The notes: generated from the sequence alone by a model not told the origin. A stretch of 64,000 nt of DNA from Alphaproteobacteria bacterium (GCA_964291285.2 OZ219786.1:32001-96000); one strand, 5' to 3'. Positions 1 to 64,000 are shown, numbered from the stretch's first letter. Program-made: numbers and translations.

Positions 1-513
1 GCGGCGGTGTTGGCCGCCGTGCCCGGAACCGCCGTCGTCTTCGCCGCCGAAACGCTGTTCCGGCCGGGTTATGTCGGCCTGGACCGGCTGCCGGAGGTCT
101 ATCTGGGGGTAGCGGTGATCGGGCTGCTCATCAGCGCGGCCGTCCTTGCGGTCCGCAGCCGGCCCGTCCCGCAGGAGCAGGAAGCGCCGCCTGCCGCCGC
201 CCCGTCCCGTTTCCTCGACCGCCTGCCGCACGGGATCGGCCGCAACCTCGTCTATCTCAGGATGGCCGACCACTATGTCGAGGCCTTCACCACCGCCGGC
301 TCGGACCTCGTGCTGATGCGCTTCGCCGACGCGGTAGCCGAACTGGAAGGCGCGGACGGGATGCGGGTCCACCGCTCCTACTGGGTCGCGCGCGGGCATG
401 TGACGGGCCCGGACCGCATCAACGGCCGCCCGGCGCTTTGCCTCACCGGCGGCCACAAGGTCCCCGTCAGCCGGACCTACCTTCCGGCCGTCCGGGCCGC
501 CGGGCTGATCTGA
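1..513 (+). CDS. LytTR-domain DNA-binding protein (membrane-anchored), 5'-truncated by the window edge
   Basis: Frame is open from base 1; TM segment followed by LytTR motifs (ADHYVEAFT, GMRVHRSYWVA, VPVSRTY). Confidence 0.85.
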   Translation, partial: AAVLAAVPGTAVVFAAETLFRPGYVGLDRLPEVYLGVAVIGLLISAAVLAVRSRPVPQEQEAPPAAAPSRFLDRLPHGIGRNLVYLRMADHYVEAFTTAGSDLVLMRFADAVAELEGADGMRVHRSYWVARGHVTGPDRINGRPALCLTGGHKVPVSRTYLPAVRAAGLI

Positions 514-519
514 GCCCCG

Positions 520-1380
520 CTACCGAACGGTCGTGCGCCACATGGAGCGGCGCTGGGGCCATTCATAGTCGCGGATGGCGACGTGCTGGACGGCGGGGTT
601 GTCCCACATCAGCACGTCGCCGACGGCCCAGCGGTGCCGGTAGATGAAGCGGTCCTCCACGATCAGGTCGGAGAGCCGGTCGATCAGCGGGAGCGCTTCC
701 GAGTCGTCCATGCCGTCTATGCCGATGCACTCGCCCTTGCGCACATAAAGCGCCTTGCGGCCGGTCTTCGGGTGCGGCCGGGCGACCGGATGGCGGGCGT
801 CGGGGTTCCTGTCGATCTGCGCCTGGGTCACGGCGACCGGCTTTTTCACGCCGCGCTCCTTGGCGGCGAAGCGGTGGACCGCCTGCAGGCCCTCGATGCG
901 GCCGCGGGTCTCCCCGTCGAGCGCGTCGTAGGCCGCCGCGGCGCTTGCAAAGAGCGTGGGGCCCAGCGGCTCGCCCGCATCGTCGTGCGGCACTTCCAGG
1001 GCGTAGAGCAGGGTCCGGCGCGGCGGCTCCGCCGTGTAGGACATGTCCGTGTGCCAGTGGCTGCCGGCATCGGCATAGCCGAGCGCCCGGCCGCTCCCGT
1101 CCCGCAGGTTCGACACCTTGAGCACTTCCGGCACGCCTTCGAGCGCATGCTGGTCGAAGGCGTTGACCTTGATCTCCCCGAGGCGGCGGGAGAAGGCCAG
1201 CAGCTCGTGCGGCGTCAGCGACTGGCCCCGGAAACAGAGCACGCTGTAGCGGTCGAACGCCGCCTCGCACGCCTCGAACACCTCATCGGGCAGAGGCGCC
1301 GACAGGTCCACGCCGAACACGTCCGCCCCGACCGGCGCGCCGCTCGGGCGGATTTCGAAAGCTGGGTTGTCGGCGGTCAT
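520..1380 (-). CDS. TauD/TfdA family Fe(II)/2-oxoglutarate dioxygenase
   Basis: WHTDMSY (HxD) motif, HPVARPHP, MWDN..VQH.A; start set at MTADNPAFEI. Confidence 0.9.
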   Translation of the reverse strand: MTADNPAFEIRPSGAPVGADVFGVDLSAPLPDEVFEACEAAFDRYSVLCFRGQSLTPHELLAFSRRLGEIKVNAFDQHALEGVPEVLKVSNLRDGSGRALGYADAGSHWHTDMSYTAEPPRRTLLYALEVPHDDAGEPLGPTLFASAAAAYDALDGETRGRIEGLQAVHRFAAKERGVKKPVAVTQAQIDRNPDARHPVARPHPKTGRKALYVRKGECIGIDGMDDSEALPLIDRLSDLIVEDRFIYRHRWAVGDVLMWDNPAVQHVAIRDYEWPQRRSMWRTTVR

Positions 1381-1406
1381 CGCAAGCCTCCCGGGACGGT
1401 CCGCCG

Positions 1407-2375
1407 CTATTCTCCCTGCAATCGCTCCGCCTGCAAACTCCTCGCTTCCATGCGCCGGATCAGTTCGGCGGCGACGCGCGGCACCTCGTTCACGGGCTCG
1501 TAGCGCCATTCCGCCAGCCGGCCCTCGAACGGGCGAAGGACGCCTTCCTCACGCAACGCCGCATGGAAGCGCGCCAGCCGCCGGTTGCCGCCCGCCATGC
1601 GCGCCGCATAGACGGGCCTCCCGGTCGATACCGCCTCGCTGGTCATGGAGACCGAATCTTCCGTGACCACGATATGCCGGGCGAGCGCCAGCATGCCGGG
1701 ATAGGGGTTGCAGCCGGTCCCGTCCCAGAACCACGCTTCCGGCAGGCGGGCCCTGAGCGCGGCGGTGACGCCCGGCTCGGTCCGGCGGGAGGCGGTGACG
1801 GCCATCGGCCCCTCGAGCCCCGCAAGGCCGTCCGCCAGCGCCTTTACGGTTTCCGGCGTGAAGCGGTGGGACCGGCTTCGGCCGCCGAGCAGCACGGCGA
1901 CATTCAACTCGCCGAGCCTCTCCCGCCATGCCTCCCCGGCGGCGGCGAGCGCCTCCGGCGTCAGGCGGTGGAGTGCGACCCGAGTCGCCAGCACATTGGG
2001 GCCGGAGACGCCGTCATGGCGCGGCGGCACCACAAGGTCGAAATGGTGGAGGGGGACGCGCGGATTCTGGATATGAACGGTAAAGCACCGCCCTCCCGAG
2101 GCGCGGCGGACAGCCACGGAGACCGCCGCGCTGCGCCGGCCGCAGGTAATCAGCAGTTCCGGCCAGGGCGGGCCGAGCCGCTCCGCCAGTCCGGTTTGCA
2201 GGAGGCCCGGCGCCTGCCGGTGCGCCGGCAACCACGACCAGGGGCGGCGCAGACGGACGGTCCTGACCTCGTAGCGACGCCCGACAGCCGCCGCCAGCCC
2301 CTCGGCCTGCCCGGCGGCGCCGGCCTCGCCCGTCGTCAACGCCCAGACGGGGGCGGTCGAAGCGGCTTCCGCCAC
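1407..2375 (-). CDS. ELM1/DUF1022 family protein (putative nucleoside-diphosphate-sugar epimerase-like)
   Basis: WPELLITCGRR, FDLVVPPRHD, TASRRT, NPY.GML, VTEDSVSM.SEA motifs. Confidence 0.85.
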   Translation of the reverse strand: MAEAASTAPVWALTTGEAGAAGQAEGLAAAVGRRYEVRTVRLRRPWSWLPAHRQAPGLLQTGLAERLGPPWPELLITCGRRSAAVSVAVRRASGGRCFTVHIQNPRVPLHHFDLVVPPRHDGVSGPNVLATRVALHRLTPEALAAAGEAWRERLGELNVAVLLGGRSRSHRFTPETVKALADGLAGLEGPMAVTASRRTEPGVTAALRARLPEAWFWDGTGCNPYPGMLALARHIVVTEDSVSMTSEAVSTGRPVYAARMAGGNRRLARFHAALREEGVLRPFEGRLAEWRYEPVNEVPRVAAELIRRMEARSLQAERLQGE

Positions 2376-2402
2376 CGGCCGCCTCCCGTTTCGCCGCCGG
2401 CG

Positions 2403-2762
2403 TCAGCGCGCCGCCGTCACCATGATCTCGACGAGGATCTCCGGGCGCGCCAGGTCCGCCTTCACGCAGGCGCGCGCCGGCGGGTTCTCGGGATCGACCC
2501 AACCGTTCCAGACCTTGTTCATGGCCGCGAAATTGGCCATGTCGGTGATCCAGAGATTGGCCGCCAGCAGGCTGGATTTGGAGGTGCCCGCGCGCTCCAG
2601 ATAGCCGTCGATCTGCTCGAGGATGTCCGCCGTCTGCGCTTCCACGTCGCCGCTCGTGTCGCGTGCCACGAGGCCGGCCAGATACACCGTGTCGCCCCGG
2701 ACCACGGCACGGCTCATCATCGGGCCCGGCGGGCTGGTGCGGTCGAATCGTTCGATGCTCAT
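2403..2762 (-). CDS. RidA/YjgF family protein
   Basis: TVYLAGLV, FAAMNKVW, PPARACV, LVEIMVTA. Confidence 0.92.
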   Translation of the reverse strand: MSIERFDRTSPPGPMMSRAVVRGDTVYLAGLVARDTSGDVEAQTADILEQIDGYLERAGTSKSSLLAANLWITDMANFAAMNKVWNGWVDPENPPARACVKADLARPEILVEIMVTAAR

Positions 2763-2817
2763 AGGGTCTTTCTCCCGTGTTGCGTTGTGAGTAGCGATGG
2801 GGTGGCGGAGCTTTCGA

Positions 2818-3579
2818 CTATCGGCGCCGCCATGTAAAGTCCAACGCCCCGCCGCGCCGCAATATCTGTTCTATTTCAGGCAGGTAGCTGCCATTGCTGA
2901 CATGCAGGACGAATCCGGGAAGCAGCGAAACCGGCGCCCGGATATCCTTGCGTCCGCGCAGTATGACGCGGTGGGCCGGGCGGCCGTCATTCTTCGACCA
3001 GAGAGGAACGACCGCCGTCTCCCCGATTCCCGAGGCGGTATAGGCGGCAAGGTGTTCGTCCAGGCGTTCGGCGGTCAGGATCGTCGTCAGCGTTCCGCCC
3101 CGCCGCAGCATGGTGGCGGCGAAGCGCACCCAGTGCATGAGGTCGGCGCCTTGCTCGACATGGGCCCGTGCGCGCTGCCGGTTCCGCGGCGGCGGACCGG
3201 CTGTCTGCGAGAGCCAGGGCGGGTTCGCCATCGCATGGTCGAAGCTCGCGGGACCGAGCCGGGCCGGCGGGGCGCGCAGGTCGCCGACGATGACATCGAC
3301 GTTGCGCTCGAAGCCGTTCGCCTCGACATTCTTCCGGCAGAGCCCGGCGAGGTCCCGATCGTGTTCGAGTCCGGTGACGAAGCATCCTTCGACGCGGCTT
3401 GCCAGGCACAGGGCCGCCGCACCGGTGCCCGCGCCGATTTCCAGGACGTGCTCTCCCGGCCGGGCAGGCACCGCCGCGGCCAGCAGGACGGGGTCTATCG
3501 CGACCCGGTAGCCCTCGGCGGGCTGCCGCAGCCGGACCCTGCCGTCCAGCAGGGTGTCTTCGCTGACAGCTTCGTTCAC
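2818..3579 (-). CDS. tRNA1(Val) A37 N6-methyltransferase family SAM-dependent methyltransferase
   Basis: QPAEGYRVAIDPVLLA, VLEIGAGTG, ANPPW. Confidence 0.85.
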   Translation of the reverse strand: MNEAVSEDTLLDGRVRLRQPAEGYRVAIDPVLLAAAVPARPGEHVLEIGAGTGAAALCLASRVEGCFVTGLEHDRDLAGLCRKNVEANGFERNVDVIVGDLRAPPARLGPASFDHAMANPPWLSQTAGPPPRNRQRARAHVEQGADLMHWVRFAATMLRRGGTLTTILTAERLDEHLAAYTASGIGETAVVPLWSKNDGRPAHRVILRGRKDIRAPVSLLPGFVLHVSNGSYLPEIEQILRRGGALDFTWRRR

Positions 3580-3794
3580 AGTCCGCCGAGATCCTGCTGC
3601 GCGGATTCCAGAAGGCGGCGCGCTTCGGGATAGTCCTCGTCGGCCACCATCACGCGCCGGGGAAGGATGCCGATGCTGCCCTCGACTATGCTGGTGTGGC
3701 TGTCGAGCACAACGGCTTCCACGCCGCGCGCCGAGAGTTCGGCTACCAGCCAGGAAATCGCAACCGGATCAGTAGTTTTCAGCACAGCTTTCAA
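3576..3794 (-). CDS. DUF2007 domain protein
   Basis: TTDPV.IS, SIVEGSIGILPRRVMV; typical position beside ispB; TTG start inferred. Confidence 0.75.
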   Translation of the reverse strand: MKAVLKTTDPVAISWLVAELSARGVEAVVLDSHTSIVEGSIGILPRRVMVADEDYPEARRLLESAQQDLGGL

Positions 3795-3874
3795 TCTGCG
3801 GTTCCCAAAGCTTGACCGGCCTTCCGCCCGCCCTATGCTCGCCTCTCCCACGCCCGAAGGTCAATCGTGCCCCC

Positions 3875-4882
3875 GTGACACTAGCGGCGACATCCCCGCC
3901 ACCGGCGCAGCCGCTGGCCGCGCTGCATGCGCTCGTCGGGGCGGACATGGCGCGCGTCAATGCGCTGATCCTCGAGCGGATGCAGAACGAGGTCGCGCTG
4001 ATCCCGCAATTGGCCGGCCATATCGTCGCATCGGGCGGCAAGCGTCTGCGCCCGATGCTCACATTGGCGTCGGCGCGGCTCTGCGGCTATGAGGGACGGC
4101 GCCATATCGAGCTCGCGGCCTGCGTCGAGTTCATCCATACGGCCACGCTGCTGCATGACGACGTGGTGGATGGAAGCATGTTGCGGCGCGGCGCGGAGAC
4201 CGCCAATGCCGTCTGGGGAAACCAGGCGAGCGTGCTGGTCGGGGATTTCCTGTTCAGCCGGTCCTTCCAGCTCATGGTCGATGCCGGCTCGTTGGAGGTG
4301 CTGGGAATCCTCGCCAATGCGTCCGCGACGATCGCGGAGGGCGAGGTGCGCCAGCTCGCCACCGTCAGCCGGCCGGAAACGGGGATTGCCGACTACCTGA
4401 AGGTCGTCGAAGGCAAGACCGCCGCGCTTTTCGCCGCGGCGTGCCGCATCGGCGCCGTCATCGCGGACCGGCCGCGCGCGGAGGCCGAGGCGCTGGAAGC
4501 CTACGGCCTGAATCTCGGCATCGCCTTCCAGCTTGTCGATGACGTGCTCGACTATTCCGCCCTGCAGGCCGATCTGGGCAAGACCGTGGGCGACGACTTC
4601 GCCGAGGGCAAGGTCACCCTGCCGGTCATTCTCGCCTACGGCCGGGGCAATGAGGAGGAGCAGGCTTTCTGGCACCAGGTCCTCTGCGAGGACGGGCGGC
4701 GGGTCGAGGATTTCGGCAGGGCCGTCGCCCTCATGCGGCGCCACGATTCCCTGTCGGAGACGCTGGACCGGGCCCGATCCAGCGCCGAGGACGCCAAGCG
4801 GGCGCTGGAGCCTTTTCCGGACGGGCCGGTGCGTGCGGTGCTGGCCGATATCGCCGATTTCTGCGTCGAGCGCGTCTATTAG
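3875..4882 (+). CDS. ispB: Polyprenyl (octa/decaprenyl) diphosphate synthase
   Basis: GGKRLRP, FARM LHDDVVD, SARM FQLVDD.LD; start approximate. Confidence 0.92.
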   Translation: MTLAATSPPPAQPLAALHALVGADMARVNALILERMQNEVALIPQLAGHIVASGGKRLRPMLTLASARLCGYEGRRHIELAACVEFIHTATLLHDDVVDGSMLRRGAETANAVWGNQASVLVGDFLFSRSFQLMVDAGSLEVLGILANASATIAEGEVRQLATVSRPETGIADYLKVVEGKTAALFAAACRIGAVIADRPRAEAEALEAYGLNLGIAFQLVDDVLDYSALQADLGKTVGDDFAEGKVTLPVILAYGRGNEEEQAFWHQVLCEDGRRVEDFGRAVALMRRHDSLSETLDRARSSAEDAKRALEPFPDGPVRAVLADIADFCVERVY

Positions 4883-4887
4883 GCGTT

Positions 4888-5538
4888 TCAGGCGTCCGTC
4901 TCCGCGAGGCGCCTGTCCAGATAGCTCTCGACCGCGCCGTTCAGCTGTTCGAGATGGCGCGTGAAGAGGTGGTTGGCGCCGGGGATGACCTTGTGGTCGA
5001 TGACGATACCGCGCTGGGTGCGCAGCTTCTCGACCAGCTTCTCGACCGAGTCGGTCGTCACGACCTCGTCCTTCGTCCCGTTGACGATCAGGCCGGAGGA
5101 CGGGCAGGGCGCCAGGAAAGAGAAGTCGTACATGTTCGCCGGCGGGGCGACGGAGATGAAGCCGGAAATCTCCGGCCGGCGCATCAGCAGCTGCATGCCG
5201 ATCCAGGCGCCGAAGGAAAAGCCCGCGATCCAGACCTTGACGGGGTCCTTCCTGAGGCTTTGCATGTGGTCGAGAATGGCCGCCGCGTCGGCGAGTTCGC
5301 CTTCTCCGCGCCCGTATTCGCCCTGCGAGCGCCCGACGCCGCGGAAGTTGAAGCGCATGACCGAGAACCCGCGCCGGACGAAGCAATGGAAGAGGTTGTA
5401 AACCACCTTGTTGTGCATCGTGCCGCCATGCTGCGGATGCGGGTGGAGCATCAGCGCGATCGGGGCCGCCGGATCGTCGACATGGTGATAGCGCGCTTCA
5501 AGCCGGCCTTCGGGACCGTTCACGATAACGTCGGGCAT
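4888..5538 (-). CDS. Alpha/beta hydrolase (conserved alphaproteobacterial, Fe-S cluster locus-associated)
   Basis: GPEGRLE, HPHPQHGGTM, GFSFG nucleophile elbow, GANHLF. Confidence 0.9.
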   Translation of the reverse strand: MPDVIVNGPEGRLEARYHHVDDPAAPIALMLHPHPQHGGTMHNKVVYNLFHCFVRRGFSVMRFNFRGVGRSQGEYGRGEGELADAAAILDHMQSLRKDPVKVWIAGFSFGAWIGMQLLMRRPEISGFISVAPPANMYDFSFLAPCPSSGLIVNGTKDEVVTTDSVEKLVEKLRTQRGIVIDHKVIPGANHLFTRHLEQLNGAVESYLDRRLAETDA

Positions 5539-5656
5539 GGGCGTGGAATCCCGTTCCTTCGGTCCGGGCGGCAGGCCTGCCGCCAGCGGGGCTTTCCTTT
5601 GCGGACGAGCGCGATCTAACTGGGTCGGCGGGTTCGGGCCGTCAAGAGGCCGCATC

Positions 5657-6691
5657 ATGGCAAAACGCCGCATTTACATGGACTGGAACGCCACGGCGCC
5701 GCTGGCCCCGGCCGCGCGGGACGCCATGGCCGCTGCAATGGCCGTACTCGGCAACCCCTCCTCGGTGCATGGCGAGGGGCGTGCCGCCCGACGGCTTGTC
5801 GAGGAGGCGCGGACGCGGATTGCGGCCTTCGCCGGCGCGGCGCCGGAGCAGGTCGTCTTCACCTCCGGCGGCACCGAGGCGAATGCGCTCGCGCTGGCGG
5901 GGCGCGAGTGGCTGGCGGGGGCGAGCGAGCATGCGTCCGTGCTCGACCATGCGGCCGGTCCACGCCTGGCCGTGGACGGCGACGGACGCATTCGCCCCGA
6001 CTCGATCCCGCCAGGCAGGGCCGTCGCCCTGATGGCCGCCAACAACGAAACCGGGGCCATTCACCCTCTTGAGGAAGTCGGGCGGCGGGTGCGCGAGACC
6101 GGCGGGCTCTGGCATTGCGACGCCGTGCAGGCGGCCGGGCGGCTCGACCTGGCCGCCATCGACGCCGATTCGCTGGCGCTCTCGGCGCACAAGCTCGGCG
6201 GACCGATGGGCATCGGCGCTCTGGTGATGCGCACGGAACGCGCGCTTGACGGCGCAATCCGCGGCGCACAGGAGCGCCGGCGGCGGGGCGGCACGGAAAA
6301 TGTCGTCGGTATTGCCGGCTTCGGCGCGGTCGCCCGCCCGCTCCCCGACATGGCGGTGCTCAGCGACCGGCTGGAGGCGCAGCTTGAAGGCGCGGTGATC
6401 TACGGAAACGGCGGGCCGCGGCTCGGCAACACAAGCTGCATCGGCATGCCCGGCGTCCCGGGCGAGACCCAGGTGATGGCCTTCGACCTTGAGGGATTCG
6501 CGGTGAGCGCGGGGGCTGCCTGCTCCTCCGGGAAGGTGGATGCGTCGCATGTGCTGCTGGCGATGGGAGTGGATGAAACGGCGGCGGGCGAGGCTATCCG
6601 GATCAGCCTTGGACCAGGCCTCGTGGAAGCGGATATCGACGCCTTTGCGGAGGCCTGGAATCGCCTTGCGGCACGATTGCGAAGGCGGTAG
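5657..6691 (+). CDS. Cysteine desulfurase (IscS/NifS family)
   Basis: [25 protein letters not shown] lysine, SAGAACSSG. Confidence 0.9.
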
Positions 6692-6717
6692 AAGGCGCGG
6701 CTCACAGGATGGGTGTC

Positions 6718-7044
6718 ATGCCGAAGATCACCTTTGTCAGCCCGGATGGAAGCGAGCAGACGGTCGAGCCGCCGGCGGGCATGACGATTCTGGAAATCTC
6801 GCGCAAATACGACATCGACATCGAGGGCGCCTGCGAGGGTTCGCTGGCCTGCTCGACCTGCCACGTCATCGTCGATGAGGACTGGTACGAGAGGCTGGAG
6901 GAACCGGATGAGGACGAAGAGGACATGCTCGACCTCGCTTTCGGCCTGACGCCGACCTCCCGGCTCGGCTGCCAGATCGCGGTGACGGACGAGCTTGACG
7001 GAATCCGCGTCACGCTGCCCGAAGAAACCCGGTCGCTGCTCTGA
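6718..7044 (+). CDS. fdx: 2Fe-2S ferredoxin, adrenodoxin/ISC type
   Basis: [12 protein letters not shown]...SRLGCQ. Confidence 0.93.
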
Positions 7045-7697
7045 TGGGCCTCTTCGACCGGCTGAAGGCGGCGGCATCCGCGGACTGGCAGGCCTATATC
7101 GACCATCCCTTCGTGCGCGCCGTCGGCGACGGCAGCCTGCCGGAGGCCTGTTTCCGCCGCTATCTGGAGCAGGACTACCTTTTCCTGGTCCATTTCGCGC
7201 GCGCCTACGCGCTGGCGGCGTTCAAGGGCGAATCGCTCGCCGACATCCGTCACGGCGCGGAAACGGCGCTCGCCATCGCCGACACGGAAATGCGCCTCCA
7301 CGTCGCCTTCTGCAAGGGATGGGGGCTGGAGGAGGCCGACATGGCCGCCCTGCCGGAAGCGCCGGCGACCATGGCCTATACGCGCTATGTGCTGGAGCGC
7401 GGGCTCGCCGGCGACCTGCTCGACCTGCATGTCGCGCTTGCGCCCTGCATCGTGGGCTATGCGGAAATCGGCCGCGCCCTCTCCGGGTCCGCGCGGGGCA
7501 ATCCTTACGGGGCCTGGATCGAGATGTATGCCGGCCGCGAGTATCAGGAGACTGCGGCCGCGGCGATTGCCCATCTCGACGACCTGTTCGCCAGGCGCGG
7601 CGGGCCGGCGCGGCTGCCGGCGCTCGAGCGCATCTTCGGCGACGCGACGCGGCTCGAGATCGATTTCTGGCAGATGGGCCTGTCGCCGAACTCGTGA
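7044..7697 (+). CDS. tenA: Thiaminase II / TenA family protein
   Basis: HPFV, YLEQDYLFL.HFARAY, LAPC..GY.EI, LE.DFW. Confidence 0.88.
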   Translation: MGLFDRLKAAASADWQAYIDHPFVRAVGDGSLPEACFRRYLEQDYLFLVHFARAYALAAFKGESLADIRHGAETALAIADTEMRLHVAFCKGWGLEEADMAALPEAPATMAYTRYVLERGLAGDLLDLHVALAPCIVGYAEIGRALSGSARGNPYGAWIEMYAGREYQETAAAAIAHLDDLFARRGGPARLPALERIFGDATRLEIDFWQMGLSPNS

Positions 7698-7701
7698 CCG
7701 G

Positions 7702-8577
7702 CTAGGTATTGCGCAGCAGGTGGATAAGGGCGGAGGTGTCCCAGCGCCCGCCGCCTTCCTGCTGGACATGCTTGTAGAACTGGTCGATGGCGGCGGTCAT
7801 CGGCAGGCGCGCGCCGTTGCGCTCGGCCTCGGCAAGGCAGATGGCGAGATCCTTGCGCATCCAGTCCACGGCGAAGCCGAAGTCGAACTTGTCATCGACC
7901 ATGGTCTGGCCGCGATTGTCCATCTGCCAGGAGCCGGCCGCACCCTTGGAAATGACCTCCAGCACGAGCGGCATGTCGAGGCCCGCCTTGAGGCCCATAT
8001 TGAGCGCCTCGGACAGCCCCTGCAGCAGGCCGGCGATCGCGATCTGGTTCACCATCTTGGTGAGTTGCCCGTTGCCGGGCGCGCCCAGCAGCGTCACCGC
8101 GCGCCCGTAGCAGGTCATCGCCGGGCGGGCGCGCTCGAACGGCTCGCTGTCGCCGCCGCACATGACGGTGAGCACGCCGTTCTCCGCCCCGGCCTGGCCG
8201 CCGGAGACGGGCGCATCGATGCAGGCGACGCCGCGTTCCCTGCCTTCCGCGTAAAGCTCGCGCGCAAGGTCGGCGGAAGCGGTGGTGTGGTCCACATACA
8301 CCGAGCCGGGCCGGATGCCCGCGAAGATGCCGTCATCGCCGTAAACGACGCTGCGCACGTCATCGTCGTTGCCGACGCAGGAGAACACGATGTCCGCGCC
8401 TTCCGCCGCCTCGCGGGGCGTTGCGGCGGTGCTGCCTCCGTGCGCGGCGGACCAGTCTTCGGCCTTTTCGCGGGTGCGGTTGTAGACGGTGACCTTGTGG
8501 CCGGCGGCGGCGAGGTGCCCCGCCATCGGGAAACCCATGACGCCGAGGCCGACGAAGGCGAGCGAAGCAGTGTTCAT
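7702..8577 (-). CDS. NAD(P)-dependent beta-hydroxyacid dehydrogenase (3-hydroxyisobutyrate DH family)
   Basis: FVGLGVMGFPMA, DAPVSGG, GQLTKMVNQ, WMRKDL. Confidence 0.9.
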   Translation of the reverse strand: MNTASLAFVGLGVMGFPMAGHLAAAGHKVTVYNRTREKAEDWSAAHGGSTAATPREAAEGADIVFSCVGNDDDVRSVVYGDDGIFAGIRPGSVYVDHTTASADLARELYAEGRERGVACIDAPVSGGQAGAENGVLTVMCGGDSEPFERARPAMTCYGRAVTLLGAPGNGQLTKMVNQIAIAGLLQGLSEALNMGLKAGLDMPLVLEVISKGAAGSWQMDNRGQTMVDDKFDFGFAVDWMRKDLAICLAEAERNGARLPMTAAIDQFYKHVQQEGGGRWDTSALIHLLRNT

Positions 8578-8611
8578 GGCAGTGAAGTCCGCATGTCGGG
8601 AAGCTGCGCCA

Positions 8612-9427
8612 TCATAGCGGGATGCGCCGTATGAGGTCAGTCTCGATCATGCGCCAGATGTCCCAGTCGGGCGCCACCAGCAGGCCCTGGCGCGGCCCGA
8701 GCGGCCTGTAGGGCGTGCCGTCGTGCATCGCCGCGGCGCCGCCCGCCTCCTCGTGCAGCAGGCAGCCCGCGGCATGGTCCCAGGGGTTGAGCCGCGTATA
8801 GAGGCCGAAATGCACCCGGCCCACCAGCCGGGCCAGATATTCCTGTCCGACGCAGCGCGCGTTGAAGCAGTGGCCGAGGCGCCCGCGCCCGCGCCCCCAG
8901 ATCTCGCGGTAGGCGTCGCTCGTCCGGAACCTGTAGCCGTAGATGGCGCCGTTCATGTCGCGGAGGTTGGCCGGGCGGGTCACCCTGAGCCTGCGTTCGC
9001 CCATGAAGGCGCCGCCGCCCCGTTCCGCGGCCGCAAGGCGCTCGGAGAAGGGGTCGTAGATCCACCCGGCGACCGTCTCGCCGCCGATGACGAGCGCCAC
9101 GATGGTGCAGAAGAGCGGATAGCCCGAGGCGAAATTGGCGGTGCCGTCCAGCGGGTCGACGACCCAGACGGGACGGTCTTCCGCCAGCAGGTCGAGAACG
9201 CCGGCATCGTCGGCTACGGCTTCTTCGCCGACCACCGCCGAGCCGGGCAGCAGGTCCGGCAGGCGCTTCGCGAATCGGGCCTCCATCGCCAGGTCGACGG
9301 CGGTGACGAAGTCATTGGGCGACTTCTCGCCGATGTCGCCGGGATCGAGGTCGACGAATTGCTGCAGCATTTCGGCTGCGGCGGTCTCGCGGATGACCGA
9401 CGCAACCCTGTCGAGGTCCACCTTCAC
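8612..9427 (-). CDS. Inositol monophosphatase family protein
   Basis: DFVT.VD, WVVDPLDGTANF, PWDHAAG; GTG start overlapping the upstream stop. Confidence 0.9.
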   Translation of the reverse strand: MKVDLDRVASVIRETAAAEMLQQFVDLDPGDIGEKSPNDFVTAVDLAMEARFAKRLPDLLPGSAVVGEEAVADDAGVLDLLAEDRPVWVVDPLDGTANFASGYPLFCTIVALVIGGETVAGWIYDPFSERLAAAERGGGAFMGERRLRVTRPANLRDMNGAIYGYRFRTSDAYREIWGRGRGRLGHCFNARCVGQEYLARLVGRVHFGLYTRLNPWDHAAGCLLHEEAGGAAAMHDGTPYRPLGPRQGLLVAPDWDIWRMIETDLIRRIPL

Positions 9428-10149
9428 GTCGATTCGGCCGGAATCTTCGGGATGCTGCGCTCTTCCTCGGGGCGCCGGTCGGGCGGCGTCACGATGCCGC
9501 CGGAGACCACCATCTTGATGCCCTCCTCGACGGTCATGGAAAGCGGGGTCAGGTCCCGCCTCGGCACGAAGAGCAGGAAGCCCGAGGTCGGGTTGGGCGT
9601 CGTCGGCAGGAAGATGTTCACCAGTTCGTCTTCCGTCAGGTTCTGCACTTCGCCCTCGGTCACGCCCGAGACGAAGGCGAGGCACCAGAGGCCGCGCCGA
9701 GGATATTCCACCAGCACGACCTGCCGGAAGGCGGTCGATCTGTGCGCCAGAACGGTTTCGAAAATCTGCTTGAGCGCGCCATAGACCGTACGCACGACGG
9801 GCATGCGGTTCAACAGGCGCTCGCCGGCCCGGATCAGCGTCCGGCCCATCAGGCCCGCGGCCAGATAGCCGACCAGCGAAAGCGCGATGATGAAGATGAT
9901 GAGGCCGATGCCCGGTATCGAGAAGGGCAGATACTGCTCCGGGTTGTAGCCTTCCGGGATGATGGCCCGGATCCTGGCATCGAAGAACTGGATGATCTGC
10001 CAGGCCAGCCAGGCGGTGATGCCGATGGGAGCCGTGACCAGGACTCCCGCAAGCACATAGTTGCGGAAGCGCAGCGGCAGGCTGCGCCCGAAGCGGGCCG
10101 CCCGCATGCGCGTTCTCCTGCCCCGTCTGCGCTGGCCCTTACGCGCCAT
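9424..10149 (-). CDS. DUF502 family membrane protein
   Basis: VLVEYPRRG, FLPTTPNPTSGF, GIKMVVSGG. Confidence 0.9.
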   Translation of the reverse strand: MARKGQRRRGRRTRMRAARFGRSLPLRFRNYVLAGVLVTAPIGITAWLAWQIIQFFDARIRAIIPEGYNPEQYLPFSIPGIGLIIFIIALSLVGYLAAGLMGRTLIRAGERLLNRMPVVRTVYGALKQIFETVLAHRSTAFRQVVLVEYPRRGLWCLAFVSGVTEGEVQNLTEDELVNIFLPTTPNPTSGFLLFVPRRDLTPLSMTVEEGIKMVVSGGIVTPPDRRPEEERSIPKIPAEST

Positions 10150-11107
10150 CGGCGCTCCTTTCATCGACGGGGCGGCAGATGCGCCCCTTGCGGCCCGGTC
10201 CGGGGCCGGAATGGTTCGGCATGATCAGGATCGCTCCGTCGTAGGGCGTCGCGATTTCCCGGTCGCCGTCACGGGCGATGACCGTGCCGGCTCTCTCGAA
10301 CACCTCGCAGCCGACATAGGGTGCGGCGAACCGGAACCGGTCGGTCCGGGCGACGATGCCATCGGTCACCTCCAGCAGGCGCGGCCGGGGCGGCGCCTTG
10401 TCGGCGATATGGTGTTCGACATCGGCCAAGTCGAGGCTTCCGGCGGCCGCGATGAAACGCAGGACCGTATCGAGCGCATGCGTGGCCGTTGCCGACGCCC
10501 AGTGCTCGCCCGCTTCCACCAGCAGCGCGACCTGCGGGTTCGCCGGATCGTTGAAGGGCTTGTGCTCGATCATCCTGAGGCCTTCGACATGGCCCGGCCC
10601 GCAGACGACGGTTCCGGGATAACCCACCTCCAGGGCGAAGGCCCGCTCCTTCTCCAGGCCGTGGCAGAGCATGAGCGGCACGGATGCCGTGCTCATGGAA
10701 TGGACGTCCAGCAGGAAATCCGCCTGCTCGAAGACCGGCCTCAGCTCGCGGGCGCGGGCCAGCTCGACGCTCCGGCGCGGACCGTCCAGGACCTCGAGGG
10801 TCCACACCCGGTTGAAGTCCTCATCGACGAAGCGCGAGGCGCCGGGGTTCTTCGGGTCGAAGCGCTCGTACGCGGCGATGTTGGCGAAAGAGAGCGTCAG
10901 CACGCCCCGCCGCGGCCGGATGCCTTGCCTGAACAGGAAATCGAGCGCGATGGCCCCGCAGATCTCGTTGCCGTGCGTGATCGCATTGACGAGCACATGC
11001 GGGCCCGGAATGCCGCTGTCGAAGCGGTGCACATAGTCGATGCCCGTATTGCCGGCCCTGTAGGGAGCGATATCGGGGGCTTCGAGTTCCACGGTGAAGC
11101 TCGGCAT
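10139..11107 (-). CDS. Succinylglutamate desuccinylase/aspartoacylase family protein (M14)
   Basis: THGNEICG, DFNRVW, LLDVHSM, EAGEHW; start at MPSFTVEL. Confidence 0.85.
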   Translation of the reverse strand: MPSFTVELEAPDIAPYRAGNTGIDYVHRFDSGIPGPHVLVNAITHGNEICGAIALDFLFRQGIRPRRGVLTLSFANIAAYERFDPKNPGASRFVDEDFNRVWTLEVLDGPRRSVELARARELRPVFEQADFLLDVHSMSTASVPLMLCHGLEKERAFALEVGYPGTVVCGPGHVEGLRMIEHKPFNDPANPQVALLVEAGEHWASATATHALDTVLRFIAAAGSLDLADVEHHIADKAPPRPRLLEVTDGIVARTDRFRFAAPYVGCEVFERAGTVIARDGDREIATPYDGAILIMPNHSGPGPGRKGRICRPVDERSADGA

Positions 11108-11257
11108 CGGGCTTTCCTCGTCATCTGCGGCTGCGGCATCTAACCCGCATTTCCGACGAAGGTCACGGCCCGGCGGCCGGTCAGCAGCCGCACGACGTGG
11201 ATTCAACGGGGTTTTGAAGGGTCTCGTCGGATCGGGCCTCGGATCGGCCGCCTGGCG

Positions 11258-11409
11258 TCCCTCATCCTGAGTAGCGCCGGCCTTCGCTCTGCGAAGGCCG
11301 GCGCGTATCGAAGGACGGCTGCCGGCAGTACGGGACGGTCCTTCGATACGCGCCCCCTTCGGCAGGCTCAGGGCAGGCCGCTGGCGCGGTCGCCACTCAG
11401 GATGAGGGA
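11258..11409. repeat. Nested palindromic REP/BIME-like element
   Basis: Outer 15-bp IR tccctcatcctgagt / actcaggatgaggga; inner 16-bp IR gcgcgtatcgaaggac (11301-11316) / gtccttcgatacgcgc (11338-11353); internal hairpin 11274-11304. Confidence 0.8.
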
Positions 11410-11470
11410 ATCTCGTCGCCCCGGCCCCGCCTGCCCTCGCGAAGGCGGGGGCCGGCGCGGCGGTGGAGAA

Positions 11471-11499
11471 AGATGGCCGGAACGAGTCCGGCCATGATG
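11471..11499. repeat. REP-like hairpin (atggccgg...ccggccat class)
   Basis: gatggccggaacgagtccggccatga; similar copy ccccggaacaagtccgggcatgac at about 43800. Confidence 0.65.
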
Positions 11500-11536
11500 G
11501 CATGGGGCCAATTTTTCTTTTTTGTTCTAAAATTGC

Positions 11537-11566
11537 TTGACATGAGAGAAAATAAGCCGATATAAG
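11537..11566 (+). promoter_or_regulatory. Sigma70-like promoter for cassette 1
   Basis: TTGACA-N18-TATAAG in an AT-rich patch upstream of the 11787 ORF. Confidence 0.65.
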
Positions 11567-11569
11567 ACC

Positions 11570-11786
11570 CGGAGAAGGGGCCTCCGGAGCCGCTTCTCCG
11601 GCGCCGCCATGGCCGGGCGGCGCCACCTTCGAAAAAATACCCGCAATACCGACGGGAGGGGTGCGTCCCGCGTCTCCCGCGCGCAATCAGGCGCGCGAAC
11701 CGCGCCGGCGCCGACGCGCAGGCCCGCCCGCGCACGATACGCGCGGCAAAGGGTCCGCCGCTCCCGGTCGGACAAGGAGACAGGAA
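11570..11786 (+). promoter_or_regulatory. Conserved structured 5' leader (copy 1)
   Basis: Homologous to the reverse complement of 44858-45095, including a 36-bp identity (11680-11715); several GC hairpins. Confidence 0.65.
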
Positions 11787-12364
11787 TGACCGCAACCGAC
11801 CCCCGACCCGCACTGGCGGCGGCGCTCGCCGCAAAGCTCGCGCCCGCCGCCGAAGCCCTCGCCGCTGCCTATGCCGAAGACCTGAACCCGGAGCCCCCGC
11901 CCCCCGACGACCGCGCCCGCGCCGAATGCCACCGCGCCGCCCGCGCCCAGCTCGACCACCTGCACAAGCTCCTCGCCCTGCTCGACTGGGCCGGCGCCCA
12001 CTTGCCCGAACCGCCCGCCCCGGAACCCGAAGAGGAGCCGTGGGAGCCGCCGCCCCCGGAAGAGGACGATTACGACGGCAGCGAGGACGAGTTCCACTAT
12101 GGCGGCGAGGCTTATGTCGGCAGCCAGGAAACGCCCGAGTTCAGGGCGTGGCTGGAAGACCTCGAACGCCGCCTCGGGCCGGTCCCGCTGGACCAGAGCC
12201 ACCCCGATTGCCTGAACCGTTGCACCGTCAACGAGCGGATATTCGTCGGCAGGCTGATGACGCCCGAATTCAGGGCATGGGACGAACGCCAGCATCGCCG
12301 CGCGGAGGCCTCCATCGACTCGCTGATTGACAGCGCCGGAACCCCGGAACATGACAAAACATGA
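11787..12364 (+). CDS. Hypothetical protein, helical N-terminus plus Pro/acidic region (cassette 1; possibly TerS-like)
   Basis: RBS aaggaga before ATG 11787; ends ...AGTPEHDKT*, like the 43868 ORF. Confidence 0.7.
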
Positions 12365-12376
12365 CACTTCATGACA
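12350..12376 (+). repeat. 3x CATGACA direct repeat, 10-bp period
   Basis: catgacaaaa catgacactt catgaca; contains the stop codon of the 11787 ORF. Confidence 0.85.
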
Positions 12377-12501
12377 TCTCTCTGGAGTGGGCCCCTGGTC
12401 TCGGACACGCAATGCGCGGCGGGTCTTTCCCTGCTCGCCGGCCCGGCGGCGCTGTGCAGGCCATGACACCGGCGGGAGGTCCGGGCTACAGTCCCGGCGC
12501 G

Positions 12502-13875
12502 ATGACCGATATCTCCTCCGCCACCATCGCCGAACTGGGCCAGGCGCTTCGGGCCGGCCGGGTAACGGCCCGCGGCCTGCTGGAACAGGCGCTTGCCAAC
12601 CGCAGCGAGGCGCTGGGCGCCTACAAGCTCTGGATGCCGGACCATGCCGCCCGCGCGGCGGACCTTGCCGATGCCGCGTTCGCCCAGGGCCTCGATTTCG
12701 GGCCGCTGCAGGGCCTGCCGGTCTCGGTCAAGGACCTGTTCGGCCTCGCCGGCGCGCCCACCCATGCCGGCGCGCCGAAGCCGCTGCCGGCCTCCTGGGA
12801 GGCGGAAGGACCTGTCGTCGCGGCGGTCAGGAACGGGCTCGCCGTCGTCACCGGCAAGACGCACACGGTCGAATTCGCCTTCGGCGGCGTCGGCTCGAAC
12901 CCGCACTGGGGCACGCCGCGCAACCCGTGGGGCGGGGAGTCGCACCGCGTGCCGGGCGGCTCCAGCGCCGGCGCCGGGGTCTCCCTGCTGGAGGGCACGG
13001 CGGTGGTTGCGCTCGGCTCCGACACGGCGGGTTCGGTGCGCGTTCCGGCGAGCTTCACCGGCACGGTCGGCCTCAAGACCAGCTACGGACGCTGGTCGCT
13101 CCAGGGCATCGTGCCGCTCAGCCCGTCTCTCGACACCGCCGGGGTCCTGACCCGCTCGGTCGCGGACGCGGCTTTCGCCTTTGCGGCGATAGATCCGGTC
13201 TACCGGACGCCGCCGGGGCCGGCGGACCCGGCCCGCCTCAGGCTCGGCGTGATCGAGAGCCTGTTCGAGGATTGCGGTCCGGGCGTGGCGGAGACCGTGC
13301 GCGCCGCCCTTGCCGAACTGGAGGGTCGCGGCGTGACGGTGGAATCCTTCGACCTGCCGGAAATGGCCGACGCCAGGGCGGTCTTCGCGGAAGGCGGGCT
13401 GGCGGTGCCCGAGTTCGTCGCTTTCATCGAAAACGAACTGCCCGAATTCAAGGCGACGCTTGACCCGAATGTCCGCAGCCGCTTCGAGGCATTCGGGGCA
13501 TTGACCTCGACGGAATATCTGGGCCGCAAGATGCGCATTGCGCGCGCGGCCGCGGCGGCGAACGCCCGGCTCGCCGACATCGACGCAATCGTCGGGCCGA
13601 CGACGCCGATCACCGCCCCGCTCCTGCAGCATGCAGCCGAAGGGGAGGGCTACCGGACGCACAACATGGCGGCGCTCCGCAACACCATGCCGGGCAACCT
13701 CCTGGAGCTTTGCGGACTCACGATCCCGGCCGGCCTCGACGGCTCCGGCATGCCGGTCGGCCTGCAACTCCTGGCCCCGCGCGGCACGGACGAGCGGCTG
13801 ATCTCCATCGGCCTCGCCGTCGAGGGCATTATCGGCCCGGCCTCCCGCCGCCTGGGGACCCCTCCGGGCAAGTGA
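12502..13875 (+). CDS. Amidase signature family protein
   Basis: GPLQGLPVSVKDLF, PGGSSAG, GSDTAGSVRVPA, GMPVGLQL. Confidence 0.9.
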   Translation: MTDISSATIAELGQALRAGRVTARGLLEQALANRSEALGAYKLWMPDHAARAADLADAAFAQGLDFGPLQGLPVSVKDLFGLAGAPTHAGAPKPLPASWEAEGPVVAAVRNGLAVVTGKTHTVEFAFGGVGSNPHWGTPRNPWGGESHRVPGGSSAGAGVSLLEGTAVVALGSDTAGSVRVPASFTGTVGLKTSYGRWSLQGIVPLSPSLDTAGVLTRSVADAAFAFAAIDPVYRTPPGPADPARLRLGVIESLFEDCGPGVAETVRAALAELEGRGVTVESFDLPEMADARAVFAEGGLAVPEFVAFIENELPEFKATLDPNVRSRFEAFGALTSTEYLGRKMRIARAAAAANARLADIDAIVGPTTPITAPLLQHAAEGEGYRTHNMAALRNTMPGNLLELCGLTIPAGLDGSGMPVGLQLLAPRGTDERLISIGLAVEGIIGPASRRLGTPPGK

Positions 13876-13905
13876 ACCCGGCGCCCGTGAAAGGAAGCGC
13901 AATCC

Positions 13906-14688
13906 ATGGCCTATGAGCCCTTCAACCTCGCCGGCAAGGCGGCGCTGATTACCGGCGGCAACAGCGGCATCGGCCTCGGCTTCGCGGAAGCCATCGCCCA
14001 GGCCGGCGGCGATGTCTGCATCTGGGGCACGAACGAGGAGAAGAACGCCGTCGCGCTCGAGGTGCTGCGGCAATACGATGTGAAGTCCGTGGCCATGCGC
14101 TGCGACGTGTCCGACGAGGAGGAGGTCGCCGAACGCTTCGCGGAGACCGTGGCCGCGCTCGGCAAGGTGACGGCCTGCTTCGCCAATGCCGGCGTGTCGT
14201 CGGACCGCCGCGCGCTCAAAGGCGGCTTCTCGACCATGACGACGGCGGAGTGGCGCCGGGTGCTGGACGTCAATCTGGACGGCGTCTTCTTCACGCTCCG
14301 CGCGGCAGCGGGCCACATGGTCGAGCAGGGCATCGCCGGCTCGCTTGCGGCGACGTCGAGCCTTGCCGCCATCATGGGCCAGGCGCGCGGCGAGCATTAC
14401 GGCGCGGGCAAGGGCGCGCTGATCGCCATGATGCGCGCGCTCGCGGTCGAATACGGGCGCAACGGCATCCGCGCCAACAGCGTCCTGCCCGGCTGGATCG
14501 AAACGCCGATGACGGCGCCGGCCTTCAACTGGGACCGTTTCCGCGACGCCGTGCTGCCGCGCGTGCCGGTCGGCCGCTGGGGCGAGAAGGAGGATTTCGG
14601 CGGCATCGCCGTCTATCTCGTCTCCGACGCCAGCCGCTACCACTCGGGCGACACTTTCGTGATCGACGGGGCTTATTCGCTGTTTTGA
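13906..14688 (+). CDS. SDR family oxidoreductase
   Basis: TGGNSGIG, ANAG, YGAGK. Confidence 0.9.
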   Translation: MAYEPFNLAGKAALITGGNSGIGLGFAEAIAQAGGDVCIWGTNEEKNAVALEVLRQYDVKSVAMRCDVSDEEEVAERFAETVAALGKVTACFANAGVSSDRRALKGGFSTMTTAEWRRVLDVNLDGVFFTLRAAAGHMVEQGIAGSLAATSSLAAIMGQARGEHYGAGKGALIAMMRALAVEYGRNGIRANSVLPGWIETPMTAPAFNWDRFRDAVLPRVPVGRWGEKEDFGGIAVYLVSDASRYHSGDTFVIDGAYSLF

Positions 14689-14704
14689 TAGGGGGTTGCA
14701 GAAG

Positions 14705-15481
14705 ATGTCTGAAGGACTGGTTGAAGCAAGCATCGACAGGCGCGGCGTGGGGCGCGTCGCCATCGACAATGAGCGCCGCCTGAACTGCCTGAGCGGCGCG
14801 ACGGCGCAGGCCTTCGCTGACGCGGTGAACGGATTCTCGGGGCGCAGCGACCTCCGGGCGGTGGTGGTGACGGGCAACGGCCCGAAGGCCTTCATGGGCG
14901 GGGCGGACCTGCGCGAACTCGGCGGCCTCGACCCCGTGTCCGGGCGCGCGTTCATCAGCCGCATCCACGCCATGTCGAAGGCGCTTCGGGACTGCCCGGT
15001 TCCGGTGATCGGGCGGATCAACGGCTATTGCCTCGGCGCCGGGCTGGAGGTAGCGGCGGCATGCGACATACGGGTGGCGTCGGACAATGCCGTGCTGGGC
15101 ATGCCGGAGGTCAGGGTCGGCCTCCCGTCCGTGGTGGAGGCCGCGCTCTTCCCGCAACTGATCGGGTGGGGCAGGGCGAAGCTGCTCTGCTACACGGGCG
15201 AGAACATCGATGCGGCGGAGGCGCTTTCCTGGGGGCTGGTCGAAAAGGTGGTGCCGGCCGGCGAACTCGACGATGCCGTGGAGCACTGGGTCGGACAGAT
15301 CCTGGAAGGCGGCCCGCGCGCCATCCGGCTCCAGAAGGAGCTGATCCGCGAATGGGAGGCGATGCCGGTGAACGACGCGATCCAGGCCGGCATCCGCAGC
15401 CTCGTGCGCGCCATGGAAACCGACGAACCGAAGCGCATGATCGCCGAAACACTGGAGCGCCTGGCGAATCGCAAGGGCTGA
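14705..15481 (+). CDS. Enoyl-CoA hydratase/isomerase family protein
   Basis: AFMGGADL, INGYCLGAGLE, MPEVRVG. Confidence 0.9.
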   Translation: MSEGLVEASIDRRGVGRVAIDNERRLNCLSGATAQAFADAVNGFSGRSDLRAVVVTGNGPKAFMGGADLRELGGLDPVSGRAFISRIHAMSKALRDCPVPVIGRINGYCLGAGLEVAAACDIRVASDNAVLGMPEVRVGLPSVVEAALFPQLIGWGRAKLLCYTGENIDAAEALSWGLVEKVVPAGELDDAVEHWVGQILEGGPRAIRLQKELIREWEAMPVNDAIQAGIRSLVRAMETDEPKRMIAETLERLANRKG

Positions 15482-15486
15482 ACGGG

Positions 15487-16587
15487 CTAGGCCGCGGCCT
15501 CCGCTTCCCGGACGATCCAGCCGCCGCCGAGCACCCGGTCGCCCTCGTAGAAGACGGCGGCCTGTCCGGCGGCGATTCCATATTCCGGCTCGTCCAGCAG
15601 GATTTCCACGCCCTCGGCCTGCGGATAGAGGGTTGCGGGCCGGGGTGTAGCGCTCGACCTGATACGGACCTCGGCCTTCTGCCCCTCCGCCGGCCCCGCT
15701 CCGTCTCCGAGCCAGTTGACCTCGCGGACCCGGAAGCGGCGGCGGCCGAGCGCTTCGCGGGGCCCGACCACGACCCGGTGGCGTTCCGGGTCCAGCGCCA
15801 GCACGTAGAGCCGCCCGCCGCCGGCGGCATTGCCGAGGTCCAGCCCGCGCCGCTGGCCGACGGTGAAATTGACGATGCCCTCATGCCGGCCGAGCACATT
15901 GCCGTCCCGGTCCACGATCTCGCCCGGCTCCAGCGCGCCGGGGCGCAGCCGCGCGACGATGTCGGCGTAGCGGCCGTCCGGCACGAAGCAGATGTCCTGG
16001 CTGTCCGGCTTCTCCGCCACGGGCAGAGCGAGCCGCGCCGCTTCCCGCCGAACGCGGTCCTTGGGCATGCCGCCCAGCGGGAAGCGCAGGAAATCGAGCT
16101 GCTCGCGGGTGGTCGCGAACAGGAAATAACTCTGGTCCTTGCCGCTGTCGGCGGCCCGGTGCAGTTCCGGGCCCGGCAGGCGCTGCACATAGTGGCCGGT
16201 GGCGAGCGCGTCCGCTTCGAGGTCCCTCGCCGTTGCCAGCAGGTCGCGGAACTTCACCGTCCGGTTGCACTGCACGCAGGGCAGCGGCGTCTCGCCGGCG
16301 AGATAGCTGTCGGCGAAGTCTTCCATGACGGCGGCCCGGAAGCGGCTCTCATAGTCCAGCACGTAATGCGGGATGCCGATCCGGTCGGCGACCGCGCGGG
16401 CGTCGTGGATGTCCTGGCCCGCGCAGCAGGCGCCCTTGCGCCCGGCGGCCGCGCCGTGGTCGTAAAGCTGCAGGGTGACGCCGACGACCTCGTAGCCCGC
16501 TTCGGCGAGCAGCGCCGCCGTGACGGAACTGTCCACGCCGCCGGACATGGCGACGACCACGCGCGAGGATGCAGGAAGATCGAGCAA
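15487..16587 (-). CDS. mnmA: tRNA-specific 2-thiouridylase
   Basis: [40 protein letters not shown]. Confidence 0.96.
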
Positions 16588-16659
16588 GGAGGACGGTTCC
16601 TGTGGAGAGGTGCCCGGAAACTGGTTCAGTGCCCGCCCGGGGTCAACGGTCCGCCGCGT

Positions 16660-17397
16660 CTAAACGTGCTGGCCGCCGTTCACATGGATTTCCGCACCGT
16701 TGATGTAGCGCGAGGCTTCCGTGCAAAGGAAGAAGATCGTGTCGGCGACTTCTCCCGGCTCTCCCATGCGGCCGACCGGGATGGCGCGGACGATCTCGTC
16801 CGAACCGGGCGAGAGCATCGGCGTGTCGATTTCGCCGGGCGCGATGGCGTTGACGCGGATGCCGTCAGGTCCGAACTCCGCCGCCATCTCGCGCGTCAGC
16901 GCCGCCAGCGCCGCTTTCGACGTGGCATAGGCGGGCCCGGCGAAGCGATGCACCCGGCCCCCCGCGATCGAGGTGACATTCACCACCGACCCCTTGCCCG
17001 CCGCCAGCTCCGTCGCCAGCCCGCGCGCGAGCATCAGCGGAGCATAGAAGTTGACCTGCATGACATGGTGCCAGGCGCTGAGGCGGGTATTGCGCACGCC
17101 GAGCCTGCCGCCGTCATCGCCCTTGGGCGAGACCGCGGCATTGTTGACCAGCGCATGCACGCGGCCGTCGGTCAGCCGCTTGCGCATTTCCTCGATCGTG
17201 ACGGCGAGCCCTTCGGGGTCCGACAGGTCCACCTCGATATGGTCTTCCGGTCCCGCGCCCCACGGGCATATGCCGCCCGGAAAGGACTGCCGCGAGCAGG
17301 TGATGACGCGCCAGCCGGCATCCATGAACTTGATGGCCGTGGCATGACCGATGCCGCGGCTGGCGCCGGTGAGGATGAGGGTTCGCGTTTCCGACAT
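16660..17397 (-). CDS. SDR family oxidoreductase
   Basis: TGASRGIG, NNAA, YATSK. Confidence 0.88.
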   Translation of the reverse strand: MSETRTLILTGASRGIGHATAIKFMDAGWRVITCSRQSFPGGICPWGAGPEDHIEVDLSDPEGLAVTIEEMRKRLTDGRVHALVNNAAVSPKGDDGGRLGVRNTRLSAWHHVMQVNFYAPLMLARGLATELAAGKGSVVNVTSIAGGRVHRFAGPAYATSKAALAALTREMAAEFGPDGIRVNAIAPGEIDTPMLSPGSDEIVRAIPVGRMGEPGEVADTIFFLCTEASRYINGAEIHVNGGQHV

Positions 17398-17435
17398 GGG
17401 CCTCGGGGCAGCATAAAGGCAATGAAAATCGGGCG

Positions 17436-18995
17436 CTACCACACGCCGATGATGAATCCGCGCTTGCGGCTGCCATCGGTGCGCCGCGCAATCTCGTCGT
17501 CGGAAAGCGTGGTTCGGGTGCGCCGAGCACGGAGCCAGGCGAACAGCCGCTCGTGCAGCTCTGCGCGGGCGGCGGCATGGGCCGGGTCGCCGCCAAGGTC
17601 GGCGAGTTCCAGCGGGTCCGCGGCAAGGTCGAACAATTGCGGCCGGTATCCTTCCCAGAACACATACTTCCAGCGCTCCGTGCGGACCATGTAGCCGCGG
17701 GACTCGTCAACGCCGCGCCCGAGCGTGAGGCGGGCGGCGCGGTGGGCGTAGTCGGTCTCGGAGAACACCGCCTCGCGCCGCTCTGCCTTTTGACCGCGCA
17801 GCAGCGGCAGCAGGGAGCGGCCTTCCACCCGGTGCGGCTGGACCTCGCCGCCCGCCGCCTCCACGAAGGTCGGCACCAGGTCGATCGACTCCACAAGGTC
17901 GTCCACGACCGCGCCGGGGCGCCCGGCCGGGTCGTACAGGATCAGCGGGATGCGCACGCTTTCCTCGTGGAACAGCTCCTTCTCGCCGAGCCAGTGGTCG
18001 CCCAGATAGTCGCCGTGGTCGCTGGTAAAGACGATCATCGTGTCGTCCATCCGGCCCTGGTCCTCCAGGAAGGCGAACAGGCGGCCCATATGGTCGTCGA
18101 TCTCCTTCACCAGCCCCATATAGGCCGGGATCACCGCCCGCCGGACCTCGTCGCGGGCGAAGCTCCGGCTGTCCTCATGGGCCATGAAGGCAGCGTGGAC
18201 CGGATGCGGGTCCCGGCGCTCGTCCTCGTGCCGGTTGGCGGCGATGACGGAGTTGGCCCCGTAGAGGCCGTGATAGGGCGCGGGCGCGATATAGGGCCAG
18301 TGCGGCTTGATGTAGGAAAGATGGAGGCACCAGGGTTCTTCGCCCTGCTCGCGAATGAAGTCCATCGCCCGCCCGGTCATGTAGGCGGTCTCGGAATGCT
18401 CCGCCTTCACGCGGGCGGGCAATGGCGCATAGCGCAGATACCATCCGGAGAGCTGTTCGCCGTCCGGCCCCTCGGCGGAGTTGGCGTAGTCGTGCCAGGG
18501 GTTGGGGCTGTCGTAGCCGTGCTCCCGGAGCCAGCGGTTGTAGGCGAGGTCCGGGTCGGCGGACATGTCGGGATGCAGCCCGTCGTCCCGCTCGTAAGGC
18601 TCGAAACCGCACTCCGACAGCAATATGCCGGTGTTGCTCGCCGGATCGATGCCGAGCCGTTGCATGCCCTCCCGGTCGGCGGCCATATGCGTCTTGCCGA
18701 CCAGCGCCGTCCGCAGCCCGAGCGGACGCAGCCAGTCGCCGAGCGTGAGTTCGCCTACTGCCAGCGGGACATTGTTCCAGGTCGCGCCGTGGCTGAACAT
18801 GTAGCGCCCGGTGTAGAAGGACATGCGCGACGAGCCGCAGATCGGCGACTGGCAGTAGGCGCGGGTAAAGCGCGTTCCCTTCGCCGCCAGGCCGTCCAGA
18901 TGCGGGGTCTCCAGGGCCGGATGCCCGTAGCAGGAGAGATAATCCCAGCGTAGCTGGTCTGTCATGATGAAGAGGATATTGCGGACGCGCGCCAT
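17436..18995 (-). CDS. Sulfatase / phosphonate monoester hydrolase family protein
   Basis: NILFIMTDQ, CGSSR (CxxxR formylglycine motif), KPHWP, SDHG. Confidence 0.88.
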   Translation of the reverse strand: MARVRNILFIMTDQLRWDYLSCYGHPALETPHLDGLAAKGTRFTRAYCQSPICGSSRMSFYTGRYMFSHGATWNNVPLAVGELTLGDWLRPLGLRTALVGKTHMAADREGMQRLGIDPASNTGILLSECGFEPYERDDGLHPDMSADPDLAYNRWLREHGYDSPNPWHDYANSAEGPDGEQLSGWYLRYAPLPARVKAEHSETAYMTGRAMDFIREQGEEPWCLHLSYIKPHWPYIAPAPYHGLYGANSVIAANRHEDERRDPHPVHAAFMAHEDSRSFARDEVRRAVIPAYMGLVKEIDDHMGRLFAFLEDQGRMDDTMIVFTSDHGDYLGDHWLGEKELFHEESVRIPLILYDPAGRPGAVVDDLVESIDLVPTFVEAAGGEVQPHRVEGRSLLPLLRGQKAERREAVFSETDYAHRAARLTLGRGVDESRGYMVRTERWKYVFWEGYRPQLFDLAADPLELADLGGDPAHAAARAELHERLFAWLRARRTRTTLSDDEIARRTDGSRKRGFIIGVW

Positions 18996-19102
18996 TGCGG
19001 ATCGGCTCCCCGGCGGTACGGATATTCCTGAGAGTATAGTGCGCCTCACGCCGGCAGCGCGTATGTCTGGCCCGGCTGCAGCGGGGCGGCGATAATGAGG
19101 CC

Positions 19103-20698
19103 ATGCAGGCAGCCCTGAAGCCGAGCCGGGCGAACCCGGTCTATCCCTTTCGGAAGCCCGCCGATCTCGATGGGCGCGAGCGGCATTACCCCGTCTGCGT
19201 CGTCGGCGCGGGGCCGGTTGGCCTTGCCGCCGCTATCGACCTGAAGCTCCGGGGCGTCGATGCCGTGCTTGTGGACGAGGACGACACGGTAAGCGCCGGC
19301 TCGCGGCTCATCTGCCTCGCCAAGCGAACTCTGGAGATTCTCGCGCGCCTCGGCATCGGCCCCGAACTGGCCGCGAAGGGCGTCGTCTGGAACCGCGGCA
19401 AGGTCTTCCACGGCGACGAACTCATCTACGCCTTCGACCTGTTGCCCGAAGAAGGGCACCGCTGGCCGGCGTTCATCAATATCCAGCAATACTATGTCGA
19501 GGAGTATCTGGTGGAACGCGCCCGGTCGCTCGGCCTCGATCTGCGCTGGAAGACGCGGCTCACCGGGGTCGAGGAGCAGGACGGCGGCGTCCGCGTTCAG
19601 GTCTCGACGCCGGCAGGCGGCTACGCCTTCACCTGCGACTGGCTGCTGGCCTGCGACGGCGTGCGCTCCACCGTGCGCGGCGGCCTGGAGCTTCCGTTTC
19701 GCGGGCAGTCCTTTCCGGACCGTTTCCTGATCGCCGATGTCCGGATGAAGTCGGAGTTCCCGGCGGAACGGCGCTTCTGGTTCGATCCGCCCTTCCATGC
19801 GGGCCGCTCGGCGCTGCTTCACAAGCAGCCTGACGACATCTGGCGTATCGACCTCCAGCTCGGCCCCGACGCCGACCCCGACGAAGAAGCGAAGCCTGAA
19901 AGGGTGCTCCCGCGCATCCGGGCAATGATCGGCCCCGATACGCCCTTCGATCTGGAATGGGTCTCCGTCTATACCTTCCGCTGCCGCCGGCTGGAGCGGT
20001 TCCGCCACGGCCGCACCTTCTTTCTGGGAGACGCCGCGCACCAGGTCTCCCCCTTCGGTGCGCGCGGCGGTAATGGCGGAATCCAGGACGCCGACAACCT
20101 TGCCTGGAAGCTGGCTGAAACGATCCGCGGCCGCGCCGGGGCCGCGCTGCTCGACAGCTACGAGGCGGAGCGCATTCCCGCCGCCGACGAGAATATCCTG
20201 AACTCCTCGCGCTCGACCGATTTCATGACGCCGGTCGGCGGGGCGGCCGAGGCATTCCGGGACGCGGCGCTTACGCTTGCGCGCCGGCATGATTTCGCCC
20301 GCGCCTTCGTGAACAGCGGCCGGCTCTCGGTGCCGGCGCTCCTGGCGGCGTCTCCGCTTTCGACTCCCGACGAGCCGGAATGGGCCGGTTTCCAGGGACC
20401 GATGCAGCCTGGCGCGGCGGCCGTCGATGCGCCTCTCGGGAACGGCTGGTGGCTGGACCGACTGGACGGCGGTTTCTCTCTGCTGCACTTCGCGGAGCCG
20501 CGCGAGGCGGCTGCGGTGCTGGACAGGAAGTTGCCCGTCCATTGCGCGCGGCCGGAGGGTCTTCTGGCGTCGCGCTATGACGGGCGGCCCGGCACGACCT
20601 GGCTGTTCCGCCCCGACCAGCATGTCGCCGCGCGCTGGCGGCGCTTTGATCCCCTGCGCATCGACGCGGCTGTGGGTCGGGCGCGAGGCTGTCGGTGA
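19103..20698 (+). CDS. FAD-dependent monooxygenase (MhpA-like)
   Basis: VVGAGPVG, ACDGVRS, GDAAHQVSPFGARG.N.G..DA.NL.WKL, RPDQHV. Confidence 0.88.
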   Translation: MQAALKPSRANPVYPFRKPADLDGRERHYPVCVVGAGPVGLAAAIDLKLRGVDAVLVDEDDTVSAGSRLICLAKRTLEILARLGIGPELAAKGVVWNRGKVFHGDELIYAFDLLPEEGHRWPAFINIQQYYVEEYLVERARSLGLDLRWKTRLTGVEEQDGGVRVQVSTPAGGYAFTCDWLLACDGVRSTVRGGLELPFRGQSFPDRFLIADVRMKSEFPAERRFWFDPPFHAGRSALLHKQPDDIWRIDLQLGPDADPDEEAKPERVLPRIRAMIGPDTPFDLEWVSVYTFRCRRLERFRHGRTFFLGDAAHQVSPFGARGGNGGIQDADNLAWKLAETIRGRAGAALLDSYEAERIPAADENILNSSRSTDFMTPVGGAAEAFRDAALTLARRHDFARAFVNSGRLSVPALLAASPLSTPDEPEWAGFQGPMQPGAAAVDAPLGNGWWLDRLDGGFSLLHFAEPREAAAVLDRKLPVHCARPEGLLASRYDGRPGTTWLFRPDQHVAARWRRFDPLRIDAAVGRARGCR

Positions 20699-20871
20699 AG
20701 CGTGCAGACGACATATATGCGGCCCTGGTGGACGCCTACCGGGGGCTGGACGAGGCGGAAAGCCGGAGGCTCGATGCGCGCCTCATCCTGCTGCTGGCCA
20801 ACGAGGTCGACGACGCTGAACGAGTGCTCGCGCTGATTGAGGAAGCACGCGCCGCGGGTGACGCTTCCTGA
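20695..20871 (+). CDS. DUF2783 family small protein (58 aa, below the ORF-track cutoff)
   Basis: Hand translation MKRADDIYAALVDAYRGLDEAESRRLDARLILLLANEV...; GTG overlaps the upstream stop. Confidence 0.8.
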   Translation: MKRADDIYAALVDAYRGLDEAESRRLDARLILLLANEVDDAERVLALIEEARAAGDAS

Positions 20872-20898
20872 AGCGGGTCAGGCGGGCCCGCCGCGGCC

Positions 20899-21729
20899 TT
20901 AGCGTCGGTCGGTCGTTGCGCCTTCCTCGCCCCGCCGCAGAGGCTGGAGCAGCATTCTGTGCAGATGCAGGTCTTCGCGTCGCCGAAACACCGAAAGGCC
21001 GATCGTCATTCCTTCGTGGCCGAGGCGCGGCTGCGCCCGGTAGGTGCCGAACAGGCGGTCCCACCAGGGCAGGTTGAAACCGAAATTGCTGTCCGTCTCG
21101 GCGGGAATGTCGGAATGATGGACCCGGTGCATGTCCGGCGTAACCACGATCCACCGCAGCATGCGGTCCAGCCATGCCGGCAGCCGCACATTGCCGTGGT
21201 TGAACATCGAGGTCCCGTTCAACAGGACCTCGAAGACGAGCACCGCGACTGCCGGCGGGCCGAGAAGGGCGACCGCCGCCATCTTGATCGCGACCGACAC
21301 GAGGATCTCGACCGGATGGAACCGCGTTCCGGTGGTCACGTCGAAATCGAGATCGGCGTGGTGCATGCGGTGCAGCCGCCAGAGCGCGGGCACCGCATGG
21401 AACATCACATGCTGGAGGTAGATCGCGAGGTCGAGCACGACGACCGCCAGCACGACTTCCAGCCAAAATGGCAATTCGACGAGATTGAGAAGGCCCCAGC
21501 CCCGGCTTTCGGCAATGACGGCCAATGCAACCGGCAGCAGCGGGACGAGCAGCCACACCAGCGCCGTGTTCAACGCCGTCAGGCCCAGATTGGCATACCA
21601 GCGCAGCCAGCGCGGGTGGATCAGCCGCCTGCGCGGGCGAGCGAGCTCCCACAAGGCCACAATGGCAAGAATGCCGAAGAAGAACCCCAGCCGGACCGCC
21701 GTTTCGTCAGCCTCGCCAAGCTCCGGCAT
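20899..21729 (-). CDS. Sterol desaturase / fatty acid hydroxylase family membrane protein
   Basis: His boxes HVMFH, HRMHH, FNHGN, HRVHH. Confidence 0.88.
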   Translation of the reverse strand: MPELGEADETAVRLGFFFGILAIVALWELARPRRRLIHPRWLRWYANLGLTALNTALVWLLVPLLPVALAVIAESRGWGLLNLVELPFWLEVVLAVVVLDLAIYLQHVMFHAVPALWRLHRMHHADLDFDVTTGTRFHPVEILVSVAIKMAAVALLGPPAVAVLVFEVLLNGTSMFNHGNVRLPAWLDRMLRWIVVTPDMHRVHHSDIPAETDSNFGFNLPWWDRLFGTYRAQPRLGHEGMTIGLSVFRRREDLHLHRMLLQPLRRGEEGATTDRR

Positions 21730-21834
21730 TCCTCAACCCCGACGAGCGGTTATCGAGCGGTCGGCCCCACATCGCCACCCACGCGATGCACGCGATTCAG
21801 AGTATCAGACGGGCCGGTCCTGCGCGATGCCGGG

Positions 21835-23088
21835 TTAGCCGACCGGGCGGCTTTCGGCGTCGAATCGGTCTGGCGCGGGATCGACGATGCGAGGGCCGCC
21901 CGGCACGATCTCGAATATGGCGAGCGCCCGCTGGATAGCGCCGTCCGGTCGGAACCGGAAAAAGCCACCGGCGCCGAAGAAGCCGTCGGGGGCGGTAAGC
22001 ATTGCGGCATCGAGCCCGTCGCCACGCCGATCCTCCGCCAGCATGGCGGCAATCGCGGTCGCATCGTAGGCAAGCCCGGCCAGACGGGGCGGCGCTGTGC
22101 CGTACACGGCCTTGTAGCGGCGGGAGAAGAGATCGAACGCTTCCGGCGGCGGGCCCGCATACCACGCCCCAACGAGACTCGGCTCGTCAAGCGGAAGCCG
22201 GTCGGGCCTGACGCCCGTCGCCAGATAGCGCGCCTTGTTCGGGTCTATCCCGTGAAAGGCGAGCAGCGCCGCCGTCGAACGCAGCGCCTCGCCCTCCGCG
22301 GCGATCAGCACGGCGTCGAAAGGCGGGGGCCGTTCCTTGGTCTCCGGCGTGCGTTTGGCCGGCGCGCCGGCGAACACGCGCACCCGTTCGGACAGCGCCT
22401 TCGCGTCGAGGCCGGGGGAGATTGTGCCGCTGCGGACCACGATAACGCCGTGCCTGCGGGCGGCGCGCTCGGCGGCCTGGATCGCGTAGCGGCCGAAGTC
22501 CGTGTCGTAGGCAAGCAGGCCCAGCCGTTTCCGGCCTTCGGAAGCGGCATGGCCCACCAGCCGCTCCACCTCGTCTTCGGGCAAGGGACCGAAGAGCCAC
22601 ACACCCGGCCTGAGCGCCGCGCGGTCGTTCGAGAACGCGAAGACAGGGAGAGGCCGCGCCCGCACCGCCTCGGCCGCCGCCGATACATTCGAGCCGAAAA
22701 TCGGGCCGAGCATCGCTCCGGCACCACGCTGCATGGACTGCCGGGCCGCCTCGACCGCGCCGGCCGGGTTCCCCCGGGTATCCAGCGGTATCAGCACGAA
22801 GTCCTCGCCCGCGGCGTCGTAGAGCGCCAATTGGGCCGCGTTCAGCATGGCCGCGCCGAACTCCGCATGGCGGCCAGAAAACGGCGCCAGCAACGCAGCG
22901 CGGAACACTGACGGCGAAGAAGGTGCGGAAGCCCGCGCTTGCGGCTTCGGAGCAGGCGGGGCAGCCGCCGCCGGTGCTTTCGCGGGGGGCTTCGGCAGGC
23001 TAGGCTTGCCCGTTCCCGAGTGCTGACAGGCAGCAACCGCCATGCCGAGCAGCGCGAAAGAGGCGTAGCGCCAATATGCCGTGTTCAC
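21835..23088 (-). CDS. Penicillin-binding protein activator-like lipoprotein (LpoA-like, periplasmic binding fold)
   Basis: Lipobox AVAAC, ALLAPFSG, LGPIF, LAYDA, GFFRF; divergent from rsmI as is typical. Confidence 0.75.
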   Translation of the reverse strand: MNTAYWRYASFALLGMAVAACQHSGTGKPSLPKPPAKAPAAAAPPAPKPQARASAPSSPSVFRAALLAPFSGRHAEFGAAMLNAAQLALYDAAGEDFVLIPLDTRGNPAGAVEAARQSMQRGAGAMLGPIFGSNVSAAAEAVRARPLPVFAFSNDRAALRPGVWLFGPLPEDEVERLVGHAASEGRKRLGLLAYDTDFGRYAIQAAERAARRHGVIVVRSGTISPGLDAKALSERVRVFAGAPAKRTPETKERPPPFDAVLIAAEGEALRSTAALLAFHGIDPNKARYLATGVRPDRLPLDEPSLVGAWYAGPPPEAFDLFSRRYKAVYGTAPPRLAGLAYDATAIAAMLAEDRRGDGLDAAMLTAPDGFFGAGGFFRFRPDGAIQRALAIFEIVPGGPRIVDPAPDRFDAESRPVG

Positions 23089-23165
23089 GACCCGTCTCCG
23101 ACGGAGCAACCGGATGCGAAGCTAACGCTCCCAGCCCGGCGCGTAAAGCATCGGGCGATCCGGAA

Positions 23166-24002
23166 GTGCGCCTGCCGGCGGGCCTGTATCTGGTGGCGAC
23201 GCCGATCGGCAACGCGCGCGACATCACGCTTCGTACCCTCGACATTCTGGCTGCCGCCGATCTCGTTGCCTGCGAGGATACGCGCGTGACCCGCCGCCTC
23301 CTTCGGATTCACGGGCTGAAGGCGCGCCTCACCGCCTATCACGACCACAATGCGGAGCGGGTGCGGCCGAAACTCCTTGCTGCCATCCGGGCAGGAAAAG
23401 CCGTGGCGCTGGCGAGCGACGCAGGGATGCCGCTTGTCTCGGACCCCGGTTTCGGCCTTGTGCGCGCGGTCCGGACGGAAGGACTAGCGGTGACTTCGGC
23501 GCCGGGGGCGAATGCGGCGCTGACGGCCCTACAGCTTTCGGGCCTGGCGCCGGACCGGTTCGGCTTCCTGGCCTTCCTGCCGCCGAGACGGCCGGCCCGC
23601 CGGCGCGCGCTTGCGCCCTGGGCCGAAACACCGGCAACACTGCTCGTCTATGAGGCGGGAACGCGGCTTGCTGCCTGCCTCGCGGACATGGCGGCAGTGC
23701 TGGGCGCGCGCGAGGCGGCAGTCGCGCGCGAACTTACGAAACGCCATGAGGAGGTCGTTCGCGGCCCGCTCGACGAGCTTGCGGCGCGCTATACGGAGGC
23801 CGGGCCGCCGAAGGGTGAAATCGTCATCGTCGTCGGGCCGCCCGCGGAGGCGGCGCCCGCCGAGATTCCCGATGCACTGCTTGCAGAACGGATCGCGGCG
23901 CTCGGCCTTTCACGCGCGGCGGGCGAACTGGCGTCGGCTTCGGGGCGGCCCCGGCGCGACGTCTACCGGCGCGGACTCGAATTGCTTGCCCGTGACGGGT
24001 GA
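23166..24002 (+). CDS. rsmI: 16S rRNA C1402 2'-O-methyltransferase
   Basis: LYLVATPIGN, ACEDTR, SDAGMP.VSDPG, ARELTK, KGE; start approximate. Confidence 0.93.
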   Translation: MRLPAGLYLVATPIGNARDITLRTLDILAAADLVACEDTRVTRRLLRIHGLKARLTAYHDHNAERVRPKLLAAIRAGKAVALASDAGMPLVSDPGFGLVRAVRTEGLAVTSAPGANAALTALQLSGLAPDRFGFLAFLPPRRPARRRALAPWAETPATLLVYEAGTRLAACLADMAAVLGAREAAVARELTKRHEEVVRGPLDELAARYTEAGPPKGEIVIVVGPPAEAAPAEIPDALLAERIAALGLSRAAGELASASGRPRRDVYRRGLELLARDG

Positions 24003-24363
24003 CAGCCGCGGCCGCCGGGCCGAGCGCATCGCTGCCTGGCGGCTGCGCCTTGCGGGCTACCGCGTTCTGGTGCGCCGCTACAGGACCCCGGTCGGCGAGA
24101 TCGACCTGATCGCGCGGCGCGGCCGGCGGCTGGTCATGGTCGAGGTCAAGGCACGCCCGACCGAGGCGCTGGCGCGGCAGGCAGTGCCTCAACGCCAGCG
24201 TCACCGCATCACAATGGCCGCGCGGCATTTCCTTGCGGCCAATCCCCGCTACCGCGACTGGCCCGTCCGGTTCGATGTCGTTGCCGTGGTGCCGGGGCGG
24301 CTGCCCATCATAATCCCCGATGCCTGGAGGGACGGTGACAGCCGCCCCAGGCGGGTCGCATGA
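23992..24363 (+). CDS. yraN: YraN family endonuclease-like protein
   Basis: GEIDLIA, VEVKAR, RFDVV; follows rsmI. Confidence 0.88.
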   Translation: MTGDSRGRRAERIAAWRLRLAGYRVLVRRYRTPVGEIDLIARRGRRLVMVEVKARPTEALARQAVPQRQRHRITMAARHFLAANPRYRDWPVRFDVVAVVPGRLPIIIPDAWRDGDSRPRRVA

Positions 24364-25139
24364 CCCCGGCCGAAGCCGAGCTCCACCGGATCGGCGAATG
24401 TGGCGAAGAGCCATTCGACATCGGCGAAGCGGCCCTGCTGCTCGGCTCGTTCGACCGGCCGGGCGTGCCGCTGGACCGCTACCGCGCGCATTTCGACGAG
24501 CTGGCGGAGGCGGCGGGAAGTCCGGGCCGCCTTGCCGACACGCTTGGCGGCGCGTTCGGCTATACAGGCGACCGCGCGACCTATGACGACCTGCAGAACG
24601 CCAATCTCCTGCGCGTGATCGACCGTCGCCGGGGCCTGCCGGTCGCGCTCGGCATCCTCTATATGGCGGTAGGGCGGCGGCTTGGCGCCCATGTCGAGGG
24701 GCTCGACTTTCCCGGCCACTTCCTCATCCGGGTGGACAGGGCGGAGATCGTCGATCCGTTCGAACGGGGCGCGTCGCGGGACCCGCCGGCGCTCAGGCAG
24801 TTGCTAAAGGCGGCTTACGGCGCTTCGGCAGAACTCGAAGCGGCGCATTTCCGCACGGCCGTGGACCGCAGCGTGCTGCTGAGGTTGCAGAACAATATCC
24901 GCTTGCGCCTCGCGCGCCGCCGGCAATTCGAAGCGGCGCTTGCCGTGCTCGAACGCATGACCTGGATCGCGCCCGGCCTTGCGGAGCTGGTGCGCGAGCG
25001 GGCAATGCTGGAAGCCGCGCTCGGCCGCTTCAAGGGCGCGGTCGAAAGCCTAGAACGCTATATCGCGATGGAACCCGCCGACGGCGCCCGACTCGAAGCC
25101 GCGACCCTGATCCAGCGCTTCCGCGCCCGCCTCAACTGA
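24360..25139 (+). CDS. SirB1/transglutaminase-like TPR protein
   Basis: RRGLPVAL, FPGHFL, VDPF, RLQNN plus C-terminal TPR. Confidence 0.85.
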   Translation: MTPAEAELHRIGECGEEPFDIGEAALLLGSFDRPGVPLDRYRAHFDELAEAAGSPGRLADTLGGAFGYTGDRATYDDLQNANLLRVIDRRRGLPVALGILYMAVGRRLGAHVEGLDFPGHFLIRVDRAEIVDPFERGASRDPPALRQLLKAAYGASAELEAAHFRTAVDRSVLLRLQNNIRLRLARRRQFEAALAVLERMTWIAPGLAELVRERAMLEAALGRFKGAVESLERYIAMEPADGARLEAATLIQRFRARLN

Positions 25140-25228
25140 CGGGGCGGTGCACAACCCCGTGCGCGGCGGAATGGAGCGCGATATGATGCGCGGGCGTTCT
25201 GCATTTCCCGGACCGGATTCCTGCCCCC

Positions 25229-26197
25229 ATGACCCTCGCCGTCGCCGTCCAGATGGACCCTATCGAGAGCGTCGATATCGACGCCGACAGCACCTTTGCG
25301 CTCTGCCTGGAAGCCCAGGCGCGCGGCTGTTCGCTGTTCCACTACCTGCCGGATGCGCTCGTCTTCCGGGACGGGCGGCTGACGGCGCGCGGCCGGCCGA
25401 TGACGCTCAAGCGGGAGAAGGGCCGTCACGCCGCGCTCGGCGCAGCGGAGACGGTGGACCTAGCGGGCGTCGATGTCGTGATGATGCGCCAGGACCCGCC
25501 CTTCGACATGTCCTACATCACCGCGACGCACCTGCTGGAGCACATTCACCCGGGGACGCTGGTGGTGAACGACCCGGCTTCCGTGCGCAATGCGCCCGAG
25601 AAGCTGTTCGTCACCCATTTCGAAGGCGTGATGCCGCCGACCCTGATTACCCGCGACGAGGCTGAGATCGCCGCCTTCCGCGAGGAGCACCGCGACATCA
25701 TCCTCAAGCCGCTGTTCGGCAATGGCGGCGCTGGCGTCTTCCACCTGCGCGAGGACGACGAGAACCTGAACGCGCTGGTCGAAATGTTCCTGACGTCTTC
25801 GAGGGACCCCATTATCGCCCAGCGTTACCTGCCGGAAGTGCGGGAAGGCGACAAGCGCATCATCCTTGTCGAAGGCGAAGCCGTCGGCGCTATCAACCGC
25901 ATTCCCGCCGCCGGCGAGTCGCGGGCTAACATGCATGTCGGCGGCAGGCCGGTGCGGAGCGATCTGACCGCGCGAGAGGCCGAGATCTGCGAGATCATCG
26001 GCCCGGCCTTGCGGGAGCGCGGGCTCACCTTCGTCGGCATCGACGTCATCGGCGGCTATCTCACCGAGATCAACGTCACCTCGCCCACCGGCATCCAGGA
26101 GATCGAGCGCTTCGACGGCGTACGGATCGCCGCGCTCATCTGGGACGCGATCGAGGAGCGCCTTGCAGGGCAGAGCAGCGCGGGGCCGGCGCGGTGA
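25229..26197 (+). CDS. gshB: Glutathione synthetase
   Basis: [32 protein letters not shown]. Confidence 0.96.
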
Positions 26198-27708
26198 GCG
26201 GCCGCCCGGCGGTCGCGCATGTCGCGACGGTCGCCTTCGACGGCATCGAGGTGCGCGAGGTCGATGTCCAGGTGCATCTGGGCGGCGGGATCGTGGCGTT
26301 CAACGTCGTCGGCCTGCCGGACAAGGCGGTCGCGGAAAGCCGCGAGCGGGTGCGGGCTGCGCTCGCCGCCATCGGTCTCGGACTGCCGGCGGAGCGCATC
26401 ACCGTCAATCTCGCCCCGGCCGACCTCCAGAAGGAAGGCAGCCATTTCGACCTGCCCATCGCGCTCGGCCTGCTGGCGGCCATGGGAGTCGTGCAGGTCG
26501 AGGATATCGCCGGCCATATCGCGCTCGGCGAACTCGGCCTCGACGGCGCGCTCAACGAAGTCGCGGGCGTTCTGTCGGCCGCCATGTCGGCGGTGGAGTC
26601 GCACCGCGGCCTGATCTGCCCCGCGAGCAACGGCCCGGAAGCCGCCTGGGCGGGCGATCTGGAGGTCCTGGCGCCGAAGACGCTGCTCGCATTGCTCAAC
26701 CATTTCCGGGGCCGGCAGGTGCTGGCGCCGCCCGAACCCGGCGAAGTCGCCTCGGAGGCGGATACACTCGACCTTCACGACATCAAAGGGCAGGAGACCG
26801 CCAAACGGGCGCTGGAGATCGCGGCGGCGGGCGGCCATAACCTGCTCTTTTCGGGGCCGCCGGGCGCCGGCAAGTCGATGCTGGCGGCCCGCCTGCCGGG
26901 TGTGCTGCCTCCGCTCCAGCCGGCCGAGGCGCTGGAGGTGTCGAGGATTCACAGCGCCGCAGGCGCGCTTGAAGCCGGGCGCATACCGCGCCGGCGTCCT
27001 TTCCGGGACCCGCACCATTCCTCGTCTATGACGGCCCTGGTCGGCGGCGGGCAGCGCGCCACGCCGGGAGAGATTTCGCTGGCGCATCGCGGTGTGTTGT
27101 TCCTCGATGAACTGCCCGAATTCGTCCGGCCCGCGCTGGAGGCGCTCAGGCAGCCGCTGGAAGTCGGCAGGGTGACCATCGCGCGCGCCAACCGGCATGT
27201 CGTCTATCCGGCTCGCTTCCAGCTCGTGGCCGCGATGAACCCCTGCCGCTGCGGCCATATCGACGAACCGGACCGCGCCTGCAACCGTGCGCCCCGCTGC
27301 GCGGCGGACTACCGCCGCCGCCTTTCCGGCCCGCTGCTGGACCGCTTCGATCTCTTCGTGGACGTGCCGCGCGTCGCGGCTGCGGACCTCGCGCTGCCGC
27401 CGCCGGCCGAGAGCAGCCGGCATGTCGCGGCCCGCGTGACGGAGGCCCGCGGCAGGCAGGCGGCGCGTTACGGGGAGCCCGCCCTGAACGGCGATATCGA
27501 CGGCGCGCGGCTCGCCGAGGCGGCGGCTCCGGACGAGGCGGGCGCGTCCCTCCTGCAAAGCGCAACAGAGCGCCTGCGGCTTTCGGCGCGCGGCTACCAC
27601 CGCGTGCTCCGCGTGGCACGCACGCTGGCCGACATGGACGCAAGCGGCCGGGTGGGCCGGCTGCATATCGCGGAGGCGCTGAGCTACCGCCAGGGGCTGG
27701 CGGGTTGA
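26194..27708 (+). CDS. YifB/ComM family Mg-chelatase-like AAA+ ATPase
   Basis: [44 protein letters not shown]. Confidence 0.92.
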
Positions 27709-27716
27709 CGGCCGTC

Positions 27717-28361
27717 CTACCGGCCGAGCGTTTCCAGATAGAGCGGGTCGGCGAGGTCGATAGCAGGGCCGTTGCTGTAAAATACCCAGCCCCGTACGCG
27801 GACACGCTGTCCTTCCAGCAATGCCGGCGGGAAGGCGCGCGAGATGCGGCCGCGCTTCAGGTAAATGGTGAAGTCTTCGCGCCAGTCATCGCCGAAATTG
27901 ACGAAACTGCTGCGGAAACCGCGCGTGACCGACAGAACGCGCCCCTCCACAATGGCGAAGCGGTCGAGAACCGTTCGCGCGCGTTCGGCGGAAACCGGCC
28001 GCATTTCCGGCCGCATGGTCCAGAGGCCGGGTTCGGACATGCGCGCCTGGCGTTCCAGCCGGAGCAGGGTAAGCGCGCGGCCGCGCGAGATGAGCGGCGG
28101 CGCCACCACGGCGAGGCCGCGCGCGACCAGCTCCCGCTGCAGCCAGAGCGATCCGGAGAACACATGCGCGAGGCGGCGGCCGTGCCGGTCAAGGCGGGCC
28201 GGCTGGGGCTCGTAGCGGAGGCCGGGCCGGGCCAGAAAGGCTGTGACAAAGGGCTCGGCTCCTTCGAGCAGGCGCACGTCGGCAGGTTTCAGATTACCCG
28301 CGTCCCCAAAGGCAGGGCCGGCGAGCAATACGAGCAGCAGGGCGGGCAAATGGCGCAGCAT
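27717..28361 (-). CDS. Secreted thermonuclease (SNase)-like protein with C-terminal OB-like domain
   Basis: Signal peptide, DRHGRRLAHV, LVARGLA, FVNFGDDWREDFT. Confidence 0.7.
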   Translation of the reverse strand: MLRHLPALLLVLLAGPAFGDAGNLKPADVRLLEGAEPFVTAFLARPGLRYEPQPARLDRHGRRLAHVFSGSLWLQRELVARGLAVVAPPLISRGRALTLLRLERQARMSEPGLWTMRPEMRPVSAERARTVLDRFAIVEGRVLSVTRGFRSSFVNFGDDWREDFTIYLKRGRISRAFPPALLEGQRVRVRGWVFYSNGPAIDLADPLYLETLGR

Positions 28362-28404
28362 GGGCGTCTGGAAGCCTTGCATGGTGGTCGCTAAGGTTCT
28401 GCGG

Positions 28405-29373
28405 ATGGGCGGGCGGACAGATCTATTCCCGGCGGTAGAGGCGGCTGAGAGCGGCATGCTGCCGCTGGACGACGGCCATGTCATGTATTGGGAGGAGGCC
28501 GGCAGCCCGGGCGGATTGCCGGTTCTGTTCCTGCATGGCGGGCCCGGAGCCGGCTGCACGCCAGCCTATCGGCGTTTCTTCGACCCTGCGGCCTACCGGA
28601 TTCTGCTGTTCGACCAGCGCGGCGCCGGGCGTTCCACGCCGGGCGCGGAGACCCACGCCAACACGACGCAGCATCTCATTCACGACATCGAGACGCTGCG
28701 CCGGTATCTGTCGGTGGATCGGTGGCTGGTGTTTGGCGGCTCCTGGGGCAGCACGCTCGCGCTGGCCTACGGGCAGGCGCATCCCGAACGGTGCCTCGGC
28801 TTTGTGCTGCGCGGTGTGTTTCTCGGGCGGCGGGCGGAAATCGACTGGTTCCTGCACGGCATGGGCACCTTCTTTCCCGAGGCGCACCGGGCGTTTCTCG
28901 CGCCGATCCCGAGGGAGGAGCGCGGCGCCGGCCTGCTGGCCGCCTACCACCGCCGGCTGACGGACCCGGACCCCCGCGTCCACCTGCCGGCCGCGCGCGC
29001 CTGGTCGCGCTATGAGAGCGCCTGTTCGGCGCTGCGGCCCGGCCCGGCCGACACGGCCGCGGTAGCCGGGGACCGCGCTGCCCTCGGCCTCGCCCGTCTG
29101 GAAGCGCACTACTTTACGAACGGCCTGTTCCTTCGGGACGGCCAACTCCTCGACGATCTCCACCGCATAGAAGGCCTGCCGGCGACCATCGTTCAGGGCC
29201 GCTACGATGTCGTTTGCCCGATTGCGACTGCGGACGAGCTGGCGCGCGCCTGGCCGGCCGCGGAATATGTGCCGGTGCCGGAAGCCGGCCATTCCGCTAT
29301 GGAATTCGGCATCCGCGCGGCCCTCGTCGCCGCGACCGAACGGATGAAATACCGCCTCGCCGCCATGGCGTGA
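28405..29373 (+). CDS. pip: Proline iminopeptidase
   Basis: FLHGGPG, FDQRG.GRS, GGSWGS, QGRYD, AGHS. Confidence 0.93.
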   Translation: MGGRTDLFPAVEAAESGMLPLDDGHVMYWEEAGSPGGLPVLFLHGGPGAGCTPAYRRFFDPAAYRILLFDQRGAGRSTPGAETHANTTQHLIHDIETLRRYLSVDRWLVFGGSWGSTLALAYGQAHPERCLGFVLRGVFLGRRAEIDWFLHGMGTFFPEAHRAFLAPIPREERGAGLLAAYHRRLTDPDPRVHLPAARAWSRYESACSALRPGPADTAAVAGDRAALGLARLEAHYFTNGLFLRDGQLLDDLHRIEGLPATIVQGRYDVVCPIATADELARAWPAAEYVPVPEAGHSAMEFGIRAALVAATERMKYRLAAMA

Positions 29374-29392
29374 CGGTGCCGCCGGGAGCCAT

Positions 29393-30091
29393 TCAGTATT
29401 CGTCGCGGCGGCGCACCCAGGTCATCGGGAATGGCAGGTCCTGCTCGTCGCGGCCCTTCGGCACGATGTCGAGAAGCTGGTATGCGGCATTCATCGGGTC
29501 CAGCCCGCGCGAGTAGCAGGAATAGGTGTGAAAGATGCACCCGGCCGCATCCTTGCAGAACACGCTGAGCCCGGGCGCCTCGCTGCCGCGCATGGCGGTT
29601 TCGCGGTAGTTGTACATGACCGGTCCCGCCGCGAGCGTCTCTTCGTCGAAGGAAACGCCGAAATCCCGGTTGAAACCGCTGTACAGCGAGGAAACCCACG
29701 GAAAGCGCCAGCCCATGCGGTCTCGATAGGCGAGCAGCGAGGCAAGCGGCGCACGCGACACGGCGGCGAATGCAACGTCCCGGGCCGCCAGGTGAACGAC
29801 CATCGGGTCGTAGCCGTCGGCCCAGAAGGAACAGCTCGGGCAGCCCGCCTCCCAGTCCGGCCCGAACATGAAATGCGAGACGACCAGCTGGCTGCTTTTG
29901 CCGAACAGATCAGCGAGGCGGGTCTCGCCGGCTTCGCTCTCGAAGCGATAGTCCTCCGTCACTTCCACCCAGGGCAACGCTCTTCGGCCGGCCACCAGCG
30001 CATCGCGTTCGCGCGTCAATGCCTTTTCCCGATCGAGAAGCGCCTTGCGGGCCTTGAGCCACGCTTCGCGCGAGACAATTGGATGATTCAT
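29393..30091 (-). CDS. DUF899 family thioredoxin-like protein
   Basis: RRALPWV, GCPSCS, VSRAP, HTYS.Y.RG, PKGRDE. Confidence 0.9.
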   Translation of the reverse strand: MNHPIVSREAWLKARKALLDREKALTRERDALVAGRRALPWVEVTEDYRFESEAGETRLADLFGKSSQLVVSHFMFGPDWEAGCPSCSFWADGYDPMVVHLAARDVAFAAVSRAPLASLLAYRDRMGWRFPWVSSLYSGFNRDFGVSFDEETLAAGPVMYNYRETAMRGSEAPGLSVFCKDAAGCIFHTYSCYSRGLDPMNAAYQLLDIVPKGRDEQDLPFPMTWVRRRDEY

Positions 30092-30240
30092 GTGGCGCTT
30101 CCTGTGTTCAGTGATATGAAGTTGTCCGGGTAATGCTGGCATTTGTGCGTCAACAGCACGAATGCTGTGCGGGAGCGGGAGCCTTGGAAAACGGGAGTCC
30201 TTTCCTTCATAATAGGAATTATCCAGCCGGAGGACGAGTA

Positions 30241-31512
30241 ATGGACGGGCAGCAAGCCATCGGGAACCGGGTTGAGGCGGATGCGGGTTCGTCGGCCTAT
30301 GTGCCGCCGCTCCAGCTGACGGAGGGCCAGCCGCCGCCCGTCGCCGCGAATGGCGGCCTCTCCTACATGTCGTTCGACCGGGACGGCGACGCCGGAACCA
30401 CCGCGGCGCTGGAGGCGGCGCTCCAGCAGATCGCCGAAGGGCACAGCCAGGCGTTGATCGACCGGCTCGACAATGCGCCTCCGGGCCCGATCGAGACCAA
30501 GTGGGGGCCGGGCTTCCGCGAATATGAGGAATGCCTGGACTATATCCGCGCCAACGGTTTCGAAGTTCCCGAAGGCGGCGTGGCGTTGCCGTTGCGCTAC
30601 ACCGTTTACGAACACCCGTCCTATTCCATCGTGCCGTCCAACGCGCTCTGGCGGGACCCGGCGCGCAAGGCCGAGGCCGCCCTGTTGCGTAAGGCCGAAG
30701 ACGAGCTAAGGGACCGTAGCCTCTATTTCCCGCAGGTGTTGCGCGATGCGCGCCGGATCGGCGAGTACTATCCGGGCCTCGATGTCAGCAGCGCCGAAAG
30801 CATGGACAGGCTCGGCGTCTCGCTGGCGCACCTCGAATCCAAATGCACGAATTTCTACGACTCGGCCGAGGTAGAGCGCGTCTTCTACCCGGAGATCGAG
30901 AAGCTCCTGCTGGAGTTCTTCCCCGATGCGACCGACGCGCTGGTCTACAACCACGACGTGTTCGACAAGGACTACCAGGGCGACCGCACGGAAGACCAGG
31001 ACGCCAAGAACCCCGGCGTGAACGCGCGTTATGTCAACCTCGTGCACAACGACCTGAACGACAATAGCGGGCGGGTGCGCTGCCGCGAGCTTCTGACGAA
31101 GAACCTGCGCAACTTCGGGCGCACGCAGAACTACACGGAAGCGGAGGCCGACGCGAAGATGTCGCGGCGGTTCATGTCGATCAACCTGGCCAAGCCGATG
31201 GAGACGGTTGAGCAGTTCCCCTTCGTGCTCTGCGCCTGGCCGTCCTTCGCCGACCAGCCCTACATCAACAACTACCGCATCTATGACGACCGGGTCGGGG
31301 AGACGACGCGCTTCACCTACCGGCCGGACCATGACTGGTACTGGTTCCCGCGGCAGACGCCGACGGAAGTGTCGATGCTGAAATGCTACGACTCGGTCAC
31401 CGACGGCTCCGTATCGCGCTGGTCGTTCCACTCGGCCTGCCAGGACCCGACGGCGCCGGCCGACGCGCGTTGCCGCAAGAACGTGGTGGTCCGCTCCTAC
31501 GTCTTCTTCTAG
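30241..31512 (+). CDS. CmcJ/NvfI (AsaB-like) family oxidoreductase with an extra N-terminal region
   Basis: VHNDL, RFMSINLAKP, HDWYWFP, LKCYDS, FHSA..DP..P. Confidence 0.7.
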   Translation: MDGQQAIGNRVEADAGSSAYVPPLQLTEGQPPPVAANGGLSYMSFDRDGDAGTTAALEAALQQIAEGHSQALIDRLDNAPPGPIETKWGPGFREYEECLDYIRANGFEVPEGGVALPLRYTVYEHPSYSIVPSNALWRDPARKAEAALLRKAEDELRDRSLYFPQVLRDARRIGEYYPGLDVSSAESMDRLGVSLAHLESKCTNFYDSAEVERVFYPEIEKLLLEFFPDATDALVYNHDVFDKDYQGDRTEDQDAKNPGVNARYVNLVHNDLNDNSGRVRCRELLTKNLRNFGRTQNYTEAEADAKMSRRFMSINLAKPMETVEQFPFVLCAWPSFADQPYINNYRIYDDRVGETTRFTYRPDHDWYWFPRQTPTEVSMLKCYDSVTDGSVSRWSFHSACQDPTAPADARCRKNVVVRSYVFF

Positions 31513-31522
31513 AAGCAAGGCG

Positions 31523-31942
31523 CTAGAACGCGGCGCAGACGGTTTCGACGGCGCGCAGCACCGACTGCTGGTCGAAGGCGCGCTTGTAGGCTTCGGCGAT
31601 CTCCTCCGTGCGCCGCACCGCATCCGCGCCGGGTTCGGCCAGGACGATCAGCAGCTTGGCGCCCTCGCGGCCGATTGCGCCCGACCCGTCGCGCCATTGC
31701 CCGGCGCCGTCCAGAACGGTCAGGCCGTCCGGGAAGCGCGGCGTGACCTCGGCGGCGAGGAAATCGCTCCATTCCTCGTCGGATACCATCCCGCCTCCGG
31801 GCCGGCTGCGGCCGAAGAACATCCGGTATTCGCCATAGCGCTCGAAACCGGGCGGGCAGGGCTGCGTCTCAGCCTGCGAGGCCGCGACGGGCAGGAGCAG
31901 CAGGACGGTGAGTGCGAAGAAGATGCGCGTCGAAACGGTCAT
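31523..31942 (-). CDS. DUF3574 family exported protein
   Basis: Signal peptide; VTPRFPDGLTV..G.GQW, YK..F.QQSVL. Confidence 0.85.
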   Translation of the reverse strand: MTVSTRIFFALTVLLLLPVAASQAETQPCPPGFERYGEYRMFFGRSRPGGGMVSDEEWSDFLAAEVTPRFPDGLTVLDGAGQWRDGSGAIGREGAKLLIVLAEPGADAVRRTEEIAEAYKRAFDQQSVLRAVETVCAAF

Positions 31943-31983
31943 TGCCTCCTTCGAGCCGGTGTCTTCCGGTACGTCGGAAACGG

Positions 31984-32202
31984 TCAGGCGACGGCAGCTA
32001 CATCGACGACCGTCGCCGTGCAACGGGGCTCGGGGACGGGTTCACCATGTTTCCGAAGGCTCTGGATATGAAAGGAGATTGCCTCACGTATTTCCGCTAT
32101 TGCCTCTTGCCTGGTAGGCGCGGTTGCAACGCAGCCCGGCAAATCGGGAACATAAGCAGCGTAATTGGCCGGCGCTTTCTCGATCACGATGGTGTAGCGC
32201 AT
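31984..32202 (-). CDS. hicB: HicB family antitoxin (short form)
   Basis: YAAYVPDLPGC.A...T.EA..EIREAI..H. Confidence 0.88.
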   Translation of the reverse strand: MRYTIVIEKAPANYAAYVPDLPGCVATAPTRQEAIAEIREAISFHIQSLRKHGEPVPEPRCTATVVDVAAVA

Positions 32203-32210
32203 CCCGGTTC

Positions 32211-32402
32211 TCACTCCTTCGTGCCGGACCGCTTCAGGATACTGGCCCACGTCCCTGGCGGCAGGTCATCGCTGGGTTTTCCGGCCCCTGTCACGGTCCC
32301 CGGCTTTCGCGGATGTCGGTATTGGCGGTGACTGCCCCGAGTCCGAACCAGCCGCCAACCGTCTCGCTCTATCAGGCGTATTGTGTCCCGTACCTTGCGC
32401 AC
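32211..32402 (-). CDS. hicA: HicA family mRNA interferase toxin
   Basis: DGW.LVR.RGSH.QY.HP.KPG.VT, GT..SILK. Confidence 0.88.
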   Translation of the reverse strand: MRKVRDTIRLIERDGWRLVRTRGSHRQYRHPRKPGTVTGAGKPSDDLPPGTWASILKRSGTKE

Positions 32403-32419
32403 TCTACAGGTTCGTCATC

Positions 32420-33244
32420 CTAGCGCGGCCTTGCTCCCGAAGCGAGGACAGCGGGCAGGGAGAGGTCGAGGATGCCGTCCGCTCCGGCCATCGCGCGGGC
32501 TTCGGCCAGCACGGCGGCCTCGATGGCGGCGCGGGCCTCCGGGGTCTGCGCGTCCAGAAGCGCGCGGGAGCGCACCGTGGCGTGGCGCAGCCCCTCGACC
32601 AGCGCTTCGGGCGAAACGCGGCGGCGGATCGCGATTTCCTCCACCCTTGTCTCCCGGAAGCCCGCCGCCTCCAGAACACGCGCGCATTCCCCGGGGTCGG
32701 CGAAGCGGAACATCTCCGGCCCCTCGGGAATGCCGCCCGCATGGGGGTCGCCGTGGGCCGCGACCGCGCGGCGGAACATGCCGAAATGCGCCACCCTGTC
32801 CGCCGTGCACCAGGCAGAAAACGCATAGCGTCCGCCCGGCCGCAACACCCGGAACGCCTCCGCGACCGCGCGCTCCGGCCTGGCGAAATGCAGCATGCCG
32901 AAGGAGCAGGTGACGGCGTCGAAGCTTCCCTCGTCGAACGGCAGCGCCTCGGCGTCGCCCTCGCGGAACTCGGCCTCGGGGAAGCTGCGCCGCGCTTCCT
33001 CCACCATGGCGGCGGCGAAATCCACGCCGGTCGCCTGCGCGCCGCGCCCGGCGGCCAGCGCCGCGCCGTAACCGGGCCCCGTCGCCACATCCAGCACGTC
33101 CATGCCGGTCCCCACACTGGCGGCGTCGAGCACCGGTCCGAGGCCAAGACGGGTCGAGTCCCAAGAGACGGCCCGGTAGCCGGCGGCCTGCCGGTTCCAG
33201 CCCTTGCGCTCGAACGCCTTGAAGTCGTCCGCATCGAAGCTCAT
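32420..33244 (-). CDS. Class I SAM-dependent methyltransferase
   Basis: VLDVATGPG, GDAEALPF, SFDAV, RVLRPGG. Confidence 0.88.
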   Translation of the reverse strand: MSFDADDFKAFERKGWNRQAAGYRAVSWDSTRLGLGPVLDAASVGTGMDVLDVATGPGYGAALAAGRGAQATGVDFAAAMVEEARRSFPEAEFREGDAEALPFDEGSFDAVTCSFGMLHFARPERAVAEAFRVLRPGGRYAFSAWCTADRVAHFGMFRRAVAAHGDPHAGGIPEGPEMFRFADPGECARVLEAAGFRETRVEEIAIRRRVSPEALVEGLRHATVRSRALLDAQTPEARAAIEAAVLAEARAMAGADGILDLSLPAVLASGARPR

Positions 33245-34296
33245 GCCGCCGCCTCGGCGAGGATATGCGCAGCTTCCTCGCAATCCGTGCGGCCCACGTC
33301 CAGATGAGTCACGGCGCGCATCCGCGTCGGCCCCATTGCGCCGATACGCAGGCCTGCCGCGCTGGCGCGCTCGGCAATGTCAGGGGCGCTTCGCCCTGTG
33401 CTGCCTACGTCGAAGAACAGGATGTTGGTCTCGCAGGGCTCGACCGAGATGCCGTCTATCCGAGCAAGCGCACCGGCCAGCAGGGAGGCATTGGCGTGGT
33501 CGTCTGTCAGCCGGTCCCAGTGCCGGTCGAGAGCATGCAGGCCGGCAGCGGCGACGATGCCGGCCTGCCGCATGGCGCCGCCCATGCGCTGCTTCCAGCG
33601 CCAGACCTCGTCGATGAAGGCGGTCGAGCCGGCGAGCACCGCACCCACAGGGCAGCCGAGCCCCTTGCTGAGGTCGATCCATGCGCTGTCGAAGCAGGCG
33701 GCATAGTCGGCAGCAGCAGTACCGGAGGCCACGACCGCATTCGGCAGCCGCGCGCCGTCCAGATGGGTCGCAAGGCCGTGCGCGCGGGCGATATTCGTCA
33801 CCGCCTGCACGGCCTCGAGCGGCCAGACGGAGCCGCCGCCCATATTGGCGGTATTCTCGACTTCCAGCAGCGCGGAGCGGGGTGCATAGCGGTGCTCCGG
33901 GCGGATGGCGGCTTCGGCCTGCTCCGCCGTGTACATGCCACGCTCGCCCGCAATCGGGGCGATCTGCACGCCGGAGAGCGCGGCCGGACCGCCGCCCTCG
34001 AAGTTCAGTATGTGGCACGACGCCTCGGCGATCACCTCGTCACCAGGCCGGCAATGGACCCGGATGGAAATCTCGTTGCACATCGTGCCCGAGGGCAGGA
34101 AGACCGCGGCTTCCTTGCCGAGCAGCGCCGCCACCCGTTCGCAAAGCGCATTGACGCTCGGGTCGGCGAAGGACTGCTCGTCTCCGACTGGGGCCTCGGC
34201 CATTGCCTGGCGCATTTCGGGCGTCGGCAGGGTCTGGGTGTCGCTGTAGAGGTTGATGCGCGGCGCATTGGCGCCTCGCCGCGTCGCTAAAGCCAT
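33241..34296 (-). CDS. ltaE: Low-specificity L-threonine aldolase
   Basis: SDTQT.PT, PSGTM.N, HLDGAR, SKGLG.PVG, GG.MRQAG. Confidence 0.9.
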   Translation of the reverse strand: MALATRRGANAPRINLYSDTQTLPTPEMRQAMAEAPVGDEQSFADPSVNALCERVAALLGKEAAVFLPSGTMCNEISIRVHCRPGDEVIAEASCHILNFEGGGPAALSGVQIAPIAGERGMYTAEQAEAAIRPEHRYAPRSALLEVENTANMGGGSVWPLEAVQAVTNIARAHGLATHLDGARLPNAVVASGTAAADYAACFDSAWIDLSKGLGCPVGAVLAGSTAFIDEVWRWKQRMGGAMRQAGIVAAAGLHALDRHWDRLTDDHANASLLAGALARIDGISVEPCETNILFFDVGSTGRSAPDIAERASAAGLRIGAMGPTRMRAVTHLDVGRTDCEEAAHILAEAAA

Positions 34297-34352
34297 GATC
34301 TCGCTCGCGGGTTCGGGATTGGTATGGATCGATCGGTATCCTCGCGCCCCGG

Positions 34353-36080
34353 TCACGCGCCAATCGCATAGGCCATGCGGCGGGGGTCGGCGCCGCCGGT
34401 CATCACGCCGCGTTCGCTGTCGGCGTCGATCATGCACACGGAGCCTGCGAGCCAGATGCGCTCCGGCCACCGTTCGATCTCGTGGCCGCGCCGCGCAAGC
34501 TCGCCGCCAACCTCGTCCGCGATGGCGCTTTCCAGCTTGAGCAGGCCCGGATAGTAGGCGTGCGGCTCGAAGGAGGAGGGGAAGCTGTAGCTGGCATGGC
34601 GGGGCGCGGAGACGGCCTCCTGGGCGGACATGCCGTGGACTGTGAGGTTCATCAGGCATTGCGACATGGCCTGGGTCTGGACATCGCCGCCGGGCGTGCC
34701 GAAGGGCACGAAGCGCTTGCCGCCGTCCAGCACGGCCAGCCCGGGGTTGGGGGTCAGGCGAGGGCGCTTGCCGGGGGCGAGGGCCGAGGCATGGTCGGGG
34801 TCGGTCCAGGACTGGCAGCCGCGCGAGGAGATAGCGAGGCCGACGCCGGGGGCGACCGTGCCACCATAGGAGCCGTCCGACGGCGTGGCGGAGAAGACGT
34901 TTCCGTCCTCGTCCACGACGCAGACATAGGAGGTGTCGAGCGGCGCAACCTCCGGCTCCCGTGTCGGCACGGGCGCTGCGGGGACCGCGCGGCGCGATCC
35001 GGCCGCGCCCGGCGGCGGCATTTCCGGCATCGCGCGGGCCATGTCGATCTCCGCCCGGCGGACGGCGGCGTAATCCTCCGACGCGAGCGCGTCGATCGGC
35101 ACGTCCACGAAGCGCGGGTCGCCGAGCCAGGCGTCGCGGTCGGCCATGGCAAGCTTGACCGCCTCGACGGAGACATGCACCGCGTCGGCGCTGTTGTGGC
35201 CGAGCGCACGCAGGTCGTAGCCGCCGAGGATGTTCAGCACCTCGATCAGCGCCGGCCCCTGGCACCAGGGGCCGCAGGCATAGACGTCCGCATTGCCGAA
35301 CCGGCCGCGCACGGGCTCCTCGATGCCGACGCAGAAGGAGGCGAGGTCCTCAAGCGTCATCCAGCCGCCCTCGGCCGCCTGCCAGTCCGCGATGCGCTTC
35401 GCGATGTCGCCCTTGTAGAAGGCATCGCGGGCGGCCGCGAGCCCGGCCTTGCGCCCGCCCTTGCGCGCGGCGGCGGCCTCCTCGTCGGCCATGTATTGCA
35501 GCGCGGCCGCTCCTTCCTTCTGGAAGAACAGCTCGCCCGTCCGGGGCGGCCGCCCGCCCGGCAGGAAGATCGCCGCCGTGTGCGGCGCGGCGCGGAACTC
35601 GGCCTCGTGCTCCGAAATGATCCGCTCCATCAGCGGATACATCGGGAAGCCGTCGCGGGCGTAGCGGATCGCTGCCCGCGCGACCTCGCCGAAGCTCATC
35701 CGGCCCCAGAGCTCCAGCGCCGTGATCCAGGCGTCCGGGGCGGCGGGTACGACCGTCCGCAGCACGCCGTTCGGGATCGCCCCGCCATATTCGCGCCGGA
35801 AATGCCCGATGTCAGCCGCCTTCGGCCACCAGCCGAGACCGGAGATCGTGACCACCTTCTGCGCCTCGGCGCTGTAGACCATGATCGGCGCGACGCCGGC
35901 GACGCTCACCAGGTCGCTCTCCAGGATGCCGAGCGCCAGCCCGCCGGCCACGCCCGCGTCGATGGCATTGCCGCCCGCTTCCAGCACAGAGAACGCCGCG
36001 CTTGCCGCAAGCTGGTGTCCGGCCACCGCCATATGCCGGGTTGCGACTGTTTCGGCCCGTTCGCTCGCCATCGCTGCCAT
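34353..36080 (-). CDS. ggt: Gamma-glutamyltransferase family protein
   Basis: GGNAIDAGVA, DTSYVCVVD (Thr nucleophile), PGKRP, GTPGG, GADPR. Confidence 0.9.
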   Translation of the reverse strand: MAAMASERAETVATRHMAVAGHQLAASAAFSVLEAGGNAIDAGVAGGLALGILESDLVSVAGVAPIMVYSAEAQKVVTISGLGWWPKAADIGHFRREYGGAIPNGVLRTVVPAAPDAWITALELWGRMSFGEVARAAIRYARDGFPMYPLMERIISEHEAEFRAAPHTAAIFLPGGRPPRTGELFFQKEGAAALQYMADEEAAAARKGGRKAGLAAARDAFYKGDIAKRIADWQAAEGGWMTLEDLASFCVGIEEPVRGRFGNADVYACGPWCQGPALIEVLNILGGYDLRALGHNSADAVHVSVEAVKLAMADRDAWLGDPRFVDVPIDALASEDYAAVRRAEIDMARAMPEMPPPGAAGSRRAVPAAPVPTREPEVAPLDTSYVCVVDEDGNVFSATPSDGSYGGTVAPGVGLAISSRGCQSWTDPDHASALAPGKRPRLTPNPGLAVLDGGKRFVPFGTPGGDVQTQAMSQCLMNLTVHGMSAQEAVSAPRHASYSFPSSFEPHAYYPGLLKLESAIADEVGGELARRGHEIERWPERIWLAGSVCMIDADSERGVMTGGADPRRMAYAIGA

Positions 36081-36164
36081 GCTCCCCTGTCGTCCTGCCT
36101 TGCCATCCGGGCGGCTCTTAATGCCATGATGCGCGAGGGCGGTCAGGAAAGCGAGAGACGCGGC

Positions 36165-37316
36165 ATGCACATCCATTTCAGCGAGGAGGAATTCGCCGCG
36201 CGCCGGCGCGCGGCGGCCGAGGCGGCGGCGGCGGCCGGGTTCGACGGACTGCTCATCTTCAAGCAGGAGAGCATGTTCTACCTCACCGGCTACGACACGT
36301 TCGGCTTCTGCTTCTTCCAGTGCCTCCTGCTGGACGCCGATGGGCGGATGGCGCTGCTGACCCGCGCGCCCGACCGCCGCCAGGCGGAGTTCACCTCGGT
36401 TCTCGACGACATCCGCGTATGGGAGGACGCGGCCGATGCGCGGCCCGAGGACGACCTGAAGGCGATGCTGGCCGAGTTCGGCCTCAAAGGGCGGCGACTC
36501 GGGGTGGAGTGGCAGTCCTACGGTCTTCCCGCGGCGATGGGCTTCCGGCTCCGCGATGCGCTGGAAGGGTTCGTCGATCTGGGCGACGCTTCCGGGCTGG
36601 TGGACGGACTGCGGGTCATCAAGAGCCCGGCGGAGCTCGCTTATGTGCGCAAGGCGGGGGAGCTGGCTGACCGCGCCTGGGACGAGGCTGTACGGCTGGC
36701 GAGGCCGGGCGCCTTCGAAGGAGACATTCTGGCGGCGATGCAGGGCACGGTCTGGCAGGCCGGCGGCGACGACCCGGCCAACGAGTTCATCGTCGGCTCC
36801 GGCCCCGGCGCGCTCATGTGCCGCTACTACAGCGGCAGGCGGCACCTGGATGCGGACGACCAGCTGACGCTGGAATTCGCCGGCACCTGGCGGCACTACC
36901 ATGCCTGCCTGATGCGCACGATCCGCATCGGCCCGCCGCCGGCCCGCCAGCGTTTCCTGCACGACGCGGCGGTCGAGGCGCTGGCCGCCTGCCGGGAGGC
37001 GCTGAGGCCCGGCCGGCCGGTGGGCGAGGTGTTCGACGCCCATGCCCGCGTGCTGGATACACGCGGCCTTGCCGAACATCGCATGAATGCCTGCGGCTAT
37101 TCGCTGGGAGCTACATTCGCGCCGGTGTGGATGGACAGCCCGATGTTCTATCGCGGCAATCCGACACTCGCCGTGCCTGGTATGGTGTTCTTCATCCACA
37201 TCATCATTTTCGACAGTGATTCCGGTCTTGCCGCGACCACCGGCACTACGACCGTTGTCACCGAAACGGGTAACGATCCGGTGACCCACGCTTCCACTGA
37301 ACTCGTCGTCAACTAG
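36165..37316 (+). CDS. Xaa-Pro peptidase (M24) family protein, creatinase/ectoine-hydrolase-like
   Basis: SMFYLTGYD, RVIKS.AE, YHA.LMRT, GYSLG. Confidence 0.85.
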   Translation: MHIHFSEEEFAARRRAAAEAAAAAGFDGLLIFKQESMFYLTGYDTFGFCFFQCLLLDADGRMALLTRAPDRRQAEFTSVLDDIRVWEDAADARPEDDLKAMLAEFGLKGRRLGVEWQSYGLPAAMGFRLRDALEGFVDLGDASGLVDGLRVIKSPAELAYVRKAGELADRAWDEAVRLARPGAFEGDILAAMQGTVWQAGGDDPANEFIVGSGPGALMCRYYSGRRHLDADDQLTLEFAGTWRHYHACLMRTIRIGPPPARQRFLHDAAVEALAACREALRPGRPVGEVFDAHARVLDTRGLAEHRMNACGYSLGATFAPVWMDSPMFYRGNPTLAVPGMVFFIHIIIFDSDSGLAATTGTTTVVTETGNDPVTHASTELVVN

Positions 37317-37341
37317 CAACCGACGGGGAGCGGCTTTGCCG

Positions 37342-38487
37342 ATGGATTTCCTGACGCCCGAACAGGAGATGTGGCGCGAGACCGTCTTCCGCTTCATGGA
37401 GGAGGAAATCGGCCGCGACTATGTCCGCGAGAAGGACCGCAATCGCGAATACCCCTATGAGGGCTACGCGAAGGTCGTCTCCCAGGGCTGGATCGGCCTG
37501 CTGGTGCCCGAGGAGCGGGGCGGGCAGGGCGGCGACATCTTCTCCTACGCGCTGATGTGCGAGGGGCTGGCGCGTTACGGGCCGGACTTCGCCACCGCGC
37601 TGATGGTGCCGATGTTCACCGCGCAGAACATCGTCCATCACGGCAGCCGGGAGCAGGCCGCGCACTATATCGAGCCGTTCCTGACGGGCGAGATGCGCTT
37701 CGTCATCTCGCTGTCGGAGCCGCAGGCGGGTTCGGACGCCGCCAATGCCCGCACCCGCGCCCGGCGGGACGGAAACGAATGGGTGGTGAACGGGCAGAAG
37801 CTCTGGAATTCGGGCGGCGGCGCGAAGGGCGCCGTGCTGTGCGCTCTGGTGCGCACCGAAGCGGACTCCGCGAAGCATGACGGGCTTTCGGTGCTGCTGA
37901 TCCCGAACGATGCGCCGGGCGTAACCGTCCACAAGGTCGAGGCGCTCGCGCGGCGGGCTACGGGCTCCAACACGATCTTCTTCGACGATGTGCGCCTGCC
38001 CGGCCATGCCCTGCTCGGCGCGGAAGGGCAGGGCTGGCAGATCATGACAGAGCATCTGGAACTGGAGCGCATTTCGATCGCGGCCGGCTATGTCGGCTGC
38101 GCGCAGCAGGCCGTGGACGATGCCTGCGACTACGCCCGCGCGCGGGAACAATTCGGGCAGCCGATCTTCGATTTCCAGGTCATCCGGCATATGCTGGCCG
38201 ACATGCAGACCCGGGTGGACGCCGCGCGATTGCTGACCTACCGCGCCGCTGCGGCGGCGAACGGCGGCGAGCCGTGTCCGAAGGAAGCCGCGATGGCGAA
38301 GCTGTTCGCGTCCGAGACCCTGCAGGAGGTTTCGCGCCAGGGCGTGCAGATCATGGGCGGTATCGGCACTACGCCGGAGGCCGACATGGAGCGCTATTTC
38401 CGGGAGGGCATGCAGGCCACCATCGGCGGCGGCACCAGCCAGATCCAGCGCACCATCATCGCGAGGCATATGCGCCATGGCCGCTAG
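37342..38487 (+). CDS. Acyl-CoA dehydrogenase
   Basis: SEPQAGSD, NGQKLW, REQFG.PI, IGGGTSQIQR. Confidence 0.92.
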   Translation: MDFLTPEQEMWRETVFRFMEEEIGRDYVREKDRNREYPYEGYAKVVSQGWIGLLVPEERGGQGGDIFSYALMCEGLARYGPDFATALMVPMFTAQNIVHHGSREQAAHYIEPFLTGEMRFVISLSEPQAGSDAANARTRARRDGNEWVVNGQKLWNSGGGAKGAVLCALVRTEADSAKHDGLSVLLIPNDAPGVTVHKVEALARRATGSNTIFFDDVRLPGHALLGAEGQGWQIMTEHLELERISIAAGYVGCAQQAVDDACDYARAREQFGQPIFDFQVIRHMLADMQTRVDAARLLTYRAAAAANGGEPCPKEAAMAKLFASETLQEVSRQGVQIMGGIGTTPEADMERYFREGMQATIGGGTSQIQRTIIARHMRHGR

Positions 38488-39013
38488 AACCGGACTCGCG
38501 CTTTTCCTCCTGTTGTCGGCGGGGCCGGCGCTGGCGGCGGACTCGTGGGACAGGATGCTCTGCATGGCGGGCGGCGGCGCGCCGTCGGCGAATGTGCTCC
38601 ACTGCACGCGCGCGCTGGAGGGCGGCCTGTTCGAGACCCCGGAAGAGCGGGCAAGGGGCCTCTTCAAGCGCGGCACGGCGCAGATCGAGACCGGCGCTTA
38701 CAGGGCGGCGGTCGCTGATTTCGACGAGGCGATCGGCCTGCGTCCGGAATACGGAGAGGCCTTCCATAATCGCGGCGTCGCCAAGTGGCGTATGGGCAAG
38801 CTGGAAGCTGCGCTCGCCGATTTCGACGAAAGCGTCGCGCTCGGGCAGGTCGAGCTCTGGCGCGCCTACAAGGTGCGCGGCGACCTCAAGGCTGAAATGG
38901 GGCAGCTGGATGAGGCTCTCGCCGACTATGAGCGCTCGCTCGCCATCCGTCCCGACTGGGACTACGCAAGGAAGGCGCTAAGGCGCGTGATGGTGAGGAA
39001 GCAGGGGAACTGA
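38477..39013 (+). CDS. Secreted TPR-repeat protein
   Basis: Signal peptide plus about 3 TPR repeats (AFHNRG..., ALADY..S). Confidence 0.8.
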   Translation: MAARTGLALFLLLSAGPALAADSWDRMLCMAGGGAPSANVLHCTRALEGGLFETPEERARGLFKRGTAQIETGAYRAAVADFDEAIGLRPEYGEAFHNRGVAKWRMGKLEAALADFDESVALGQVELWRAYKVRGDLKAEMGQLDEALADYERSLAIRPDWDYARKALRRVMVRKQGN

Positions 39014-39029
39014 GCGCCTGACGGTGGCT

Positions 39030-39596
39030 TCACCGGTTTGCGCCGGGCACCCAGAGAACATCGGCGGCGCCCTCGTCGTTGGCCAGACGGGCAGCAACGA
39101 AAAGATGGTCCGAGAGGCGGTTTATGTAGTGCCGTGCGGCCTCGCCAACAGGTTCCTCGCGGGCAAGCGCCGTCATCGCACGTTCCGCCCGGCGGGCCGT
39201 GGTGCGCGCGAGGTGAAGCGCCGCCGCCGCCGGCGAACCGCCCGGCAGTACGAAGGAGTTGAGCGGCGCGAGCGCAGCGTTCATCGCGTCGATCTCGGCC
39301 TCCAGCCGTTGGACCTGTTCCGGCGCGACGCGCAAGGCCCCCCCGGAGCGCCGTTCGCCGCCTTCCGGCGTGCAGAGGTCGGCGCCCAGGTCGAACAGGT
39401 CGTTCTGGATGCGCGCCAGCATCTCGTCCATCCTGCCGGATGTATGCAGGCGGGCGAGGCCGATGCAGGCATTGGTCTCGTCCACCGCACCGAACGCCTC
39501 GACGCGGATGCTGTCCTTGGCGACGCGCGCGCCGTTGCCGAGCGAAGTTTCGCCTTTGTCTCCGCCCCTCGTGTAGATCCTGGTGAGCCGGACCAT
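39030..39596 (-). CDS. pduO: ATP:cob(I)alamin adenosyltransferase (PduO type)
   Basis: IYTRGGDKGETSL, GAVDETN, RRAER, NRLSD. Confidence 0.92.
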   Translation of the reverse strand: MVRLTRIYTRGGDKGETSLGNGARVAKDSIRVEAFGAVDETNACIGLARLHTSGRMDEMLARIQNDLFDLGADLCTPEGGERRSGGALRVAPEQVQRLEAEIDAMNAALAPLNSFVLPGGSPAAAALHLARTTARRAERAMTALAREEPVGEAARHYINRLSDHLFVAARLANDEGAADVLWVPGANR

Positions 39597-39781
39597 CAGG
39601 AGCCGGCCAGCAGCGCCGCCGCGGCGATCAGAACGATGGCAAGGAATTGCAGGCCGACACGAAGTTGCATCAGCTTGTTGCCGTATTTCCGGTTGAAGCT
39701 GCCGCCCCGCATCATCCCGAAAATCCCGATGAACAGGACGAGCGCCACGGCGGCGAGGAAAATCGGGATCAGGAAGGACAT
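39596..39781 (-). CDS. HIG1-like twin-transmembrane small protein
   Basis: Two TM helices with NKLMQLRV..Q; conserved position upstream of pduO. Confidence 0.85.
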   Translation of the reverse strand: MSFLIPIFLAAVALVLFIGIFGMMRGGSFNRKYGNKLMQLRVGLQFLAIVLIAAAALLAGS

Positions 39782-39892
39782 ACAGCCCGGACCTTTCGAC
39801 ACGCTGCCGATATCGCACAATGCCGGAGACGCTCAAGCGTTTCCACTCGATTCGCGCCGCCGATCCAGGCCGCAGGCTTCGTCCGGCTTGCA

Positions 39893-41080
39893 TCAACCGG
39901 CAATGGCGGGTTCCTCCGACAGCGCGGCTTCGGCGTCGTAGCCGTAAAGCCAGATCTGCCCCGGCGGGAAGCCGCCGCGATAGTCGGCGCGGTCCTTCGC
40001 TAGCTTGGCGTTGCGCGCCGCGACCTCCGCCGGGTCCGCCATAAGGCAGTGGTGCTCGATGGCGCGGGACCAGCCCTGCACCCGGTTGGCGCGCTCCCGG
40101 CGCAGCGCCTCGTAGCGTGCAAGGCCGTCCTCGCCCGCGTCCTCGGCAAGGCAGCCGGCCAGCACCCAGGCGTCCTCCAGGCTCATGGCGGCGCCCTGCG
40201 CGTGATAGGGCATCATGGCATGCGCGGCGTCGCCCAGCAGCACCGTTCGCCCGCGCGTCCAGGCAGGCAGGGCCTCCCGGTCGAACAGCGCCCATTCATG
40301 CACGGTCTCCGTGCGCTCCACCATGCGCGTGACCGTGGGCGGGAAGGGCGCCATCGCCGCGGCGGCGTCCTCCACCCGGCCGAGGCGGGACCACGACTCT
40401 GGCGTCTCGCGGTCCGTGCGCGCAATCGCGATCCAGTTCATCAGCCGCCCGGCCGAGACCCAGTAGCGCACCATGCAGGCGTCCGGCCCCCACCAGACGC
40501 CCGACTCGCGCGGAATGTCGAGATCGGCCAGCCGCTCGGCCGGGACCAGCGCGCGCCAGGCGACGGAGCCCGAATCCCGCGCATTGCCCGTGCCGAAGAG
40601 GTGGCGGCGCACCGGGCTGTGGATGCCGTCGGCGCCGATGACGATGTCGGCCTCCACGATCTCGCCGTCCGTCAGAGTCAGCCGCTCTCCGTCCACGGCG
40701 GCGACCTGCGCCCCGAGCCGTATCCGGCCCGAAGGCTGGCGCTTGAGCAGTCCGTCCAGCAGGTCCGCGCGATGGGCGTGGTAGTAGGGATAGCCGAAGG
40801 TCTCGCGCGCTTCCCGGCCGAGCGGGGCCTCGACCAGCATCTCGCCCTCATGGCTGCGGATCGCGAGCCCCTCCGGCTCGACGCCCCACCCGGCCATGTC
40901 GTCTTCGAGACCCAGCCAGTTCAGGATGCGCGTGGCGTTGGGGCTGAGCTGGATACCGGCGCCCACCGCCTCGATGCGCGGCGCCTGCTCCAGCACGACA
41001 GCGTCGATGCCGCGCTTTGCGAGGGAGAGGGAAAGCGCCAACCCGCCGATGCCGGCGCCTACGATAACGATCCGTGCCAT
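39893..41080 (-). CDS. FAD-dependent monooxygenase (salicylate hydroxylase-like)
   Basis: VGAGIGG, GAGIQLSPN, GADGIHS, GDAAH.M.P..AQGA. Confidence 0.88.
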   Translation of the reverse strand: MARIVIVGAGIGGLALSLSLAKRGIDAVVLEQAPRIEAVGAGIQLSPNATRILNWLGLEDDMAGWGVEPEGLAIRSHEGEMLVEAPLGREARETFGYPYYHAHRADLLDGLLKRQPSGRIRLGAQVAAVDGERLTLTDGEIVEADIVIGADGIHSPVRRHLFGTGNARDSGSVAWRALVPAERLADLDIPRESGVWWGPDACMVRYWVSAGRLMNWIAIARTDRETPESWSRLGRVEDAAAAMAPFPPTVTRMVERTETVHEWALFDREALPAWTRGRTVLLGDAAHAMMPYHAQGAAMSLEDAWVLAGCLAEDAGEDGLARYEALRRERANRVQGWSRAIEHHCLMADPAEVAARNAKLAKDRADYRGGFPPGQIWLYGYDAEAALSEEPAIAG

Positions 41081-41098
41081 ACAAGCTGCTCCGCGGGC

Positions 41099-42730
41099 TC
41101 AGTTGCGGCGTTCCAGCAGGCCGCGCGCGATGACGTGGGCCTGTATCTCGGCCGCGCCCTCGAAGATGTTGAGGATGCGGGCGTCGCAGAGGATGCGCCC
41201 GACCTCGTATTCCTGCGAATAGCCGTTGCCGCCATGCACCTGGACGGCATTGTCGGCGTTCGCCCACGCGGCGCGGGCGGCGAGCAGTTTGGCCATGCCG
41301 GCCTCGATGTCGCAGCGCCTGCCGCCGTCCTTCTCGCGCGCGGCGAAATAGGCGAGCTGGCGGGCGATCTGGGTCTCGACGGCCATCCAGGCGACCTTGC
41401 CGGCGACGCGCGGGAAGCCGAGGATCGCCTTGCCGAACTGCCTGCGCCCGGCGGCGTAGTCCAGCGCAAGCTCCATCGCGCGCTCCGCCACGCCCACCGA
41501 GCGCGCCGCGGTCTGGATGCGGGCGCTCTCGAAGGTCGCCATCAACTGCTTGAAGCCCTGGCCCTCCTCGCGACCGAGCAGGTTTTCCGTATCCACCTCG
41601 AAGCCGTCGAAGCCGATCTCGTATTCCTTCATGCCGCGATAGCCGAGCACGGGAATTTCGCCGCCGTCGATGCCGGGGTCCGGGAAGGGGTCGCCGTCAT
41701 CGCCGCGCGTCTTCGGTGCGAGGAACATGGAAAGGCCGCGATAGCCGGGCGTGTCGGGGTCGGTGCGGGCCAGCAAGGTCATCAGGTCGGCGCGCGCCGC
41801 ATGCGTGATCCAGGTCTTGGCCCCGCTGATCCGGTAGGTTTCGCCGTTGCGGACCGCGCGGGTCTTCACGCCGCCGAGGTCCGAGCCGACATCGGGTTCG
41901 GTGAACACCGCGGTCGGCAGCACGGCGCCGCTCGCAATGCCGGGCAGCCAGCGTTCCTTCTGCTCCTGCGTGCCGCCCATCCGTATCAGTTCGGCCGCGA
42001 TCTCCGATCGGGTGCCGAGCGAGCCCACGCCGATATAGCCGCGCGACAGCTCCTCCGTGACCACGCACATGGCCACCTTGCCCATGCCGAGGCCGCCCCA
42101 TTCCTCCGGCACGGTGAGCCCGAACACGCCCATCTCCGCCATGTCTTCGACGACCGCCATCGGGATGAGCTCGTCGCGGCTGTGCCAGCCGTGCGCCGGG
42201 CCGACGATGCGATCGTCCGCAAATCGCCGGAACTGGTCCCGCACCAGGGCGAGCGACTCGTCCTCCAGCCCGTCGGACGGCCTGTGGCCGTCGGCAAGCA
42301 GGGCGGCAATTTCCATGCGCGCGGCATTCGAATTGCCCTCGGCTGCCACGCGCTCGACGGCGGGAAGGCGCAGCGCAGCGCCGTCGATGCCGAGGTCCGC
42401 GGGCCGGACCACTTCTCCCTGCGAGACGGCGATGCCGCCCGCAAGCTGGGCCAGATACTCCCCGAACGCGGCCTGCAGGACGAACCGGTCGAGGTCCGTG
42501 AGACTGTCCGCCGCCTCCAGCCGCTGCGCCCAGCCCAGCATTTCCCGCAGGCCCGCCACGTAGGTCGCGGTCCAGGCGAAGCCGTGGGCGGCGAACTGGT
42601 CGCGCTCGAGCGCGGCGGGGTCGGTCCGGCCGCCGGCCTGCACGCGCGCCGCCACGCTGCCGCGCGCCTCTTCCAGATAGGACCGGGCCGCGCCGAGGGC
42701 CTCTTCGAGGAGGGGGATCGGGAGGGTCAT
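41099..42730 (-). CDS. mcd: Acyl-CoA dehydrogenase, likely (2S)-methylsuccinyl-CoA dehydrogenase (ethylmalonyl-CoA pathway)
   Basis: Long N-terminal extension (QFAAHGFAW.ATYV), GSLGTRSEIA, VLGYRGMKEY, CDARILNIFEGAAEIQ. Confidence 0.75.
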   Translation of the reverse strand: MTLPIPLLEEALGAARSYLEEARGSVAARVQAGGRTDPAALERDQFAAHGFAWTATYVAGLREMLGWAQRLEAADSLTDLDRFVLQAAFGEYLAQLAGGIAVSQGEVVRPADLGIDGAALRLPAVERVAAEGNSNAARMEIAALLADGHRPSDGLEDESLALVRDQFRRFADDRIVGPAHGWHSRDELIPMAVVEDMAEMGVFGLTVPEEWGGLGMGKVAMCVVTEELSRGYIGVGSLGTRSEIAAELIRMGGTQEQKERWLPGIASGAVLPTAVFTEPDVGSDLGGVKTRAVRNGETYRISGAKTWITHAARADLMTLLARTDPDTPGYRGLSMFLAPKTRGDDGDPFPDPGIDGGEIPVLGYRGMKEYEIGFDGFEVDTENLLGREEGQGFKQLMATFESARIQTAARSVGVAERAMELALDYAAGRRQFGKAILGFPRVAGKVAWMAVETQIARQLAYFAAREKDGGRRCDIEAGMAKLLAARAAWANADNAVQVHGGNGYSQEYEVGRILCDARILNIFEGAAEIQAHVIARGLLERRN

Positions 42731-42812
42731 GGGTTCCGGCGGATGCCTCTTTCAGGTGACGCCGTTATAGCAAGACTATACACTTGCGGGCCGCAGTCCC
42801 GGTGCCGCACCC

Positions 42813-43772
42813 ATGCCGCTTCTCGACCCGAGCCCGACCTACAAGCCCTTCCGCTATCCGTGGGCTTACGATGCATGGCTCACGCAGCAGCGCATCCACT
42901 GGCTGCCGGAGGAAGTGCCGCTGTCCGACGACGTGGCCGACTGGCGGCGCATCCTCACCTTGGCCGAACGGAACCTGCTCACCCAGATCTTCCGCTTCTT
43001 CACCCAGGCGGATGTCGAGGTGAACAATTGCTACATGAAGCACTATGCCCGCGTCTTCGAGCCGACCGAGGTGCAGATGATGCTGGCAGCCTTCTCGAAT
43101 ATCGAGACGGTGCATATCGCCGCCTACAGCCATTTGCTGGACACGGTCGGGATGCCGGAGGTCGAGTATTCGGCCTTCATGCGCTACAAGGCGATGCGCG
43201 ACAAATACGACTACATGAAGCAGTTCGGCTCGGACTCGAAGGAAGACATCGCGCGCACGCTGGCGGTGTTCGGCGCCTTCACCGAGGGGGTCCAGCTTTT
43301 CGCCAGCTTCGCCATCCTGCTCAACTTCCCGCGCTTCGGCAAGATGAAGGGGATGGGGCAGATCGTGGCCTGGTCGGCGCGCGACGAGACCCTGCACACC
43401 GAGAACGCCATCCGGCTCTTCCGCACCTTCGTCGGCGAATATCCCGAAGTGTGGACCGATGCGCTCCGCCGGGACCTCGCGGACGCCTGCCGAACGGTGA
43501 TCGAGCATGAGGACGCCTTCATCGACCTCGCTTTCGAGATGGGCGGCGTCGAAGGCCTGGAGGCGGAGGAGGTGAAGTCCTACATCCGCTTCATCGCAGA
43601 CCGGCGGCTGGAACAGTTGGGCCTTGAGCCGATCTTCGCCGTGGCGGACAACCCGCTTTCCTGGATGGACGAGATGCTGAACGGCGTCGAGCACGCCAAT
43701 TTCTTCGAGAACCGCGCCACCGAATACGCCAAGGCCGCAACGCGCGGCAGCTGGGAAGAGGCGTTCGCCTGA
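42813..43772 (+). CDS. nrdB: Class Ia ribonucleotide reductase beta subunit
   Basis: YKPFRYPWA, FFTQAD, EGVQLF.SFA, RDETLH, NFFE. Confidence 0.93.
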   Translation: MPLLDPSPTYKPFRYPWAYDAWLTQQRIHWLPEEVPLSDDVADWRRILTLAERNLLTQIFRFFTQADVEVNNCYMKHYARVFEPTEVQMMLAAFSNIETVHIAAYSHLLDTVGMPEVEYSAFMRYKAMRDKYDYMKQFGSDSKEDIARTLAVFGAFTEGVQLFASFAILLNFPRFGKMKGMGQIVAWSARDETLHTENAIRLFRTFVGEYPEVWTDALRRDLADACRTVIEHEDAFIDLAFEMGGVEGLEAEEVKSYIRFIADRRLEQLGLEPIFAVADNPLSWMDEMLNGVEHANFFENRATEYAKAATRGSWEEAFA

Positions 43773-43794
43773 TCCGGAGGCAAGCCGATTGGCG

Positions 43795-43824
43795 CCGGAC
43801 CCCGGAACAAGTCCGGGCATGACG
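43795..43824. repeat. REP-like hairpin
   Basis: ccggaccccggaacaagtccgggcatgacg, similar to 11471-11499. Confidence 0.6.
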
Positions 43825-43865
43825 AAGGGGCGCATGAGACCGTCCGGCCCAAGGCCCCCCGAAAA

Positions 43866-43882
43866 TGTCATGTTTTGTCATG
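43866..43882 (-). repeat. 2x CATGACA repeat, 10-bp period (copy 2)
   Basis: Reverse complement CATGACAAAACATGACA is identical to 12350-12366 and contains the ORF stop codon. Confidence 0.85.
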
Positions 43883-44857
43883 GTCAGGGGCGGAACCGGC
43901 GTCCTCCGGGCCGGTCCTCCGCTTCTTCCCCTTCTTCTTTTTCTGCTTCTTCCTGCTCGCCGCCGGTCCGCTCCAATCGTCGTCTTCGTCGCCGCCCCGC
44001 TCTTCCCGTTCGAGGCGGCTCTGCCTGCGTTCCTCGACCTCCTCCGGGGCCCAGGGGTCGTAGATGTCGTCGAAGCCGTTGCGGCGCTGGTATAGCCAGT
44101 CATGTTCGGCGCCGTCGGCCCGGTCGTCGTCGGTGCTGTCCTCGTGGCCGGGCGTGTCGGCGGCGGCCCAGGGGCAGTATTCGTAGGTCTCCTCGGGCGG
44201 GTCGTCGGCCGGCGGCAGGTCGTTTGCCGGCGCGGGCGGGGGGCCGAAGCCGACGGGCAGGCGGGAGCGCTCCTCGACGGCCGCGGCGAGCCTGCGGGCG
44301 GCCTCCTCATGTGCGGCCCCGTCGAAGCCCTCCTGCGCCTCCATCGCCTCGCGGCTCTCGCGGTGGCGGGCGAGCGCTCGTTCGGCCCGGGCATGGCCGC
44401 TGCGCACGGCGTCTGCGAGCGGTCCGGGCTCGGTGCCCGCCTCCTGCGCCTCGCCCGCTTCGATCTCGCCGAACTCGTCCTCGTGCGGCAGCGGCCAGAG
44501 GCGGGCCCGGTTCGCGCCGGCCGGACTGACAAGCCCGGCGACCTCGGCCTGGAAGCGCAGCACCCGGAGCATCATGTAGGCCGAGCCGCTGGCGACGGCG
44601 GCATCCCAGGCCTGCTCCGAGCGGGCGAGCAGGATGCGGGCCTCGTCGCGTTCGGTGCGCCGCCACGACAGGCGGATGCGGCGCACGCGCTCAACGATGT
44701 AGGGCCGCTCCAGCAGGGCGCATCCGGTCTGGCGGGCGGAGCGCTCGGCATAGCCGGCCTGCCTTGCGGCGTCTGCGGCATTGCCGGAGGCGGTGTAGTG
44801 GCGGCAGAAGGCCTCCTGGCGGGTGGAAAGCGCGACGGCGGGCTCGATGATGGGCAT
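43868..44857 (-). CDS. Orphan protein with an N-terminal phage terminase small subunit (Terminase_2-type) domain and a long acidic/Pro-rich tail (cassette 2)
   Basis: LSTRQEAFCRHY..SGNAADAARQAGYAERSARQTGCALL..P.I matches the TerS HTH signature; RBS gaaagga; ends AGSAPDHDKT*. Confidence 0.75.
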   Translation of the reverse strand: MPIIEPAVALSTRQEAFCRHYTASGNAADAARQAGYAERSARQTGCALLERPYIVERVRRIRLSWRRTERDEARILLARSEQAWDAAVASGSAYMMLRVLRFQAEVAGLVSPAGANRARLWPLPHEDEFGEIEAGEAQEAGTEPGPLADAVRSGHARAERALARHRESREAMEAQEGFDGAAHEEAARRLAAAVEERSRLPVGFGPPPAPANDLPPADDPPEETYEYCPWAAADTPGHEDSTDDDRADGAEHDWLYQRRNGFDDIYDPWAPEEVEERRQSRLEREERGGDEDDDWSGPAASRKKQKKKKGKKRRTGPEDAGSAPDHDKT

Positions 44858-45107
44858 GGGGTGCGGGTCCTTTCGTTCCGCTGGCGTTCGACAGGCAGGC
44901 CCGGCGGGGAGCGACCCTTATTCGCGCGCAATCGCGGGCGGGCGCGGGCGGGTGTCGGCGCCGGCGCGGTTCGCGCGCCTGATTGCGCGTGCGCGAGGCA
45001 GGCACAGGACGCACTTCGCCTGTCGGCTGAATCGGGGTCGTTCCGCACCGGGCCGGCGCGGGCGGGAAACGGCTCCGGATGCCGCTTACCTTGCACCCAT
45101 CATATCA
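44858..45107 (-). promoter_or_regulatory. Conserved structured 5' leader (copy 2) with an extended -10-like motif
   Basis: Homologous to 11570-11786; TGaTATGAT at the reverse complement of 45099-45107, next to an AT-rich patch. Confidence 0.6.
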
Positions 45108-45380
45108 CGGGTTTTCCTGATTCAGACCATAAACAGAGAAATATTGCCTATATTCTATGAACAAATTGTCGCATCCGTTCATCGTCCCCGCAAAACGGGA
45201 TCATTCCTGACGTCCGATACTGCCGCAGGCCGGGGGGATCAGGACCGGCCGACCGGAGCCGCCACGAGAGTCAGGGCCGGCCCCCGGCTTCTCCGCTCGG
45301 GGGCAAGGACAGGCGCGGGCCGGAGTCCGTTCCTGCCGTTTCAATCTGAACGGATCATGTCCCGGAGCCTCGCCGGACGG

Positions 45381-46013
45381 CTACTCGGCGGCAGCCTCAC
45401 CGTTTTGCACGAGATCGAAGAGAGGCGCGAAATATTCCGGTTCCTGGGCGCCGGAGATGGCGTAGCGGCGGTCCACCACAAAGCAGGGCACGCCCTGAAT
45501 GCCCATCGCCCGCGCCCGCGCGTCCTCCTGCCGGACTTCCTGGCTCGCGGCGTCCGAGGCGAGAAAGGCTTCCGCCCCGCATCTGTCCCAGCCGGCGCGT
45601 GAAGCGATATCCGCCAATTGCTCCCTGTCGCCGATATCCTCGCCGTTCAGGAAATAGGCGTCGAAGAGCGCGTCCACCACCGCCGTCTGCCGCTCGCCGG
45701 ACTCCCGGATGAGCCGGTGCGCGGCGAGCGTGCTCGGCGTGCGCTCTATGGTGTCGAAGCGGAATTCGATGCCTTCCGACCGTCCGGTCTCGCGGATGCG
45801 GTCATAGGCGGGCCCGCCGCCTTCCGCGCCGAATTTGAGCGTGAGATAGTCCTGGCGCGCCATGCCTTCGGGCGGCATGCCCGGATTGAGCTGGAACGCC
45901 CGCCAGCGAATGACCGGGTCCAGGCCGGGCCGGGACTCCAGGGCGCGGGCGAGGCGCCGGCGCCCGATGAAGCACCAGGGGCAGATGACGTCGGAGAAAA
46001 TCTCGATCAGCAT
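45381..46013 (-). CDS. DsbA/FrnE family oxidoreductase
   Basis: SDVICPWCFIG, FQLNP, GVP.FV, SGAQ. Confidence 0.9.
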   Translation of the reverse strand: MLIEIFSDVICPWCFIGRRRLARALESRPGLDPVIRWRAFQLNPGMPPEGMARQDYLTLKFGAEGGGPAYDRIRETGRSEGIEFRFDTIERTPSTLAAHRLIRESGERQTAVVDALFDAYFLNGEDIGDREQLADIASRAGWDRCGAEAFLASDAASQEVRQEDARARAMGIQGVPCFVVDRRYAISGAQEPEYFAPLFDLVQNGEAAAE

Positions 46014-46052
46014 GGGCCGGCAATATAGGAGCGGCCTCCGGGGGAGGGAAGC

Positions 46053-46814
46053 GTGTCGATTGACGGAATGCTGCGGCTCGACGGCAGGACGGTGCTGGTC
46101 ACGGGCGCATCGCGCGGCCTCGGGCGGGGTTTCGCCTGGGTCGCGGCCGCAGCAGGTGCGCGCGTGGCGCTGGCGGCGCGGGACACGGAGGCGCTTGCCG
46201 AAGCGGCGGCGGGCATCGGCGGCGCTGCGGTCGTTCCCATGGATGTGACCGACCGCGAACAGGTGTCGGCGGGTTTCGACGCCGCAGAGAAGGCGCTCGG
46301 GCCCGTCCACGCCATCGTCAACAATTCCGGCGTCGCCGTGACCCGGCGGCTGCTGGAAACGGAGGAAGACGACTGGCGCCGGGTCATCGACACCAATCTC
46401 ACCGGCGCCTGGTTCGTGGCCCAGGAGGCGGCGAAGCGGATGGTTGCGCGCGGCGAAGGCGGCAGCATCGTCAATATCGGTTCGCTGCTGGGCCTGCGCA
46501 CCGGGCGCGGCGCCGTCGGCTACGCCGCCTCCAAGGCCGGGCTGCACCACCTGACGCGCGTCATGGCCGCCGAGCTCGCCCGCGACCGTGTGCGGGTGAA
46601 CACGCTCGCGCCCGGCTATGTGCTGACCGACCTCAACGAGGAGTTCTTCGCCTCGCCGCCGGGGCAGGCGCTGATGCGCCGGGTGCCGATGGGCCGCCTG
46701 GGCCAACCGGAAGAGCTGGCCGCGCCGCTGCTTTTCCTGCTGTCGGACGCCTCGGTCTACATCACCGGCCAGCTGCTCGCCGTGGACGGCGGGCATTCGG
46801 TGTCCAATGCGTGA
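46053..46814 (+). CDS. SDR family oxidoreductase
   Basis: TGASRGLG, NNSG, YAASK. Confidence 0.9.
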   Translation: MSIDGMLRLDGRTVLVTGASRGLGRGFAWVAAAAGARVALAARDTEALAEAAAGIGGAAVVPMDVTDREQVSAGFDAAEKALGPVHAIVNNSGVAVTRRLLETEEDDWRRVIDTNLTGAWFVAQEAAKRMVARGEGGSIVNIGSLLGLRTGRGAVGYAASKAGLHHLTRVMAAELARDRVRVNTLAPGYVLTDLNEEFFASPPGQALMRRVPMGRLGQPEELAAPLLFLLSDASVYITGQLLAVDGGHSVSNA

Positions 46815-46966
46815 AGGGCTGGGCGGAGCGTACAGTCTGGCGGATGGATAGCCGGTGCTCCGTTTGTGGGAAATCCATATCTTCTAAATCGTCGAAATTC
46901 TGCAACTATGATTTTCACGGCTTCCACTTTTCGGTCCTTTCCAGTGACTCTTGTGGCAGCAGTTCG

Positions 46967-47728
46967 CTACTTTGGGTCAAACGCCGGCTTTCCTCTGATT
47001 CGATCAGCGGTTGCCAGAAGCCGCTCTCTGGCTTTGCCTAGGAATTTCGTGTCGAACCGGCTGAGCATTCCAAACGTCGACAGCGTCAGAACGGTTTTTC
47101 CGGCGGTGTCCCGAATAGGGACTGAAACGGCCGCGATATCAGGTTCGTTGTCGCCCAGGTTCAGTGCATACCCTTGATCTCGAACGCTTGCCAACTCAGT
47201 TTCAAATTTTCCGGCATCGGGCATCGATGCGTGTGACCCAACAACCTTTTGCGCCGATAGCCGGGCATTTCGCTCGGCCGGCGACATCTCGGCAAGCCAG
47301 AGTTTCCCCTGCGCGGTAGAATGAAGGGGCAACAGCGTCCCGACTGTGATGTTCACCGATATCGGGCGCGTCGAGTTGGCAACGGCCACGCATGTCGGAC
47401 CGTGCCGTGTCAGGCGGCAGACCATCACCGACTCATTCAGGTCCCTGCTCAGCCCATCGATTTCGGGCTGAAGGACCTGAGCCAGCGCGTCGGTTTCTTC
47501 GGCAATCCAGCCGAGCTCTTCGATCTTTGGGCCCAGCGCATAGTAGCCCCTCTTGGTGCTGCGAACCGCACCCGCGTGTTCCAATGTCATCAGAAACCGA
47601 TGTGCCGTGGCGTTGTTCATGCCCATCCGCTCGACCACCGTCGCCGATGAGATTTCCCGTTGGCTTGGCGAGAAAAGCGACAGAATTTCAAAGCCTTTCA
47701 GCACTGAGTTGTTGAGCGGTGTGGCCAT
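46967..47728 (-). CDS. IclR family transcriptional regulator
   Basis: SVLKGFEIL, ATAHRFL.TL, PLHSTAQGK, GYA, AAVSVPI. Confidence 0.9.
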   Translation of the reverse strand: MATPLNNSVLKGFEILSLFSPSQREISSATVVERMGMNNATAHRFLMTLEHAGAVRSTKRGYYALGPKIEELGWIAEETDALAQVLQPEIDGLSRDLNESVMVCRLTRHGPTCVAVANSTRPISVNITVGTLLPLHSTAQGKLWLAEMSPAERNARLSAQKVVGSHASMPDAGKFETELASVRDQGYALNLGDNEPDIAAVSVPIRDTAGKTVLTLSTFGMLSRFDTKFLGKARERLLATADRIRGKPAFDPK

Positions 47729-47844
47729 GCGTCCAAACCTCGTGTTCGCCTTTGCACATCCTGTGTCGAAACCCGGCTTGACAGAAATGATTCTACCACA
47801 CATTATATAAGATAATAATCTCATAATATGAGATAGGGGAGAAA

Positions 47845-48240
47845 ATGGCTCTCGGCCTGCCGATCGATAATGAAGCTGTCGCCGAGATGGTCGGTTCGTT
47901 ATTTGAACGACGGTCGCCGATGACGGGCGAAGTCGTGACCACCGCTGCCGCTGCCTGGGAAGCGCAAGACCACGCCGTCGAAATCGCCAATGACACGAAA
48001 TACGGGCTGACGGGGTCGGTTTTCACGCGCGACGTCGGCAGAGGCCTTGAGGTTGCCAAGCGCATGGTGACCGGGATCGCCCATGTCAACGGACCGGCGG
48101 TGGGCGACGAAGCCCAGATGCCCTTCGGGGGGACCAGGGCAAGCGGCTATGGCCGGTTCGGCGGACCGGTGGCAATCGACGAGTTCACCGAGCTCCGCTG
48201 GATCACCATCGAAGACCCGGATCAGCACCACCCGATCTGA
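47845..48240 (+). pseudogene. Aldehyde dehydrogenase with a large in-frame internal deletion
   Basis: ALDH N-terminus (FERRSPMTGEVV) fused directly to the C-terminus (ANDTKYGL, MPFGG...SGYGRFGG); only 131 aa. Confidence 0.85.
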
Positions 48241-49973
48241 TGCCCAAGGACACGGACAAGCCCATGACGGTCACCGCAGGCGGTGCAATCTTCGGAAAGC
48301 TGAAGGCGCTTGGCGTCGACTATGTCTTTGCCAATTCAGGGACGGATTTTCCGCCGATCATAGAAGGGCTCATCGAGGCCCGCGACAAGGGCATCGACCT
48401 GCCCCAGGCGGTGACGGTGCCGCACGAACACGTCGCCGTGGGGATGGCGCACGGCTACTACCAGATGACTGGACGGGCCCAGGCGGTGATGCTGCACACG
48501 AATGTCGGGCTGTCGAACGGGGCAACCGGGGCGATCAATGCTGCCTGTGATCAGGTCCCGATGTTCCTGATGTCCGGAAGAACGCCGGTTGCCGAGGGCG
48601 GTCGTTTCGGGGCCCGGACCGTCCCCATCGGCTGGGGGCAGGAGATGTACGACCAGACCGCCCTGGTCAGGGAAGCGTGCAAGTGGGACTACGAATTGCG
48701 CTTCTCCGACCACGTCGCTGAGGTGCTGGACCGGGGATGGTCGATTGCCAACTCCACGCCCCAGGGGCCGGTTTACCTTAGCCTACCCCGCGAAGTCCTG
48801 TGTGAACCCTGTCCTCCTGACGGCCTCGACCAGCCGTCGCGCATGGTTCCAGCGGTCACCGCTCCCTCCCAAGCGGCATTGGATGGTGCGGCCGCACTGC
48901 TGGCCAAGGCGGAAAGTCCGCTGATCATCGCACAGCGCGGTGCAGGCTCATCGGAGGCGTTCAACACCCTGGCGCGGTTCGTCGAAGAGTGGGCCATGCC
49001 GCTGTCGCACTACTGGGCGAACCAGATCGCCATTCCAATGTCCAACCCGTGCCATGTCGGCTGGAATCCCGGCGATCTGTTGAACGAGGCGGACGTTGTA
49101 CTGGTGGTCAACGCTCTGGCCCCCTGGTGGCCGGACCACGCTGCGCCCCATCCTGACGCAAAGGTCATCCATCTCGGGCCAGACCCGCTCTTTGCCCGGT
49201 CAACGCCGATCCGGACCTTCAGGTCGGACGTGACATTGGCGGGAGATACCGCCCAGACGCTTCTGGCGCTGATCGAGGCCGTGAAAGGGTGCTCCCGGGA
49301 CGCCGCGGCGTTGGAACAGCGCAGGGCGAGGATTGCAGCGATCGCTTCCGGGGAACGCGAAAGGGTCCGGGAGAACGCAAAGCGGGGCTGCAGGAGCCCG
49401 ATGTCGAAAGAATGGGTCAGCCATTGTCTCGGCAAGGCGATCCGCGGTCGCAAGGCGAGCGTGTTCCACGAACTCGGCTGCCCGCTGCCGCCGCTCGAAC
49501 TGGACGACCACCAAAGCTATTTCCAGGAGCCGCATTCCGGCGGGTTGGGCTGGGGACCTCCCGCCGCGATGGGCGCGCAGCTTGCCGACCCCGACCGCCT
49601 GGTCTTCGCGACCGTCGGGGACGGTAGCTACATGTTCGCCAATCCAACAGCCTGTCACCAGGTCTGTGAGGCCCTCGGCCTGCCGGTCATCACGCTCGTC
49701 CTGAATAACGAGGAATGGGGCGCTGTCCGCCATTCGGTCGAAGGGCTCTACAAGGGCGGGTTGGCGTCGAAGTCGAACGACGTACCCCTGACATCGCTGC
49801 GTCCCAGCCCCGACTTCACGAAAACCGCCGAGGCCAGCCGCGCCTATACCGAAACCGTGACGAACGGCCACGACCTTCCCGCTGCGCTGGAGCGGGCCAT
49901 CAAGGTGGCGACCGAGGATAAGCGGCAGGTGCTGCTCAACATCGCCATCGAAAGAACCAGCCCCCACCAGTGA
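48240..49973 (+). CDS. Thiamine-pyrophosphate-requiring enzyme (acetolactate synthase/decarboxylase-like)
   Basis: N.GTDF, PHE.VA.GMAHGY, GPVYL.LPRE, GDGSYMF...NN. Confidence 0.9.
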   Translation: MPKDTDKPMTVTAGGAIFGKLKALGVDYVFANSGTDFPPIIEGLIEARDKGIDLPQAVTVPHEHVAVGMAHGYYQMTGRAQAVMLHTNVGLSNGATGAINAACDQVPMFLMSGRTPVAEGGRFGARTVPIGWGQEMYDQTALVREACKWDYELRFSDHVAEVLDRGWSIANSTPQGPVYLSLPREVLCEPCPPDGLDQPSRMVPAVTAPSQAALDGAAALLAKAESPLIIAQRGAGSSEAFNTLARFVEEWAMPLSHYWANQIAIPMSNPCHVGWNPGDLLNEADVVLVVNALAPWWPDHAAPHPDAKVIHLGPDPLFARSTPIRTFRSDVTLAGDTAQTLLALIEAVKGCSRDAAALEQRRARIAAIASGERERVRENAKRGCRSPMSKEWVSHCLGKAIRGRKASVFHELGCPLPPLELDDHQSYFQEPHSGGLGWGPPAAMGAQLADPDRLVFATVGDGSYMFANPTACHQVCEALGLPVITLVLNNEEWGAVRHSVEGLYKGGLASKSNDVPLTSLRPSPDFTKTAEASRAYTETVTNGHDLPAALERAIKVATEDKRQVLLNIAIERTSPHQ

Positions 49974-50008
49974 CCGGGGCAAGACAACGAAGACAAGAGG
50001 AGAAACAC

Positions 50009-50995
50009 ATGACTGTCTTCACCAGGATCCTTGGCGGAGCCGCCGTTCTGGCCATCTCGACCGCGGCCTATGGCGACGAGTTGAAACTCGCGCATTTCGC
50101 ATCGACCAAGTATCACCTGCATAATGAGATGTTCGTGCCCCTTTCGGAGCAACTCGCGGAGGCCACCGGAGGGGCGACCACAATTCGCGTCTATCCCGGC
50201 GGGGAATTGGGCGCCGGACCTGCCAAGCAGTACGACCGGGTACTCGATGGCGTTGCCGATTTGGTCTACGCCCTTCCGGGCTACACGGCGTCGCAGTTCA
50301 AGCAGACGCTGCTGGTCGAGCTTCCGGGCGTCGTGAATCCGGGCGCGAACAAGACCGAAGCGATCTGGAACAACATCGACATGCTCGACAGAGAGTTCCG
50401 CCGTACCAAGCTCCTCGGGTTGTGGACAGCGGCTGACGGGTCGCTCCTCATGGCCGACAAGCGGATCGAAAACGTGTCCGACCTGGCGGGACTGAAGATT
50501 CGCGTGCCGTCCAAAAACACCGGACGCCTTGTCGAGGCCTGGGGCGCAACCGCTGTGTCCATGCCGATTACCCAGGTCTACCAGGCCCTGGAGACCGGCG
50601 TCGTCGACGGAACGCTCGTCGACACATCGGTTCTGACCAGCTTCAAGCTGGGCGAGGTGACCAAGTACATCACATCCGGCATGAACGCCACGAACTCGAT
50701 GTTCATGCTGGTCATGAACCGCGACAGTTGGGATGCCCTCGACGCTGACACGCAGGCGAAGCTCACCGCGTTAACCGGGGCAGAGTTGTCCGAAGGTGGC
50801 CGCGTCACCATGACGAACGCAGCGGATCGTGCCTTGGCCAAGTGGATCGAAGAGGGCGGCGAAGTGATCGAGCTTTCGCCGGAGGCCGCAGCCGGGTTCA
50901 ACGCGGCCAGCGACGCCTTGGCCGCCGCGGTCATCGCGGAACTCGACGGCGAAGGCGTTGACGCCTCGGCCTGGGCTGCCGCTCTTCGGAACTGA
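50009..50995 (+). CDS. dctP: TRAP transporter substrate-binding protein
   Basis: Signal peptide, YPGGELG, DL.GLKIR, Y.ALE.GVVDG. Confidence 0.88.
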   Translation: MTVFTRILGGAAVLAISTAAYGDELKLAHFASTKYHLHNEMFVPLSEQLAEATGGATTIRVYPGGELGAGPAKQYDRVLDGVADLVYALPGYTASQFKQTLLVELPGVVNPGANKTEAIWNNIDMLDREFRRTKLLGLWTAADGSLLMADKRIENVSDLAGLKIRVPSKNTGRLVEAWGATAVSMPITQVYQALETGVVDGTLVDTSVLTSFKLGEVTKYITSGMNATNSMFMLVMNRDSWDALDADTQAKLTALTGAELSEGGRVTMTNAADRALAKWIEEGGEVIELSPEAAAGFNAASDALAAAVIAELDGEGVDASAWAAALRN

Positions 50996-51510
50996 TGGCC
51001 GGGGACTTCAAGATAACCGGTGGCGCTCCGGACCTTCCGGAGCGCCTGCTCCGGGGGGTCGCTCTGGCCGGCGGTCTCGTTCTCATTGCGATAATGCTGT
51101 TGGTAAGCGCCGCCGTGTTTGCTCGGTACGTCGTGAACCAACCGATCCTGGGAGATCAGGAACTCGTCGAAATCGGGATGTCCCTGGTCGTCATGATGGC
51201 CATGCCGTTTGCCGCGCTGAAGGGGGCCCATATCCGGGTCGATATCCTGGATGGTCCGATCGGAAGACGCGGCCGGTTCTGGGGCGATGTCTTTGCCCGG
51301 GTCGTCTCGTGCTTCGTCCTGTTCCTTTTGATCCACAAGACGTGGGACAAGGCCTGGGACGCCCGCGAATACGGCGATGTCACGAATATGATCGAGATAC
51401 CGGTCTGGATCGCATACGGCGCAATTTCTGTTGGCATGGCGCTGTTTGCCGTGGTGCTGGCAGGTCAACTCTTCAACCAATTCCGCCGGGCGGTTCCGGC
51501 CCGTGAGTGA
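50995..51510 (+). CDS. dctQ: TRAP transporter small permease
   Basis: 4 TMs, HIRVD motif. Confidence 0.88.
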   Translation: MAGDFKITGGAPDLPERLLRGVALAGGLVLIAIMLLVSAAVFARYVVNQPILGDQELVEIGMSLVVMMAMPFAALKGAHIRVDILDGPIGRRGRFWGDVFARVVSCFVLFLLIHKTWDKAWDAREYGDVTNMIEIPVWIAYGAISVGMALFAVVLAGQLFNQFRRAVPARE

Positions 51511-52804
51511 AACGCTGATCGGCGTCGGCGGAATCGCCGCTCTCTTCTTCTGCCTGGTCGCCCGGATGCCTGTGGGAATGGCTTTGCTTGTCGTCGGCTT
51601 CGGCGGTATCTGGGTCATCGACGGCCAGAGGGCAGGCATTGCGACCATGTCGTCCGAAACCTATTCGTCGATCACGGGATACAGCCTGTCGATCATCCCG
51701 CTCTTCGTTCTTATGGGCAACGTGGCCGGGGCTGCCGGGTATTCGAAGAGGCTCTACGAGGCTGCCAACGCCTGGATCGGTCGCCTGCGGGGCGGCCTGG
51801 CCTCTGCCACTGTCGTGGGCTGTGCAGCCTTCGCTGCCGTGTCCGGGTCGTCGGTTGCCACAGCGGCAACCATCGGCAAGGTCGCCTTGCCACAGATGAA
51901 GCGTTTCGGCTATGCCGATGGCCTCGCCACCGGGTCCGTAGCCGCCGGCGGGACTCTCGGTATCCTTATCCCGCCGTCAACCGGCTTTATCCTCTACGCA
52001 ATTCTGACCGAGGAGAGCATCGGCAAGCTCTTCATCGCAGGAATCCTGCCGGGCATTCTGCTGTCGCTCCTCTTCGTGTTGGTCATCATCGTTATCACCT
52101 CGCTGAAGCCGTCCGAGGGCCCGGGCGGTCCGGGCACGACCGTGGGACAAAAGCTCCTCGCAACTTTGCGTTCTTTACCGCTCGTCGGCGTCATTCTCGT
52201 CTCGATCGGAGGTATTTACCTCGGTGTCTTCACGCCGGTCGAGGCGGCAGGTGTCGGTGCGACGCTCGTCACCGCGATGGCTCTTGGGACCGGCGCGGTT
52301 CGATTGGGACGGGTGCCCGGCATTCTGCTGGAAACTGTCACCATGACGGCGATGCTCTACCTGATCATCATCGGAGCGCATGTCTTCGGTCCATTTCTGG
52401 CCCTCACCCACATCCCCGAAACCTTGTCGCTGGAACTCAAGGAACTCGGCCTCGGGCCCTACGCGACACTGACCATGATCCTGATTGGATATGTGATCCT
52501 CGGCATGTTCTTCGACGGGCTTGCCATGCTCGTGGTCACACTCCCCGTTGTCTTCCCGATCATCTCGGGTCTTGGCTTCGACCCGATCTGGTTCGGCGTG
52601 ATCTGCGTGATCGTCATCGAGATGGGACTGATTACTCCGCCGGTCGGGATCAACGCCTTCGTAGTGAAGGGTGTGGCGTCCGGAGTTCCGATGAGTACCA
52701 TTTTCAGGGGTGTGCTTCCGTTTTGGTTTGCAATGGCAGCCTGCCTTCTGCTCTTGGTGTTGTTCCCCGATATTGCCTTGTTCCTGCCGAACCAAATGAG
52801 GTGA
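51503..52804 (+). CDS. dctM: TRAP transporter large permease
   Basis: IPLF.LMG, SGSSVAT, LIPPS, FTP.EA, ITPPVG. Confidence 0.92.
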   Translation: MSETLIGVGGIAALFFCLVARMPVGMALLVVGFGGIWVIDGQRAGIATMSSETYSSITGYSLSIIPLFVLMGNVAGAAGYSKRLYEAANAWIGRLRGGLASATVVGCAAFAAVSGSSVATAATIGKVALPQMKRFGYADGLATGSVAAGGTLGILIPPSTGFILYAILTEESIGKLFIAGILPGILLSLLFVLVIIVITSLKPSEGPGGPGTTVGQKLLATLRSLPLVGVILVSIGGIYLGVFTPVEAAGVGATLVTAMALGTGAVRLGRVPGILLETVTMTAMLYLIIIGAHVFGPFLALTHIPETLSLELKELGLGPYATLTMILIGYVILGMFFDGLAMLVVTLPVVFPIISGLGFDPIWFGVICVIVIEMGLITPPVGINAFVVKGVASGVPMSTIFRGVLPFWFAMAACLLLLVLFPDIALFLPNQMR

Positions 52805-52975
52805 CGGGCGCAACGGCGCGGCCTCATGACCATCCCCCGCATGCTGAAGGAAGCAACCGCAAGGCCCGTAATCCTGCGGGCCCGGCTCAACCTGCCCAAC
52901 GTGAACCAAATGCCGGAGTGGGCGGACGGACTGCCCAGCCGCCGCAGCAAGCTCCCACAAAAAGAGCATCGGCTA

Positions 52976-53000
52976 TGGCGGATGGGGAGGGATTCGAACC
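52976..53000 (-). repeat. att site: duplicated 3' end of a tRNA-Ser
   Basis: Reverse complement GGTTCGAATCCCTCCCCATCCGCCA (T-loop, acceptor 3' strand, G discriminator, CCA); no 5' half is adjacent; arm-like repeats ttgcccacc/ttgcccgcc at about 53049-53070. Confidence 0.85.
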
Positions 53001-53122
53001 ATGTGAGAAATATAAAATGTATCAATGACTTGCGGATGATGAAGAAATCTTGCCCACCACTTTGCCCGCCCCCGCCGCCGCGTGCTACACACGCCGACGG
53101 GGAGGAGTCCGCGCAAAGGCCC

Positions 53123-53335
53123 CTAGCGGCTCTTGACCTTCCCAAGCAGCAGCCTGGAGCGTCGGCAGCGGACAGCAACATTGGACCGGCCCAGGCGGAC
53201 CGCCACGGCCTCCAGTTCGGACACGGGCTTGGGCTCGCCGCGCTTCGATTTGCGACCGTTCACCGGCAGGGGTGCAGCCGCCAGGGCCTGCTCATCCTCT
53301 TCCGGCGTCCACCGCACGTTGATTCTTGCCATCAT
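53123..53335 (-). CDS. Small Myb/SANT-like HTH protein
   Basis: RWTPEEDE...AVRLGRS..AV..R; coupled to the portal stop. Confidence 0.55.
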   Translation of the reverse strand: MMARINVRWTPEEDEQALAAAPLPVNGRKSKRGEPKPVSELEAVAVRLGRSNVAVRCRRSRLLLGKVKSR

Positions 53336-54414
53336 GCGTCTCCTTCTGCTGCCAGCAGCCCGGTCACGGCGACGGCCTCGGCCATGGGCATGCCGCCGGC
53401 GACCAATTTCTGGAATGCCTGCGCCCGGCCGGCCAGGTCGAGCGGGTAGGTGTCGAAGCGCAGGTGCACCGGCACCGACAGCTTGGCCGTCAGTTCATGC
53501 GCGAGCATCCGGGCCAGCGGCTGCACCGTGCCCATATGCCACTGCCGCAGCGCCTCGCGCTTCGCGGTCCCGTCGCTATCGTCGAACAGCGCCGGGCTGC
53601 ATCCGCACGCCGCCAGCATCCGGGCAAAGGCCCCGTCCGCGACCGCCCCCACTGCGTCGGGCGGCGACGGCCCCAGGCGCGATGCGCTCCAATCCTTCTG
53701 CGGGGCGGCAACCCGGCCCTGGTCCCAGCCGGCTTGAGTGGTCTCTACCAGCACCGCCTTGCCCCGCGCCTTGGCGATGTCGGCCTTGAGCATGGCGAGC
53801 GGGTCATCGTCGCCGCCGTCGCCGCCGTCTTGCGGAACGGAGATTATCTGCGCCAGCGGCCCCGCCGCCTCGTCGGCCAGGGACCGCTCGATCTCCGCCT
53901 GGAGCTTCGCCGTGTGCGCGGCCCAGGACAGCGGCCCGGACCCGATGTAGGGCTGACCCGGCGAGCTACCCCACCGGACGAAAATCACGCTTGATGCCGG
54001 TAGCTGCCAGGTGGTGGAGGTGGAAGGCCCGTAGGCGGTCGCGCGCACGGTCCAGGACGCGGGATCGTGTCCGCCCTCCCAATGCCAGGACGCGGCCGGG
54101 ATCAGGTGCGCCCCGCCATCGCTCATCCGGATGACGTGCATCGAGACGCCCGCGCGGACCAGATCGCGGCCCACCTGCGCCAGAAACGCCGGCGTAACGG
54201 CTTCCTGCACCCATGACGGCGCGTCTACGTCTGCCGCCGCGAAGGCCCTCGACAACGCGCCCGCTGCTGCCTCTACGGCGGCCGTGCTCGATGTGTCAGC
54301 CGCCGTTCCTGCCGCCGTGCTCTCGATCAGCCTCAGCACCGCATCGGTAAACTCGCCGCCGCTGTCTCGCGTCTCTGGCGCTTTCTCGCGCGTCCTGGGC
54401 CAGCGCCAGGGCAT
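53332..54414 (-). CDS. Phage portal protein (divergent, about 360 aa)
   Basis: AAVEAAAGALSRAFA, G.GPL, MLAACG.SPALF, TVQPLAR.L..EL..KL; position in the head module. Confidence 0.75.
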   Translation of the reverse strand: MPWRWPRTREKAPETRDSGGEFTDAVLRLIESTAAGTAADTSSTAAVEAAAGALSRAFAAADVDAPSWVQEAVTPAFLAQVGRDLVRAGVSMHVIRMSDGGAHLIPAASWHWEGGHDPASWTVRATAYGPSTSTTWQLPASSVIFVRWGSSPGQPYIGSGPLSWAAHTAKLQAEIERSLADEAAGPLAQIISVPQDGGDGGDDDPLAMLKADIAKARGKAVLVETTQAGWDQGRVAAPQKDWSASRLGPSPPDAVGAVADGAFARMLAACGCSPALFDDSDGTAKREALRQWHMGTVQPLARMLAHELTAKLSVPVHLRFDTYPLDLAGRAQAFQKLVAGGMPMAEAVAVTGLLAAEGDA

Positions 54415-54773
54415 CAGCCCACCAGCCCCGCGCGGCGCACCTTCCACGGCGAGAGCAGGCCCTTGGCCCCGCAGTCCCGGAACATGGGCGCGTGATTGAC
54501 CACATACTCCATCGACTGCGGCCCTAAGGTATGTGATTTCACGCCATCGGAAAATCGGTCCTTCAGATACCCCGCAAACCGGATCACCGCCTCATCTTTC
54601 ACCACTTGGGGCGCGCCGGCCGCTTCTCGCTCCACCAGGGCCGCCGCAACGGCCCCTACACGCTGGGTGCGTGCATCGCTATCCGGCACGCCGTCCAGGC
54701 GTATGGCCGCCCGTAGCTTTGCCGTCGCCGCTGTCAGCGCCGCAGGGTTCGTGGGCCAGGGACTCAGAGCCAT
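54414..54773 (-). CDS. Head-tail connector (HK97 gp6-like)
   Basis: 119 aa, APQVVKDEAVIRFAGYL, LL.PW; located in the head module. Confidence 0.65.
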   Translation of the reverse strand: MALSPWPTNPAALTAATAKLRAAIRLDGVPDSDARTQRVGAVAAALVEREAAGAPQVVKDEAVIRFAGYLKDRFSDGVKSHTLGPQSMEYVVNHAPMFRDCGAKGLLSPWKVRRAGLVG

Positions 54774-55723
54774 GCCCGCCGCCTCCGTGCTCGCGGCGCA
54801 TGGGCACTCGCCAGTTCATCCGGCGTCGGCACCAGGTCAGGCGCGGGCCAACCCTCGCGCGCGTCGGTCGCCGAGACGATGAAGGCCCGAATACCGATCC
54901 GCTCGTAGGCCATGGCGGCGCTCCCGTCCTCGCGGGGGATCGCCACGCCCTCCGAACGGTCGGCATCGAGGAAGGGCCGCACAACAACGCCGGCGTCCTC
55001 ATGGGCGGCGAGCACCGCGTCGCCCGCCGCCCCGCGCGGTATGTCGATCTCCACATCCGCGCCGCCCTCCACGGCCCGGCCGCGCATGGTCCCTCGCCCG
55101 GCACCGGCGAGTGGCGCGGCGTAGCTGCCGAAGCCGGCGACTGCCTCCCGCTCAAAGCGCGTGAACACCTCGTCAAACGCTTCCTTCAACGCCTCGCCCG
55201 TGAAGCGCGCGAATTTGCACCCGTCCCCCGAACACTCGCAGGCCAGGTCCGTATCGGCAGGGATATGCGCCCGGAGCGTTCGACCCGACCGCGCGCGCGC
55301 CTCGACCCGGCTGGCCTCGTAGGATGGCGCGCGGACAATGCCGACCCCCGAGAGCACGGCGTCCTGAATGACGCGCAAGCCTCCCTCCCGGCGCTCCTGG
55401 ACGGCCTCGAACTCCACAGACAGCCCGCCGAGGCGCCCGGCCCTGATCTCAGCCAAGGCGCGGTCGGCCGCCGGTATGGGCGGCAGGGTCGCTGTCATCC
55501 GGAGTGCATCGCGGCCCTGCCGGAGTTCCAGCCCGCCGCCCGGCTGCCAGGCAACAGCCCGCTCCGCATCGTGAAACAGGTTGAGGGGGATGGCGGCCGC
55601 CATGCGCAGGCTGCCCGGCTCGAACCGCTCCCGGTGCGAAGGAGAGATATCGCCGTAGCGCATGACGGTCCCGGACAGCCGCCGCCCTTCCGCCCGGACC
55701 TCGCCCGCCGCGCGCCGCTCCAT
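54764..55723 (-). CDS. HK97-family prohead protease with a C-terminal extra domain
   Basis: ERFEPGSL, LNLFHD (His), GLSVEF (Ser), PSY. Confidence 0.8.
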   Translation of the reverse strand: MERRAAGEVRAEGRRLSGTVMRYGDISPSHRERFEPGSLRMAAAIPLNLFHDAERAVAWQPGGGLELRQGRDALRMTATLPPIPAADRALAEIRAGRLGGLSVEFEAVQERREGGLRVIQDAVLSGVGIVRAPSYEASRVEARARSGRTLRAHIPADTDLACECSGDGCKFARFTGEALKEAFDEVFTRFEREAVAGFGSYAAPLAGAGRGTMRGRAVEGGADVEIDIPRGAAGDAVLAAHEDAGVVVRPFLDADRSEGVAIPREDGSAAMAYERIGIRAFIVSATDAREGWPAPDLVPTPDELASAHAPRARRRRAWL

Positions 55724-55734
55724 CAGGCCGGCCC

Positions 55735-57000
55735 TCAGGAAGCGACCTTGAACGCCGTCTGCGCGTAGGCTGCCGGCTGGACCAAGATCACGTCGCCAAG
55801 CAGCACGTGCATGGTGAAGCTGCGGGTCGCCGATGCAGCGCCGGAATAGATGTCGTCGATGGAGACCTCGCCCCAGTGCGGGCAAACCGCCGTGCGCATC
55901 CCCGTGCGGCCCCGCCGGTGCAGTATCGCCTGCTGCACGTTGGTCGCCGCTGCCGGCATCCTGGCGTTGGTCCACCAGCCCCCCGTGTGCGCGGCGGCAT
56001 AGTCGGCGAACGAGATCGCACCCAGGTCGGCGCTCACAATGTCCCGGAACGTCTTCGCCGAAAGCTTGTAGGTATCGACGCCGGCGACGATGGCGACCTC
56101 GCTCATGCGCGAGGCCCACAGCCCGTCGATGCCGTCCGCGAACGCCTCCACGAAGGCGTCAAAGTCGGCAATCTTCGTGGGCGCGGTCGGGTCGGTCAGG
56201 CGTTGCAGGATGCCGGAGAGGTTCGGTGCCGTGCCGTTTCCGTTCAGCCCCTGCTCGTCTAGCTCATCCGACAGAGCGAGGCTGAGGTTCTGCCGTAGCG
56301 CCGCCTCGAAGTTCGCCTGGCCAACGGCGGCGATATCCTCGAGACGGAGTTCCAGCCGGGCGGACACCCGCTTCGGGGTCGCGGTGGTGACCGTGAGCGC
56401 CGCCGCCGTGGCCGCGATCGCCGCGCCCTTCGCTTTCGCATCGGCCGTCAGTGACGTCCCGATGGTCGCGGTCGCGTATGTGCCGGATGCGACACGCGGC
56501 ATCTCGACGCCCAGCCGGGGCACCACGGCGGCGGCGAACACGGCCGGCCGGATCGGATCGAGGTTGACGCCGACCGTGGAGGGTGCCGGCGAAACCGCAC
56601 GTTCCTCGCGCCGCTCGGTATCCCACAGTTCGATCGGAATGCCCTGCACGCCGGCGGCGGCAGCAAGCTCATGCTCCGGACCGTCCACCAGGCGACCGCG
56701 CGCGGCGGCCAGCAGGTAGTTCGTCAGGCTCGCCCTGCCGCGAAGCTCGATGCGCTCCCGCATTTCCGCGTCAGGCTGGCCGACGAGGGTTTCCGTCCGC
56801 TGCTCGGCATCTTCCTGCTCCACCGCGACCCGTGCGGCGCGCAGCTGGCGCTCAAGGTCCGGCGTGCCGGCCTCGATGGCGTCGAGTTCGGCACGGGTTT
56901 CCTCGGTCAGGCTGTCGGCCCGGCCGAGTTCCGCCATGCGCTGCCGCTCCTTGCTCCGGCGGTCCCGAAGTTCTCGGAGTTTCTGCTGCGCGGGGGTCAT
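55735..57000 (-). CDS. Major capsid protein (HK97 fold, N-terminal coiled-coil delta domain)
   Basis: About 421 aa; coiled-coil N-terminus, LNGNGTAPNL.GIL, VQP.AY C-terminus. Confidence 0.82.
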   Translation of the reverse strand: MTPAQQKLRELRDRRSKERQRMAELGRADSLTEETRAELDAIEAGTPDLERQLRAARVAVEQEDAEQRTETLVGQPDAEMRERIELRGRASLTNYLLAAARGRLVDGPEHELAAAAGVQGIPIELWDTERREERAVSPAPSTVGVNLDPIRPAVFAAAVVPRLGVEMPRVASGTYATATIGTSLTADAKAKGAAIAATAAALTVTTATPKRVSARLELRLEDIAAVGQANFEAALRQNLSLALSDELDEQGLNGNGTAPNLSGILQRLTDPTAPTKIADFDAFVEAFADGIDGLWASRMSEVAIVAGVDTYKLSAKTFRDIVSADLGAISFADYAAAHTGGWWTNARMPAAATNVQQAILHRRGRTGMRTAVCPHWGEVSIDDIYSGAASATRSFTMHVLLGDVILVQPAAYAQTAFKVAS

Positions 57001-57317
57001 CAGCGGCCCTCCTTCCAGGCGTTCGCGAGTTCCTCGATATAGGCCCGGCGCGCGGCTTCGGCTTTCAACGCCGCCTCCCGCGACGCCGGCGGCATCCACC
57101 GGCAGGCGAAAGAGGCGAGGTGCGCAATCACCGCGCTGTCACTGGCCTCCTCCACCGGGACCATTTCGATCCGAGGCATCTCACCGTCATCGGCGGGCGG
57201 CGGCATATGCACGACCAGCCCGCCATCATGGTCGCGTATCGCCTGACGCGCCGCCGCAAGCCATTGGACTGCCGACGCCGACAGCCGCACGGTGCGCGTC
57301 TTTCCGGTGTCACTCAT
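57000..57317 (-). CDS. Hypothetical protein, possible ribbon-helix-helix N-terminus
   Basis: RBS ggaggt; KTRTVRLSASAVQWL; stop overlaps the capsid ATG. Confidence 0.6.
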   Translation of the reverse strand: MSDTGKTRTVRLSASAVQWLAAARQAIRDHDGGLVVHMPPPADDGEMPRIEMVPVEEASDSAVIAHLASFACRWMPPASREAALKAEAARRAYIEELANAWKEGR

Positions 57318-57343
57318 CCGCCACCTCCATGTTGCGCTCCGTG

Positions 57344-57371
57344 ACTATATTCGGACGGCGTATAACGTCAA
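57344..57371 (-). promoter_or_regulatory. Sigma70-like promoter for the capsid operon
   Basis: Reverse complement TTGACG-N16-TATAGT. Confidence 0.6.
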
Positions 57372-57456
57372 GCGGTAAAGTCAGCGCCCGCCCCCGCCGC
57401 CGCCCTAAACTCGTCTATGGGACGGCGTACGAAACTGCCGCGCAACGAGCGGCAGT

Positions 57457-57490
57457 CAAAAAAAACCGCCGCACCGCAACGAGGGCGGAG
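57457..57490 (-). terminator. Putative intrinsic terminator after HNH
   Basis: Reverse complement ccgcc...ggcgg stem followed by a T-tract. Confidence 0.55.
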
Positions 57491-57491
57491 G

Positions 57492-57785
57492 TTACGAGCG
57501 CGCGGCCAACTCCCACACCGCCCGCACCCACTCCGCCGCGCCCGGGATTGGCGGCCCGCTGTTCTCCCGTGCGGTCTTCGCCAGGTGGCAGCTTCGGCAC
57601 AAAGTTTGCAACCCGTTCGGATCGTAGGGGTCCTGGCCCGGCTCCCTCTGGAACGGGGTGATGTGGTCGCACTCCAGCCGCCCGGCCCGCCCGCAGGCGA
57701 CGCACCGCCAGCCATCGCGCTCGAAAACCGCGCGGCGCACTGCCTGCCAGCGGCCGGCGTGCAGCCGGGTATGGGCGCGGCTCAC
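57492..57785 (-). CDS. HNH endonuclease (terminase-associated, gp74-like)
   Basis: RDGWRCVAC, LECDHI.P, NGLQTLCRSCH..KT. Confidence 0.88.
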   Translation of the reverse strand: MSRAHTRLHAGRWQAVRRAVFERDGWRCVACGRAGRLECDHITPFQREPGQDPYDPNGLQTLCRSCHLAKTARENSGPPIPGAAEWVRAVWELAARS

Positions 57786-59365
57786 CCTGCCAGGCCCCTG
57801 TATCGCCACGCTCGGCGCGGCTTCCGGTCGAACGCGCCCTCCGCCAGGCCGGCAGCGATCACGGCGGCGCTGAGCACGTCGATGCGCCCGTTCGCCTTCG
57901 CCTTGTCGAGGCCGGGATTTCCGTTCCCGTCGCGCCGGATCGTGCTCTTGGCGATGGCGGTCATGAGCGAGAGATTTTCTGCCATGCGGAATCGCTGCTG
58001 GATCACCAGCCGCTGAAAGGCGCGGACATCGCGCCCCCCGTCCTTCCCCGCGCCGACGCGCCGGAGGTCTATAGGCCAGCGCACCGCAGCCCGGTCCATG
58101 AAATCCCGGACCTCAGCGTCCTTGTAGCTGTCCGCCGCCGCCGCCGCCACGCGCACGCCCTCAAGGTCCGCCTGAATATCAGCGAGGAAGGCATCGGGCC
58201 GCACGATCCGGCCGGGAAAGGTCCGCAGCTCCCCCCGCCGCTCCATCACCACGTAGGGCGCGTCATCGCGCCGCTGCCGGTCCGCCAGGGACGGGATATC
58301 GCCAAAGGCCATCCAGGTCTCCGCGCGCCCGGTAGCAGGCCAGATCGCGCACGCCGCCGTGCTGCTGGTCGCCTCGCCGAAGTCGAAGCCGAGGAACGCC
58401 GGCCCTTCTCGACCGGGCGGATCGGCGACGAAACACGCACGCAGGTCATCCGGACTGCAAATCATCTCTCGCGAAGGATCGAGGCTCTGGTTGAGGTCGA
58501 ACGCCCGGAAGCTCGGTTCATCGCCCGGCGCCCCGCGTATCCGGGCAACCTCGGCTTCCATGTAGGCGATCTGCTTGATACCGGCCGCGAGGCCCGGATT
58601 GGCCGCGTGCCATGCAGCCCGATCATCTATCGCCGCCCCGGCCGGCGCAGCGAAGACGTGCGCCACCGTCGCCGGGTTCTCCAGCACCTCCCGGTATAGA
58701 GGACTGTCCCCCCGGACACTGATATGCAGAATTCGGCCGCCCTTCGCCGACACGCTGGAACGCAACCCCGCCAACAACTCCCTCGCGCGCTCCGGGAACA
58801 GGCCCGTCTCATCGACGATCACCAGGTCGAACCCGGACGAGTGCCCGGCGCTGCGCTCGGAGGCGAGCGTCTCGAGACTGCCGGTCGCACCCTCGATTGC
58901 GCCCGGATATGGCGATCTGCGGATCGTCACCTGGTCATCGAGGCCGGACGCCTGGACGATGGCGGCGACTTGGTCCCGAAGCTCTGCGGCCTTCTCCAGG
59001 GACAAACTCGCAATCGCCCCGCGCCACCCATCCTGCCGCAGCGGCCCGACCAAAAAGCCCAGCGCCAGGACGGCGCACACGGCAGACTTGGCATTTTTCC
59101 TCGCGACGCAGAGCGCACTCTCATGCGCACCCCAACCCGCACGGAGGAAATCCTCCGCGAAGCCCGGCAATTCCATGGCCGTGCCGGCAAGAGGGTGGCC
59201 GGGAGGAACCCGGAGCGTCGTCTGCGCCCACGCCGACAGAGCCGCCACCGGGTCCGCGGGCATGGCCGGCACAGCCGCAGCCGCGCCCGCCTTCTGCCGC
59301 GCACGCTGCCGGCGCTTGCGCTCCCTGGCGGCAAGGCGCGCCGCTGTCGGGTCCCGATAGGGCAT
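57782..59365 (-). CDS. terL: Terminase large subunit
   Basis: Walker A-like VARKNAKS, Walker B LVIVDE, ANP, nuclease GFDFG and RID..SA. Confidence 0.87.
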   Translation of the reverse strand: MPYRDPTAARLAARERKRRQRARQKAGAAAAVPAMPADPVAALSAWAQTTLRVPPGHPLAGTAMELPGFAEDFLRAGWGAHESALCVARKNAKSAVCAVLALGFLVGPLRQDGWRGAIASLSLEKAAELRDQVAAIVQASGLDDQVTIRRSPYPGAIEGATGSLETLASERSAGHSSGFDLVIVDETGLFPERARELLAGLRSSVSAKGGRILHISVRGDSPLYREVLENPATVAHVFAAPAGAAIDDRAAWHAANPGLAAGIKQIAYMEAEVARIRGAPGDEPSFRAFDLNQSLDPSREMICSPDDLRACFVADPPGREGPAFLGFDFGEATSSTAACAIWPATGRAETWMAFGDIPSLADRQRRDDAPYVVMERRGELRTFPGRIVRPDAFLADIQADLEGVRVAAAAADSYKDAEVRDFMDRAAVRWPIDLRRVGAGKDGGRDVRAFQRLVIQQRFRMAENLSLMTAIAKSTIRRDGNGNPGLDKAKANGRIDVLSAAVIAAGLAEGAFDRKPRRAWRYRGLAG

Positions 59366-59592
59366 GTCAGGTCACGCCGTCAGCGCCGGGCGTGACGCAA
59401 TCGAGGCGGGGAAGTCCCCCCGCCGCTTCCACCCCCTCAAACGGCCCCGGCGGTGCCATCAGAGACCGGTCCAGCATGTCGCCTTCACCCCTCATTCGAC
59501 GTAGCGGGTTCCTCCTGGTCATCATCGGCCGCCAAGGGCATGATGTTCTCCTCATCGGCACCACCTCTCATCACCGGCACCATGTTCTCATC

Positions 59593-59710
59593 TGTAGCCG
59601 ATGTAACCGAAGTAACCACAATTCTGGTTCAATCCACCTGCACGCGCGCGTACGTACGTGCGCAGGGGGCTTGAATGGAGAAAGCGGTTACTTCGGCTAC
59701 ACCGGTTACA
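59593..59710. repeat. Putative replication origin: inverted arrays of 9-bp-period GTA(A/G)CC iterons
   Basis: tgtagccga tgtaaccga agtaacc (59593-59617) versus cggttact tcggctaca ccggttaca (59685-59710), around a palindromic cgcgtacgtacgtg core. Confidence 0.7.
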
Positions 59711-60429
59711 GAAGGCGGGCGTCGCCGTGCGCCTTCAAACCAACGCGTACCTTGGTGTTGGCGCTGCCGCACCCTTGCGGGACGCGCCGCTGTGCCGACG
59801 GATAGCCGGCATCCGTCAATGCCCGACCGAACGCATTCTGGCTCGGAATGCTGGACCGCAACCCGGCGTGGCGACGCCAATCGCAGAACCGCTCGTAGAG
59901 GTGGTTGGATGTGTCGAACCGGTCCGGGCCGGTATCGCAACATTCCGTGATGAAGCGGCCGAGTGGTGACGCTTCGGAGAGCCAGCGCCAGGTTTCGCGT
60001 TCGACGACGCTCGGCATGGTCCATTCGTTCGAGGCGAACATGGCCGCGAACCGGCGCGCGCCTTCCATCATCCATGCCAGCACGGCAGGCTGCTCCTTCC
60101 CCATGAGTTCGTGCTTCACAGCCGGGTTTTGCGCCTTTAAGGCTTCGCCGGCCGGGATGACGACGAACCTCCGCGTGATCGACGCGTCCACCACGGCGAC
60201 AGACGGCAGGCTCGCCGGGTTGCCCTGGCAGTGGATGGTTCCGGTAATTCGGGCGTTTCGGGGGTTCTCGCGCATCCGGTTGACCGGCGTTTCGTCGCCG
60301 CCGGACATGGACTTGAGAACCTCGACATTCAGCTGCCGCGCCCGGAGCTCGTTACTGACCACGAGTCGCTTTCCGACCAGCGCCTCCAAAAATGTCCGGT
60401 GCTGGCCGTCGCCGCCTTCCAGTGTTGAA

Positions 60430-62125
60430 CCTAAATCCGGCAGTTGAGGATGGCTTGGCCTTGCCGAATCCCTTGTAGTCTGCGGGTATGAGCGGCTTTT
60501 CAGGGGCCGAAGAGGCTCACCCTTTGGGTGATTATCCTGGCGCTGTGCGGGATGTCGCCCGAGCGTCGGTGAAGGTGGACACCTTCGGCGGCGCGGTTCA
60601 TGTGGAATGGGACCCTGATGCGGCGGTGACGCCGCTGGGGCATCTGGCGTTTTTCTCGGAATACCTGAAGGTAAGCGGTCGCTTTGACGCTTTGGTTGCG
60701 GACTGCCCGCTGCACTACACGAGCCCGAACGCGCCGTCGAAGCGGGATGTCCTGGGGACGGTTCTTCTGTCGGTTCTGGCGGGGCAGTCTCGCTATGCGC
60801 ACATCACGTCGCTGCGCGGCGACGGGGTGAACCCTGCGCTGCTGGGTATGGACAAGGTTGCGAGCGAGGATTCGGTGCGGCGCGGTCTGGAGCGGATCGG
60901 TGCGGATGTCGGCACATCGTGGCTTCAGGGCCATCTGGACGAGGTGGTCCGTCCGCTGCTGAGGGAGCCGTGGGTTCTGGACTGCGACACGACGATCAAG
61001 GCGCTTTACGGTCGTCAGGAGGGGGCGGTTGTGAGCTACAACCCGAAGAAGCCGGGCCGCCCCTCGCATGCCTGCCATGCGTTCCTGATGGCGGGCACGC
61101 GGCTTGTTCTGGATGTCGAGGTGGCGCCGGGCAACCATCACCATTCGAGGCGCGCGGCGCCGTCCTTGTGGGCGTTGCTCGACCGTCTCGGTCGGGATCG
61201 CTGGCCGCGTCTGGTGCGGGGCGATAAGGACTGGGGCAGCGAGGCCAACATGGCGTCGTGCGAGGCTGCGGGTCTGGACTATTTGTTCAAGCTGCGCCTG
61301 ACGAAGGGGGCGCGCCGGCTTGCCGAGCGGCTGATGGTGCGGGACGGCTGGGAGGATGCAGGCCAGGGCTGGTCGGGGATCGGGGCCGATCTGCGTCTGC
61401 AGGGCTGGAGCCGGACGCGCCGGGTTGTGGTGCTGCGTCGGCGGCTTCCTGCGACGCTGGCGCTGACGCGTGGCGACAAGGCCCAGGGCGAGCTGTTCTG
61501 GACCGAGGCGCAGCCCGGCACCGGGGTGTGGGAGTTCGCGGTGCTGGCGACCTCGCTGGACCTGGAGATACGCTCGCTGGCCCAGCTCTACCGCGACCGG
61601 GCGGACGCGGAGAACGGCTTCGACGAGTTGAAGAACCAGTGGGGTTGGGGCGGCTTCACCACGCGCGACCTGACGCGCTGCCGGCACATGGCCCGGCTGA
61701 TCGCGCTCATCTACAACTGGTGGAGCCTGTTCGTGCGCCTCGCCGACCCCGACCATCACCGCGAGGCGATCACCAGCCGGCCGCTGCTCCTGCACGGGGT
61801 TGCCCGCCAGACCCACCACGCCGGCCAGACCCGGCTGACGGTGACCTCCCATCACGGGCGTCGCAAGACGGTGATGGCGGCGCTGCGCCGGATCGCCGGC
61901 TTCTTCCGGTCGCTGACGCAAACTGCGGAGCAGTTGAGCGCCGGGGATCGCTGGCGCCGCATCCTCGCCGAGGCGCTCAGGAAATACCTCCATGGCCGCG
62001 AACCGGGGCGTCAACCCTGGCTGCCGCCACCCAGGGCCGCGACCACGTGCTGAAATCCACGCCCAAATCCGACCGTTCACACTACCCCGAGACAGCGATC
62101 AAGCTCGTCAACTGCCGGATTTAGG
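60430..62125 (+). mobile_element. IS1380-family insertion sequence (1696 bp)
   Basis: Perfect 18-bp IR cctaaatccggcagttga / tcaactgccggatttagg; 5-bp TSD TTGAA (60425-60429, 62126-62130). Confidence 0.92.
60488..62053 (+). CDS. IS1380-family DDE transposase
   Basis: LDCDTT, YG.QEGA...YNP, RGD, Y..RA.AEN.F.ELK. Confidence 0.9.
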   Translation: MSGFSGAEEAHPLGDYPGAVRDVARASVKVDTFGGAVHVEWDPDAAVTPLGHLAFFSEYLKVSGRFDALVADCPLHYTSPNAPSKRDVLGTVLLSVLAGQSRYAHITSLRGDGVNPALLGMDKVASEDSVRRGLERIGADVGTSWLQGHLDEVVRPLLREPWVLDCDTTIKALYGRQEGAVVSYNPKKPGRPSHACHAFLMAGTRLVLDVEVAPGNHHHSRRAAPSLWALLDRLGRDRWPRLVRGDKDWGSEANMASCEAAGLDYLFKLRLTKGARRLAERLMVRDGWEDAGQGWSGIGADLRLQGWSRTRRVVVLRRRLPATLALTRGDKAQGELFWTEAQPGTGVWEFAVLATSLDLEIRSLAQLYRDRADAENGFDELKNQWGWGGFTTRDLTRCRHMARLIALIYNWWSLFVRLADPDHHREAITSRPLLLHGVARQTHHAGQTRLTVTSHHGRRKTVMAALRRIAGFFRSLTQTAEQLSAGDRWRRILAEALRKYLHGREPGRQPWLPPPRAATTC

Positions 62126-62898
62126 TTGAACGGTCCACCGCGCCGCCGTAGCCGCCCGCTGCTTTTTTGCACGCGGAGAGAAGCGTTGATTTGCCGCTTC
62201 CGCCCTCGCCGACCCAAAGGAACACCTTCTCGAAGCCGACCCCTCCTATCAGGCTCCCGCCGAGCACAAGCTGATAGAATTGCTGAAGCTCATCGTCACC
62301 GCCGGACATATGGTCGAGCACCTCATGCAGGCGCGTCGAAGGGCAAGCGGGATCGGGGCGGCAACCCGCCCGCATGGTGATCCGGTCTGTGAGAACCGCT
62401 TTGCGTTCCTGTCCGGACACCAGGTCCACGAGTCGGTTTCCGGGCAATCCGAGTGCGTTCGGGTTCGCGTCCCAATCTTCACGCGGCGACAGAACGGCGG
62501 GCCGTTCGACCAGCTTCAGCGCGTCGTTGATATGTCGATAGCGCCCGGCGCGGCGCATGTTCTCGTCCGTCGCTTCATCGTCGCCATTTATTCGCGCCCT
62601 GCTTTCCACCAGCTTGCGCATGGCGTCCCGGCTCGCGATCGTGGCGGCGTCGGCAGACAGCCAGCCTGTGTCCTGCATCCAGAACAGCCATTCGCCCGGC
62701 GCGAGCACTTGAAACCGTCCGGCGGCGAATTGGAGGAACCCGTCTGCAAGCTCCACTTCCGATAGCCCGGCGGCCAGCTTCGGCCTCGCCGCCTTCGGTC
62801 TGTTGCCCCGCAGTTTTTTGTTCGGTATAGTCATGATATTCCTCTCGTCCAGGAAACCCCGCACCGGGCACTGCATGGCCCGGCGCGGAACACACACA

Positions 62899-62926
62899 GA
62901 AACCCCGGCTCCCGTGCCGGGGTTTC
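62899..62926. terminator. Strong hairpin downstream of alpA (possible terminator/attenuator)
   Basis: gaaaccccggc-tcccgt-gccggggtttc. Confidence 0.5.
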
Positions 62927-62931
62927 GCTTT

Positions 62932-63138
62932 TCAGGCTGCGGCAGCCTCTCCGGCTGCACGGGGCAGAGCGGCTAGCCATGCCTCAATCTCACTGGCCGG
63001 CCAGCGAATGACCTTGCCGCCGATCTTGAGCGGCCGGGGGAATTCGCCCCGGTTCATCATTGCGTAAATGGTAGAGCGGCCAAGGCCCGTTTCCGCGAGC
63101 ACTTCGCTCATTTTCATGAGCCGGTTTCCAGCCTCCAT
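62932..63138 (-). CDS. alpA: AlpA family regulator/excisionase
   Basis: EV...TGLGRSTIY..M..GEFP.P.KIG....RW...EIEAWL; RBS aggag. Confidence 0.92.
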   Translation of the reverse strand: MEAGNRLMKMSEVLAETGLGRSTIYAMMNRGEFPRPLKIGGKVIRWPASEIEAWLAALPRAAGEAAAA

Positions 63139-63179
63139 TGCGCCTCTCCTGCGTTCAAACCGAGCGGCACAATGTGGGA

Positions 63180-63671
63180 TTATTCGGAGGCTGTATGTAT
63201 GTTTCGACGCGCTTCCTTAAACATACGTTCGCCCCGTCTCCGGGCGCTCTCCACCGCCTCATAAGACAGGTTCAAGCCCTCGGCGATGAAGCGGCAGGCG
63301 GCACGCTTGGAGACGCCCAGCTCGGCAGCGCTTTCCACCATTGCCGCAATGCGGATGTCGCGCGTCGGGTCGCTGCGCGAGCCCTTCGGCGCTGCCCGTT
63401 CACCGCGTAGATATTCGGTCATGAACGCGGCCAGCCGGGCAGGCATTTCCTCGCCGGCCTCGAAGATCGCGGCGGCCAGTTCCAACAGCTGTTGAAACAC
63501 CCAGGGGTCGCGCTCTGCAAAGTGCAGCCAATGGGCCAGCGCCACCGGCCGCCGCGCGTCTGAAAGCCTTTGCCACACAAGGCACAGCGGCAAGCGTTCG
63601 GAGTAGCAGTAACTGAGCCAGCCACCTGTGCAGTAACCGAGCCAGTCATCTGTAGCCGGAATGTCAGCCAT
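63180..63671 (-). CDS. Hypothetical protein (possible C-terminal HTH)
   Basis: ATG overlaps the integrase stop; C-terminal SKRAACRFIAEGLNLSYEAV. Confidence 0.55.
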   Translation of the reverse strand: MADIPATDDWLGYCTGGWLSYCYSERLPLCLVWQRLSDARRPVALAHWLHFAERDPWVFQQLLELAAAIFEAGEEMPARLAAFMTEYLRGERAAPKGSRSDPTRDIRIAAMVESAAELGVSKRAACRFIAEGLNLSYEAVESARRRGERMFKEARRNIHTASE

Positions 63672-64000
63672 GGCGCTGGTGCAGCTGCACCACATTGCCG
63701 GCCTCCGGCCCGCTGCCCACATAGGCCGCCCACTCGGCCATAAGGCCGCGCCTGCGCTCCAACAGGTCGGAGCGGGCATAGGCGGCCTCCACCGCGTCGG
63801 CCACGGTATGCGCCAGCGCCCGCTCCATCACGGCATGCGGCGCGTTGGTGTTCTCTTGTGCCCAATCCCGGAAGGTGGATCGCATGCCGTGGATCGTGGC
63901 CCGGTCTGCAAGGCCGGTGTCCCGCAGCATCTTGGTCAGCGTCATGTCCGAGAGCGGCGCACCGTGCTTGAGCGGCGAGGGAAACAGCAGGTCGCTGTCG
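63664..64000 (-). CDS. int: P4-like tyrosine integrase, C-terminal part (5' end beyond the window)
   Basis: LFPS, T.HGMRSTFRDW, LAH, AAY.R.D..E.RR..M..WA. Confidence 0.92.
   Translation of the reverse strand, partial: DSDLLFPSPLKHGAPLSDMTLTKMLRDTGLADRATIHGMRSTFRDWAQENTNAPHAVMERALAHTVADAVEAAYARSDLLERRRGLMAEWAAYVGSGPEAGNVVQLHQRHG

Follow-up and report, generated by a model that had tools for sequence, protein, structure and literature searches.

Two intergenic cassettes from a roughly ninety-copy repeat family, read as genus-specific modular elements, in a sponge-associated alphaproteobacterium

Two cassettes found in one stretch of DNA from a sponge-associated alphaproteobacterium (Alphaproteobacteria bacterium, GCA_964291285.2 OZ219786.1:32001-96000; the genome is 6.1 Mb and 100%-complete) are members of a repeat family of roughly ninety copies, best read as a single genus-specific, high-copy and modular set of intergenic elements with its own DNA-binding factor, a reading to which we give a probability of about one half, and a comparable element appears not to have been described earlier. 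Overall, the picture is one of a modular and recombining family of dispersed elements, with the closing heptamers of each unit as the probable binding target of the terminase-like protein. In what follows, the window is the whole 64,000-nt stretch that was analysed, and the two cassettes it contains, A and B, have the following features:

Cassette A, 11500..11566 (+): AT-rich promoter-like patch with TTGTTC, TTGACA (11537-11542) and TATAAG (11561-11566), read from the sequence.
Cassette A, 11567..11785 (+): leader, with 91 HSPs in BLASTN against its own genome (E ≤ 1e-5).
Cassette A, 11569..11601 (+): hairpin P1 at the 5' terminus of the leader, with arms of 13 nt and 92% complementarity.
Cassette A, 11681..11715 (+): invariant core of 35 nt, GCGCAATCAGGCGCGCGAACCGCGCCGGCGCCGAC.
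Cassette A, 11786..12364 (+): ORF A, 192 aa, without a Pfam family; the predicted model has a helical hairpin plus two beta-hairpin/helix repeats.
Cassette A, 12350..12376 (+): 3' array of three CATGACA heptamers spaced at 10 nt, giving TGA in all three frames.
Cassette A, 12383..12407 (+): TGGAGTGGGCCCCTGGTCTCGGACA, a solo copy of an IS3-family element end, which at other copies runs on into IS3-type orfA/orfB.
Cassette B, 45099..45185 (-): promoter-like patch with TTGTTC (45164-45159) and an extended -10, TGATATGAT (45107-45099), read from the sequence.
Cassette B, 44858..45095 (-): leader, with 94 HSPs in BLASTN against its own genome.
Cassette B, 45064..45090 (-): leader hairpin P1.
Cassette B, 44954..44988 (-): invariant core of 35 nt.
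Cassette B, 43868..44857 (-): ORF B, 329 aa, with a TerS-type HTH domain, helices conserved to about residue 200, and a low-complexity acidic/Pro tail.
Cassette B, 43866..43882 (-): 3' array of two heptamers, the third being absent from this copy.
Cassette B, 43827..43860 (-): GGGGGGCCTTGGGCCGGACGGTCTCATGCGCCCC, a repeat similar to the IS3-type end and also found after copy C2:1234413.

The original prediction had described two dispersed cassettes with a shared architecture, and the architecture was recovered in both places but the number was not, as there are approximately 91–95 leaders and 121 heptamer clusters genome-wide. The shared leader was borne out by an identity of 35 nt (the prediction had 36 bp) between window positions 11681-11715 (+) and 44954-44988 (-), together with more matching blocks over a leader of some 220–240 nt. 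The 17-mer CATGACAAAACATGACA, located at 12350-12366 (+) and 43882-43866 (-), does provide the final codons HDKT and the TGA stop of both ORFs (11786-12364 (+) and 44857-43868 (-)), and this is not a chance match as the genome holds 86 copies, nearly all of them 3' of a same-strand leader. The neighbouring genes are housekeeping-like, as had been predicted, and no phage gene, integrase, transposase or other recombinase-like ORF adjoins either cassette, with both observations read from ORF translations. No inverted pair of the kind expected of terminal inverted repeats links the 5' and 3' boundaries of cassette A or cassette B.

Across the genome the units follow one plan, in which an AT-rich promoter-like patch is followed by a GC-rich structured leader of about 230 nt containing the core, a cargo slot, and the CATGACA heptamers. 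The heptamer occurs 901 times compared with approximately 316 expected by base composition, and neighbouring heptamers are spaced by exactly 10 nt in 252 pairs, a phasing by which every one of the three frames receives an ATGA stop/start overlap. The core is exact in 36/91 leader copies and is followed within 1.7 kb by at least two phased heptamers in 81/91 and by at least three in 72/91; conversely, 98 of the 121 heptamer clusters have a same-strand core upstream. The other 23 clusters lack a leader, and some leaders without heptamer arrays are also present, which suggests that the two modules may be independent entities. Ten full copies of the 329-aa TerS-HTH protein and three intact copies of an unrelated 190–220-aa protein were found in the cargo slots, which otherwise seldom hold other genes and in most copies contain only deletion or frameshift remnants. 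The alternative that the leader and 3' motif are a generic repeat found without regard to ORFs is therefore partly true, since both are spread genome-wide and most copies surround no intact ORF.

Both ORFs had been predicted to be like the small terminase subunit, TerS, and this was upheld for ORF B and not for ORF A. ORF B matches Pfam Terminase_2 (PF03592) with an E-value of 1.9e-11 over residues 11–70, corresponding to only positions 2–61 of the 141 in the model and leaving positions 62–141 unmatched, and also PHROG 51 (7.2e-13), while residues 8–59 match PDB 2cmp, 4zc3 and 3zqp (Foldseek comparison of the ORF B model with 4zc3 gave a TM(target) of 0.82, with 40% identity and an rmsd of 0.8 Å over 50 columns). 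Beyond the DNA-binding domain, where small terminases carry a central oligomerisation core and a C-terminal region contacting the large terminase, the model had no fold match at E ≤ 0.001, and ORF B is terminase-like only in its N-terminal DNA-binding domain. It should be noted that a few annotated phage TerS proteins align with ORF B up to residue 122 with 29–31% identity, so that a remnant of the central core may exist. All 12 Terminase_2 matches in the genome lie within the cassette family, and eight close TerS copies gave dN/dS values of 0.11–0.47 (dS 0.013–0.13). ORF A matches 175 cluster representatives (E ≤ 0.001) and has a predicted structure with a mean pLDDT of 76.9; it falls in no Pfam family, and its fold matches nothing in the PDB at E ≤ 0.001. 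The bodies of the two ORFs do not align, as had been claimed, with BLASTP pairing only an 11-residue tail (E 0.15) and profile–profile comparison returning a probability of 0.4%, and a shared chassis of promoter-like patch, leader and repeat-encoded stop does surround unrelated ORFs. Both protein families are multicopy across the genus.

We surveyed co-occurrence in 41 genomes, including 16 from the same genus and 24 from outside it. The leader and the triple arrays were found in the same 13/16 same-genus genomes (a reversed-pattern control for the arrays gave none in all 41 genomes), the TerS profile in 12/16 and the ORF A profile in 14/16, with 10–17 Terminase_2 matches per genome, each having its own promoter-like patch, and no more than five mismatches to the core at the loci in relatives. 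Searches of the 24 genomes from outside the genus found no leader, array or ORF A, and the TerS profile gave weak N-terminal matches only, in 2/24. The sole genome with the leader and no TerS match (G008) has nine arrays, compared with 33–171 in the others. The link between TerS-like gene and repeat extends to more distant TerS-like genes (45–59% identity), where 8/12 loci have phased nnTGAC(A/G) repeats either behind the ORF or forming its end, and the 35-nt core is absent there. We note that this link between protein and heptamer rests on co-occurrence among related, non-independent genomes. A parallel multicopy TerS-HTH family with nine matches and without CATGAC arrays is present in G033, from another family of the class, and counts against our reading.

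The site of cassette A is empty in 4/5 relatives examined and that of cassette B is empty in G014, and filled and empty sites differ between species, including close ones. These empty sites, together with the many decayed copies, fit the non-autonomous mobile cassette family that had been among the original suggestions. No target-site duplication was seen at the empty-site junctions, which are blurred because other repeats adjoin the elements, and no paralogous empty site was found in the same genome. Nor was a transposase or integrase found with the elements, or any transposase-bearing master copy, and longer units proved to contain inserted IS21, IS3 and IS1595 elements, not a resident transposase. 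Identity between copies C2:1111099 and C4:128428 is approximately 100% over the stretch that runs from core to third heptamer, about 80% over the 5' leader and 44% over the promoter patch, showing that copies recombine among themselves to give mosaics, and homology ends sharply on the 3' side, immediately past the third heptamer. At one native locus, an isochorismatase-family gene is bracketed by a 5' module (approximately 460 nt) and its 3' counterpart (approximately 75 nt), and the same gene is bare in G014 and G007; at some loci (G012, G009) the order is array–gene–array.

Several other explanations have been weighed against this reading. An array-bound TerS-like protein might serve as a pac-like site to a large terminase, whether that of a GTA or of an infecting phage, by which host DNA would enter capsids (transduction or hitch-hiking) or the terminase would be diverted as a defence. 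In favour of this are the genuine TerS DNA-binding domain of ORF B, its alignment with annotated phage TerS to residue 122, the sharp end of homology right after the third heptamer, and the position of the repeats at or within the 3' end of the gene, which is also where several pac phages have their pac sites. However, Terminase_6N, TerL_ATPase and Terminase_3 (PF03237, PF03354 and PF04466) gave no matches in this 100%-complete genome, where controls were positive, IMG/VR yielded only three distant matches to ORF B, none of 36 phage records covered at least 80% of it, and neither of two phage collections gave a close TerS. Combined with the partial Pfam match, this leaves the predicted GTA or lateral-transduction role unsupported here, and as the remainder of the ORF B model is without a TerS fold match, most units lack the TerS gene and phage genes are absent beside the cassettes, we regard packaging or decoy roles as unlikely; in this genome the family probably does not work as a packaging module for phage or GTA. 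A plain duplication of two paralogues without any wider family, for which nothing speaks except the first sighting of two copies, is already refuted by the ~91 leaders, the unrelated ORFs and the TerS DNA-binding fold of ORF B.

The 5' module could also be a reusable regulated promoter and 5' UTR, with the 3' array as a three-frame stop or operator, the TerS-like protein as the transcription factor of a regulon, and the units kept for control of neighbouring host genes. This would suit the placing of one 5' module before non-homologous genes (TerS-like, ORF A, a methylase–HNH fusion, the isochorismatase-family gene and a PfkB-like ORF), the TGA in all three frames given by arrays of three, and the persistence of promoter motifs where the surrounding sequence has drifted to 33–68% identity. 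Patches homologous to that of cassette A occur upstream of other copies, and TGnTAnnnT is found at a fixed distance in 48/91 copies compared with ~0.003 expected per window (a simple sigma-70 scanner called neither cassette promoter, the spacers being 15–16 nt or the -10 ending in G). Against such a regulon, the orientation relative to the downstream gene shows no preference (37 same and 32 opposite of 69, using crude gene calls), most units have only remnants to control, sites are gained and lost between close species, and the more distant clade has its arrays beyond the stop codon and so does not need them as stops, and we give the regulon little credence. Copying of the conserved part through a transcript, as in a SINE/LINE-like retroelement using the genome's own reverse transcriptase (there are four RVT_1 genes), or a leader acting as a multicopy structured non-coding RNA, seems very unlikely. 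In its favour, comparison of 10 TerS-carrying copies (45 pairs) shows a sharp increase in identity close to the predicted transcript start, from 0.33–0.68 in the promoter patch to 0.83–0.98 in the leader, pairing in the P1-equivalent hairpin is preserved through changes on both sides (45 aligned copies), and a leader's 5' segment pairs better with its 3' segment in cis than when the partner comes from another subfamily (mean -50.4 vs -47.8 kcal/mol; better in 62% of 130, the p-value being overstated because the sequences are related). However, the promoter patch, upstream of the transcript, is still homologous among copies within subfamilies, and identity tracts begin at differing points (the core in one pair and the -35 in another), which recombination fits better than RNA copying. 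The MFE z-score is only -1.87, Rfam gave no window matches at gathering score and only two chance-level matches at E ≤ 10, both within the ORF, and neither a poly-A-like nor an RT-recognition feature could be identified.

Returning to the modular element family, we suggest that the TerS-like protein may be its own DNA-binding factor, with the phased TGACA heptamers of the 3' array and similar motifs in and beside the -35 region as putative binding sites. Such predicted binding would allow the protein to mark or regulate its copies, short copies would persist because these cis sites are kept, and spread to new sites would depend on a function supplied in trans. Only tentatively, and as a doubtful proposal, might this be a new class of bacterial element in which a terminase-type DNA-binding protein, and not a cis-encoded transposase or integrase, maintains and spreads two-module units, with cargo exchanged by recombination at the core and array and host genes open to bracketing. 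From the second, independent TerS-HTH multicopy family in G033, stand-alone TerS-like genes would seem to recur as selfish units among these symbionts.

Compared with known systems, ORF B resembles SF6/SPP1-type phage small terminases (PF03592) in its N-terminal HTH and in the short repeats at the 3' end of the gene, but it matches only the first 61 of the 141 positions, a long acidic/Pro tail replaces the usual C-terminal part, and the cassette TerS genes are multicopy with their own promoter-like patches, with no adjoining large terminase or other phage gene and none of the three large-terminase families elsewhere in the genome. Integron gene cassettes combine a promoter-bearing platform with promoterless cargo, each closed by a recombination-site-like repeat, and our cassettes are alike in promoter platform, promoterless cargo and closing repeat, and in the array–gene–array loci; they differ in being dispersed and not arrayed, without an adjacent integrase, with direct heptamers in place of the attC-type imperfect palindrome, and with the bracketed isochorismatase gene staying at its native locus. 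Phage morons and the TerS of PICI/SaPI satellites are likewise self-contained promoter–gene units or TerS apart from a large terminase, whereas the cassettes are outside any prophage or island, lack integrase and replication genes, and number tens of copies per chromosome. MITEs and other non-autonomous derivatives of insertion sequences, and REPIN populations (PMC8049555), share with the cassettes high copy number, intergenic sites, loss of interiors with both ends retained, presence or absence that varies by species and long persistence as a sequence population; unlike these, the cassettes have no terminal inverted repeats, no target-site duplication that we could see and no transposase-bearing master that we could find, and they begin with a promoter–leader and close with direct heptamers phased at 10 nt. 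The putative mobile promoters of PMC3575422 similarly place near-identical promoter and leader sequences before non-homologous genes in one genome, but the cassette promoter comes together with a 3' module of its own and two dedicated protein families, and reaches ~90 copies.

If the terminase-like protein truly acts on the arrays, this would be a dispersed family built on a phage DNA-recognition domain and not on a transposase, and a new route for recycling phage parts in bacterial genomes. The automatic annotation "terminase small subunit" would mislead surveys of prophages and GTAs. Across a whole genus of sponge-associated bacteria the family takes up a visible part of the intergenic DNA, where it provides ready-made promoters and three-frame stops and breaks short-read assemblies, and with ~90 natural replicates per genome it allows a population of bacterial repeats to be studied for gene conversion, decay and the exchange of cargo.

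The two members of the family found within the 64-kb window, and there are only two, lie where the original prediction had placed them and have the parts it described, with cassette A on the forward strand and cassette B on the reverse strand.

Features of cassettes A and B in the window
11500-11566, + strand: cassette A AT-rich patch, with TTGACA at 11537 and TATAAG at 11561
up to 11785, + strand: cassette A GC-rich leader
11786-12364, + strand: cassette A ORF A, 192 aa
12350-12376, + strand: cassette A array of three CATGACA heptamers
45185-45099, - strand: cassette B AT-rich patch, with the extended -10 TGATATGAT
45095-44858, - strand: cassette B leader
44857-43868, - strand: cassette B ORF B, 329 aa
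43882-43866, - strand: cassette B array of two heptamers

The leaders share one block identical over 35 nt (the core) plus further matching blocks, and both ORFs end with the HDKT-stop encoded inside the 17-mer of the array; otherwise ORF A and ORF B are unrelated (BLASTP; profile-profile probability of 0.4%). REP-like inverted repeats are also found upstream of cassette A at 11260-11480 (e.g. GGCGCGTATCGAAGGACGG...CCGTCCTTCGATACGCGCC and CCTCATCCTGAGT...ACTCAGGATGAGG), and these are other repeat families piling up in the same intergenic spaces.

What had been sighted as a pair of dispersed cassettes was confirmed and greatly enlarged when the leaders and 17-mer were sought across the window's own genome (6.13 Mb in five contigs, 68% GC). 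At E ≤ 1e-5, BLASTN returned 91 HSPs with the leader of cassette A and 94 with that of cassette B, which merged into 95 loci. The 35-nt core has 91 copies when 25 or more bases must match, 36 of them exact, and the 17-mer has 86. CATGACA occurs 901 times with ~316 expected from base composition, and the spacing is exactly 10 nt in 252 adjacent same-strand pairs. Grouped, these heptamers make up 121 clusters (101 with at least three units), and leader and array are closely associated: for 98 clusters a same-strand core is found within 5 kb upstream, and for 81 of the 91 cores a phased pair follows within 1.7 kb downstream, the median distance being 292 nt. It should be noted that orientation counts are rough, with gene calls covering ~65% of the genome. 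Tandem duplication of the 3' array is frequent, with a 31-nt period consisting of 17-mer, ~14 nt and 17-mer (e.g. C1:518392/518423, C2:332375/332406 and C3:978090/978121), and at C1:1183867-1184374 four successive heptamer pairs are found at intervals of 95–204 nt.

The consensus of the 91 copies begins with TTGTTC and AATTC motifs followed by a -35-like TTGACA or TTGCAT, a 15–16 nt spacer, TGnTAtGAT, and then a transcribed-looking region. In 48 of the 91 copies an extended -10 (TGnTAnnnT) is found 95–140 nt ahead of the core, a window for which its genome-wide frequency predicts ~0.003. Neither window promoter was called by a simple sigma-70 scanner, which demands a 16–18 nt spacer and T at the last -10 position, and the promoter is therefore our reading of the sequence rather than a tool call. 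The transcribed-looking region opens with a hairpin, P1 (GGGAAGCGGC...GCCGCTTCCC), two pairs of which keep pairing despite changes on both sides, each in 7 of 45 sequences. RNAalifold applied to 45 and to 130 leaders recovered P1 and fragments only, the alignment being disrupted by CG repeats and by subfamily indels, and a single-sequence fold gave a z-score of -1.87. No Rfam family reached its gathering score within the window, and at E ≤ 10 cassette B had two chance-level matches, both in the ORF. In X23, the one RNA library located and available as contigs rather than reads, the depth ratio of core to flanking gene is similar to that of DNA runs.

Homology between close copies ends near the third heptamer, a few bases away at most, and within subfamilies it begins ~100–130 nt upstream of the predicted start. 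The 10-nt period is not divisible by 3, and so, as read from the sequence, an array of three heptamers offers a TGA in every frame, each one overlapping an ATG. No inverted repeat connects the 5' and 3' ends of either cassette. From the array and boundary listings we also rejected an IS200/IS605-like single-stranded DNA element, as the 3' end is without a hairpin, and an IS91-like element, as homology reaches upstream of TTGTTC.

The genome has 12 Terminase_2 matches, all of which are family members (ten full-length and two truncated), as well as three intact copies of ORF A and a fourth which is interrupted. Many short units still have the beginning of ORF A, with its start codon and N-terminus, and in most of the other units all that is left of ORF A or ORF B is frameshifted or internally deleted, as in MITE-like derivatives. 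Larger units are accounted for by inserted IS21, IS3 and IS1595 elements, and two units have other genes in the cargo slot. One of these (L145, G000:C3:1311600-1316500) encodes at 851-2053 a 400-aa fusion of N6/N4 DNA methylase and HNH endonuclease domains behind a B-type leader, with leader homology ending ~10 nt before the expected position of the TerS start codon; the fusion is preceded by at least six copies of a tandem 14-nt unit (GCGACGCAGCGGCG). The other is occupied by an isochorismatase-family gene. Six copies have a mobile element inserted ~170–260 nt after the leader core, with an ORF that begins VPTYPLDRAGEDP and is 599 aa where complete (C3:196115, C3:941236, C2:676543, C3:201458, C3:685898 and C3:831594). 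By hand count, 14 of 87 array listings have an IS3-family end, GGAGTGGGCC (TGGAGTGGGCCCC...), 4–7 nt beyond the last heptamer (e.g. G000:C2:1256575, C1:691053 and C3:880900). In the window this end is seen at 12383-12407, with a repeat resembling it at 43827-43860; in some cases a full IS3 orfA/orfB follows and in others the end is solo, and this element seems to favour the array end as a target.

The ten TerS copies have ORFs that are 82–99% identical, and among the eight close copies dS is 0.013–0.13 and dN/dS is 0.11–0.47, indicating purifying selection on the protein. Leaders of the TerS-carrying copies are 83–98% identical, but identity is only 33–68% in the 115 nt that precede the predicted start. 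In one pair the promoter patches are 44% identical, the 5' leaders ~80%, and everything between the core and the third heptamer ~100%; in another, identity sets in at the -35 and continues from there. We read these patterns as copies that often recombine or undergo gene conversion with one another, with promoter motifs retained by selection. Correlations of pairwise distances between 30-nt windows, used to look for a recombination hot spot at the core, are low throughout (0.06–0.49) and do not fall clearly there.

Both ORFs had been described as resembling small terminase subunits, and this holds for the DNA-binding domain of ORF B. The Pfam Terminase_2 match covers residues 11–70 only (model positions 2–61 of 141), ORF B matches PHROG terminase small subunit families and the DNA-binding domain of the phage SF6 small terminase, and the structural model (mean pLDDT of 62.5, with 157 residues at 70–90) fits 4zc3 with a TM(target) of 0.82 and an rmsd of 0.8 Å, with no other fold match at E ≤ 0.001. 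Phage collections contain 36 matching records, all with less than 60% identity, none of which covers 80% of ORF B and a few of which extend to residue 122, and there are three distant loci in IMG/VR. The ORF B family has at least 308 cluster representatives from metagenome-assembled genomes, with lengths of 266–396 aa among the 120 listed, some of them named 'terminase small subunit' by NCBI; residues 1–200 are conserved and the tail is of low complexity. ORF A did not share this resemblance. It has no Pfam match and belongs to a family of 175 cluster representatives, and its fairly confident model (pLDDT of 76.9) predicts a helical hairpin followed by two beta-hairpin/helix repeats, for which we found no PDB fold at E ≤ 0.001 and best ESM Atlas scores of 0.84–0.85, under the level that counts.

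We searched 41 genomes, being the window's own (G000), 16 others of the same genus and 24 from outside it. The leader and triple heptamer arrays are present in the same 13 of the 16 genus members, the TerS profile in 12 and the ORF A profile in 14, and none of the 24 outside genomes has any of these except for weak N-terminal TerS matches in two (G021 and G033), though these counts are not independent because the genomes are kin. Positive genomes have 9–171 triple arrays each, G000 has 111, and a reversed-pattern control found none in any genome. G008 has the leader and nine arrays without a TerS match, and G001, G003 and G013 have no leader, arrays, TerS or ORF A, save one ORF A remnant in G013. 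Records with relatives are titled Alphaproteobacteria or Rhodospirillaceae MAGs, including one from Spongia, and the sequencing runs containing family sequence are mostly sponge metagenomes; a plasmid collection had no match to cassette B. Twelve loci with TerS-like genes of 45–59% identity lack the 35-nt core and have a short AT-rich promoter immediately ahead of the gene, and in eight of these phased nnTGAC(A/G) repeats are found at or after the ORF end, so the pairing of gene and repeats is older than the long leader. A separate multicopy TerS-HTH family is found in G033, from another family of the class, with nine matches (L160–L166), ORFs of 274–289 aa in the three copies read intact, and its own conserved promoter-like motif, CTTGTAnTCCTAGGACTATAAGCGC, in four of six copies inspected. 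This is independent of the CATGACA-array family, and its copies have no CATGAC arrays and sit among REP-like repeats.

The original prediction had allowed for a mobile cassette, and in relatives both window sites are empty in some and filled in others. G002 has a filled site A, which is empty in G006, G014, G016 and G007. At site B, G014 and an X23 contig from a relative have the empty form, G007 a filled one and G010 a shortened one. The stretches that G000 has in addition (~11190-12470 and 43806-45366) include other repeats too, with no clean junction or duplication readable at either site, and there are no paralogous empty sites in G000. The isochorismatase-family locus was compared in ten genomes (L150–L159). 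In G014 and G007 the gene directly follows its upstream neighbour without leader or heptamers, and in G000 and G006 a ~460-nt 5' module (patch and leader) lies between the two and a 3' module of ~50–75 nt just past the stop, with the downstream flank conserved. Further species have leader and/or arrays around this gene, and G012 and G009 have the order element–gene–array. The modules are thus separable and able to bracket a gene at its native locus, and this arrangement may reflect two separate insertions, loss from G014 and G007, or recombination between arrays.

In phages, this class of TerS-type DNA-binding domain binds repeated sites near its own gene. Because of this, because the gene and its repeats are found together in two clades, and because the -35 region itself carries TGACA, we suggest that the TerS-type domain would bind the phased heptamers. 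The cassettes had been proposed to act in DNA packaging, and this has partial support only, in that the DNA-binding domain stands and a packaging role is unsupported: no Terminase_6N, TerL_ATPase or Terminase_3 is found in the 100%-complete genome, leaving such a module without a motor. A retro-element might draw on the four reverse transcriptase genes of G000, two of which are matches of equal score and E-value (C1:86370-87125 and C4:287134-287889, each in a 569-aa frame) with two further RVT_1 genes, and this explanation is weakened because the promoter patch belongs to the homologous unit.

No description of such an element was found in the literature searched, which yielded papers on mobile promoters (PMC3575422) and REPINs (PMC8049555). 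There is a small but real possibility that a TerS-type DNA-binding protein is the organising centre of what would then be a new kind of element. The family is shown here to be modular, recombining, polymorphic and under selection, and fits best among dispersed non-autonomous elements or mobile promoter cassettes, as a new form of these.
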